A stretch of DNA of 64,000 nt. Origin: Chrysomallon squamiferum (lineage: Eukaryota > Animalia > Mollusca). The notes beneath the pieces were generated by a model. It did no database searches and was not told the origin of the DNA. It was given only the letters and a program-made list of their open reading frames with translations. A program made the translations under genes and the position numbers. Numbering within the stretch: position 1 is the stretch's first letter; each line of letters begins with the position of its first letter. Below, piece after piece: positions 1 to 64,000 of the stretch. Location: positions 16,492,001 through 16,556,000 of the forward strand of contig CM022670.1 in the NCBI GenBank assembly GCA_012295275.1, in the 5' to 3' direction.

Positions 1-556
1 TTTAAACAAAATGAATTATATAATTTCAGTTATTAAAATCATGTGTGTGTGTTTGTGTGTTTTTAAAAGATAAAAATTCTTTCCATCTGACCCATTTCCC
101 AGATAAACATCATGTTTACCCCAGGGTGACAACTTTTAATAGGTCAAACGATTAATTAATTGCTGTTGGGAATAACACCTGTCATGTCACCTCATGTAAA
201 ATATCAGATGAAATAAAAATAATTTTTAAAACTATAATTCTAAGTTTTATCTGTTTTGTAACCACAAGACATACAATAAGAAAATAAGCCCTAGTGAGAG
301 TAAAACCACACTGAACGTGTTATGGAGGTCAAGGCTGGCAACAGTTATAAACAGGTGTGTTTTGGGGAAGATACTATGTAGGTCAGCTGCTAAGAAGAAA
401 AACACAAGTAACCTTACTGAACCTAACAGGCAGCAGCTGCTTTATCAATCACCAGCCTATCTACAATACTAAATGTTTATCTCTTTCTTTTTTACTCAGT
501 AAACTTTCCCTCAGCAAAATTAAGGTAGAAATGCACGCTAATTAATGTAGTTCAAA

Positions 557-614
<58 letters not shown>

Positions 615-1105
615 TAAAATTTTGGGTAAATCTAAATGACATGCATTTAATTTACAAATATATTTTTAGAAATTATATGTTTAAATGAAAAAGTTCATTT
701 ACTTATTAAGACAGATGTTTTGAATTTAATGAAAGGTCATTAAATATTGTATTAAATCAAAAACATACAAGAGAGTTGATTATCGAAAACTACATGCTAT
801 ATATATATATATATACAAATCAATATAGTTATATACAGATTTATTACTCAACAAAATACATGAAATCAATATTCAGCCAGTATTTCAGCTTCAACTGTTT
901 CTGCGTCAAGATTATATCATTTTCAAAAACAATTATGAAGACTAATAATTAACAGTTACTTGTTATCAATGTAGCCTGTGATCAGATTATTATTATTATT
1001 GTTGTTGTTGTAGCATGAATATAATACTGAAATATAGCTTAATTCTATCAAATTATACAGTTGATATTAATATCAGAATAAATGGGTATCAAAATAATAT
1101 CATAC

Positions 1106-4100
1106 CTGAATGGCAGGTATGGTGGATTTGAGCCAGCAACAAGTGGCCTATAGGCTTCCTCTGGTGTTTTACTCAAATATATAATCTGAAATTGGAAAAT
1201 TTTACCATTTAATATTTTGAATAAAATTATTGGTATAAATCAAGGGGACAGAATATATAATACATATCAATAGAATTTCTATTACATGCATGACATTTTT
1301 CCCATAAATAAATTACAACTGAATAATTACTAAGTTTATACTGATATCGAAATCTATATACTTACAGCATAAGAGGCTATCAAGAAGGCTGCATTGGCAC
1401 GTTTCCTTGCATCAAAACTGGTATAATGGACTATTTTTTTCTTTGCCAGTGAGAAAGACTGAAAACAAAAGAATAAACTTAAGTGATATGATTCATAAAT
1501 TAATTTTATTTTATATTTTTAAAAAGAATACCAAGAATACCATATCTGAAATATCAAATAGTTTACCTTCATATTTATTCAAGTGAATGATTTACAATGC
1601 TAATAAAACAAAAACCTAGGTATTTCTGAGTTAATTAAAATTAATTTGTATAACAAAAAAACAAAAACAAGATTTTTCAATGATAGCAACTTAAATAAAA
1701 TTGGTATTTGTATTTACACTTTGTCATTCATTTCTAAATAAGTATGAAATTATTTTTAACCTTTGAAGTTAAACAAACAAAAAATCTCAAATTAAAAATT
1801 AAAAAATAAAAGAATAAATACTATGAAAGTTGTAAATAACATGTATTTAATTAATGATTTAATCTACTTCAAAAGAGAAAACTGAGAGTTAAGAAGGTCA
1901 AAATATTTTGACATAAAACCTTAAATACAGCTGCACTTTGTTTCAAATTGAGGGGAAACAAACTAAATTCCAGATGTCATTCATACAATAAATAAATAAA
2001 TAAATAAAATTAATAATAATAAAAAAATAGCCTGTAATCCCAGTAAGAGAGTAAAAGGTATACATGTTGGTACAGCCCTAACAACACAAACTACTAGGTC
2101 AATCACATTATGTATTCATTCTATTGTATAGTCATGGCCAATTGCCAGAAAATATAGATTATAAAAGTCTTTATCAAACTGGTGCTACCAACACAACAAT
2201 TAAGCTGTGAGTACATGTATGCAGTACAAAAGGATAGCAATAATAATCATACTTTGTAATGGGTATACAAATATTAGTATACAATACATCTGTATACTGA
2301 AGATAAGAAAAATATTCATAGCCTTTCCTCAAAATCATTTATGAAACTGAATGTTATAAAAAAAATAAAACTGTTTTAAAAATAGACATATCTGTTACAA
2401 AAACCTGTTCAATCAGTGTAAACCTGATCTGTAAGGAATCTACTAACTCTAGGTATTTGTTTACACAAAGAGCCTGTAAAGATATCTAATTCTGAGTGAA
2501 CTTTCTCTGATTATCCTGGTTTGTTCTCAAATGTGTAAATTCTTACTTTCAGCTTCTTATTCAATTTGCAGCAATATCTGTACAACAGTGCTAAATTCAG
2601 AGGCCCGAAGTCTGCATGGAAACTGAAACACAGTAATGAAATAACAATAATAATATACAAACAATTCAAATACATTTGATATATCAGTATTAGTAAATCT
2701 GGGGTCAAATATAAATAAATTCTTACTGATCAGTAATAAAATGTTTCTGCCATCATCTCATTGATCCACTGATGACTGACATCCATAGACATGAATTTGT
2801 TAAAGTGTTCATCATATATTTAAAATTGTTTTTCTATGCTACCGTGCAAATTTCAAGACAGCATTATTAACACTAACAACAGTGTATTTTCTCAAACTTG
2901 GACCATCTTTTTTCCAAAGAGAATGTAAACTGAAATATGTTATATTAAACTTAAAAAAACAGCTGAACATTGCTGGACTATTTATACATTTATGTTCATA
3001 AATGAAAATCCAGGTAGGAAAAAGGTTCATGCTTCTTAAACTGCTGTAACTGGCTATATATCAGTCTTAATTATACTGCACCTTGTAAAGTAACACAAAT
3101 AGAAATGCATGCAGCTAAGAAAAAAAAAAAATCATTTCTATGGATAAAAACATTAAATGAAAAAGTCATCTATACTAGTTCTTTCATGACATACTGAAAA
3201 TTACCTTAAGTTTATTTTTTGTATCTGTGACAGAGAACCTGTAGTGTTGGCTCACTAATCAAATCCTTTCAAAAGAACAACTATTCAAATTCTGTTAATT
3301 AAAACCTCAGAATTTGCGATCAGTATTATTTTATGGCTCTTATGACAGTATTCTTTTCACTGACTGTAACACTTATTTCTTATCATACAATAAATAACTA
3401 GGGTTAAGACAGTGCTCATAAAGTATAATTTCACACTGATAAATTAAGCAGAACAGTTGACAGTCGAAATCTATTTTGTCAGATTACTACCACTAGTAAT
3501 ACTATTAATAGCTTTAGAAACCACTAAGAATTGTGCAAGATATAAAACCACAGAATACTACATAATTTAGCCTCCTGCTGTTTTAACCTGCTACTGTAAA
3601 AACTGGAAACATGCCAGACAAATTATGTGGTTTATTAATTGTATACACAGGACATGTTTTTTGCTCCCAAAAATCAAATATTTAATTAATTTCATAATCA
3701 GTTTTTGGATATAGTCATATATGATCCTGAACCAAATTGTATTTAAGAAAAATGTTTTAAAGACCTGCCTGATTTTGTCCAAGCCATACAAGAAAAGTTT
3801 AACATTTGTTTCCCATGCTAAAAATTAGCCTAAATACATTTATGTTTATTTATGGACATAAATCATTTTCTTTTAAGGAATAATGTTTATTTTTAACAAA
3901 TTAGTGAATATGTCAATGTAAAAATAAATAAATTTCAATATAACACACCAATTTACAATTTGCCTAAAACAAACATTAAAATAATAAGTGGCTTTACGAT
4001 ATACAGTTATAACAAGGTTTTATCTGACAATGAAATATTGTTTTCAAATTCATCCTCACATCATTTAAACAATCAATTTCCAGTTACAAACAATTACCAA

Positions 4101-5588
4101 TGCTATATATATATAAAATCCAGATCATAAATTTTTACTTACTTTTCATAGACCAGCTCATCATCAATACAGAAGTAATGAGTATGTGCAGTTGATTTTG
4201 GCTTTGCTCTTAAAGTTGCGAAATACAGACGATCTGTAAAATAAAAAAAATACATTATATTGTTTCTGAACCCTGACTCACAATTATACACACTTTCTCT
4301 AATAACATTTCCTAAAAAATACCTGAAAAGACACATTATCATGATTATGTGACTTGTTATAAGTATATAATAATTAATTATTATTACACTATTTTAACAG
4401 TAAGTGGCCACAAATGTTTAACAATTATTTCTTTTTTTTTTTAATTATTTCTTAATAACTAATAATAACAGTGAATAATAAGGTTTTAGAATTTATTTTT
4501 TATGTAAGACAATTTATTAAGATTCCACTTATTACTTGTGTTTAATCTTATTAAAAGTAAGGAGAAAGTACAGTCTATACCAGGGCTGTGAAAATTCTCT
4601 CTTTTTTGCCAGTGTGGGCAATTTTGGACAAACATGTTTTGAAAAACATGTTTATTGGTTATATTTTTAAAAAGATTGCATTCAAATCATGTGTCTGTTT
4701 TTGTAGCCTAAATAATTTTTATTTGTTACCAGTCTTACAGCTTGTAAAACACTTCATTTGTCAACATACAACTGTCATTTTGTTCAACAATAAACAGAAA
4801 TGAATGGTGTATCACTTATTAGTTAAGCTTTTGAATTCAGACCAACTATCTTACTATTTTCTCAGTACATGTATGTAGAGAAGTCAACATGGTCAGATAT
4901 TTGGTGACTGTGCTTATGTAAAAACAATCATGGCCATGGAAATAAACCTATAAACTGTTGCCATCATTACTGAACCCAAAATTAAACAGTCCTATGTTGG
5001 AATTAGGATTTAGTTTAATTAAAACAAACACTACTAGCCAGTATTAATGGTCACAGTAATTAAGGGTGTGAAAATGTTATTTAATAATGCTTAATTAATC
5101 ATCCAATCTGCAATGACATTATTACTAGTTTTATCAGCTCTTACAGTTTCTGTCAAATAGCACTTACAAAAACTAAGAGACTTTTGAAATTTGAATATAA
5201 AATACAGTGATTTAGTTCTAATTGATTAAGCTGTTCTGAATAAAATAAAAGAAAAACAGAACATACTTTTAAAAAGAAAATGTTAACTGTCAAGGGATTA
5301 GATCCTACCAGATGTTGTATTTGAAAGAAATAGATAAAATTAAAAAAATTAAAATATAAATCAACAAAAACAACAACAACAACAACAAAATAATATAAAA
5401 GATATACTGTTTTAAAATAATTAACATAATTATTGATGTTCTTTTTCAGTAGTGGAATAAATAATAGTTGAAAGAAGAAAATACATGGTTTATGTTTGTT
5501 TTGGCCTAAACTGAGTTGTGTGCTCAATAAGTTGGGAACATTCCTGATTCCATGAATATTCACTTCTTTTATTATTTATTTATTTTCA

Positions 5589-5655
<67 letters not shown>

Positions 5656-6461
5656 CATTTTTTTCAAATAATTACCTTCTATCTTACATTTAGAAGAAAA
5701 ATGAAAAAAAAAAAAAAAGCTTGGCCAAAACAGGATAAAAATAAATAACAATTTGCTATCATTATTAACGATAGGTAATCCTGCAATTTAAGACCATAAT
5801 TTAGTTGTCAGAGTTTTTGCTAAATATTTTACTGCTAGTTACCAACAGTAACAGAGACAGCTATGCTATTGTTATAACCGGTGTTCATGCAAAAAAAGGT
5901 TCCATGTTACCCAAACAAGTCTAATAAGCGACGCCGATCTATTTTTGGAAAAAAATATGTGGCTTTTGATTTATGATTTAATTTTGCTTTTCACACAAAA
6001 TTATTTAGAAAATAAAAAGTTGTGCATTTTACAAAAATAGACTGATGACTTGTTTAAGTTGAAAGGACAATTTAGTTTGCATATACACCGCTAATCGCAA
6101 TAGCATAGCTGCCTCTGTTATCGTTAGAAAAACTTGATCGCTTTGACAAGTTTGACAAGCAAAAGGAAGTTTACAGATATCATTTTGTATTTCTGTACAT
6201 GCAGTAAAACAAAAAACTGTAACAAAATATTTAGCAGATGCTATGTTAACAAGGGGATTACCCATTATTACTTTATTAGCATTTTAAAAACTCAGTAGTA
6301 ATGACTGAATGAGTCGAATAACTGAATGAGTTTCAACACGTTCACTTGGCAACGCTTCAAAATTTTGCAAATGAAATCGACACATAATCAATGAATATTA
6401 ATCGAAACTCACCTGAAATAAATTCAGACGCACTCCCAATAATGTCGCTTTCTTCCACCAT
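1106..6461 (-). CDS. CDC14: CDC14 dual-specificity protein phosphatase, 5' coding exons 1-5 (gene continues beyond the left edge)
   Basis: GT-AG exons 6413-6461, 4143-4233, 2547-2622, 1366-1458 and 1106-1185 (49/91/76/93/80 nt) splice in frame to [130 protein letters not shown]. This is the recognisable CDC14A/B N-terminal DSPn domain. Confidence 0.96.
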
Positions 6462-6734
6462 GACTTAATAATAAACTATCCGATGTTATCTAACACAGTT
6501 CAAACCGATTGCCGATCTTGCAATTGCTATGGCTATGTCGGTCGGTTTGTTTACTAGCAAGCTTTGGGTGACTGGACAATTCCAGTTTACGAAGATGTTA
6601 ATCCTGAATCTGTGGCCGTACGAATGATCACAAATACGTAACCAGTGATAAAGCAATTCAGTTATAATAATAATCCTCTTTGCAAGTAAACATCATGAGA
6701 AAAATATAACAACCACTACATTACCAACTCGTCT

Positions 6735-6860
6735 TGACGGCCATTTTAAACAGATAGACGAGATAAACGCTTGCACGTGACCGATATTCAACCAATCCCA
6801 CGCGCTTACAAGAGCGGTCGTCGGGACAACTTCCGGATTGACCAATCAACTATTTGTCGG
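6735..6860 (-). promoter_or_regulatory. Probable CDC14 core promoter
   Basis: CpG-richer patch upstream of exon 1 with E-box CACGTG (6774-6779), two CCAAT boxes (6792, 6842), ETS-like ACTTCCGG (~6829) and YY1-like AAAATGGCCG on the minus strand (~6738-6747). Motif-based inference only. Confidence 0.55.
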
Positions 6861-7022
6861 GACAAATTGAATAGAAACAACCAAAAGAGCTATCAAAATA
6901 AGGATTCGATTTTAATGGCCACAGGTAGCCCTGACAACTGAAAATACACCGACCTCCATTCCATTCAGCCCTATCCGCCCAACGATAGAAGGGGAAAATA
7001 ATATATAAAATAAATAAATAAA

Positions 7023-7029
7023 TATATAA

Positions 7030-7102
<73 letters not shown>

Positions 7103-7208
7103 CTATTATTAATTAATTAATTAGTATTAATATTTATTTATTGTTTATTTATTATTCGTTTACTTTTCTTTTTTCTTTTTGTTTTTCTACTCTATAATTG
7201 AAAAAATA

Positions 7209-7260
<52 letters not shown>

Positions 7261-7420
7261 GTATATATGCTTGTGTGTATGTATGTATATATGCTTGTGT
7301 GTATGTATGTATATATGTATGTATGCATGCATCTATGTCTGTTTATAACTGTGTGTATGTATACATGTATGTATGTATGAATGTATTTGTGTGAGTGTGT
7401 GTGTATATGTGTCTGTGTGT
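7023..7420. repeat. Compound microsatellites (AAT)n/(ATT)n, (TA)n, (TATG/TG)n
   Basis: Directly visible; source of spurious ORFs 7179-7394 and 7198-7380. Confidence 0.9.
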
Positions 7421-8169
7421 TTTTAATTTAATTTGTTTATAACCAGTAAATTGCTTTCATTAATTTATTGATATATGCCCTTGACTGTTTTTGCCCGCAT
7501 TGACTGATTGAAACTAAAACGAAAACCTTCAAGTTCTGAAAGACACATGAATGACAACACTAACTAAATTTAAATTTTCTTTATTAGATAAAACAATTAA
7601 CAGATTAGAATAGGGCTAAACCTAATTACATTGGCGCTCTTTGACTGTTTGCAAAAATAACATATTTATCTATTCATATACGTTTGTTAATGATACATGC
7701 TACTCTATAACAATAAATGTAATTAACTATTCGACTTAGTTATTTATTTAACAAAATTTATTAGGGTTCGTTGACCAATTAATTAGCTGCTTTTGTTCCT
7801 CTTTTTCTTTTCTTTTTTTTTTCTTTCTTTATATTCTTGTTTTCTTTTTCATTTTCTTTTCTTGTCTTTCCTTCTTTTCTTTTTCTTTCTTTCTTTCTTT
7901 CTTTCTTTCTTTTTTTCTGTTGATTTGTGTGTGTGTGCGTGTGTGTAATAACCTGACATCGTTGAATGGACACAACTGAAAATAGTGCTGTTTTCCCCCC
8001 AATATTACATGTTTTAAATTAAAATAAATTCAAACTGGAATATTTAACCTCTGTCATTTATTGATTTATCATTAAAGGATTAAAATAATTCACTTTCAGA
8101 CCAGTGCACTTAATCAATAAATAGTGCACTTTGAAGATCGTCACCAAAACTACTCATTTTTGAAGGTTA

Positions 8170-8430
8170 ATCTGCATCATGTGACTTCGCATGCAGTGAT
8201 AACTGAAATGAACGCGTATAAAAAGCACTGTAACTTTTACTTTTTTTTATTCGACAACACGTTATTAGTGCTTGAACTGACGTCACACGAACACGAAAGA
8301 GCAGCCGACAAGCACAACGCTGAATTACCACATCGTGCGTGATTCAGCACAACCTCTTAAATACCATTATTCATTAACATTAATAATTTTTACTCGTTTA
8401 CAACAGACAGTAATCGACAACCTTGTAAAT
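8170..8430 (+). promoter_or_regulatory. Possible promoter/first non-coding exon of the glycosyltransferase gene
   Basis: CpG-richer patch with a perfect CRE TGACGTCA at 8278-8285. A strong splice acceptor (tttcttttttcag, 10473-10485) precedes the GT ORF, implying an upstream UTR exon. Confidence 0.35.
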
Positions 8431-8879
8431 ATATATATATATATATAAAAAAAAGTATTAAATATAAACATTTTTTATTTCTTCAATTTTTTCATATTAT
8501 TTATAATGTTTTAAATTATTTATTTATTTATTTGATTATTTAATATTGTAATTTCAGTTTCAAATATTTAAAAAACAGAGAATAAATTAAATTTACTGAT
8601 TAACCTTCTGTTGTTGTTGTTGTTGTTGTTGTTGTTTTATTATTTTATTAATCTCTGTAATGTAAAACAAAGAATTAAAAATATTTTATTTGTTAATATT
8701 TGTATTAATTTAATTTTTCCTTCGAAGTTTGACTTCAGTTTAGAACAATTAATATGAACAGATCAAAATTTTAGAATATTATCTAGATTTTACATGTGTA
8801 TGAAAATATTATTTTTATTTTTGTATACATACTCTTTAACTGTTATACTTATTTAATTTAATAGGATACGGCGGCCAAT

Positions 8880-8917
<38 letters not shown>

Positions 8918-10110
8918 ATAATAATAATAAAAAAAAAAAAAAAAAAAAAAATAAATTAAAAAAAACCCAATAATAATAACTTGGAAATTTGCAAAATTAA
9001 TTTAAAAGAATTCTTAGTATTGCTGAGTGTCGTCTTTAATATATGACTAAAAGAGTTATTTGACTTATCGTGTCATCCAGTATATTCCTTTTTGGTTATT
9101 ATTACAATATCGTATTTTATACACGTTAATTCCGAATAAACTCCACTTAACATAAAAACCAAAAGCCTTGCAATAAAACGTATGGTGCTTTTAATACAGA
9201 GGTGGAATGTATGCAATAACACTTGTTAATGCATGTCTAAAGATTGAAAACTTCCTCCAAATACAGATTCTTATTGCACCAGTGGGCCAAATATTGTGCA
9301 TCAGATAAAGTAGGTATTAATTAACGTGACAATGATGACATTACCCTTTGATATGACGGTATGTGTGGCCGCGAAAATAAAAAAAAACAGCAAGCAGCAG
9401 TAACCTTCCATCCATGTTCAATGAATGTTTAATTAATAAATTATTATAATAATAATAATAATAATTTTATTTTTTAAGAAAGGCATTCTCCGCCAGATAT
9501 ATAGCCTACGTATGTAGAACACATTAGGTACTTCTATACCGATTCTCTGTCTTATTATTATTTTTTAAAATAAATAAATAAATGTTGTTACGTATTTCAC
9601 TCTTTGTGACACAAAGTAGAATTGTTTTAAGGTTTGTGACACTAGTAAAGAAGAATCCATCGTTTGTTTTGACATACATAAGTAAGATAAGTCGGGAGTG
9701 TGACAGTATGTGTTTCATTTATTTAATAAATTATAAATTATTTCTAAAGATGTATGCCTATGTTATACCGAATATTTTGCTTTGATATGTTGCTCTGCTG
9801 GTAATGGTAATATAATAAGGTTAGCATTCCCCCCTCACGTATTTATAGGCTTCTTCAGAACTGGTAAAAATGAAAATTCCCCCTTATTTTTTGAAGTATG
9901 CCTTTTCAGCAGATAGACAAAGTATTTGCCTATGATTTTATCCCCCTGCTAGTTCCAGTATAAAAAGACATCTCTAAATTAGTATATATAAAACTGTCAT
10001 TTTAACAGTCTGAATTCATTTCCCAATGTTCAAAATTATTTCTTGTTTTTTATAACCTGCATTACACTACTGAGATATTGACAGTGATCATAAAGGTAAA
10101 CTGAACTTAG

Positions 10111-10146
<36 letters not shown>

Positions 10147-10396
10147 CCAGAGCTTGGCTGAACTGTTAAAACAGGTTCCACTTTGTCTTCATTTAAAAAT
10201 GAGGATTGAATTTTATTTTCACTGGTGTATTGCTGTTGAGAAGGAAACATTTTTAGGATGTTATAGTAATCACAGTAACACAAAGATAATTTCATGCCAT
10301 TTCTTTAAAACTGTTATTAAATTATCATTGAAATGAAAGAACAATAACTTGAGTCTTAATACTTATTACTGATAATCTGCAGGTGTAAAAATATAA

Positions 10397-10432
<36 letters not shown>

Positions 10433-10661
10433 TTAAATTAGTAAATAATAATATATCATGTGCATTTATCTGTTTCTTTTTTCAGATATTCAAAGTGTGT
10501 TTTATAAGAATTATTGGATGAAAATGACATCGTTCAAGTTAATTTTTAAACATAATGGACTTCCAGCAGGAAATGTAGTCTGTTTTTGTTAAACATTTTG
10601 AAATTATTTTGAAAATCACCACATAAGAACAACATTTTCAAAAAGAAGAAGGAAAAACAAA

Positions 10662-12392
10662 ATGGCTGGTGTAGTTCTGTTGAAACGTACGTTAGTATCA
10701 CTGTGTAGACAGATATTTTTTCGTCAAGTCCCACGCCTATGGTCTTCTTGGAACCACATAATCATTTCGTGTTCTTGTATTTTGTTAATAAGTAATATTG
10801 TAGTTTTTTCCAAAGGCTGCCACTCAGTTTTTTGGTTTGGAGAACCAATAGGACCAGGCAGGGAAAAGCATGGTCATGTAATAACTTTTCCCAAACACCA
10901 TTTTATGAATGATCAGTTTAGTGAAAAATTTCATCCAGTAATAGAAAATCTTATGTCAAATGTTGTACCTCTAACTGTTCATTTTGTTTGGTGTGATCAG
11001 AAGTTTTTTCAGTTTCAGAATTACTTAAGTGTTCTCAGTGCTTACAAATTTTTGCTTCCTGTAGAAATCATATTTCATTACAAGTCTGAACCAGAAATAG
11101 ATAATGTTGCATACTATCAGTTTTATCAAGATTTGTTGCGAGATCTTCCTGTCTTCTTTTCAAAGAAACTTGAAGATACAAAAATATGCAGCAGTGATTC
11201 CTCTATTAAGCTTCCTCATGTTGCAAATTTACTTAACAAATATGGAGGTATATACATGGATGTCGATGTTCTTCTTTCACAAAGTCTTAATCACCTTCGA
11301 AAAACCCCATTCAGCTACTTTGCAGAAGATGAAAATGTATTGCTTATGCTGATGGCAAGACATCATGTATCATCCGACAAATCCACTGAAGATGTCATTT
11401 CCAATTCAAATGCTCTTTCATGTGCAACACCAGGCACTTATTACTTGTCAAATGCATCTGTTTTCTGTGTTCATGTTAAAGATGAAATGTTTCCTGTTGA
11501 TATATTTGAACTTAAGACTGATTTTGGACAGCTTGCACGTTGGATTGGATATGGTACAAAATCTCTTCTTATTCCTCAACCTCACAACTCTTCAGTGATT
11601 CCCAAAATTGCACATTATGTGTGGCTGGGCAGTCATACATTCAGTTTCTTCTCATACTTGAGTTTGCTCAGCAGTCTTTATATATTAAATGCAGACTCTG
11701 TTTACATCCATGGTGACGAATATCCAAAAGGTGAATACTGGGATAGAGTGAAAGCTAACAGAAGAGTGAAATTTATTTTTAGAGAGAGACCAACCACTGT
11801 GTTTGGACAGGTCATAGGAGCACAATTATCTCATGCTAGTGACTTCATTCGAGTGGATGTTCTGCTTAGGTATGGTGGAATCTATCTCGACTGGGATGCT
11901 TTATGGGTTAACACTTTTCCAGAACATCTGAGAAAATATGATTTTGTTGCATGTGCTGACTGGCCAAGAACTGGAAATTACCCAAATGTAATTAACATGG
12001 GAGTGATTGCAGCAAGTAAGGAATCAGTATTTCTTCAGTTCTTCTTAGAATCATTCCGTCATTATGTGGATAATCATTGGTCATATAATGCTGTACATAT
12101 GCCTTATAAAGTATACGAGAAACACCCTGATCAGCTTTTCCATTATCGCCATTTACAAGTGATCTGTTACCATTTCAAATGTCACCCAGTGTGGGTAAAT
12201 GGCTACAAAGATGAGAATGTTAATCATGTCACCACTGCTAAATTCGACTGGCGCAAAGACACGCTGGTAATACACTGGACACATCCAGATCCACCAGAAT
12301 TCAATAATGAGGAATCACTAAATGCTGGCCATGGTATGTTTTCCCAAATAGGAAAGTTCATTCTGGAGCAAGCTGCTCTCAAGTCTTATTAG
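10662..12392 (+). CDS. Type II membrane glycosyltransferase with two tandem DxD sugar-binding (GT32 / alpha-1,4-glycosyltransferase-like) modules
   Basis: Uninterrupted 576-aa ORF. N-terminal hydrophobic segment (IIISCSCILLISNIVVF). Module 1: VPLTVHFVW...LLNKYGGIYMDVDVLL. Module 2: IPKIAHYVWLG...SDFIRVDVLLRYGGIYLDWDAL...INMGVIAA. PolyA signal AATAAA at ~12936. Confidence 0.85.
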   Translation: MAGVVLLKRTLVSLCRQIFFRQVPRLWSSWNHIIISCSCILLISNIVVFSKGCHSVFWFGEPIGPGREKHGHVITFPKHHFMNDQFSEKFHPVIENLMSNVVPLTVHFVWCDQKFFQFQNYLSVLSAYKFLLPVEIIFHYKSEPEIDNVAYYQFYQDLLRDLPVFFSKKLEDTKICSSDSSIKLPHVANLLNKYGGIYMDVDVLLSQSLNHLRKTPFSYFAEDENVLLMLMARHHVSSDKSTEDVISNSNALSCATPGTYYLSNASVFCVHVKDEMFPVDIFELKTDFGQLARWIGYGTKSLLIPQPHNSSVIPKIAHYVWLGSHTFSFFSYLSLLSSLYILNADSVYIHGDEYPKGEYWDRVKANRRVKFIFRERPTTVFGQVIGAQLSHASDFIRVDVLLRYGGIYLDWDALWVNTFPEHLRKYDFVACADWPRTGNYPNVINMGVIAASKESVFLQFFLESFRHYVDNHWSYNAVHMPYKVYEKHPDQLFHYRHLQVICYHFKCHPVWVNGYKDENVNHVTTAKFDWRKDTLVIHWTHPDPPEFNNEESLNAGHGMFSQIGKFILEQAALKSY

Positions 12393-12852
12393 AATTTAGT
12401 ATTAGCATAATAATAACTGTTTAATATATTTTACATATTGTGTGTGCAGTTTTTGTTATTGAAATAATGTACATTTATTGTTATGTGAACATTACCACTG
12501 GTTTCCTTGTTTACTATTTTTTTACTTTTTAAAATTTCTGTCTTGTTGAAAAAATTATTTTAAAAGAAAAACACAGTTTTGCACTTTGTATGTGGGATAT
12601 TCTTAATGTTTATCAAGTGAAAGATACAACCAACAATCATCCAGCTATAGAAACTTTTATTGCTAATAATACCTATAATATATACCTATAGTATATGCAA
12701 TATAGGCCAATTGCTAATTTAATATGTAATAATGAAATTATAGAAATGTAAATATTTATACATTACGCATTTATTTTTTGTATTATTTTTTATATATGTA
12801 ATTTATTTGACCTGGATATCTTAATAGTTTTACATAAATGTGCACTTTTTAA

Positions 12853-12903
<51 letters not shown>

Positions 12904-13792
12904 TTTTACCCAATATTTGTTAAGTTTCTATTTTATAATAAAGATTTGTGTGAAATCTTCATATTTGAGTTGTTTTTAAAGGTAAAGGAACATATATTTT
13001 GATAATATTGTGATGTTTAAAGAAGATAAAAATGAAAGAAACTGGATATACAGCATATTTTCTCACTAAACATATCCACTTTAAAAGAAAGAAACAAATT
13101 ATTCCATTATCTTAGAGTCCAACACAAAAAATATTGTTCATACTGATTTTGCAATGTTGCTGCATTTGCATTTTCTGGTTACATGATCAAAGGGAAATAA
13201 CTCTTTGACCTTAAGCGTAATTCAATAATAAATACAGTCGTTTATGACAATGCAGTGTTTGAATTATTTTTAAAGAATCATGAAAAAGAAAAACGAAGAG
13301 TGTCAGATGCTGTCAAAATGGCTAGAGTTCTGGACAAATGGGCTTTATATGGTTTTCTGTGAGTTAACTGATTTATTCATTAATCCACAAAGGTATGGCC
13401 TAACCACAATTTGACAAAATATTTGTGCTCCCCGTGGATGCATCAACTGATAGGTTGGGAGCAGTTTAGTAACAGGAACATGAAGAAGGTCAATTTCACG
13501 TTTCAAAAACCTTAATCGTGTGAACTAAATTATAATCTACATTCAGGTAAATTAGAATTCCTGGCTTTAAAATAGCCAGGAACTGAGATTTCGTGATTAT
13601 CTAAACTCTTCTCCAAATTTCACCATGTTTAATGAAAACAATCCATGGGTTTATGCAGAAAAAGTATTAGATTTTAGTACTATAAAAATCTGGACATTTG
13701 AAAAATAAGCCTGTGAATAGAAAGATTACTACTGAATAACGGCAATATTATTTTAGAATGTTATAAGACATTGACAAGGAAATATCGTTCGT

Positions 13793-13833
<41 letters not shown>

Positions 13834-13925
13834 ATAATAAAATAAAATAAAAACAAGCAAAATACATAATTAAAAAAAGGTTTATTATTTAAATGTGGAT
13901 ACTTGCATGTACAGATATATGTTTG

Positions 13926-14165
<240 letters not shown>

Positions 14166-15639
14166 CAGCATGAGAAAACAAGTACAAAATAAAAAAAAAT
14201 AAAATAAAAAAATAAAAATCACTCACAAATAGTGCCAGTATTTTATCAATATCCCAAACAAATGATGAAATAACTAATGATTTAGATAAGTAGAAATAAA
14301 CGATTTTAGACAGAAAACAAAAACGTGCAGCTTCTTGTGTATGTGTGTGTGCGTGTGTGTGTGTGTCTGTGTGTTTGTGTTCTAAAAGGGGTTTGTACAA
14401 TGAATTAACACCACTATAACATCAGTAAAGTAATCAAAGTTCGTTCCATAACAAAATAGTTAATAATAATTCACATATCCAAAAAGAGGAACACTTTTTA
14501 TTATATAAAACGAAATTCTATTTGAAACGAAGAATAACGAAATGTGAATTGTTCAAACCACTGAAAGTACTGTTGATGCTCGATTTCACCGACCAACCGA
14601 GCAGAGCACCGGTACGGAAAATATAAAAGTCTGGTAAATTGGATTTCAGTTTAATACTGATAACAGTTATATAGCATAGTAGTATGATAATATGACAATT
14701 ATAGACATAAAAACCACGTAAAGAATAATGTAACGCCCCCACCCTAAAAAAAAAAAAAAAAAAAAAAAAAACAATATTATGTAGGATGAGACCAAATGAA
14801 CTGGAAACTTCCGTGTGTTGTGAGCAAAAAACATGTCCTCAGCACTAAAACCTTGGCCTTTGTATACTTCAAGAACTGATGTTCTGAAAAATATGTTTTA
14901 TTTATTTATTTATTTTTTATTTTATTTTATATTATATTATTTTATTTTTTTATTATTGTTTTTAATTTTTATTTTATTTTATTTAATTTTATTTTTTTAT
15001 TTATTTTTTTTTTATTTACTTTTTTATTATTATTTTTTTTTTATTATTTACTTTTTTACTATTTATTTTATTTTATTTTATTTTATTTTTTTTTTTTTAT
15101 TTTTTTATTTTTTTTAAATTTGCGGTTGGCTGAAATGTTACAAAACAAAGAAGCCGTTTTAACTGTTATTCATAGTTACGATTCGGTTCTGTGCAATTCT
15201 ACTGGCGAAATGTATTATTTTATTATTCTGAACAACCTAGCATCGTTTATGTATTTAAAAAAAAAAAAAAAATAATAAAAAAATGTATGACAGTAAAATT
15301 ATTAACGTACATTTACATGCTGCCTTTTGGTCCCCTCACAACTGGGACTCTAACATGATAAAGAAAACGAATGATTTGGTTATTTAAAAATAAAGCCTAT
15401 GCAGTTTTAAGATTTGCATGATCTGATAATTGGGTATGCATACTAAAAACAATATAAAAATAACAATAATAAGAACAACAACATTTTGATTTGCATCAGA
15501 TGATGATACAAAAATACTGCTTTACTGAAACGTGGTATAATAACAAATCTAAACTCGTATATACCTCAATAATTCCCCCATACACACCTCCCAAAAATAG
15601 AGTCGTATGAAGACACACAGACAAAAACAAGTTGTCTGA

Positions 15640-16030
15640 TGAAGGTGTGTGTGATACGTAGGCATTCTTGTGCGATTCTGGCTGTATGGGATCTGGCTTT
15701 ATCATGCTGATGACGGTGACCAATGGTATCCTCTCTCACAAGAGATCTCTTCAGAAACCACGACAATACCTCCACCGTGTGGAACGATCTCCGGAATGTA
15801 ACAAGACGCCATTGGTTCTCTTTGACAGTAAACACGCTGTCTTCCATCAACTGTTAACCGTTTTCATCAGTGAAGACCAACCTCTGATGGTCACATCGCT
15901 GCCAACGTTATGCAGTCAGGACCCATCTCAGTCTGAGACGAAGATTTTGTGGTGTCAGTAAATGTCCTGTTTTGTCTGCAAGTCCTTATTCAGAGAACCT
16001 CCAGTTTGCCTGGCCACTTTCAGTATAATT
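15640..16030 (-). mobile_element. Degenerate Tc1/mariner transposase fragment
   Basis: Minus-strand frames give LVFTDEN..DGRQRVY...IVPHGGG and QHDKARSHTARIAQECL, matching Tc1 DDE motifs (F.DES, GGG, QQDNARPHTA); frameshifted. Confidence 0.7.
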
Positions 16031-16181
16031 TAAACAGGGCCGGCGCTAGACTGTTTTGTGTCATGGGCAAGAACAGCTACTTGCATCACCCATCACCATC
16101 ATAACAGTCCTCATGGAACATAGTTACTCTGGGCTAATGTCTACTCGGTCTGCGTTTTTAAACTTTGCATGATGTTGTTTA

Positions 16182-16420
16182 CATGGCCGTAACTAGACTT
16201 TTTTTGAAACGAGGCAGAAACACTTAATCGCTGAGCGGAGTGGAGCAAAAGCTCCGACTTGAAAGACACAAAATCCTCGATTCTAGCCTTTTATATTTTA
16301 TATTTTTAAAATAAAATCTTTGTTTGTATGTGTGAGTGTGTATGTGTATGTATGTGTATATATATATATAAATCTAAAAAAAACTGAGGCATTTGCCTCA
16401 TTTGCCTCAGTGTAGTTACG
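16182..16420. mobile_element. Short MITE-like dispersed repeat (termini CATGGCCGTAACTA...TAGTTACGG[CCATG]); further copies at ~20124-20400, 22596-22633, 44480-44680 and 48500-48570
   Basis: Recurrent 'catggccgtaactagac' and 'gaggcatttgcctcatttgcctcagtgtagttacgg' ends are mutually inverted. Confidence 0.6.
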
Positions 16421-17880
16421 GTATTCCTTTGGTGATTTTTTGTCCCTGTGGATGTGTGACATGTTTTGTAAACCATTTTTTTGTAGAACAATAGACATAA
16501 AAATCACGTATACAAATGTGTATGTAAAGAATAATGTAACGCCCCCACCCTAAAAAAAAAGAAAAAAAAAGAAAAGAAAGAAATTATGAAGGTCTCCCCG
16601 AAAACTTCCCTTTGCGATTACCATTTACTTCAGACACTATTGTTGTGTTTGGGATCTGGTTTTAAATTGATTAATTTTCAATTTTACAGTTCTAACATTC
16701 TTTTGTATGGAATTTTATTATTTTATTCTAACTTATTCTGAGTATGTTAATGTGATGTAGGACATTGACTGGATCAGAAAACTATTCATGCGGTTTTTAT
16801 GTAATCATTAGACAAGCTGACTGTGCTATGATGTAATTTATTATTATTGTGTCATATATTTCATATATATATATATACAAGAAATCAATACTACCTATCA
16901 AAATGGCAGTACAATCTCAAAATCGAAGTTTAACAAGAGAAAGATATTTTTCTGTTTTACAACCGGCGGTTCACAGGTTCGTTTAAAGCACTTTTCTTTC
17001 AAATAACTTTAAAGATTATTATAAAATGTATATTTAATGTAAAAAAAACAACTTATAATGAATAATAATATATCAATGATTAATTTAATTAAATATTAAG
17101 AAGTAATAGTACATAATATGGTAAAGTGTAAAAGAATATAGCTGTGATAACGGAATAAATAAACATATGGTTCCTGCTTGAAGAGGCTGATTGATATCAC
17201 CGACAGGATAATTCTTTTAATATCGATAAGCAGTGAATATCCATAAGTTGTTTATTTTGTTTCATAGATTTCTTAATTTTTTTTTTTTTTTTAAATTATC
17301 ATTTTTGTTTTCACTTTATATATATTAAACTGTAAAAAACGACCTTCGACTATTCCGGATTTCTGATTTAAACCAGCACCATTTCAAAATCCGGTCCAGC
17401 TATCGTTAATTTATTATGAACAAAACCCGGTATGATTCGGGTTTGGATTCTAATTTTGTTATTATATATCCATATTGTTATTCTATAGTTTATGATAATA
17501 AAGTCACTAGGGTGGTATGGGATTAACTTTGGTCAGTCGTTTGTATTCGTGTTATAGTCTGTATCAATACCTTTGGATATCAGCGTTGTCCCTAAAAGGG
17601 ATGGCTAGTTTGCATGATTCTCGTGAATATCGGATGATACACTGGGTGTAATGAAAAAAATACCTGTGTGGATAATTGGTACATGACTTTTACATCTATT
17701 AGTAGTTATAATCTTTATTAATACACGGGTTTGAAAAGTAATATTAGTCTCTCATGAGACATACTATTTACCTGATAGCTCTTCCTCATAAATGGTAGGT
17801 ACAGGAGTGACTTGGTTGGTTTTTGAACTGAACATGACTATCTGTTCACTCAGTGCCATCTAGTTATTTTGCGGTATTCT

Positions 17881-18105
17881 GTTCACTCATATGTACACAC
17901 TCATCAACACCACTACCAGAATATGCTATCTACTGAGCTATATTCACTTAATATCAACATCGACAATAGCCGTTAATATCAATGTTAACTTTCCCTCAGT
18001 TTTATTCACTCATAAACACTCATCAGCATTGATTCCAGAGTACTGCTGTCTACTGAACTACATTCACTTAATATAAAACACGGACCATAGCCCTTAATAC
18101 CAGTT
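17881..18105. repeat. Two-copy tandem repeat, ~122-bp unit
   Basis: 'ttcactcat...acactcatca...tctactga.cta.attcacttaatat...catagcc.ttaata' occurs at ~17882 and ~18005. Confidence 0.75.
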
Positions 18106-19284
18106 TACTGTCAAAACATTTGGCCCAGGTCTCCCAACGTCATTTTGGCTATGTGGGATACAGATTTTTAAAGTTTTAGGCTAGGTGGGAGTGAACCAGT
18201 CACTGTCCATGACTACTTCGGGTTTCAGATGTAAATTCCAGAACTAAAATCAAATTGTATACTAATTTGTTTTGTCAACAATGGCACACAATTTTGAAAG
18301 TACGATCACTTCTGAAACAAAAGCGGCAATTTGCACGTTATTAAACTACCGCCCAAGATTAAATATTCGCGCTTCTTCTAAAGCTTAATAAATAATAATG
18401 ATATACTTCTTGTAATTACTACATGCAGCAAAATGAACAAGATTATTATTAGTATGTGTTGATAACTCACTGAATTCACTCATTTAGATTTAGTGTCAAA
18501 AGCAGCAGTCTGAATAAATACGTATGGTGCACATTTTGCATTGTCTTATTTAATTAGTCATAATGGCAGAGTGACCTACAAACGGCAACTTTCTAAAGCA
18601 AAGTTAATATAACAGTTTTCAGTAAAAACTGTGTAAACAGAAATATTTAGTTATTCAGGATTTGTGCTAGACTAGAAAAATATGACATAACGGAGAGAGC
18701 ACAATCTTCCAATTGTACAGGTTTTTACCACTGAAATCGGATGATGAATTAATTTTGTAATTATATCAAAATTAATTTTATTAATATATCAAGAATTTAT
18801 TATATTTTCCAATATTCTTTCCAAACTGTAGTATTTGATGGAAAATGTAATTCCCATTTGATCTGATTGGAAGCTTTCTTTAACAAAACATTGTCTTTGC
18901 CTTTCATAATTTTTCAATTTTCAATTTTTTTGCCCAATATTTGACACCCCCAAACCACGTAACTCCTTAAGCAGTTTACCGTAAATTTCAGGTAACTTAA
19001 TCAAACTAGATAAACACCAAAACACCAGTTTCAATTCAGAAAGTAGAATATAAAGTTACAAACATATTTGGGAGATGTTTTTAAAAAAAAAAAAAAATAA
19101 TATGCCTATGTTAAATAGTTATTATTTTTTCCTAACATTATTCTTCTAAAACAGATTTGATGCTGACTGTAACAGAATTAAAATACAGAATTGCATTAAA
19201 GAGTGATAATGTGAAGGAAATTGCTCTTCATAATAGGATATTTCTCTTGTTATCAGATATTTCAAAAAAAAAACAGTTTTAATT

Positions 19285-19350
19285 AAACTTATAAAGCAGC
19301 GCATATATCACGCTTAGTCGTATTTGTTATTGACTGATGAGATTCGTCAG
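19285..19350 (+). promoter_or_regulatory. Candidate TATA promoter of ODC-like copy A (conserved in copy B at ~46200-46266)
   Basis: TATAAAG at ~19290 followed ~25 nt later by Inr-like TTAGTC. The block is near-identical in the duplicated arm. Confidence 0.35.
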
Positions 19351-19934
19351 GCTAATAAAACTCTAATAATTACTGATTTGGAAGAAATGTTTTTCACACA
19401 TGACTGAAATATATGCATTTTGTGAAAAGTGAACCAAGTGGCAGATGCATGGTTGAATAAATTTATGTACAAATATTGCTTTTGTATTTCCATTAAAACC
19501 GCTATGAACCCAGTATAATGTATTCATATATATATATTTGTTAAACAGCTGGCTCAGAGGTTATTTTTAATATGTTTATTTATTAATTACAGCAGTATGT
19601 AGATAACGGTTTCTCGAACTATTTGTATACATGGAACCCATGTAGTTTACCGAAAACATATGCAGAACCTAAAATCCTAAATGATATCAAATTCAAAAAT
19701 AATATAAGCACTAAAATTTAATAAAAATTAATCCTTACTTTAGTGGGTTATGAAATTCATTTTCAACAATTAATTCTGCACATTAAAGAGAGGTTTGGAA
19801 AAGTAAAGAGAAACAATAATAAATTAAAATATCTCTGTCTTTCAGTCTCTCATTCCCTCTCTGTCTATCTCATCGTAAGACATTTTTATTCACTAACAAG
19901 TATTTTTAGACTGAAGAATTCCGTCACCTTATTT

Positions 19935-21122
19935 ATGATGTCTGAAGAACAGAAAATAGATCTTGGAGACGTGGAATTGCTCGCAGAAGACAAACCACTG
20001 AAAAGTCTTATTGCTGAAAAGACAGCATCACTCGACTCTCAGGTATCACAGTTTTCTATTTTTATACACCCACTTTTATATTCATTACATTTTTATAAAT
20101 GTTCGTTTTTCATTTCCTTCAATACATGGCCGTAACTAGACTCTTTTTGAAATGAGACAAAAACACGTAATCGCCGAGCGAAGCGGGGCAAAATGTGTGC
20201 ACGGAGTCTCGGGGGTTTCAAACGGTAACCGTAGACATGAGCGAATTCATTCAGTGGATATCATTTCTATCGGAATAGAAATTTATATTTTTTAAATAAA
20301 ATTCCTATCAAAAACTAACAAACCCCCTCCCTCCCAAAAAACACTCAACAAATTATCAATTTCGGTATGAGGCATTTGTCTCATTTGCATCAGTGTAGTA
20401 TTATAAAATATGAAATTATAACTATTACTAATAGATTTTTTAAAATTAATATTATTGTTTTGTTGTTGTTGTTGTTGATGCTGTTGTTATTATTATTATT
20501 ATTATTATTACTGTCATTATTATTATTGTTGCTATTGTTTTAACAGTAGAAGTAGTAGTAATAATAGTAGCTGTATTTGAAAAATTATTGTTCGTGTGTC
20601 TAAACGCAGAGTAAATACCTCTACTACTTCTGTATTAATGATAAATTAAAAAAAAATGTTTATAGATTCTATGGAAAATATCACAACATCACTTACGGAT
20701 GTATAAAAGTAGCCATTTTAGTGCAATCTATGTCGCAATACATTATAAATATAATACCAGAAATAGAACGTAAATCAACGCAAATCAGTGTTACAAAAAG
20801 GGTTTTATTTGTTTATTTTTTAATTAGGGAAATGAGAATTCTTTCTTCATGGTTGATCTTGCTGATATAATCAGCAAAAACGAGAACTGGAAAAAACATT
20901 TTCCTCGGATTGAACCTTTTTATGGTGAGTAGTGACAGAATTCTGATGAACAGAATCACAAACCGATAATATATTTTATAATCACTAATCAGATCATTTT
21001 AGGAGCTGAATCAGAGATCTCAACTAACGACGGGTTTGCTATTATCATTCAGACAAGAAAACAAATAGGAATTACACTTACATGAATAGAGTAGTTACAT
21101 AAAGATAATACTCTATTTTTAC

Positions 21123-21159
<37 letters not shown>

Positions 21160-22349
21160 AGAACACACATACTATGTTTTAAAATACTCTATAATTAAGC
21201 ATGAAAATTGATATATGTGTGTGTTTGTGTGTAATTATATTATTTTGTGTTATTAGCTGTTAAATGCAATGATGATTATGCTGTGTTAAAGTTGCTTGCT
21301 GATCTGGGAACATCATTTGACTGCGCCAGTAAGGTAAAACATCTACTGATATATCACCACAAACAAATAACAAGAAATAAAATTAAAATGTCGATTGACT
21401 TTCAGTGAAGAACAATTAACACTCGCACATGTATTTGTTTTATCAATACAAGTAGGAACTATTACGTTAATGTTGGAATATATTATTAATTTTGAAATAT
21501 AAGTAAAAGGACTATTTTTTTAACAAAAAATGATTTTTCAAAGTACATTGCAGTTATACAACATATAAATTATTAGCAGTTTGTTTTGTATATAATAATC
21601 TCAAATAAAATAATTCCAAACAAACAAACAAACAAACAGTAAGTAAATAAATAATATAAAATATTTTTAAAATAAAACTCTGTAATAGTCAAGAACATAA
21701 ATTTTAACAGAGTTAGTCTTAGAGTTAGTTATCTGTTTTCCAGACTGAAATTAGCAAGATTCTGAATCTTGGTGTATCACCTACGCGAATTATCTATGCT
21801 AATCCGTGCAAGCAGAAATCGTACATCAAGTACGCGGCGAAGCACAACGTCAACACACTCGTGTTTGACAACGAGGAAGAGCTGTACAAGACGAGGGAGA
21901 TATTCCCTGATGCCAGGTAAACACTCAACATTTCTTTTTGCCTTTAACTAGTGTAACTGTCGCAGTTTGTTTGTAACAACTTCACACTTTAAATATGACA
22001 ATCATAGTGCTGATCGCAAATATCGAATTTGGATTCAGTTCTGTTTGTTGTCATTCTCTTTTATAAATTATTAATGCAGGTAAAACCTTATCCTAAGATA
22101 CTATAACGTATCGTAATAGTGGATAATTTGAACATATTTGGTATTTTTTTTTTCAGATTAGTTCTACGCATCAGCACCGTTAGTAAAAGCACTTTTATGT
22201 ACAAATTTGAAACGAAATTTGGCTGTAGTCCTGATATGGTTCTGCCACTTCTGTCTAAAGCCAGGCAACTGGAAATGAATGTTATTGGAATAAGGTAAAA
22301 TGTGTCATCATTTTTACGATTTACTACCACAGCCTTTTTGATTTGAAAA

Positions 22350-22413
<64 letters not shown>

Positions 22414-25409
22414 TAAAATATCAAAATAATGTTAATGAGTATACTGTAAGGATTTTGTCAGTTTATTGATATGTATACGTCTGAAATTACAAGTAAGCGC
22501 TAACATGAGAAATTTATTGTTTATTTATGATGAAACAAAACGACTATCTGCATATCATTTAACATTACAGAGAAAATTCGGAAAGAGATAACCACAAAGT
22601 CAATTTCGGTATAAGGCATTTGTCTCGTTTGCTTCAATGTAGTTACGGCCATGCATTTTCTTTTTAGTAGATAAATAACTTATATGCTTTTTAACAACAC
22701 AAAATTAATTTTAGTTTTCATATTGGCGTTGGAACCGGTTCGGCTGAGGCTTATGCTGAAGCCATTGAACAGGCTAATTACGTGTTTGAGTTGGCTCAGA
22801 AGAATGGTTTTCATTTTGAACTCCTAAATATAGGAGGAGGATTTCCAGCGAAAGGCTTCAGTTCAGTGACATTTTCAGAGGTAAAAGTATACGCGCGCGC
22901 GCGCGCGCACACACACACACAGAGGGACACACACACACACACACACAAACATAAACAGACACATACAAACAGAAATACACAAAAGCAGAGACACACACAC
23001 ATACAACCACACAAACACTATTTAGAGAAAGAGACACACAGACATATCCACTCACTTACACGAATACGTACACATAGACACACCGACACAATGAGAAAAA
23101 CCCATCGAAACCCGAACATGGCCTACAGTTATTTTGCAACGGCGTCAGTCGCTCAAAAGTTGTTGATGATAATATAATATTGTTCAATGGATAACAAGAC
23201 AAACTTCTTACAGTAGTGAAGTTCGTACACTGGTCTCACTAATCGTAACTTTTTATGACTAATAATGGACAATGTTACGTGTCGATTTTAAACAAAGAGT
23301 TTAATGATTCTGAATATTGAACTATTTAATAAATAACACGCTTCGTAATAAACAGTTGACATTAGTTAACTAAGATAATTTTCAGTTAATACATATATTA
23401 CATTATTATGCACAGTAACACATATAATTTATTACATTAGGTAGCCGATGTTGTCAATAAAGCACTGGACAGATATTTTCCCTGTGAAAGAGGTATACGA
23501 ATAATTGCAGAACCAGGCAGATACTATGTAACATCAGCCTACACTCTGGTGCTGAACGTTATTGCTAAACGTTCCATGAGACCAAATATTCTAGCTAATG
23601 GTTTGGGTAAGCAGATTACGACCACTTACTTTCATCACTGATATACATGCTAGTAGCAGCAGAAGTATTAGTAGTTTCATTAGTGATAATCACAAACTTA
23701 AAATTCTAATAATAATCAGTCTGTATAAAATAGTTTTATTAGTATTTCCTATTAATTCAATTCCTTGCATTTCCTCTTAATATACATTGCATTACTAAGA
23801 TAACACTTACAATGATTATTATTATTAGCATTATTATTAAAGGTTTTTTTATCATCAGGATCTCAGGACAAATCAAAAACAATCATGTACTATGTGAATG
23901 ACGGACTGTTCGGATCCTTCAGCTGTGTTAACTTCTTTCCCAATCAGATTGTTCAAGCTCAGCCAGTAAAGGTATTATTATTATTATTTTTTTACATACA
24001 AAAGCCGTAACATTTTACACATAGACACACCCACCCAAAACACACACATACACGCAAACACACACACGCAAGCAAACACACACAATGATTCATAATGACC
24101 GTATCATTTAGATTCTGTACTACTTTCAGGACTGCCGCACAAAGCCAGCATTCAAATCTGTTATATGGGGCCCAACCTGCGGAATCGACAGCATAACTGA
24201 AAACAGTCTTCTCCCAGAACTAAATGTTGGCGACTGGCTCTTCTTTGAAAACATGGGAGCTTACTCGCTGACACCAGCCACTGACTTCAATGGTATGCCT
24301 CGTCCCGGTAGATATTTCTTCTGCAATAAATGGAGATGGTTAGTATTTAGAAAATTACAGTATTTTGGTTTTTATTCTATTTTAGATTTTCACCTGTGGG
24401 AATACACATACACACATATTTATACATAAACACCGTACTCACACATTACATACACACACAGATCGTGCTTACACGAAATACACGAATACAATTAAACAAA
24501 CAACCTCACGAACACATGCTTACACAAAATATACATACAGACATAAAATACAAGAATTAAAACAAAAATCTCATGCTTAAACAAAAATATAAAACCATAC
24601 AAAATCGCACACTAATATAATATATATACCAAACAAAAGCATACGTAAGACACATAAAAAGCGAATGCTTACATAAAATACATAAATATTCTCTTACAGA
24701 AAATACTTCCAGAAACATCTGCTTACAAACAACCCACAAACAAGTTCATTATACAAAGAAAAACACTTCTTTTACAAAATACAAAAACATCTTATACAAA
24801 CACACACGCAAAACCTACAGTACACACACAAACACATGCTTACACAAAATATACACAAACACGAATATACAAAAATTGGCATAAACACATATTTACACGA
24901 AACACATATGCAATAGACAGATTCATTCTTACACAAAATGAACACATAAATATATGCTTACACAAAATAAACAAATGCATTCTTACCCCAAAAAATAAAT
25001 AAATAAAAAACAAAAATAAAATAATAATAATAATAATCCCAAAACACACACAACCACTTTCTTACACAAAATGCAAACACAAAAGCACCTTTACACGAAA
25101 ACACATACACCCATACACAAACAATTGTGTTACATGTAGTATCCCATCTTCTGAGCTGCAGCCAGAATATTATAATAAAAGTAAAGGTAACGATGTTCTT
25201 CACATTGAAAAATTAAATGAAAAAAAAAAGAAAATAATGAAACTGATTTCTTAATAAATTAATATCTGTAAAATATATCACAGATAAAAAGTGATACTTA
25301 ATTCTTGCTAAATTGGTGAATTTTTAAGATGTACGCTAACTAAAACTGTAAAGTTCTGTTTTGTAGGTGCAGTGTACATCCAGAAGGAAATTTAAAACAT
25401 TCTGAATAG
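19935..25409 (+). CDS. Ornithine decarboxylase-family (fold-type III PLP) protein, copy A, 429 aa, non-canonical substrate pocket
   Basis: Ten GT-AG exons in frame without stops: 19935-20042, 20828-20924, 21257-21333, 21744-21916, 22157-22294, 22715-22880, 23441-23606, 23859-23971, 24130-24338, 25367-25409. Motifs [82 protein letters not shown]. Confidence 0.93.
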
Positions 25410-26759
25410 GAAATGAAGCTGTGAAACATTAAAACATTGGTAACGATGGTTCTAGTAGTTTAACTTATAGAGTTACACAATCGTGTTAAAATCAACATTG
25501 TTAGTCATACTAAAAATTGGTTCTTAGTTTCACTTTATATGATCATTTTATATGATCGATTATCAGTCGCTTTTACCTTACAAAGATGAAATACATTTTG
25601 CAGTAAAAAGAGTTATAATTATTTTATCTAATTTCATTTTTAATCATTTAGAAGACGGAGTAACATGCGGAATATACTTCTACTTGGCATAAGTAGACCA
25701 AATCTGAAATATTAGTTCAATCGGAGCAGTAGTTTTGGACCTACAGGCCCTCGCATTTTGGCATTCTACCAAAAATAGGTTAACTGCCATGATATCTTGG
25801 TAACCAATGGATCGATTTTGATGACGTTGGTGTGATTGGAAAGCTAATGTGATAAGGATTCCAAAATGGCCCGTAGCTGCAAAACTACTGCTGAGGTTAA
25901 AATTTCTTCGGTGATTTAATATGGAATGAGTCTATAAAGAAATCAAATTGGCTGTTAAAATGAGAACAAGAAAACATAAAATATATGTGAAAAACGATAT
26001 ATTGTTAAGCACACCAACTCCTCAACAACAATTTGAAAAATATATAAATATTTCGTAAACGCCAGTTGCAACAGAGTGTCCTGAATACTGTTATTTGATA
26101 ATCTGTCACAGCTTTATCAGAAACAGATTTATTTTTCTATATTTTATTCTTTGACGCTAATTTTTAAATATTATACAGAAAAATGTGTATCTTTTGTTTG
26201 TTGTAGTTTTTAAAGTTTATTTAGAATGTAGAGGCAGGTGGGTCAGTAATTTTGTTATTAAGTAGTTTAAGTTTGGTGTGGGTTATGTCAGGCAAAACTA
26301 CTGTCAAGCTGTAGCAATATTTTATTTATTTGTTGGATGGCTGAATACTGTTCTTCTTTCACATTAATGTATTTTGTTATTGAAAAATATAAATTTTCAA
26401 ATCTATAATTGATTTATAAATAATTTCTTTTACACACATACTTTTGTCTGTGTCAAAACTATTCGTTATATGAAATCCTGTATGTATATCTCTTATTAAC
26501 ATATGATAATAAAATAATAAATATATATAACTGTTTGTGATTATAATATATTTACACTTACATTTAATTTTTGCCAGTGTGAAAACTGTTCGTCTCATTT
26601 AATACTGTGCATGAAATACACCTATATTAAGATTATAAAATTACTCTTGAGCTTCAAAAGAAAACGCATATTTCTTAGTGTGCCAGTGGCTGTGGTTTAG
26701 ATTGTGTACATTTCAATTAGCAGTGCAAGTACAACCTATTAAAGTTCCCTAGGATGCAC

Positions 26760-27720
26760 TAAAATAACGTGGTTCACAAATCAACTTTTGTTGTTTTTGC
26801 ACTGTCAATAATTCGTACAAAAATGTACATTTTCAATTGAAATTGTGAAATGGGAAGGCATAGAGTATTTAGTGTTGAGAAATAGAATAGAAATAGAAAA
26901 ATGACATGTTGTCATCCAGGGATTTTGAAAAACCTCTAGGTTGTCGCACTAGCGCTAACACTAGATTGGCACAAAAACAAACCCAAATTAACGCCATAAT
27001 AGACCGTCAAAGTTCGGAAGAACCAAAACGTACATGAAGATCGAAAAATGTTAAGGGTTGTAAAACTTGCCCGTTTCCTCGTTGCTTCTGAACTTACGAA
27101 TCATGAACCAGTGGTATGAACGGATGGTGAGAAATCGTCTCAAGGCTACAATATACCGTGCTCATCTTAGAAATGATAGACTAGAACTTGGCTTGTTGTT
27201 CAGATGAACGTAGGATGCTGTTGCAGTTTATCGATGGTCGAATACGTGTTTGGAGACAGAATAACAGTCAGTTTATTCCTAAAATGTACAGGCTGACCTT
27301 CAGTTAGGTGTGGGATCATTAACAATTTTGGGATTTATTTTACACGGATGCAAACTGCAAAAAATATCACACTGATATCCTTGATTCGAGTGTAGTGACG
27401 CATTTCGACAACCATTCTCTAAGAAGTGTGCATCGATGACAGCACTCCACCTCACTAAGCAAGCGCCGTAATGGAGTTTCTCAAAGATTCTACCAAGACC
27501 AGTTTGCAGTTTTTATCTCAAACCCACTGAAGAGCTGTGGGACATTGGTGAACGTAACACACGTAAAAAAAATCCGCCAAATGAAACTGTAGCAGAATGT
27601 GAAACTGCTTTACATCAGGAATGGGCCTTAGTCCCTCAGCAAACAATTCAGAAATTAATTCTTAGCATGAGGTTTAGTGTGGTCTGTGCACATGCATCCT
27701 ATACAAGTTATTGAGTGACT
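26760..27720 (+). mobile_element. Degenerate Tc1/mariner element
   Basis: Fragments LFSDE-like...DGRIRVWRQ, DLKPTEELWD-like, PPNETV.ECETALHQEWALVPQQTIQKLILSMR (Tc1 C-terminus); many stops and frameshifts. Confidence 0.8.
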
Positions 27721-28254
27721 GGTAACGTCGTAATAATACTGAAAAAAAAATATAGTACGAAACGTGTACGAGATGGTATTACGTCAGAGTTACAAAAACA
27801 AATTTTGACCTTTGCAGCAATTGATACTCAATAATAGATATCTATGAATACGAGGCATTGATTAAATGACATATTTCCCCAAATTACTTTTAATAATACA
27901 TGTAGAATTGATTGGATTATGAAGACATACGTATTTAAACGTTTGTAATCACTAATCGGCGTTCCAAATTATTTTGCGTCCATTTTTCAGAACTTTTTAT
28001 GATTTAGACTGATAAAGGTAAGGATGGTTGTTCATATTACCAAACCATGATGTCACTCCTTTTGTAACTACTTTTTCAACTTAATCAAACTTTTCAAACT
28101 GGATTATTTTTGTGTAAATGTGTGCATAATAAACTGAAATTATAATGCGGAATAAGATTAATGTATTAACTTTTGTAGTTGTCAATGTTTCCCCTCTCAG
28201 AACCCATCAGAAAAGAACATTTAGGGATTGTTTGTACCCATTAAATCGGCGAAA

Positions 28255-28860
28255 TTTCTTGAGGCTTTTTTCCGTGACGTAATTTGTGCCGTTACGAGTT
28301 ATCGTTCCTGTTGGTCCATGCTCAAAGGTTAGAGTTCATAAGATGTTTAACAAGCATTCGTAATTAAAAGGTAATAAATGGTACCTGTTTAATTTTCAAA
28401 TCACAAAATTATTAATCGTTTTGTTATTTCCACCGAAACGACAGGAGCACCCTGTCAGTTTCTCTGAACACCACTTGAAACAGCCCGACTATCCTCTGGA
28501 TGAGGACAGATCAGATGTCCATTTAGATGGATATCGCTGGGTCTCCCCCAGAGATAGGTCTGTTTCGTTTTATTTGGCTAATCTTTGCCACCCGTACGGC
28601 TGGCAACGATTCCATCTAGTATACTCATTTAAAAATAATTTTGGCTTCAACCACATTTAGATCGGTTATTTTCGTATTCGCTGGTGCCATAAAAAAAGTA
28701 CCATTTAATCGTACATACGCACGCTGCAAGAAGAAACCCAAGACCCCCATCATAAAATCACGTCACGTCGTATCGAATAGTTGTCACGTTTTAATCAGAT
28801 GAACGTCACGTCACTCTTTAATTCAAATAGGTCCGAAGATTTCCGAATTGGCGAATTATG
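28255..28860. promoter_or_regulatory. CpG-richer region with clustered ACGTCA/TGACGT (CRE/ATF-like) motifs; likely promoter of the spacer gene
   Basis: gtgacgtaat (~28274), tcacgtcacgtcg (~28758), gtcacgtt (~28783), aacgtcacgtcac (~28802). Confidence 0.35.
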
Positions 28861-29986
28861 AAAAAGTCTTGGGTTTCTTCTTTAATTTAATTAAATTAAT
28901 TTGTTTATTTGTTCTCATTTGTGTTGTTCGCAATATAAGCTGTACAATAATAGCTGGACTGTTAAACTAAAAGTTTTATCAGAATGTTGACTAGATTTTA
29001 TCACGCTGTAGTGATTTAAAAGGTTAGCTGTTACTGTATTTTGGTATATGTGCAGGTCTGTGCACTTCATGAGAGTGATAATATATTTTGTACGCTATAT
29101 AACTAATAAACGAGCAATAACATCATTTATAAAATATATAACATTTTCACTATTTTGTAAATTAGAAAATGTTAATAAACAAAAGTTAATATATAATAGG
29201 GAATATGTATTACAGGTCTCTCTTTACTGTTCCTTAACAACGAGTTACGATCATGTTGCTTTCTTGACTTACTGAATACATTTTAAAATGATATTTATTT
29301 CAACCATGTTGAAATGTAATCCTAACAGGAACTAAAACATGTACCTTACTTTTGATAAGAAACCTTTTTTCAAAATCAAACTGTTTTAATGATAAGAACA
29401 TAACTGAACAAAATCTGTTTAGTGGGCTTTGTTATCTGGTAAACTTGGCAGTCACTCTGTTTTGTCATTGTAAAATGAATTCAATCACGTCTGAACACAG
29501 AAACTAACAGTTCAACAAATATGACCCATGTAATGACCACATAAAACGTTTTGTTCTGAGTAAAGATGTCTGAGACTGTCAAAGAATACGAAAACGGTAT
29601 GTATTCCACCACTCTTATTACTTATATTATTTTCTGTTTTAATACCTGTGTCTGATTCCTTTTCATATAAATTTATGTCAAGTTACCTATTAAAGTTGGA
29701 GCTCATAAAATCAAAAAAGAACTTTCCTTTTTAAATGTTACTGATAATTCTTGCTGTTTATAATCTTTGATAATTATACCACTAAATACATACATGTGTA
29801 TACAGACACACATATAAAAACACACAGACAAACATACACAGACATAGACATAGATGGAATGACTAATTACTGTTTAACAAGCTTTATTCTGCTAAGCTGC
29901 AATAGTTTTTACACCTGAGATAAATAAATCTAAAATCGTAAGATATTAACCAGTTATTTTCCGTAATAATAATAATAATAATAATA

Positions 29987-30017
<31 letters not shown>

Positions 30018-30146
30018 CGATGATGATAATAAAATGAAATTAATCTTGTAGTTTACTCCATCTCTCGAGAATAATTAAACCCCAAAGAAGTAACTTTGAA
30101 TTATATATATATGTGTATATGAAAACAGCATGTATTTTATCGAAGT

Positions 30147-30240
30147 ACAGTATTCCCTCGCTATTCGCGGGGGTTACGATCTTTACCCCCCCGCGAATAG
30201 CGAAAAACCGCGAATATTGGATGCAGTTTTAAAACGTCTA
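30147..30240 (+). mobile_element. Tigger/pogo-type terminal inverted repeat fragment
   Basis: TA-CAGTATTCCCTCGCTATTCGCGG terminus with internal hairpin tcgctattcgcggggg...ccccccgcgaatagcga. The other end was not identified. Confidence 0.5.
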
Positions 30241-31631
30241 TTATGAGATTATATCCTAAATGCTTCCCAAACAAAAGACACTCTTACTCATACAGTAATA
30301 ATGTTTTTGCATGCAGTTATGTATTTCACTAATGTAGTAATGATAATGTAAAACATTTTAAAGAAACAATATTTTTATCATAGTAACCATCATGTTACCC
30401 ATACAGTATTACTGCACGGTAAAGTCATTTTCTATGCGTACAACATATGATTAGAATTGACAGAAAGTGGAACAAATTTAAAGGCAAAACAGACAGATAA
30501 ATAACGCACAGTTCAGGTAATAATATGCAATTAAAAACTAATACACGGTCACAAAAATATGCACTGTATATTTTATAACAGAAAAAAAATTGGTTTGCAT
30601 TTGTTTTTATGACGTTATGACGCTCGCCTGGTATACCAGCATACGATGCGATAGGGTTGGAAGCCTAAAAATCGAATGAGGGAGGGTATTTATAGTTCCA
30701 TCACAAAAGCTATATTTTTGTTATTGTCAGAAAACAAAGAAGTCAATTTCTTGATAGCATGAGACATTTCTAACATTTATATATAAAACTTTCATTATTT
30801 TATAACAGAAATGGTTTGACTACTGGAAGAAAAAGAAGTTTTAAGAGTGAAATATCAGAAGAATTTTTCGCTTCTAACCCAATATGGAAACTGGATAGTA
30901 TTTTCAGGTTTATTATAAACGATAGTATTTTCTTTCTCGTGTGTTAATCAGAATTTTGCTATTTCTAATTCAAATACTGGATCCAGTACAAAAACCCAGC
31001 AGACAAAACCTAACTGGATAAAACCCCAAACCATTTATAACAATTTGTAGTAAGGTGTAGTAAATTAGATGTGGACTGAAAGTTTAGAAGTGTCAAACAT
31101 TTTAAACTTGTTCATTCATCCACTTGAACGATACACATTAAAGTTGAGAAAATGTACAGGGTAGTTTAAAGAGTACTACTTGCATATTTGATTACAATTA
31201 AAATCACTCAACGGTTTCATGCCAAAAATATTAGTTTACAGGTAGGGAGATTTTATTTCTTTATTTACTTATTTCTTTATTTCTTTATTTATAGTTTTTA
31301 TTTTTTTATTATTATGTTTTTGTTTTGGATGCTTATTATACGGGTAAGTCATGTCGATATTATTATTATAATAATAAAAATATATAAGATGAACTTTCAG
31401 TCATTTTTATCCAAAATACTATTTCCAAACGGTTAGTATTTTTCTTCTTATCATTATTATTATTTTCTATATTGTTTCTATAGCTAAAATCAAATAAACT
31501 AATTCTGAACGTTCTGTATGTGTTACATACATGTACTAGTTAGTTTTATATCTTTAATTATCACAAACACTCACACACACACACACACATATCACAACGT
31601 GGTATTGAAGTATTTTGTTTATATATTACAG

Positions 31632-33317
31632 GGTATAAAGGAGAAAAAAGCTCGGAACCTGGAACTGATCTCCACGTTCAATGAGCAGCAAACTGATGAC
31701 GTCTATCTGCTTTTCCTGCAGTGTCTTCGCCAGACCGGACAGTCTCGAATGCTTGACTTGATCTCTGATAAGTATGACAGGATAAAGGCAATAAGCACAT
31801 GTAAGTATAATAGTAACATAACAGTATCGATGATACAAAGTTTATGAACGAGTGGAATTCAGGATATTTTTTTATTTAGTTTTATTTCATAATCAGAAAC
31901 ACCATTTGTTACTTTTTCAGCTCAAACAAACTTTCTTGAGGAAATTCAGGAAATGTGTAATTTCTTAAAGAAGGAGGAATCGCGTGTTGGCATTGACGCA
32001 ACAGCCAGCCGCAGTGATGAGGAAACGACAGTGGTGCCTTCTGCAGCTGAAAACAGTGTTCTGAGTTCTACTGTAGACTGTTCTGAACAAGCAGTAAAGC
32101 TTTTCAATCGTTCGAGACAGGTCATCAGAAAACTGCATTCTCAGTGTACTTCACTCGCTGAACAGAATGCCGAGATCACGCTGCAGGTCAAGAACTGTGA
32201 TTCAGACGTGAGGCATATTTTACACACGCATAAAATTGCTCCTTCTGTACACTGCACGCCAAGAACAGTTTATGATATGTTCAGTATTTTAATGGATGAT
32301 GTCAATATCCTTATTCGTCATGGAAGTAAGATGATCAGCAAGGTAAACGAAGAAAGAGCCCAGTCAATGAGACTGCTGCGGTTGTGTCGAGACTGCGTTG
32401 GTGAACGGAGCTCCATCTTGAAAGATTTTCATATCTCGACTTCAACCATGCGACATTCAAAAAGTCGAGTGCTAAAAGGTGATTGTGAGGTAAAGAATAT
32501 GAAAAATATGACCGCATATGGTGACATGAGAAGTGAACATGTGTCATTCCAAACTGTACTGGACGGACTGGTTTTATTGGAAGTGCAGCTGAAAGAATAT
32601 ATCTACAATGAAATAATGTTAACAAATAAATATAAAATGGAACTCAAACTAAAAAAATTGAAGAGGCAATGTCAGGGATTTTCTTCTGTTGGTTTTGCAA
32701 ACAGCAGTCGGCTGATTACGTGTATTCAGAATGGTGAAAATGTAAAAGAAAATGCACTTAAACTCAAAGTAATAATTCATAAGGTTTCAGAGGAATATGA
32801 AGAATGCATTCATTATTTAAGTAAAACATTACAAACAGAGGACATGACAGAATATATGGATGTCTCTAGCACTGACTTACTGACAGACAGAGATGATGAA
32901 AAAGAACAAAAGAAATCCCCAATAGGAACATTTGTGAGTATGTTTAAAAAACAACCCAAAACATCACCTAGGATGAATGTGCATTCTCTGCCAGACAGTA
33001 AGAGAACACTGCAGCTTCCTCTTGTTTCTGAAGACCAAAGCTGCCACAAAGAAGACAGAAAGCACAATTCCCCCAGACCAACTAAGTTAGTCGACAAACT
33101 GAAGATCCTAGTTTCAAATTACCAAGATATTAAATCTCATTCTGCATCAATGACACAAAAATTCAGGCAGGACTGGGAACGAAAAAAGCGAGAGTTAAAC
33201 AAAAAACTTCGAGTAAAGGATGAAGAAATTGTTCGTCTGCAACTCAGTCTCACAGAAATGACAGCTGAAAAGCAGAAATATCAAAAATTGTATGAACAGG
33301 CTAAGCTGGGATTTTGA
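31632..33317 (+). CDS. Uncharacterised protein with C-terminal half of a CARD/death-fold-like motif plus long coiled-coil region (last two exons; 5' end unresolved)
   Basis: Exon 31632-31800 (GIKEKKARNLELISTF...VYLLFLQCLRQTGQSRMLDLI) resembles CARD helices 4-6. It splices in phase 1 to a 1.4-kb open terminal exon 31921-33317 with heptad-rich segments (e.g. WERKKRELNKKLRVKDEEIVRLQLSLTEMTAEKQKYQKLYEQAK). Confidence 0.7.
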
Positions 33318-34938
33318 CATACTAATATATATATATATATGTTTAAGAAAGAAGTAAAAAACAAAAAGAAAAATTAAAAGAAAAGAAAAACTATATTAAA
33401 TTTTATTATCCAAGTTTATTATCTACGAAAACGATTATTGTTGTTATTTTCACACTGATCTCTTAACAAGAGTCTACAGGTAAAATTAAGTACAGTATAT
33501 GTGAATTATTATTTATAAAATTGCAGCTTATTTAAATGAGTTAATGGAGTGAACAGACACAGTCCTATTGGACGGATCAAACTTTGGTTAATGAACTATA
33601 TTGGTTTCCTTACCATGTGTTCATTTTCTGTTCGCTTGCAAACACACATTTACATATACACTTAGAGATTGTTATAAATCCATGTATTTTGTATGATTAC
33701 ATGAAAATGAAATAAAAATATAATTATAATTATAAGGCCGCAGGTTATTATTTTGGGTAGTTCTGCTTTGCAAATGAAAAATTGTTTAGTTATATGGATG
33801 TATGTTTATTATAATTGATCTTTTGATGGTAAAGCAGATTTGATACTACTCCTAATTTTTAATTTTATATATATATATTCTGAACTGAATTTGAAAAAAA
33901 AACCGTGCCAATCAGTGCAAGCTGTTGTGAAGCACGCTCTCTGACAAAGCAGACTGAAGCGCAAGGAGCTGGTCGTGATGTCTTTCTTGTTGATGTTCCA
34001 GGAGTTGTGCTTTTGTTTTTATCACCAACTTCGTGAAGAACTTATTGCATTTTTTTTTCTTTCTGTGGCTATGTTAGGTGTTATTATGTTGTTCATATTT
34101 TTGTTGTCCAGTCTCTACCATCCAACAATTTCCAACATTTGTTTTTGTTTGTTTTGGTTTTTTTTTTTTGCCACTGGTCTTTTTACTGATAAAAAATATT
34201 ATAAATAAGAAAAACAACAGTAATAATCATGCCATGCTGAAAGTAGAGATGATTAGAACAATGTATTTACAGGTGGTGATAAACTTTCGTTTGACTGATG
34301 TTAGGTTTAAGGTTTTAGATTTTCTTTCTGTCTATTTCATGTCTTAAATGACGCCTTTTGTTATGTACCTGAAAGTATAAGAAAGTAATTAATTAGATGA
34401 TTATACACATTTTGTGGTCCGCTAGCTTGGTTATTATTAGGTCCTGTACTCTGAAAGTAAGTAGTTCTTTTTTCGTTTTATAAATTTATATTATATCGTT
34501 TGATTAGTTCAACCAATTAATCAATCAGCTGCTTCCATGAGTGGATCAGCTGGCTGGTCAGACAATTAATCTATTATTTAATTAATTCGCTCATTTAATT
34601 GCTTTGCACTGGTATATTTTGTTATTTATCTCTTTTATTTTATTTATTTATTATTATTTGAATTGTTATTTGAATTATTTGATCGTGTTATTTCATATTA
34701 TGTTTTTATCTTTATCTAATCAAACGTTAATTTGTCTAGTTACTTGCTTGAATCAAAGTTTGTATTTTGTTTGTAAGTTGTTACTGCAGCGAGGACTGGT
34801 TCTCTCTTTTTCACTGTTTGTGCTAAAAGTTACATTTCAAACTGCTTGGAAATTGAATTAAACACAGTTTACTAAAAAGAGTCTTATTTTATGATATTTG
34901 ACATTCTGCATACTAATATATATAAAATGTAAACTTAC

Positions 34939-35385
34939 TTACTCAGAAATTCCTGCTCTACCCGATTGACAGATCCAGGACGACAGATCCTCAGTCACCC
35001 AATGGCTTGAAATAGTTTAATCAGGAAACATGAAATTAATGTGCCTGTCCGCCCTAGTCCTGCTGAAAATGAGTTCAAATATATTTACATAGTATATAAA
35101 CTCCAGCGGTTAAATTTTAAACAAACTTTCTTGAAAGAATATAGGAAAATATCAAAGCCACACGTCTACAATGTACGCAGTGGCTCCAGAGGAATGTTCA
35201 GCTATGTCCAGAAACTGCTGTATGATATCATCACGTGGAATGGTGTCATCTTTAAAATACAGATTATAAAAATTTGAACCCTGTCTCTGTAAATTTCTTT
35301 TCTTCATATTGTTTTGAGTTCAATCGGACAACTGTGGTGACGTTATGTTTACGGAAATATGGAATGTATACGTCTAAAGGGTAAC
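34939..35385 (-). pseudogene. CDC14: Intron-retaining CDC14 pseudogene fragment (two catalytic-domain exons)
   Basis: 35164-35385 reads [73 protein letters not shown]. 34939-35062 reads GLGRTGTLISCFLIKLFQ-----AIG*LRICRPGSVNRVEQEFL. Lesions: acceptor AG->GG, +1 and -1 frameshifts, TGA at a Trp codon, in-frame deletions. Confidence 0.88.
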
Positions 35386-36548
35386 CCGAAAAGAAGATAA
35401 CATTATTTAACATACACTGTATTTACACTAATCACAGCTTACTAAAGCAAATATTCAAGTAAAAAATAATTTCTAAGATTTTATTCAAATTAAATTATCA
35501 GCTCTAAATGTTTGTTAATTTCCCTGTGTGTAGCTCTATTCATGAGTTATTTCCCTTCGACAAATATTTTGTAAGATACTTGAAAAGCAAACTCTATTAT
35601 GAATTACGTGGCATTCTGTAATACACAGACTGCATTTCAGTACTAAATAAAGTAACCAATTTTTACGAAGAGTTCATAACAAAGTTACTTTCTGAATGTG
35701 GGTTATTCACTTAAATGATACACTAAGACATGAAGATCAGAAATATTTAAAAGTATTCTTTTCAAATGCACAGTTTTAAGGCAGATATTTCTGAAACTGA
35801 AAATATACACCACCAACCAAAATAAAAACTGTATAAAACTAGAGTGAATTTCCTTGGAATCATTTATAAGTATGCAATAATTTAAAATTGATTAATTTCT
35901 CTTAATTGAAATTATTACTTACGTAAGTATCACTTAGATATGAGACAAAAATGTTAAAATAGGAAATAATGGCATGAATCTGTATTCCAAAAATAAAAAC
36001 TAATTTTATACATTGTCTATTTGGTTGTGGATAGAAAAAACCTGCACCAGCAGTTTAATCAGAGCTGACTCCTTGAGCACCAATTAATATTCTTGTGTAG
36101 AGAACACAATAAGAAACTAAAACCTTCTTGTTTTGTCAAAGCCGTACCAGAAATTTTCTTATAGAAAATTGTTTATTTACTATCTTAGAAATAGTTTACC
36201 TAAAATTAGATAAACAATGTTGTTTTTTCAGTAACCTACCACTTACAATTTAATGTAATTCAAGTTAAAATTTTGTCAGCTTAATGATTAATGTCCTGTT
36301 TTTGAAACAAAAAGACCCCAGTGTATATGTGTATGTATGTGTGTGTGTATGCACACACGTTTACAAATACATGTTCGTATTTACTAGTATAATTATAAAC
36401 GATTATAAACAGTATGAGTTATAAGTAACATTTAAAAAGGTATGTTCTTTTCTAATTATAGGAGCACTGAATTTAACAGATAACTTGACATAAATTTATA
36501 TGAAAAGGAATCACACTCAGAGGAATAAAAAGTGAAAATAATATCACA

Positions 36549-37460
36549 CTGAATTATTTGCTGTGGGACCAAAGCCCATTCCTGATGTAAAGCAGTTTCA
36601 TTTGGTGGATTCTTTTTACTTATGTTTTTCCACCAATGTGCCACAGGTGTTCAGTGGGTTTTAGATAAAGACTGTAAACAGGTCTTGGTAAAGTCTTTGA
36701 GGGTGCCTGATGAAGAAACTCCACTACAGCACTTGCTCAGTGTTGTGGAGTCCTGTCATCGATGCACACTTCTTAGATAATGGTTGTTGAAATGCGTCAC
36801 TACACCCGAATCAAGGATATCAGTGTCATTTCTCCCCACTGAGTGTTTTTTTTTTTGCAGTTTGCATCCGTGTAAAATAAATCCATAATTGTTAATCATC
36901 CCACACCTAACTGAAGGTCAGGTTGTACCTTTGACTGATATTCTTTTTCAAAAAACGAACGCAACTGTCAGAAACCTGCATTAGCATCCTAGATTCATTT
37001 GAGCAACAAGCCGCTACTTGATCCTGCATCAAACGTTCATGGATATGTCTATCAGTCAGCTGAGGAAGTTTAACGGGTCTACTAGCACGGTATATCGCAG
37101 CCTTGAGACGATTTCCAACCGTCTGATCATAGCCCACTAGTTCCTAAGTTTATTAGTATATTTCGATCTTCACGAACAGATGTTGTTTTAGGTCTTCCGA
37201 ACCTTGCACGGTCTATTATGGCGTTGATTTGTGTTTGTGTTTGTACCAGTTTAGTGATAGTGCTATTGTGACAACCAAGAGGTTTTTCAGTATACCTGGA
37301 TGACATTATGTCATTTTTCATTCCATTTATTCACCATCTCTCAGCAATAGTCTATGCCTTGCTGTTCAGAATTTCATCTGAAAATGTACATTTCTGTTCG
37401 AATTATTGACAGCGCAAAAACAACAAAAGTTGAATTGTGAACCACGTTATTTTAGTGGAC
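36549..37460 (-). mobile_element. Degenerate Tc1/mariner element (duplicate of 26760-27720, truncated at the duplication boundary)
   Basis: ORF fragments GRPKTTSVREDR, RLKAAIYRASRPVKLPQLTDRHIHERL and PPNETALHQEWALVPQQIIQ. Confidence 0.8.
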
Positions 37461-38969
37461 TCTAGGGAATATTAATGGATTGCACGTGCATTGCAAACTG
37501 AAATATACACGATCTAAACTGCAGTCATTGGCACTGAGAAATGTTCGTTTTCTTTTGAAACTCTTCATTTAGAGTAATTTTATAATCAGTTCTTAATAAG
37601 AGGTTTACGTAGAGTATATTTAATGAGACGAACAGTTTTGACACTGATAAAAATTAAGTGTATGTGTAAATATATTATAATCACAAACAATTATATATAT
37701 TTATTATTTTATTATCATATGTTAATAAAATATTTATATGCAGGATTTCATATAACGAACAGTTTTGACACAGACAAAAGTATGTGTGTGAAAGAAATTA
37801 TTTATAAATCAATTATAGATTTGAAAATTTATATTTTTCAATAACATAACACATTAATGTGAAAGAAGAACAGTATTCAGCCATCCAACAAATAAATAAA
37901 ATATTGCTACAGCTTGACAGTTGTTTTGCCTGACATTACCCACACCAAACTTAAACTACTTAATAACAAAATTACTGACCCACCTGCCTCTACATTCTAA
38001 ATAAACTTTAAACACTACAACGAACAAAAGATACACATTTTTCTGTATAATATTTAAAAATTAACGTCAAAGAATAAAATATAGAAAAATAAATCTGTTT
38101 GTGATAAAACTGTGACAGATTATCAAATAACAGTATTCGGGGCACTCTGTTGCAACTGGCGTTTATGAAATATTTATATATTTTTCAAAATGTTGTTGTT
38201 TGTGTGCTTAATGATATGTCGTTTTTCAAATATATTTTATGTTTTCTAGTTCTCATTTTATGGACTCATTCCATATTAAATCACCCAATAAAAGTAAAAT
38301 TTTAACCTCAGCAGTAGTTTTGGACCTGTGCGTCCTTAAATTTTGGCCTTTTGGTCTTTATCAAGAAAATAATAAGAAATTTGGAATCCTAATCAAATTA
38401 GCTTTCCAGTCACACCAACGTCATCAAAATCGATCCATTGGTTACCAAGATATCATGGCAATTAACCCATTTTTGGCAGAATGCCAAAATTCGAGGGCCC
38501 GTAACTCCAAAACTGCTGCTCCGATTGAACTAATATTTCAGATTTAGGCTACTTACGCCAAGTAGAAGTACTGGTTAATATAATCCATATATTACTCCGT
38601 CTTCTAAACGATTAGATAGAATATTTATAACTCTTTCTACTGCAAAATGTATTACATCTTTGTAAGATAAAAGCGGCTGATAATCTAGCAAAATGATCAT
38701 ATAAAATGAAACTAAGAACCAATTTTTAGTATGACTAACAATGTTGATTTAAACACGATTGTGTAACTCTGTAAGTTAAACTGCTAGAACCATCGTTACC
38801 AATGTTTTAATGTTTCACAGCTTCATTTCCTATTCAGAATGTTTTAATTTCATTCTGGATATACGCTGCACCTACAAAACAGTTTCAGTTAGAGTACATC
38901 TTAAAAATTAATCAACTGTGCAAGAAACTGCTTTCTAAAACTGAATATCCACATGAAAATTCCAGCTGC

Positions 38970-39005
<36 letters not shown>

Positions 39006-39112
39006 TAATAATAATTTCTTCATATATATGTATTTATTTAGATAAACCATTTGATTTACAGTTATTTTATTTTATTTTATTTTTATTCTTTATTCTTTAT
39101 TTTTATTTTATT

Positions 39113-41320
39113 TCAAGCATTTCCATTCAGAATGTTTTCATTTCCTTCTGGATATACACTGCACCTACAAAACAGAACTTTATAGTTTTAGTTAGCGTAC
39201 ATTTTGTATGTATCTATGTGTTTTCGTGTAAACGTTCTATTCTGTTTGTATTTTGTTTTTTGCGGGGTATTTTTTTGTAAGAATGTTTTTATTCGCTTTG
39301 TGTAAGAATGTGTTTGTATGCTCATTTTTTGTAACAGTGAATCTGTCTATTGCATGAGTGTTTTGTTTATGTCAATTTTTGTGTTTTCGTGTATTTTGTA
39401 TATTCGTATGCTTTTGTATATTTTGTGTAAGCAAATGTTTGTGTGTGCATTGCAGGTTTTGCGTAAGTGTGTGTTTATGTGTAAGATGTTTTTGTATTTT
39501 GTAAAAAAATGTGTTTTTCTTTGTAAAATGTAGTTGTCTGTGCGTTGTTTTTGTAAGCAGATGTTTCTGCATGTATTTTCTGTAAGAGAATATTTATGTA
39601 TTTTATGCAAGCATTCGCTTTTTATGTGTATTGCATAGGCATCTGGGTTGTTTTTTGTTTTTTGTATGTATATTGTATAAACGTGTGATTTTGTCTGTTA
39701 TTTGTGTAAGCATGTGCTTTTAAGATTTGATTATGTAAATTTCTGTATTGTATGTCTGTGTGTATATTTTGCGTAAGCACGTGTTTGTGTGTTTTTTGTT
39801 TAACTGTGTTTGTGTGTTTCGTGTAAGCATGAGTCTGTGTGTATGTAATATGTGAGTACGGTGTTTATGTATAAATATGTGTGGACTTGTATTCCCACAG
39901 GTGAAACTTTGAAATAGAATAAACCCCCCAAAATACTGTAATTTTCTAAATACTAACCATCTCCATTTATTGCAGAAGAAATATCTACCGGGACGAGGCA
40001 TACCATTGAAGTCAGTGGCTAATGTCAGCGAGTAAGCTCCCATGTTTTCAAAGAACAGCCAGTCGCCAACATTTAGTTCTGGGAGAAGACTGTTTTTAGT
40101 TATGCTGTCGATTCCGCAGGTTGGGCCCCATATAACAGATTTGAATGCTGGTTTTGTGCGGCAGTCCTGGAAGTAGTACAGAATCTAAATGATTATGAAA
40201 CCAGTAATGTGTCTGTGTGGGGTTTGTGTATGTGCCATTCTAATATTTTATAACATTTGTACAAAAAAAAAAAAAAAGGATAAATAATACCTTTACTGGC
40301 TGAGCTTGAAAAATTTGCAATGGAAAGATGTTAACACAGCTGAAGGATCCAAACAGTCCGTCATTCACATAGTACATGATTGTTTTTGATTTGTCCTGAG
40401 TTTCTGATGATAAAAAAATCCTTAATAATAGTAATACTGATACTACTACTACTACTACTACTACTAATAATAATAACAATCATTGTCAACGTTATCTTAA
40501 TAATGCGATGTACATTAACAGGAAAATTAATTAATAGGAAATATAAATTAAACTATTTTATACTGACTTATTATTATTACAGTTTAATTTTGCTATTGTG
40601 ACTAATGAAACTACTAATACTACTGCTGCTACTAGTAATGAAATTACTACTATTATTGCTATTATTGCTACCATTCCTACCATTACGGCTACTACTATTA
40701 CTGTTAGTGCTATTATCATTATTATGATTTTCTGCTCATAAACCTATCAGTGATAAACTGCTTACCCAAACCATTAGCTGGAATATTTGGCCTCATGGAA
40801 CGTTTAGCAATAACGTTCAGCACCAGAGTGTAGGCTGATGTTACATAGTATCTGCCTGGTTCTGCAATTATTCGTATGCCTCTTTCACAGGGAAAATATC
40901 TGTCCAGTGCTTTATTGACAACATCGGCTACCTAATGTAATAAAATAAAAGAGTTAATGCGCACAATAATGTAATTTACCTATTAACTGAAAATTATCTT
41001 AGTTATCTAATGTAAACTGTTTATTATGTGAATCATGTTATTTATTAAATAGGCTTGTATTCAGGATCATTAAACTCTTTGTTTAGAATCGATCATTAGT
41101 CACAAAAACTACTATTACTGAGAACACTGTTCGAACTTCACTGTTGTAAGAAGTTAGTTTCGTTAGCCACTGAGCAATATTATAGTATCACCTATAACTT
41201 TTGAGCGACAGACGCCGTTGCAAATAACTGTAGGTAGGCTATGGCCATTTTGATTTGAGGAGTTTTTCTTCATCTGTCGGTGTGTCTGTGTGTACTTGTT
41301 CGTGTGTGAGAGTGGATGTG

Positions 41321-41408
<88 letters not shown>

Positions 41409-43585
41409 GTGTGTTGTGTGTGTGTCTCTGTTTGTGTGATTGTATGTGTGTGTGTGTGTCTGCATGTTTGTGTTTCTCTGTGTATGCATGTATCTGCGTA
41501 TGTATGTGTTTGGGTTTATGTATGTGACTGTGTGTGTATATGTGTGCGTGCGCGCGTGTGTTTTTACCTCTGAAAATATCATTGAACCGAAGCCTTTCGC
41601 AGGAAATCCACCTCCTATATTTAGGAGTTCAAAATTAAAACCATTCTTCTGAGCCAACTCAAACACGCAATTTGCCTGTTCAATGGCTTCAGCATAAACC
41701 TCAGCGGAATCAGTTCCAATGCCAATATGAAAACTAAAATTAACTATGTGTTGTTAAAAGTATATAAATTATTTACATGCCAAAAAGAAAATATCATATC
41801 CATTTTCCACGTATGAAATCAGACATAAACAATGTGAAGACTGGATCAGAAATGTTTTTCAACTGATTTTTGTCAATAATTTGACCATGTTTGATTTTTT
41901 AAAGTGTTTGATTAAATGTTGTATCTGATTTCATCATACATAAACAATAAATTTCTCATGTTTGAGCTTACTTGTAATAAACTGACAAAATCCTTATAGT
42001 ATACTCATTAATATTTACACACTTTAACTATTATTATTTTAAAATCAAAAAGGTTGTGGTAAATCGTAAAAGATGATGACACATTTTACCTTATTCCAAT
42101 AACATTCATTTCGAGTTCCCTGGCTTTAGACAGAAGAGGCAGAACCATATCAGGACTACAACCAAACTTCGTTTCAAATTTGTACATTATAGGGATTTTA
42201 CTAACAGTGCAGATGCGTAGAACTAATCTGAAGAAAAAAAAAACGAATACGTTTAAACGCATTTCAGAATATCCACTATTACGAATGTTACAGTACGTTA
42301 AGTATTATCTTCAGAGGACTGTTGAAAAATTAAGGTTTTATTAATAACTTATAAAAGAGGATGACAACACAGGAAACGGTACTTGTCGTTATTTGTGGTT
42401 TACATCAGCACTGTGATTGCCATATTAAAAGTGTGAAGTTGTTACAAACAAACTGCGACAGTTACACTAGTTAAAGGTAAAAAGAAATGTTGAGTGTTTA
42501 CCTGGCATCAGGGAATATCTCCCTCGTCTTGTACAGCTCTTCCTCGTTGTCAAACACGAGTGTGTTGACGTTGTGCTTCGCCGCGTACTTGATGTACGAT
42601 TTCTGCTTGCACGGATTAGCATAGATAATTCGCGTGGGTGAAACACCAAGATTCAGAATCTTGCTAATTTCAGTCTGGAAAACAGATAACTAACTCTAAA
42701 ACGTTAAATTTCTTCCTTCTTCTTAACACACAACTACTTCGCATTTTGCTACAGTTATCGTTGTCGTAAATAAAAGATTTAACATGCTATAAGTAGCTGT
42801 ATTTAGATTACCATAAAATAAGTTTCATGCTCTGAAATGGTACTGATAAGACTTATAATAAAGAAAGCGAAAAGTATTTAAATTCTATTCAACTCATTAT
42901 TACTTCTGAGAACAAACATTAAGGAGATACAAGCATGGATTTAAAGTAAATGCCATTAGAAAAGCTGATGGACAATGAACAGTGTTTAAAAAGTTGTATA
43001 ATCAGTCTAAAATAAATTAATAAAATTGAAACCACTATCTTTTTTTTTTTTTTTTTTTTTCTTTTTTTTTTATGAATAAACTATTTAAAATTTATATTCT
43101 TGACTATTCTTGAGAGATTTGTTTAAAAAGTGTTTTATTATTTATTTATTGTTTGTTTGTTTGTTTGAGACTATTTTATTTGAGATTATTTTATACAAAA
43201 CAAACTGCTAATAATTATATATGTTGTATAACTGCTGCGTACTTTGAAAAATAAATTATTTTTTGTTCAAAACAAATAGTCCTTTTTCTTATGTTTCAAA
43301 ATTAATAATATATTCCTACACTGACGTAGTAGTTCCTACTTGTATTGATAAAACAAATACGTGTGCGAGTGTTAATTGTTCTTCACTGGAAGTCAATCCA
43401 CATTTTAATTTTATTTCTTGTTATTTGTTTGTGGTGATATATCAGTAGATGTTTTACCTTACTGGCGCAGTCAAATGATGTTCCCAGATCAGCAAGCAAC
43501 TTTAACACAGCATAATCATCATTGCATTTAACAGCTAATAACACAAAATAATATAATTACAGGATCATCACAAACACACGCATTT

Positions 43586-43617
<32 letters not shown>

Positions 43618-44330
43618 GTATGATGATAATCCATTTTTGTGGATTTATAATTATACAGTATTTTAAAACGTAGTATGTGTGTTCTTGATGTATATATATA
43701 TATATATTCAGTAAAAACACAGTATTATCTTTATGTAACTACTCTATTCATGTAAGTGTAATTCGTATTTGTTTCCTTGTCTGAATGATAATAGCAAACC
43801 CGCCCTTACTTGAGATCTCTGATTCAGCTCCCAAAATTATCTGATTTATTATAAGTGATTATAAAATATCAGTTTGTGATTATATTCATCAGAATTCTGT
43901 CACTACTCACCATAAAAAGGTTCAGTCCGAGGAAAATGTTTTTTCCAGTTCTCGTGTTTGCTGATTATATCAGCAAGATCAACCATGAAGAAAGTATCAT
44001 CATTTCCCTAATTTAAAAAAAAAGAAAAGAAAAAAGTACTTTTTGGAACATTACTTTGTGTGGACTGAACTATAATACAAACAACAGTTCAGTTTCTGTT
44101 ATTATATTTATAATGCATTTCAATACAGATTGCACTAAAATGGCTACTTTTATACACCCATAATTGATGATGTGATATTTATTGAAATTCAACATTAACA
44201 CAGAAAAAGTAGAGGTATTTACTCTGCATTTGGCACATAAGAACAGTAATTATTCAAATACAACTACTACAACTATTACAACTACTTCTACTGTTAAAAC
44301 AATAACAACAACAATAATAATAATGACAGT

Positions 44331-44379
<49 letters not shown>

Positions 44380-44870
44380 CCAGCATCAACAACAACAACA
44401 ACAATAACAACAATAACAAAACAATAATAATAATAATAAAAAATTGTATTAGTAATAGTTATATTTTCATATTTTATAATATTACACGGCCGTAAATACA
44501 TTGATGCAAATGACGGAAATGCCTTATATCGAAATTGAGAAAAAACTAAATTTTTTAGAAACGATAATCACTGAATGAATTCGTTAGACGTCCCTAGATT
44601 CTTCGCCCACTTTTTGCCCCGCTTCGCTCGGCGATTAAGTGTTTTTGTCTCATTTCAAAAAGTGTCTAGTTACGGCCATGTATTAAGGGAAATGAAAAAC
44701 GAACATTTATAAAACTGTAGCAAATATAAAAGCGGGTGTATAAAAATAGAAAACTGTGATACCTGAGAGTCGAGTGATGCTGTCTTTTCAGCAATAAGAC
44801 TTTTCAGTGATTTGTCTTCTGCGAGCAATTCCACGTCTGCAGGATCTATTTTCTGTTCTTCTGACATCAT
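39113..44870 (-). CDS. Ornithine decarboxylase-family (fold-type III PLP) protein, copy B, ~432 aa, non-canonical substrate pocket
   Basis: Exons 44763-44870, 43911-44007, 43458-43534, 42502-42674, 42090-42227, 41568-41733, 40766-40931, 40291-40403, 39958-40166 and 39113-39164 (alternative terminal exon 38850-38871). Exons 1-9 are the same sizes as in copy A, all GT-AG, no stops; ~29 aa differences over exons 1-9 by manual count. Confidence 0.93.
41322..41560. repeat. (TC)n ~80 bp plus degenerate (TG)n in ODC-like copy B intron 6
   Basis: Directly visible. The (TC)n run is expanded relative to the paralogous intron at ~23020-23045. Confidence 0.92.
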
Positions 44871-44951
44871 AAATAAGATGATGGAATTCTTCAGTCTAAA
44901 AATATTTGTTAGTGAATAAAAATGTCTTAAGATGAGATAGACGGGGAGTGA

Positions 44952-45026
<75 letters not shown>

Positions 45027-47941
45027 AAAAAAAAAAGCAAAACCAGTAAAAGTAAAAAAAAAATGTGTGATATGCTTGTACCTGTTTTAATTAGTATTAA
45101 AATGCTGCACTGACAATGAGATGGTGTCTCGTAAAAGCTGGCGTCACGACAGTCCATTGTTTTCAATACCATCTGTGATATTTATCGTCCATGAAAATAT
45201 TTTAATATGCTAATAAGTCATAGAAAATCTGATAATTTTGGAAATAAAGCATCTAATTTTCACAAATGGTTAATGGGTCGTGGCACTGATTTATTTTTCA
45301 GTAGGTGGAGATTTTGTACATCCATCCACGTACTGCGTTTCTCTCTACGTGTTTTACAGAGAGCAAACAAAGGAAATTAAAACGCACACCAAAGATTAGT
45401 TGCTTAAACCAAGGTTTTTCAAACAGCGTTCTATAGAACTCATGGACTGCACATGAGCTTATCACTGATTACGTACTCAGTTTCAGAGACGTAAACCATT
45501 TAAATTCAGGATTTCGATAATTTATTAGAAAAATATCCCAATTCCATTTCCAGTGCATGTTGGTACAGTTTTTCTCAGCACACATCGGTCAGTTTTGAAA
45601 AATACACATAAATACGGGCCTAAATATGTTAATATCCTATGAATATGTAAACTATTTCAATTTTAGAAGTTTCATTGACTATTGCTTCTCTTTACTTTTC
45701 CAAGCCTCTCGTTGATGTGCAGGTTTAATTGGTGAAGTTGAATTTCTTAACCCACTACAGTAAGGATTAATTTTTATTAAGTTATAGTACTTATTTATCT
45801 TTGTTTTTGATATCATTTAGGATATTTTTTGTGTAAAATATATCGGTTTCATGAGTAAAAAAAGTTCAAGAAACTGTTATCTACATACTGCTGTAATTAA
45901 TAAGTACACATATTAAAAATAGCTTCTAAACCAATTGTTTTTTCTAGCTTAATAATGTAAACATTAATAAATAAATAAAAATATATTAAACTGGGTTGGA
46001 AAAAAGTTCATAGCGGTTTTACGGGAAATACATAAGCAACATTTGTACATAAATTTACTCAAACACACACCTGCCGCTTGGTTCACGTTTCAGAAAATGC
46101 ACATATTTCAGTCATGTGTGAAATGAAATCATGAGCTCAGATGCCACTTAATAAAAAAACCCACATTTCTTCCAAAACAGTAATTAATAGAGTTGTATTA
46201 GCCCGACGAATCTCATCAGTCAATAACAAATACGAGTAAGCGTCATATATGCGCTGCTTTATAAGTTTAATTAAAAGAGTATTGTTTTTTTTTAAATATC
46301 TGATAACAAGAGAAATATCCTATTATGAAGAGCATTTTCCTTCACATTATCACACTTTAATGCAATTCTGTATTTTAATTTTGTTACAATCGGCATCAAA
46401 TCTGTTTTAGAATAATAATATACGGGAAAAAAAAAGATTTTTTTTTTTGTATATTTAATATGAAATTTCAAGTGCTTAAGGAGATAGGTGGGTTGGGTAC
46501 ATTACATACTGGGCAAAAAAAAAAAATACATTATGGACAAGATGACTGAGCAAGATGGAAATCTTAGGCCAGCGGTTTTTTTTTAGACCGGTATAAAAAA
46601 AAAATTGATAACGATCGATACGTTCTAAAATGTAAAATTATTAATTCTAATTTTAAAGGGATACTGAATATTTATAGACATACTGTTAGGTTTGGACTGA
46701 ACTAGACCCCACCCCTGACAAATTTTGTATGAACGTCTCTATGACAACCTGTAAGTTGATCGGGGCACATAATACGGGCAATCTATATATGTAGATGTTT
46801 GATTTTTGTTTGTTACAACGGCTTGGTTATGTTGTATTGTCTCATTTCGTCTTTACAAAACCCTAAATAACAAAATCTTTCTGTTTACACAGTTTATTTG
46901 CTGAAAACTCTTTTTATTAATTTTGCTATAGAAAGTTTCCGTTTTTTAGGTGGCTCTGCCATTATGACTAATTCAATAAGACAATGTAAAATGTCCGCTA
47001 TATGCATTTATACGGACTTCTGTTTTTGACACTAAATCTAGATAAGTGAATTCATTTAGGTATCAACACATACTAATTATAATCTTGTTCATTTAGTTGC
47101 ATGTAGTAATTACAAGAAGTATGGCTGCATTATTTATTAAACTTTCAAAGAAAAGATCATTTCAAGCGTGGTAGTTTAATAAAGTACAAATTGCCGCTGT
47201 TTTTGAGAAGTGATCGTACGTGCAAACTTGGGTGCCAGTGTTGACATTACTAATTACTATACAACTTGATTTTAGTTCTGGAATTTACAACCAAAACCCG
47301 AACTAGTCAAGGACAGTGACTTTTTTTTTTTTTTTTATCATAAACTATAGAATAACAGTACAGATATATAATAACAACATTAGAATCACACCCGAATCAT
47401 ACCGGGTTTTGTTCATAATAAATTAACGATAGCTGGACCGGATTTTGAAATGGTGCTGGTTTAAATCAGAAATCCGGATTAGTCGAAAGTCGTTTATATA
47501 TATATATATATAACGTTAAAATAAAAATAATAATTTAAAAAAAAAAAAAAAAAAAAAAAATTAAGAAATCTATGAAACAAAATAAACTACACTTCTTATG
47601 GGCATTAAAAGAATTACGTTGCGGGTGATATCAATCAGCCTCTTCATGCTGGAGCCACACATTTATTTATTCCGTTATCACAGCTATATTCTTTTACACT
47701 TTACCGTATTACGTACTATTAATTCTTTAATATAAAATTAAATTAATCATTGATATATTATTATTCATTATAAGTTTTTTTTACATCAAATATACATTTT
47801 ATAATAATCTTTAAAGTTATTTGAAAGAAAAGTGCTTTAAACGAACCTGTGAACCGCCGGTTGTAAAACAGAAAAATATCTTTATCTTGTTAAACTTCGG
47901 TTTTGAGATTGTACTGCCATTTTGATAGGTAGTACTGATTT

Positions 47942-47977
<36 letters not shown>

Positions 47978-48747
47978 TCACGTGCTAAATTAAAATCATC
48001 TAACTGGTTATTGTATAGTTATTTGGTTAAACGAACTCGGATAAAATGTTATTTTATGGATGAATATGCTTGTGTTTACGCTTACCTTTTATTTATATTT
48101 TTATTTATTTATTTATTTATTTATTTTTTTTTTTTTTTTGCGATTTCTATTTTTATTTCTATTATTATTATCATTATTTTTTTTTTTTTTCCGCCGTAGA
48201 TAAATTACACTATAGCAGAGACAGCGTGTCGAATGATTACCTAAAAACTGCATGAATAGTTTTCTGATTCAGTCAGTTTCCTAGATCATACATTAGAATG
48301 AAATAATAAAATTTCGCTTAAAAGGACCATCAAAAGAAATGTTACAACTGTAAAACTGAAAATTAATCAACTGAAAACACAGATCATCAATAGTGTTTGA
48401 AGAACAAAATAACCGCCCACGGTAGGTTTTCGGAGGAATATGCGAAAAAGTGAAAAGTATGTAAGAATGGTTTACACGGCATGTCACACATCCACAGTGA
48501 CAAAGCCAGGTACCCCATTGCCAGAACTACATTGAGGCAAATGAGGCAAATGCCTCATACCGAAATTGACAAATTTTGTTTTCGTTTTTTTTTAGATACA
48601 AAGATTTTTTTTTTTTTTTTTTTAAGTATAAATGGTTAGAACGAGGATTGGGCGACTTTCAAGTTATAGTATACAGTTATATGGTTAAACGAACTCGGAT
48701 AAAATGTTAGTTAAAGGTCGGTTTTCACAGAATTTAAAATATATACA

Positions 48748-49490
48748 CAGTGGTACTGCGACTTACGAGTGCTCCAACTTACGAGTTTTTCGAGTTACGA
48801 AGTTTTGCTTTGAGTTGAAAGCTAAAATCCGAGTTACGAGCGAGTTTCTGACATGCCGCTGCTACTTGGCGCAACGAACAACACAACATCCGGCCAGCAT
48901 ACCGCGTCTCACTCGTTTACTTCACGTGCTCATCTGGCCGTGGAAGCATCTCTGTTGTGTTGTGTTCGCGTTTTGTACAGATATTTGCCAAATTTCTTTT
49001 TTTCTGACCATGGATCGCAAGAAAGTGAGTGCAAAGGACAGTGCTGAGAAGAAGAAGCGGATGAAATCATAGAAAAATCTGAGCGAGCTGTGAATGTAGT
49101 CGACTTGGCCACGCAATACGAGTGTAGTACTTCTACGATATGTACCATACTGAAGCAGAAGGAGTCAATAAAGGCTATAACTCCAGACAAAGGCGTTAAA
49201 ATAATTTGTCTGATCTCCAAGATAAATACACTTTACAAAACCAATTTATTGCTTTACATCCTCTTTTATTATTATTTTTGTTATACAACATTTGTCTTTT
49301 ATAAATATATTTTTCTTATTTAAAAATACGTTACAAAAAAAATAAAAAAATACAAATGGGGTGGTTTTGGGGGCTGAAACGGATTAATGGTATTTCAGTT
49401 AATTTTAGATGGGAAAATTGATTTGATATTCGAGCAAATTGAGCTACGACCTCGCTCGCGGAACGAATTAAACTCGTAAGTCGAGGTACC
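48748..49490 (+). mobile_element. Non-autonomous Tigger/pogo-like element with CENP-B-type HTH remnant
   Basis: TIRs CAGTGGTACTGCGACTTACGAGT ... ACTCGTAAGTCGAGGTACC (right end clipped). Coding remnant MDRKKVSAKDSAEKKKRM...VVDLATQYECSTSTICTILKQKESIKAIT. Confidence 0.8.
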
Positions 49491-50100
49491 CCAAAACCAG
49501 CCCATTTTTGTGTAACGTGTTTTAAAATAAGAAAACTGTAAGTATAAATGCAAAAGTATTGTATAAAAACAAAACAAAAGAGAATGTAAAGAAATAAATT
49601 GGTTTTGTGAAGTGTACAGGGTTAGGTTTCTGCATCTTTTCATGGACAAAGGTCCACAGCTTAGTAATTATTTTAACGCCTTTGGCTGGAGTTATAGCCT
49701 TTATCGACACCTTCTGCTTCAGTTAGGTAGATATAGTAAAAGTATACGATCAAACTGCCTAGCCATGTTGACTACACACACACCTCGCTCATGTTTTTCT
49801 ATGATTTCATGCTTTAATTCAATGGACATCATCCGCTTCTTCTTAGCACTGTCCTTTGCACTCACTTTCTTAGGATCCATGGAAATTTGGCAAAATACTG
49901 CACAAAACGCGAGCACATCATAACAGAGATGCTTCCATGGTGAAGTAGCCACGTGAAGTAAACGAGTGAGACGCGGGATGCTGGCCGGATATTGTGTTGT
50001 TCGTTGCGCCAAGTAGCAGCGGCATATGTGAAGCTCGCGCGTCACTCGGATTTTAGCTCGCAACTCAAAGCAAAACCTGGACTAAGCGACTGCTCGTAAT
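49488..50100 (-). mobile_element. Second, inverted and truncated copy of the same Tigger/pogo-like element
   Basis: MDPKKVSAKDSAKKKRMMSIELKHEIIEKHERGVCVVNMARQFDR; reverse-complement match to 48800-49375. Confidence 0.8.
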
Positions 50101-50767
50101 ACGTTAATATTTTCACTCACTCACTCACTCACTCAAATGAAAGCATTAAACTTTAATATATGTAACATATGATAAAGTGACAACAATATAGAGACATAAA
50201 AATGTACATAAATATATAGTGTGAATATAAAGAAGAATGTACAAGAATGTCGGTTAAGTTGGCAGGTTAGGATTGGTCGCGGGAGAATGAGGGGGTGCCG
50301 TGATCATACAACGGGATTCATTATAATGCTATTTTTTAATATAAGAACCTATAGGATTCAATATAAGTCACGGGGGCATTATATGTGTATATATATATAT
50401 TCTTATATTATGTATATATCGAGAAGTTACATTTAAATGGGCGAAACATGATGTTTTTTCGCGTTTTTCGCGTAGTTTGTCAATGTATTTGAATCTTCCC
50501 TTTTCAAACGTTTTCTCTAGATACTATTAAATTATTCTGAATCCCGTTGTATGATCCCGGCAGTCCCCTCATCCTCCCGCGACCAATCCTAATCTGCCAA
50601 CTTAACCGACATTCTTCTTATATATACACACTGCATAACATTTATGTACATTTTTATGTCTCTGTATTGTTGTCACTTTAACATATTACGTTATATGTAT
50701 TAAAGTTTAATGCTTCAGTAAATTTTACGGTTAATGCTTTAATTTCAGTGAGTGAAAATATTAACGT
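50101..50767. mobile_element. Foldback/MITE-like element with ~230-bp terminal inverted repeats
   Basis: 50101-50330 (acgttaatattttcactcac...gaatgtcggttaagttggcaggttaggattggtcgcgggag...catacaacgggattca) is the reverse complement of 50538-50767. Confidence 0.8.
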
Positions 50768-50769
50768 GC

Positions 50770-51275
50770 TGCAAATCAGTGCAAGCTGTTGTAAAGAGGT
50801 TGTGTCTGTCGCAGAGAAGAGTTGAGGAATGAAAGAGAGTTTCGAGCAGATCGAATCGTAACGAAAAGATTGTGGTGTTTTGTTGTTGTTTTCTGCTTAT
50901 TGATGTTTCAGGATTTCAGCTTTTTTTTTTTTTTTTTTTTTTCCAGTTCCTTGTTTTCATCACCAGATTCGTGAGGGGTTGGTCCTGTTTGCTGTTACGT
51001 TTATGGGCGTTCTTGGTATGTTCATCTCCTTGTTGGCTGGTTCTTTATCATCCAGCAGTTTACAACTTTTTCTCTTTTTGTTTTTGCCAGTGGTCTTTTT
51101 ATTGGTTTAAACTCAAAGTAATTCTTGATAAGATTTCAGAGGAATATGAAGAATGCATTCATTATTTAAATAAAACAGATATCATGATAGAAATTATGGA
51201 TGTCTCTTGCCTTTTTACTGTCAGGTAGAGATGATACAAAAGAACAAAATTAAATCCACTATGTAGGTATATGCA
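50770..51275 (+). pseudogene. Degenerate duplicated fragments of the spacer region (33910-34190 joined to a piece of the 454-aa exon, 32760-32925)
   Basis: aatcagtgcaagctgttgt and tttgcca.tggtctttt are shared with 33911-34185. LKVILDKISEEYEECIHYL at 51110-51170 matches LKVIIHKVSEEYEECIHYL at 32760-32820. Confidence 0.75.
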
Positions 51276-51706
51276 AAATACCCATTTTGTTCTCTCGAGA
51301 TTTCTGTACAGCATCAGCAAAGTGCGTCTGTCGGTCCATCTGAAAAATCTTGCTACAGTCTCATTTCCGAATGTTTATTATTGATCAAGGAAAAGTTTAT
51401 CAAATTTTGAAAGAAAATATCTTTCTGAAAACGTCGGCAAAGCCATCGATCATTGGAAACATCTTGGTTAGTCAATCAAAATATATTCGCAATATGAATA
51501 TTGATATGCTTATTAACTAGTATTGTGCTCACTTTCAACAAATATTATAGTTGCGACATATTGCAGACGTAACGCGGACTGTGTCTCAGTTATTTCCTAT
51601 CCAGGTAATTAGTCACAGCTTACGTAAAAAGCAGGTTAACACAGTGTATTATTATTTTTTTTATATCACAAATCCTAGACTATAGAGTTACTTCCCTTAA
51701 TTCCAG

Positions 51707-51712
51707 CACGTG
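51707..51712. promoter_or_regulatory. Canonical E-box CACGTG in the first (5'UTR) intron of CAD
   Basis: Seen in sequence, downstream of a putative UTR exon ending CAG|GTAATT at 51604. Mammalian CAD is a known Myc/E-box target. Confidence 0.35.
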
Positions 51713-51940
51713 TTGGCCTTGTAAACAATTTGGGTGTTTTTTTTCTGTTATATTTTATGCTAAATTTTATCTGACACACAACAAAAACATCTGATTTGTG
51801 TTGTTAATTAACTTTTACGTAGGACATTTTATAGAAATATATTATTGTTTTTTATTGCATCTATTTATAATTTTTTGGCAGATGTGCGGAGTTCCAAGGG
51901 ACGCATTTATTGTTTGGGACTAGACGATAATTAACAGAAG

Positions 51941-53210
51941 ATGACTAAAGCCAGACTCTATCTAGATGATGGAACATATTATGAAGGTCATCAGTTTGGG
52001 ACAGCAAAGTCGATGTCAGGAGAAGTCGGTACGAATTCACCCTTTACTTTCTCCATCTTTTCATGGACAAAAAAACAATAACATACACACACACACACAC
52101 AAAAAAAAAAAAAAAAATAAAAAAAAAATACATAAATAAAAAAAAAATAAAAAAAAAAAAAAAAAGTTTTATTTTTATGTTTTAAACGCACATTCTAGTC
52201 TAGGCTTCAAAACGGAATGTGCTTTAAGATACCACAAAGCAACGAGAAAGATATGCTATTTAAAAAAAACCCCCAAAACCCCCAAAACTTAATAATGTTA
52301 ACTTTGAGATTCAGTTAGTGAAGTTTAATTTATTTTGGGCAGGTTTCATCCATTAATACAGCTGCTTTGTTTTTGCAAGTATCTTCATTTATTGTTAAAA
52401 ATCAGAAGCTTATTAACAATATTTAATTAGTTTTCCAGACAGGAATGGTGGGATATCCCGAGTCTCTGACTGATCCTTCGTATCGGAAGCAGATCCTGGT
52501 GTTGACATATCCACTCATTGGCAACTATGGTGTAGCAGATGATAAAGAAGATGATTTTGGCTTGAAGAGATGGTTTGAATCGTCCAGAATCCATGTGGCT
52601 GGTCTTGTTATTGGAGACCTTACAGAAAAATACAGCCACTGGAGTGCTGTGAAGTCTCTGTCAACCTGGCTTGTTGAGCAGGACATTACAGCAATATGGG
52701 GTACAAAATGCTCTTTTAATTTTTTTACTGTTTGGGTGATTTAAGGAAACAGAACATATTAAAATAATGTTTTCTAAGATGTTTTCCATATAAAAGAGAA
52801 ACAAAATAAAACAGAACAGAACAAAACTCACTCAGATACCATTTATAATTGCAGCAGGTCAGATATAACAACATAAAACAAGTAGATTTATTAAAGTCTG
52901 TATTACAAAACTTGTCTGATTCTTCACTTTGACAATATATGAGAAATGGCAAAAGATGCAAATTCTTTAAAATACCGTTTTATTATGTGGGTGTCAAATT
53001 ATTTCAGTAAAAATTACTTGTGTTTTAAAACAATATCTATCTTATCTGAATTAGATATTAACCTTTTTAAAAATATTTGTAAAGATATTGTAAACTGCTA
53101 AAATACTGTAATTTTCAGGTATTGATACTCGTGCAGTAACGAAGAAAATCAGAGAGAAGGGAACAATGCTTGGAAAGGTTAAATTATTATAGTATACTGT
53201 TGTCTTTTTA

Positions 53211-53245
<35 letters not shown>

Positions 53246-53725
53246 TTATATTATGAAGTGAAATATTGTTTTTCAAAGATAGCATTTTGTAAGTGCTTAT
53301 ATGGTAAACATTTTATATTTTTCATTGTTTAGTGAAAAAAATGCAAGAATAGTTATTTTAAACACTGCCCTGTTAAGAGAAATAGAGCTAGGTATGGTCT
53401 GTTCAGAAATGCAGTTCTACTGAGATTTGTATGTGACATACTGGAAAGATAGAATAACCAAATGTATTAAATGCTTGTTTCATCACATTTTAAAACAATG
53501 TTGTAAATGTATTTCAGATTGTTGTTGATGGTACCGATCCTGATGTGGTAGCAATGGTTGATCCAGATAAACTTAATCTGGTCAACGAGGTGTCTTTGAA
53601 GGTTTGTTAATTTTGTCTTGGTGTCTGTGCAGATACTTAGGCTTCCTCTGTTTTTAAATGACAAGACAGATGAATGTAAATTTTAGATGAAATCAGCTTG
53701 CATCAATGACATGAAAACAAAATAA

Positions 53726-53771
<46 letters not shown>

Positions 53772-56700
53772 ACCACTGGAACTGACAGAACAGAAAGAAG
53801 AAATAAATGAAAATGTTCCACTATTTTGTTTTGGAACAGTTGTTCACATGACAGTTTTGTTAAATAAAATTTTATGTTAATATGCCTATATGGATTAAGA
53901 AAATCGTCCTTTGAAGTGAATGTTTTTGTTCAAGGAGATCTACAATAATTTGTGTATTTTATTTGCAGACAGCTCGTACATACAATGCTGGTGGCAATGT
54001 AAAAATTATGGCTGTGGACTGTGGAATTAAATACAACCAGATTCGATGTTTGTGTCACCTTGGAGCAGAAGTATCTGTTGTTCCTTGGAATTATCCATTT
54101 AAAAGTTCAGGTAAAGCAAAATCAGTTTCCAGTTAACTGGTACTATAGCACGCAAGAAAACAAGAAAGTTCCTGAATTACCAGTTTAGTGGATTCAGATG
54201 TTTCCAAATTGTTTATTTTTAAACCACACTGGTGTTTTGCTGACTGTGGTTTAAGCAATACTGAATTAATTTTGATTCTGTTTTGTTTTTGATGTTCTTT
54301 CTATCACAGAATATGATGGACTTTTTCTCAGCAATGGACCTGGCAATCCTGAAATGTGTGCTGTGACTGTTGACAACATCAAGTCAGTAATAACTGAAGC
54401 CAAGTACAAACCTGTGTTTGGAATTTGTTTAGGTCACCAGCTTCTTAGTCTCGCTGCTGGAGCTAAGACTTTCAAGATGAAGTATGTAATTCTTTGTTAG
54501 TTTTCTTATAGGTAAAACATTTTATTTATCCAACATGTGTAAAAACAGTACCCAGTTGTTTTTGTTAATAACTGTAACAGATTTTTTTTTTTGAAAGGTA
54601 TTGGAATTAATTAATTAAAAGCAACAAGAACATTTTGAAACTTTTATTTGTATGTTAAACTACTTTAACACATTTGTATCACCATACAGCTACAAATGAT
54701 TATGAATATGAATAATAAAATCAATTTACTCAAAATGATGCAGTTTTCATGTTTAGCAAAGGATATTTGACTTGTAGCTCAAAATAAAAAAAGAATAAAA
54801 AATATGTTTTTATTCAGAATAATCTGATTTGACATTAAACATTGAATATCTTTGAAAGTTTAGTTAAATATCTAATTTGAACCGTGTAGTAAAAGCTTGT
54901 CTTTAAGTTGTGGGGAGCTGAATTTTCTTACAACTGAACTAAAATTAATTTTAACTTTGAAGCCATTTCTGTAATCAAAAATGTGAATATTTTTCAGATA
55001 TGGCAATCGAGGTCACAACCAGCCATGTATCTATGAAGACACAATTCGATGCTATATTACAACTCAGAATCATGGTTTTGCTGTCAATGCAGATACTTTG
55101 CCTTCTGACTGGCTTCCTTTGTTTACAAATGCCAACGACAAAACTAATGAAGGAATTATTCATAAAAACAAATCTTTTTTCAGGTAATTTAAGTTCTGTA
55201 GTCATCTTCTTTTGCACAAAATTAACAAACAAAAATTTAATGTGAAATTGAGATATTTTATTTTAATATAAAAAAGTATCCTTATATTAAAAATGTTAAA
55301 ACAGATTCTTTCATATCTAGCATCTCTCTGACTCTTTTCTACCATCTGTGAAAACTCTTTCATTTTAACTGTTTTGATTTAACAAGATTTCTGGAAGAGA
55401 TTACAAGTAATTAAGTGTTTTTATTTTGAAGTGTGCAGTTTCATCCAGAACACAGGGCAGGGCCTCGGGATCTTGAAGTGTTGTTTGAAGTGTTCATTGA
55501 ACAAGTGAAAGCTCACAAACAAGGAAAAACAAGGTTTTTTAATTTTAAAATTATAAATTAGTGTTACTTGTTAATTAACACTGGGCTGTACTTAGCAGTG
55601 GTCAGTAATGTCATTTCATAAATTAGAAGAAATAATATTTGTGTCAATTTTTGTACTGTAGTAAAAAAAAAAAAATCAAAGTTCACAAATTTATTATTCA
55701 TTTAAATATTTATTGGCTAAATAAATAAATAAATAAATATGTATAAGTTAATTAAATAAATATTTTTTAAAAGTTATTAAAAACAATATATTTCAGTTTT
55801 GAAAATGTAAACAAACTGCTATATTACTAGTAAATAAAGAAATTAATTTTTAAATACTTTTCTTTAAAATATATCTTTATGTCATTATAATATTTTGCTT
55901 GAAATGCCAGCCGATAATTTACGTCGTTGTTTTGTAGCCCCACTGTGAAGGAGAGACTCAATACGACATTAAGAAATCCACAGTGTTCACTGACACTTCC
56001 ACAAAACAGTCGACCTCACAAAGTCTTGATCCTTGGTTCTGGTGGCTTGTCAATTGGACAGGCTGGTGAATTCGACTACTCTGGCTCTCAGGTTTCCATC
56101 ACTTAAAACATTTGTTTATCATGAAACATTTCCACCACTTAAATTTTTGTACATCATGAAATATTTCCAACAATTATGTATTTGTATATCATGAAATATT
56201 TGAAACAGTTAAATATTTAATTTTGATTATCATGAAATATAGTAAAATCAGTTCATACAAAACATTTTCTTACTAAATAAAAGACTGTTGCTACCATTTA
56301 ATGACTCTTGGTGAACAAGTAGTTAACTCATGTATAACTAGAAATGTTATTTCTAACAGGCTATCAAAGCTCTGAAGGAAGAAAAAATTGTAACAGTGTT
56401 GATCAATCCAAATATTGCCACTGTGCAGACTTCAAAGGGTCTAGCTGATAAGGTGTACTTTCTTCCCATACGACCTGACTATGTCACTCAGGTAACCTCT
56501 CTAATATTTCATATTTATTTGTTTTAAACAGTGAGCTTCAATTCAGCAGTTCTTTATTTTTAGTATTCATTATGACTGAACAATTCTTTTAATAATACAA
56601 ATGTTATTATTTTGGGTAATAAAGATAGATAGACCTGTTAAAATTATTAAAATAAAAATAACATTGTAAAGCTACAAATCAGCTATAATTTTTGCTCCTC

Positions 56701-59700
56701 ATACATCTTTTACCACTGATGTAAGCATTTCATAATAAAGGTTTTATCACAAACATATTTAACTATAAAAAACATCAAAAAACTACAATGAAAAATATAT
56801 ATTTTTTAATTTTACATTTGTGTGATTATTGGTAAACAGTTAACAGTATGTTACTTGAAATACAGATAACGATCCTGTTACAGTGAAGATCATTTCTAAT
56901 TCCCATGTGTACACACTTCATATTACAAACTGTAATATTGTTATTTTTTTTTTTTTTTGCTTTTGCTTTTTTAAGGTGATTAAAAACGAACGTCCAGATG
57001 GCGTTCTGTTGACTTTTGGTGGTCAGACAGCTCTGAACTGTGGAATCAAACTGACTGCTACAGGAGTGTTTGAGAAGTACAAAGTGCGAGTGCTGGGAAC
57101 TCCTATATCGTCCATCGAATGGACTGAGGACAGGAAGTTGTTCAATGAGAAAATGGAGGAGATAAATGAACACGTTGCTCCCAGTGAGGCAGCTTTCAGT
57201 GTGGATCAGGTCACAGCTTTTTTTGACATACATTTATATTTAGAAAATTATTTACTGTCTTTTAAAAGTAACAGTAATTCTACTTTTACAATTTATATAT
57301 TAATTGCCATCTTCATTAAAACAAATGTATTCAAATATAACAGAAGAAAAGAAAGAATTAATAAAACAAACAGTTCAGTGAAATGTAAAGTAATTAGCTT
57401 GAATTTGTTCTCTCTTTTGAACTGTTCTGTTTATTTGATAAAAAAAACAACATCTAGTGACATGTTAAGGTTTAAAAACTGACAAATTATCATTATGATT
57501 AATTTCATACTTTGCTCTGTAGTGGTTGAATGAATTTTTCAGCCAAAAAAAAAAAAAAAAAAAAAAGTTGTTGCAATAAATTCAAATCATGAAATATTTC
57601 CATCACTTAAATATTTGTACATTCATGTATCCTATATGGCAGATGAAAAATATTTTTAAGCTAGAGAATAAATAAAAAAGAAAATGTTCAGGTTGTGCAA
57701 GCTGCAGAGAGACTAGGTTATCCTGTTATGATCAGAGCAGCATTTGCTCTGGGTGGACTGGGATCAGGGTTTGCAGACAACAGGGAAGAACTTGTAACCT
57801 TGGCTAATGCAGCGTTCGCTCACACCAGTCAGATTCTTGTGGACAAGTCTCTGAAGGGCTGGAAGGAGGTGGAGTATGAGGTTGTGCGTGACGCCTTTGA
57901 CAACTGCATTACTGTAAGTTTGAGCAGATCACATAATATACGTTACCTTTAAATGGAGGCACAGTCAGTTCATCAGTTTAATTTGGAATACTTATTTTCT
58001 CATCTGGAACAGATTTCTGTCTCTTTCATTCTTTTAATGCACAAATTATCCTGTCAAATCAGATTTAACTAAATTGGTCTTATGAATATTAAAAACAACC
58101 ACATCAGTTTACTTTGACTTACATTTTTCTCCTGATTAAAAAAATGCCATTTAACATGATTTTGCTTCCCAGCATTAATTTCAAATTGTAACTCTACAGT
58201 TGTACTGTTGTTTAGTGAAAAATTTCTATCTGTAACCAATTATAAAAGATTTACTTTTGCTGTCGCTGAAATTGTATATCATCATTGTTGTTCTGCTAAC
58301 TGAAACCTTTGATGTAATTGATTAGTTCAGACTAATTGATGAGGTTTGCATGAATAACTTTGTTTTTTATAACATGTTCATTGAAATAATTGACTTAAAA
58401 AACTTCGTCACTTGAAATGTTTAATCATTTATACAGTAACATTTGTTTTGAAAAGAAATGAAAAAAAAAAAAAAAACATCCATGTTTATTTAATGCTGAA
58501 TTGTTTCAGGTCTGCAACATGGAGAATGTGGATCCACTAGGAATCCACACAGGAGAATCAATTGTTGTGGCACCAAGTCAGACCCTGACAAATGAGGAAT
58601 ACAACATGCTGAGAACTACAGCCATCAAAGTCATTCGACATCTGGGGGTGATTGGTGAATGTAACATTCAGTATGCACTCAACCCTCTGTCTCAACAGGT
58701 GACCTGAGAAATATTAATGTTAATTAATTAATTAATTATTTTGGTAATATATTTCAGTAAACACAAATTAAAATGAAATTTTGCTAGTTTTATTTTGATG
58801 TTAAATGTCTAAGTGTTTGAATATCATTTGTTTAGGAAACTGTTCAATGAAATTCTGATGAATGCATACACATTAGACTTATAAACTTTCATTTCTAATT
58901 ATATCTCATTAACATCTGAACATTCATATATAAGATTTTGTTTTAACTGTATTGCAGGGATTAAGAAAACCTAATAAAATATTCTGTTGTGAACAGTAAT
59001 GTTTTGGGTTTTTTCAGTATTACATAATAGAAGTAAATGCCAGGTTGTCACGCAGCTCAGCCTTGGCCAGTAAAGCAACAGGGTACCCACTGGCGTATGT
59101 TGCTGCTAAGTTGGCACTGGGAATACCTCTGTCAAAACTCAAGAACTCAGTAACCAACTCTACAACAGCTTGTTTTGAACCAAGTCTGGATTACTGTGTT
59201 GTGAAGATTCCTCGATGGGACCTGGCAAAGTTCAGCAGGGTTTCCACCAAGGTTTGTATGGTTTTTTTATGGAAACAGTCAGTGAGTGTAACAGTTATCC
59301 TCCACCATTAAAACCTAATTTTACCTCATTCTGCAGTCTTCTTTAATAAAATATGTAAAAGAAATTAAATAAACTTTTAACAAACAGTTTTCATAGAAAT
59401 GGAATAAAAAGTATTGTAATTTAATTGCTGTAATTTTGGGTGTTGGCTTATGAAACCAATTATAGGTGATGTTTCAGTATGCTGGATTAAGTAAGTTGGT
59501 AAACCAGGGTTTGATGTGTTTGGATGTTAAACCAGAATGGTCCGTAACAATCTAACTTCTTCAAGTTAAAATTCTTGGTGCTGAACAAAAAATCATCTGA
59601 AAAAAAAATCTTGTCATTGATGGAAAATAGGCTTGTTATTGAAAGACATCATTTTTTTTTTATTTTATTAAAGAAAATATTTTTATTATAGATAGGAAGT

Positions 59701-62700
59701 TCTATGAAGAGTGTAGGTGAAGTGATGGCAATTGGTCGGAAGTTTGAGGAAGCTTTCCAAAAAGCACTGAGAATGATGGATGAGAATGTGAAAGGATTTG
59801 ATCCCTATCTGCAGAACTGGTCAGAGGAGGCAAGATTTTCTCTTTTCTCTATCTATGAAAACTGAAATTGTTGACAGATGTATTCACTGAACTCTTTATT
59901 TGTTTTGGTATAGTTCAGTTGTTTGGTTGGCTCATTAAAACATTTATTAATTCTCTGAGAGACTAATATATTTTTGTAATAGCTACTGTCAAAGTAATAA
60001 AAAATACACTTTATTAACAGGAACTGAAGAATCCCACAGACAAACGTATTTTTGTAATAGCTGCAGCTCTTCGTCAGAACTACACAGTTGACAAACTTTA
60101 TGAGCTGACAAAAATTGATCACTGGTTTCTATACAAGTTCCAAAATATCATCAATCACATTGTTGTCATGGAAAACTACAAGAAAAAGGTAAGCAAGTTA
60201 GGTCATGTAAATTACAATGTAATAGGATTAAAAGTTAATTTATTCTAATTATAGTTTATAAAAACCTTAATGACTGCTTGAATTAATCAAATATAAAGAT
60301 ACTGTTAGTCTTTGGTGTTGAAATGCAGTGACACAAATTCACATCCATAAATTTTGGTAAATTCATTATATATTTTCCTTGTATAGTGTACCCAATAGAA
60401 AACATTTCTGTTCTCTAATGTTTTATTTTTATTAGATAAAATAACTTGAAAATTAAAATCCCTGATTCAGAACCAGAATAAAACGTTTAATAATATTCAT
60501 TTCTCTCATCAGTTTGAAAGCAGGATTTAAATTTTTTTTTTTATAAGTGTAATTAATGTGAAATTAATAAATGTGTTTATTTAACTTTTCAGTCAAAAGA
60601 GCTTCCAAGAGACATAATTCTAACTGCAAAACAACTTGGTTTTTCTGACTTGCACATTGCTACAGTAGTAGAAAGGTGAAATTGTTATTAGAATGCAATA
60701 TCTCACGTCTCTATGAAGACTGTTAACAAACAGTACTGAGTAATTTATAAAGCTGTTTACATCGTTTATCTTACCAGGTTTTGCATTTACTAAAATAACC
60801 ATGTGACAAAATAAATTTTTTGCCTTTTTATCTCAAACATTTGCAGTATCAAATCTTTCAAACTTCTTATGTTAAATTATTTCAAACTAGGTAACAGTTT
60901 GTTACAGCATATGTCAAACTTATTTCTCTTATGTTACAGCATATGTTGAACTTGTTAATTGTATATTACAGTATATCTTGAATATGTTACAGTGATTGTT
61001 GAACTTGTTAAGTGTATGTTACAATATATGTTGAACTTGTTAATTTAGGGTTACATTATATGTTGAGCTTGTTAATCTTATGTTACAGTATATGTTGGAC
61101 TTGTTAATCTTATGTTGCAGTATATTTTGAATATGTTACAGTGTATGTTGAACTTGTTAATCTTATGTTACAGTGTATGTTGAGCTTGTTAATCTTATGT
61201 TACAGTATATCTTGAATATGTTACAGTGTATGTTGAACTTGTTAACTGTATGTTACAATATATGTTGAACTTGTTAATCTAGGGTTACATTATATTTTGA
61301 GCTTGTTAATCTTATGTTACAGTATATGTTGGACTTGTTAATCTTATGTTACAGTATATGTTGAACTTGTTAATCGTATGTTACAGTGTATGTTGAACTA
61401 GTTAATCTTACATTACACAGTTGATTATTTACTGTTTTCAGCACAGAGCTGTTTATTAGAAAGTCTCGCCGTGACCACAACATCCTTCCCTTCATCAAAC
61501 AGATTGACACTGTGGCTGCCGAGTGGCCTGCTGAGACCAACTATTTGTATCTGACGTACAACGGCAGTGAGCACGACCTGGATTTTCCTGGAGGATACAT
61601 CATGGTCCTTGGCTCTGGCGTGTATCGCATTGGCAGCAGCGTGGAATTTGATTGGTGTGCAGTCAACTGTATCAGACAACTAAGAAAGGTATGAAACTCT
61701 ATTTTTAATTTTAAAATAAAATACATTTCTTCTTTTTTACATGTATGTGTTTAATAAACTGAAATATTTTTGTTACCTTTTTAAGTAAAATAATACTTAA
61801 GAAAAATTATATTTTTTGTTTATTTTATTAATATCTTGAGTTTACCTTCCAAACTTTTTAAGTCCATTTCATTCCTGAAATAAATTTACTTGTTACTATA
61901 AAAATAATGTTAATGAACAACCTGAAATTAAAACACCAGATTTAATTGATCATTTTCTTTCAGATGGGTAAAAAGACGATCATGGTGAACTACAATCCAG
62001 AGACTGTGAGCACAGACTATGACATGTGTGATCGACTCTACTTTGATGAAATTTCATTTGAGGTAGAAATCTCAGTTCTTTTAATTACAATTTTTTATTT
62101 TTTTAGCAAACGTAATTATATCCTTCAGTAGAACATTAAAAGAGTTACAGTAGAAACACTATTAGTATTATAAATTTTTATTAACAATATCAACATATTG
62201 TGGTGTGATAAATTCATATTTTAGATAACCAAGAATCACTGTTTAATTGTAATTAATTTAGATGATATAAAAGTATTATTTATTATATTAGCCTAATTGA
62301 AATGCTTTCTTGTTTAAACAAAATTATTAAAGTTTTTGTGGAAATTTTATTTGTCACAGACTGTGATGGATATCTACTGTCTTGAGAACCCAGAGGGAAT
62401 CATTCTGTCTATGGGAGGGCAACTTCCTAACAACATAGCCATGGATCTGCACAGACAACAGGTGATACACATGTGTCTTTTGTTCTTACAGCTCAAAATT
62501 GTACTTAATTATAATTTAATAATGTTAGATGGTGTTCATAATTGATAGGCAGTGAATATCTTGAAAACCCTTCCTTGTGAATGAATGCAAATTGGGTTCT
62601 TCTGTATAGTTGTTTTCTTAAAAATGTTTTCTAAAATGGTGCTTACAGTATAAGTTCAAAAGGATAAAGCCTTGAATATAATCTAAATAATTAATTCATC

Positions 62701-63910
62701 TGCTGGTTTTTTATAAGTTAAAAAATCTGAATGTTCAAGTTCTAATGTTTTTATTTTGTGTGATATTTCACAGGCTCACATTCTTGGTACTTCAGCCGAG
62801 AGTATTGATAATGCAGAAAACAGATTTAAGTTCTCCAGAATGTTGGACAATATGTCCATCAGTCAGCCATTGTGGAAAGAACTGTCAACTTGTGAGGTAA
62901 ACTATTACAAACACTCTTATACTGAGAATCACATTGTAGTTATAGAAAGTTGCTGAATTCTATTCATTACTTGCATTTTTAATGCTTTACATTAGTCATT
63001 CTCAACCTTTATCAGCTGCAGTTCTGTTAGTAGCTCTTTTCAATGTTCCAGGGACCCTGTCTACCAAGGATACATCATGAACAGAAATATTAACCCCATA
63101 TCACTTTTTTCAGCTTATGACACACTTCAGGTATATCAAGGCCTCCATAAAGAATGGCTGTTTTAGATGAAGGCCATTTGGAGATAAAACATTTTGTTGA
63201 ATTTTATATCATTATCTACACTTGCCCTATGTTTTCTCTTTTTAATACATCACTGAAGTGGATCTACTATTTATTTTAGAGTGCTACAAACTTCTGTCTG
63301 GAAGTTGGTTTCCCCTGCCTGGTGAGGCCGTCCTATGTGTTAAGTGGAGCCGCCATGAATGTTGCGTACACTGCTCGTGACTTGGAGCTGTACTTGACCC
63401 AGGCCAGTGCAGTGTGTACAGAACATCCTGTTGTCATATCAAAGTTCATACTGGAGGCAAAGGTACTTTTTTTTATATATTCACAAATCTGATTACATTA
63501 AGGATGACATATTTATTAAAGTCTGTAGGGAAATGTGTTATCGAAGCTGGTTTTGACACATTTATACAAACATTTTTCTTTTTTTACAAATGAATAAATT
63601 AAAGTTTATGAAAATAAAGTTTTGTGGATTGTAAATATGTCTTGTTCATAGATTTAAAAACAATGAATTAAGATGTAAATAACTATTTCAGGAAATTGAT
63701 GTAGATGCTGTTGCCTGTGAAGGTGAGGTTATCTGCATGGCGGTGTCAGAACATGTTGAGAATGCAGGCGTCCATTCAGGGGACGCAACTCTAGTGACTC
63801 CACCGCAGGACTTGAATGATGAGACTTTGGCAAAAATAAAATCAATCTGTTGTGCCATTGGTCAGGCTCTAGAAGTGACAGGACCGTTTAATCTGCAGGT
63901 CCTTGCGAAG
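51941..63910 (+). CDS. CAD: CAD multifunctional protein (glutamine amidotransferase and carbamoyl-phosphate synthetase portion), exons 1-23; continues beyond the right edge
   Basis: Exons 51941-52028, 52431-52700, 53119-53177, 53518-53601, 53969-54110, 54310-54481, 54998-55183, 55432-55533, 55938-56091, 56360-56491, 56976-57209, 57692-57913, 58510-58698, 59018-59251, 59692-59829, 60021-60188, 60593-60675, 61442-61688, 61964-62063, 62360-62461, 62773-62896, 63280-63462, 63692-63910. Motifs [25 protein letters not shown] (catalytic Cys), [65 protein letters not shown]. No mitochondrial presequence, favouring CAD over CPS1/CPSIII; the DHOase/ATCase part is outside the window. Confidence 0.95.
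60898..61425. repeat. Intronic minisatellite, ~32-bp unit (tatgttacagtatatgttgaacttgttaatct)
   Basis: About 16 degenerate tandem units, interspersed with ~20-bp truncated units, in CAD intron 17. Confidence 0.9.
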
Positions 63911-64000
63911 GTGAGTGACCAGAGACTTATTCTGTATTTGAATTTGTAATTTCACAAAATAAATCTAAAAAAAATTCTTTTTACTTCAGTATAATTTCTG

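What the first reader, a model, noticed from the sequence alone, without database searches (positions are those of the whole stretch)
19935..44870. Twin ODC-family enzymes with an intact PLP catalytic core but a rebuilt, hydrophobic substrate pocket: candidate new amino-acid decarboxylase
Seen: both spliced proteins keep the Schiff-base Lys (PFYAVKCN, K69), D88/E94, K169, H197, the GGG phosphate loop, E274/R277 (EPGRY), C360 and Y389. Both read WGPTC-GID where ODC has WGPTCDGLD, a clean one-codon deletion of Asp361 (24166-24190; 40108-40130). They read [10 protein letters not shown][F/I]FP where ODC has GVYGSFNCILYDH (Y323F, D332F), and FHIG[V/I]G for FHVGSG (S200V/I). Established: D332 and D361 coordinate the distal amine of ornithine, the 328-333 3-10 helix is the specificity element of fold-type III decarboxylases, and the mouse ODC paralog Gm853 became a leucine decarboxylase. 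Inference: these are probably not ornithine decarboxylases but active enzymes for a neutral, hydrophobic or aromatic substrate, producing an unknown amine. The alternative is independently evolved antizyme inhibitors. Two intact 10-exon copies argue against decay.
Basis: partly seen in the sequence, partly recalled or inferred. Interest (0 to 1): 0.85.

Follow-up and report, generated by a model that had tools for sequence, protein, structure and literature searches.

The report
Snail decarboxylase twins with rebuilt pocket
Two intact, recently duplicated copies of an ornithine decarboxylase gene, likely from a deep-sea vent snail, keep their catalytic residues but have lost the acidic residues that grip ornithine, so they likely make a different, still unknown amine.

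Summary
Two inverted, intact 10-exon ODC-family genes (429 and 432 aa, 92% identical) keep K69, D88, E94, R154, K169, H197, GGG, E274, R277, C360, D364, Y389 and F397. The closest relatives are from the vent snail Gigantopelta aegis: one canonical ODC and three divergent paralogs that also alter this pocket. Change is focused: 11 of 20 conserved pocket-segment positions versus 6 of 92 elsewhere. The AZIN signature (R277S, Y331S, Y389D) is absent. A canonical-type ODC fragment appears in sequencing runs labelled as the same organism. Best reading: a non-ornithine decarboxylase, likely for a neutral amino acid (0.52). No substrate, structure or expression was shown. Against: mouse leucine decarboxylase keeps both aspartates, Entamoeba ODC lost Y323 and D361 yet still turns over ornithine, and D233N, S200V/I and the deletion beside C360 could cripple catalysis. 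It is a new variant of a recurrent kind.

The parts
19935..25409 (+). ODC-like gene copy A, 10 coding exons (19935-20042, 20828-20924, 21257-21333, 21744-21916, 22157-22294, 22715-22880, 23441-23606, 23859-23971, 24130-24338, 25367-25409), 429 aa
   Evidence: Pfam PF02784 and PF00278 on exons 4, 7, 9
39113..44870 (-). ODC-like gene copy B, 10 coding exons (44870-44763, 44007-43911, 43534-43458, 42674-42502, 42227-42090, 41733-41568, 40931-40766, 40403-40291, 40166-39958, 39164-39113), 432 aa
38850..38871 (-). second copy of B's last coding exon; would end the protein at 422 aa
21262..21264 (+). K69 (Schiff-base lysine) codon of copy A; copy B at 43529-43527
22161..22217 (+). loop before K169 in copy A (C164Y, L166F; differs between A and B at 4 residues); K169 at 22215-22217
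22719..22730 (+). H197 kept, S200V in copy A; S200I in copy B at 41720-41718
22827..22829 (+). D233N in copy A; copy B at 41621-41619
23510..23521 (+). E274 and R277 kept in copy A; copy B at 40862-40851
23906..23953 (+). specificity-helix segment of copy A: V322L, Y323F, N327S, D332 lost, no acidic residue in 20 positions; copy B at 40356-40309
24178..24189 (+). C360 followed directly by G362 (D361 codon absent), D364 kept, copy A
40107..40118 (-). C360 followed directly by G362 (D361 codon absent), D364 kept, copy B
24262..24288 (+). Y389 and F397 kept, T390S, T396D in copy A; copy B at 40034-40008
16598..29840 (.). left arm of the inverted duplication that carries copy A (blocks 75-92% identical to the right arm)
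36328..48433 (.). right arm of the inverted duplication that carries copy B

Best explanation
The two genes are intact, recently duplicated ODC paralogs that likely encode active PLP-dependent decarboxylases for an amino acid other than ornithine or lysine, most likely one with a neutral, non-polar side chain. Shown: the Schiff-base lysine, most PLP contacts, the catalytic Cys360, the CO2-site Phe397 and the dimer residues D134, K169, K294, R277, D364 and Y389 are kept, while both distal-amine aspartates are gone and the pocket segments carry F, Y, I, L, V and P. Inferred: the protein dimerises like ODC, binds PLP at K69, forms an external aldimine with a neutral amino acid, loses CO2 and releases a monoamine. 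Inferred history: a canonical ODC duplicated in a Gigantopelta-related snail lineage; the extra copy lost the long C-terminal tail, kept the catalytic chassis and has been retuning its pocket since, here in two twins that differ mainly in pocket segments.
For: Conservation gradient: copy A differs at 11 of 85 columns that are at least 99% conserved among 115 reference ODCs, against 101 of 139 variable columns, so the fold is under purifying selection. The changes are focused: 11 of 20 columns (at least 97% conserved) in the five pocket-lining segments versus 6 of 92 elsewhere, Fisher p=2e-6; 10 of 19 pocket positions versus 2 of 14 PLP or catalytic residues, p=0.033. A versus B: dN/dS 0.45 (33 N, 21 S; binomial p=0.0055); pN 0.112 in pocket segments versus 0.020 outside; 9 of 24 core amino-acid differences fall in 46 of 375 positions, versus 5.4% (maximum 13%) in 138 close pairs of reference ODCs. 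The three Gigantopelta paralogs show the same focus (17 of 44, 20 of 60, 14 of 54), replace D361 by A or C in two of three, and keep all of K69, D88, E94, R154, K169, H197, G235-237, E274, R277, C360, D364, G387, Y389 and F397. Literature: the specificity helix and the catalytic-Cys loop are the two elements that set substrate choice in this fold, and FigC replaced both aspartates when it left basic substrates (PMC7857480 section 8). A mouse paralog became a leucine decarboxylase (PMC6313458 passages). RNA and DNA contigs of runs labelled as the organism that holds the window carry a separate fragment whose 20 visible flanking residues match Gigantopelta's canonical ODC (loose ends, translated by hand, against P0033), so ornithine is likely served by another gene.
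Against: No activity, substrate or usable structure was obtained. S200 (139 of 142 others) and D233 (142 of 142) are also changed; S200 is listed among the PLP-stabilising residues, and I recall D233 as part of the acidic cluster near the cofactor. The deletion shortens the loop between catalytic C360 and D364 and could misplace either. Pocket pN (0.112) is about the intron divergence (0.113), which fits relaxation as well as diversification. The pocket segments were drawn after I had seen the alignments, so those p-values are optimistic. Mouse leucine decarboxylase keeps both aspartates, so pocket sequence does not predict substrate class reliably. Entamoeba ODC lost Y323 and D361 and still turns over ornithine (Km 1.5 mM).
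Confidence: 0.52

Rival explanations
1. The proteins are catalytically dead or nearly dead ODC homologs with a regulatory role: antizyme sinks, or dominant-negative partners of the canonical ODC.
For: Such paralogs are reported to have arisen repeatedly in eukaryotes, including invertebrates (Ivanov 2010 as described in PMC5574924 passages; the paper itself was not held). Two of the 18 key residues of that list are changed (S200, D361), plus D332 and D233. The 113-144 antizyme-binding region is well kept relative to snail ODC. Pocket segments evolve at about the neutral rate between A and B.
Against: The AZIN substitutions R277S, Y331S and Y389D (PMC4139326 passages) are absent; D134, K169 and K294 are kept. 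D361 and Y331 are antizyme contacts (PMC4595762) and are lost or altered. K125 is shared with canonical Gigantopelta ODC and residue 140 is Tyr, not the AZIN1 Lys. PLP and catalytic residues are kept along a stem of about 1.1 changes per site.
Confidence: 0.2
2. They are weak or broad-specificity ornithine/lysine decarboxylases, like Entamoeba ODC.
For: EhODC has His, Phe, Glu and Asn at 323, 331, 332 and 361 and still decarboxylates ornithine. T396D adds an acidic residue beside F397.
Against: EhODC keeps an acid at 332 and a polar residue at 361, whereas these proteins have no acidic residue in the helix segment and no residue at 361. A canonical-type ODC seems to be present in the same organism.
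Confidence: 0.12
3. They are active PLP enzymes with altered chemistry or a polar substrate: decarboxylation-dependent transamination to an aldehyde because the C360 loop is shortened, or decarboxylation of an acidic or N-acylated substrate read by the now unpaired R277.
For: C360 controls product formation and the deletion is adjacent to it. R277 pairs with D332 in ODC and has lost that partner. FigC uses the equivalent Arg for an N-acylated substrate. That C360 mutants shift to transamination is recalled; only the title of that paper was seen in reference lists.
Against: No new basic or polar residues appear in the pocket segments as they do in FigC and SbnH; the replacements are mostly non-polar.
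Confidence: 0.09
4. They are redundant duplicates under relaxed selection, on the way to loss.
For: Long stem branch (about 1.1 versus 0.07 for the canonical Gigantopelta ODC); dN/dS 0.45 between the copies.
Against: No stop, frameshift or broken splice site in either copy despite 11% intron divergence with many indels; strong conservation gradient; pN/pS about 0.3 outside the pocket.
Confidence: 0.07

Closest known systems
Eukaryotic ornithine decarboxylase (ODC1; PF02784 + PF00278; Gigantopelta aegis XP_041356932.1)
   Same: Fold family, 57% identity over 420 aligned positions to the Gigantopelta protein, 16 of the 18 key residues, antizyme-binding region.
   Different: D361 deleted, D332 lost, Y323F, S200V/I, D233N, C164Y; only 30-33 residues after F397 instead of 63-72.
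Gigantopelta aegis ODC-like paralogs (XP_041379578.1, XP_041362048.1, XP_041361185.1), uncharacterised
   Same: Sister clade in the tree (97/93; 86/77 without pocket columns); shared V322L, T390S, changed C164, Y323 and A334, short C-terminus; D361 replaced in two of three.
   Different: They keep S200 and D233, substitute rather than delete D361, and two of three keep D332; only 52-57% identical to the window proteins.
Mouse Gm853 / ODCrp / leucine decarboxylase
   Same: ODC paralog with an intact catalytic core, no C-terminal degradation tail and a neutral substrate: the functional precedent.
   Different: It keeps all 20 key residues including D332 and D361. Its sequence was not fetched; fish ODC-like proteins, used as vertebrate stand-ins, did not group with the window proteins.
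Antizyme inhibitors AZIN1/AZIN2
   Same: ODC paralogs without ornithine activity; D332 changed.
   Different: AZIN has R277S, Y331S and Y389D and a weak dimer; none of these three changes is present here.
Entamoeba histolytica ODC
   Same: Y323 and D361 lost, D332 altered, Cys kept.
   Different: It keeps Glu at 332 and Asn at 361, has measured ornithine activity, and is described as a single-copy gene.
Francisella FigC N-citrylornithine decarboxylase
   Same: Both substrate aspartates replaced while the catalytic Cys, His, Glu, Arg and glycine loop are kept.
   Different: Bacterial subfamily with new polar and basic residues deeper in the pocket for a large acylated substrate.

Membership tests
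Fold-type III (alanine racemase fold) PLP decarboxylases, ODC subfamily | PF02784 barrel domain plus PF00278 sheet domain; nests among animal ODCs | tested here: met
Ornithine decarboxylase (true ODC) | Schiff-base K69, catalytic C360, H197, E274, R277, Y389, glycine loop | tested here: met
Ornithine decarboxylase (true ODC) | D332 and D361 for the distal amine, Y323 | tested here: not met
Ornithine decarboxylase (true ODC) | S200 and the full set of 18 key residues | tested here: not met
   16 of 18; S200V/I and D361 absent (list)
Ornithine decarboxylase (true ODC) | Ornithine to putrescine activity; homodimer | not testable with these tools
   needs assay; dimer residues D134, K169, K294, D364 are kept
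Antizyme inhibitor (AZIN-type) | R277S, Y331S, Y389D; loss of PLP and dimer contacts | tested here: not met
   signature from PMC4139326; window has R277, aromatic or Ile at 331, Y389
Antizyme inhibitor (AZIN-type) | K125 and K140 high-affinity determinants | tested here: inconclusive
   K125 present but shared with canonical Gigantopelta ODC; 140 is Tyr
Antizyme inhibitor (AZIN-type) | Binds antizyme more tightly than ODC and has no activity | not testable with these tools
   needs binding assay; no snail antizyme sequence was fetched
Gm853 / leucine decarboxylase | All 20 ODC key residues kept, including D332 and D361 | tested here: not met
Gm853 / leucine decarboxylase | Orthology to the vertebrate gene | tested here: inconclusive
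   Gm853 itself not in the tree; window proteins nest with Gigantopelta ODC at 100/99, which points to an independent origin
Gm853 / leucine decarboxylase | Leucine to isopentylamine activity | not testable with these tools
   needs assay

The most novel reading that the evidence does not exclude
Vent-snail relatives of Gigantopelta evolved, from ODC, their own expanding family of amino-acid decarboxylases whose pocket is retuned after each duplication; the twins here make an amine or aldehyde not yet known from any animal enzyme of this fold, for example from a sulfur amino acid (cysteine to cysteamine, a possible route to hypotaurine, or methionine to methylthiopropylamine) or from an aromatic amino acid. 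The sulfur link is my speculation from recalled vent biochemistry, not from a call.
Probability: 0.15. Interest if true: 0.82.

Novelty: new variant of a known kind. Interest (0 to 1): 0.52.

Why it matters
Only one animal ODC paralog with a neutral substrate turned up in the papers searched (mouse leucine decarboxylase). ODC paralogs with altered key residues are usually filed as probable antizyme inhibitors without test. This clade offers five natural variants (two here, three in Gigantopelta) that keep the catalytic core and differ mainly in the pocket, one with a loop deletion not seen in 293 homologous motifs. Assaying them would test directly whether such paralogs are dead regulators or new enzymes, and could reveal an unknown amine in vent snails.

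Tried and rejected
No whole genome is held, so a canonical ODC elsewhere could not be shown directly; only the fragment bears on it, and its D361 codon lies just outside the letters shown. No RNA holder was listed; contigs of the three RNA runs lay on intronic repeats and not on the exons of copy A, which is no evidence on expression. In one search no X1 contig was laid across B's C360 codon; unexplained and not used. An exon-9 search of longer proteins gave 32 hits of 48 candidates, best identity 72% over 64% of the query and no close ortholog; the representative search gave no single-stretch hit above 77 bits; the ESM Atlas gave only the generic family. The alignment of exon fragments on a fish scaffold was wrong and not used. 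The PDB search with exon 5 gave mostly designed helical repeats. A single-sequence fold of the Gigantopelta paralog P0036 failed (mean pLDDT 47) and was not used; no model of the spliced window protein or of a dimer was made. The 38-row careful tree did not finish; the quick tree and smaller careful trees (22 and 16 rows) were used. No paper on D361A or D233 mutants was found; I could not check whether Asn at 233 occurs in active relatives (1 of 192 motifs had it). PMC6738921 held none of the five terms asked. Rejected: assembly artefact (two diverged copies and an X1 contig share the deletion); pseudogene; a downstream placement of the gap (the D361 gap restores G, I/L, D, I, E and LPE in register).

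Full report
Observation. The window holds two ODC-family genes on opposite strands inside an inverted duplication with arms at about 16.6-29.8 kb and 36.3-48.4 kb. Both splice with GT-AG at all nine introns to open frames of 429 and 432 aa that are 92% identical. Exons hit PF02784 and PF00278. tblastn finds no third copy in the window. HMMER aligns exon 9 to mouse and human ODC with a single gap at D361. Of 293 homologous motifs in 299 fetched proteins none has this deletion, while 17 have a non-Asp residue at normal spacing, so loss of D361 is recurrent in the family but the deletion form was not seen elsewhere. D332 is also gone; the segment has no acidic residue, and whether F or P stands at 332 depends on the alignment.

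Origin. An exon-4 search returned four Gigantopelta aegis proteins as best hits (73-77% identity; 17 hits of 28 candidates): one canonical ODC and three divergent paralogs, two of which report the same longest contig. In a careful tree of 22 rows the window pair nests with these four (100/99) and is sister to the divergent trio (97/93), on a stem of 1.1 changes per site against 0.07 for the canonical protein (quick tree of 38 rows agrees). Without the pocket columns (16 rows) the six-member clade stays at 99/99 but the sister relation falls to 86/77, so a shared origin of the divergent copies is likely, not proven. The trees used 20, 36 and 14 of the fetched proteins, picked as named molluscs and outgroups. 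The organism is therefore likely a snail related to Gigantopelta, a peltospirid vent snail (abstract start). Laying four runs on B's exons 8-9 showed, in all four, a 38-base match whose loose ends translate (by hand) to ten residues on each side that are identical to the canonical Gigantopelta ODC. This points to a separate canonical-type ODC in the organism of those runs; the D361 codon itself is not visible.

Pattern of change. Against 115 reference ODCs, copy A differs at 11 of 85 near-invariant columns, 20 of 72, 21 of 58 and 101 of 139 in successively looser classes; canonical Gigantopelta, Haliotis, Patella and Aplysia ODCs differ at 0-1 of about 85. In five pocket-lining segments (loop before K169, loop after H197, specificity helix, C360 loop, Y389-F397 loop) 11 of 20 conserved columns changed versus 6 of 92 elsewhere. 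I drew these segments after seeing the alignments, guided by PMC7857480 (passages and section 8) and PMC3543441 (passages), so the p-values overstate. The twins differ from each other mostly in the same segments (9 of 24 core differences in 12% of positions; 5.4% in 138 close reference pairs), and so do the Gigantopelta paralogs (26-39%). Overall dN/dS between A and B is 0.45; pN is 0.112 in the pocket segments and 0.020 outside, with pS 0.16 on only 31 sites and 0.066, and introns at 0.113. The pocket thus evolves at roughly neutral speed on a constrained chassis, which fits either retuning or relaxation.

Mechanism. PMC5518511 (section 20) lists the roles: K69 binds PLP; D88, E94, R154, H197, S200, G235-237, E274, R277 and Y389 stabilise it; D332 and D361 bind substrate; C360 controls product formation; F397 binds CO2; K169, R277, D332, D364 and Y389 serve the dimer. 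The window proteins keep all but S200, D332 and D361. PMC7857480 states that the specificity helix and the catalytic-Cys loop are the variable elements that set substrate choice, and that FigC replaced both aspartates. The simplest reading is a dimeric PLP decarboxylase whose pocket, now lined with F, Y, I, L, V and P, no longer takes a distal amine and likely takes a neutral amino acid (0.52). Dimerisation, PLP binding, turnover and substrate class are all inferred. The short C-terminus (30-33 residues after F397, against 63-72 in five canonical mollusc ODCs; 23-25 in the Gigantopelta paralogs, one of which is annotated as partial) suggests escape from antizyme-driven degradation, as argued for ODCrp.

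Results against. Mouse leucine decarboxylase keeps the D332 and D361 equivalents (PMC7671201 parts 2-3 of 4), so it is a functional precedent but not a sequence precedent. Entamoeba ODC lost Y323 and D361, has Glu at 332, and still decarboxylates ornithine with Km 1.5 mM at low activity (PMC3543441 passages; PMC2217671 abstract and section 21). S200V/I, D233N and a shortened C360 loop could lower or abolish catalysis; the role of D233 is recalled, not read. Inactive ODC paralogs are reported to have arisen many times (Ivanov 2010, seen only as described in PMC5574924 passages), which keeps a regulator role alive (0.20). Against that role, the AZIN changes R277S, Y331S and Y389D (PMC4139326 passages) are absent, and D361, an antizyme contact (PMC4595762 passages), is deleted.

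Novelty. The proteins belong to the ODC subfamily but fail the ODC, AZIN and Gm853 sequence tests. ODC paralogs with altered pockets are a known, recurrent kind; this snail clade and the deletion appear undescribed. Searches behind that: ornithine decarboxylase + hydrothermal vent + snail: 1 paper, a review of mollusc anticancer agents, listing only; 20 of 53 listed, none with the enzyme name; the three Gigantopelta genome papers listed have 0 occurrences of 'ornithine'; 20 of 4,414 listed, none on these snails. Supplements of the snail genome papers were not opened and subscription journals are not covered. Three look-ups in the scan's own notes gave nothing relevant.

Verdict. Real feature, new variant of a known kind, interest 0.52. 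It is a clean and cheap biochemical target with a natural series of variants, but the substrate is unknown and dead-enzyme and weak-ODC readings together hold about a third of the odds.

Noticed in passing
window 10602-12392 (+): Single-exon ORF of 596 codons with two DXD-type glycosyltransferase motifs; Pfam PF04488 in two stretches.
   Followed up: partly
window 31893-33317 (+): 474-codon ORF in the spacer between the two ODC-like copies, no Pfam hit; a 45-residue piece recurs at 51106-51225 at 62% identity.
   Followed up: partly
window 52427-63949 (+): Exons of a carbamoyl-phosphate synthetase gene, likely CAD (PF00988, PF00117, PF02786).
   Followed up: partly
window 2511-4393 (-): Exons of a dual-specificity phosphatase, likely CDC14-type (PF14671; the name is recalled).
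   Followed up: partly
window 38850-39164 (-): The last coding exon of copy B is present twice; the copy that aligns with A's downstream region ends early in a stop.
   Followed up: partly
window 20122-20400, 22599-22653, 23640-24013: Intronic pieces with very high contig depth in run X1, also hit by RNA contigs: likely a dispersed short repeat element.
   Followed up: no
P0001, P0002, P0028, P0086, P0162, P0176, P0184, P0194, P0293: Other ODC-like proteins, including cichlid and mullet ones, also replace D361 at normal spacing; several keep K69 and the E274/R277 motif. They may be further cases of pocket change.
   Followed up: partly
window 48802-50767 and 60885-61417: Further local inverted repeats (48.8-50.8 kb) and a tandem repeat of about 117 bases (60.9-61.4 kb).
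   Followed up: no
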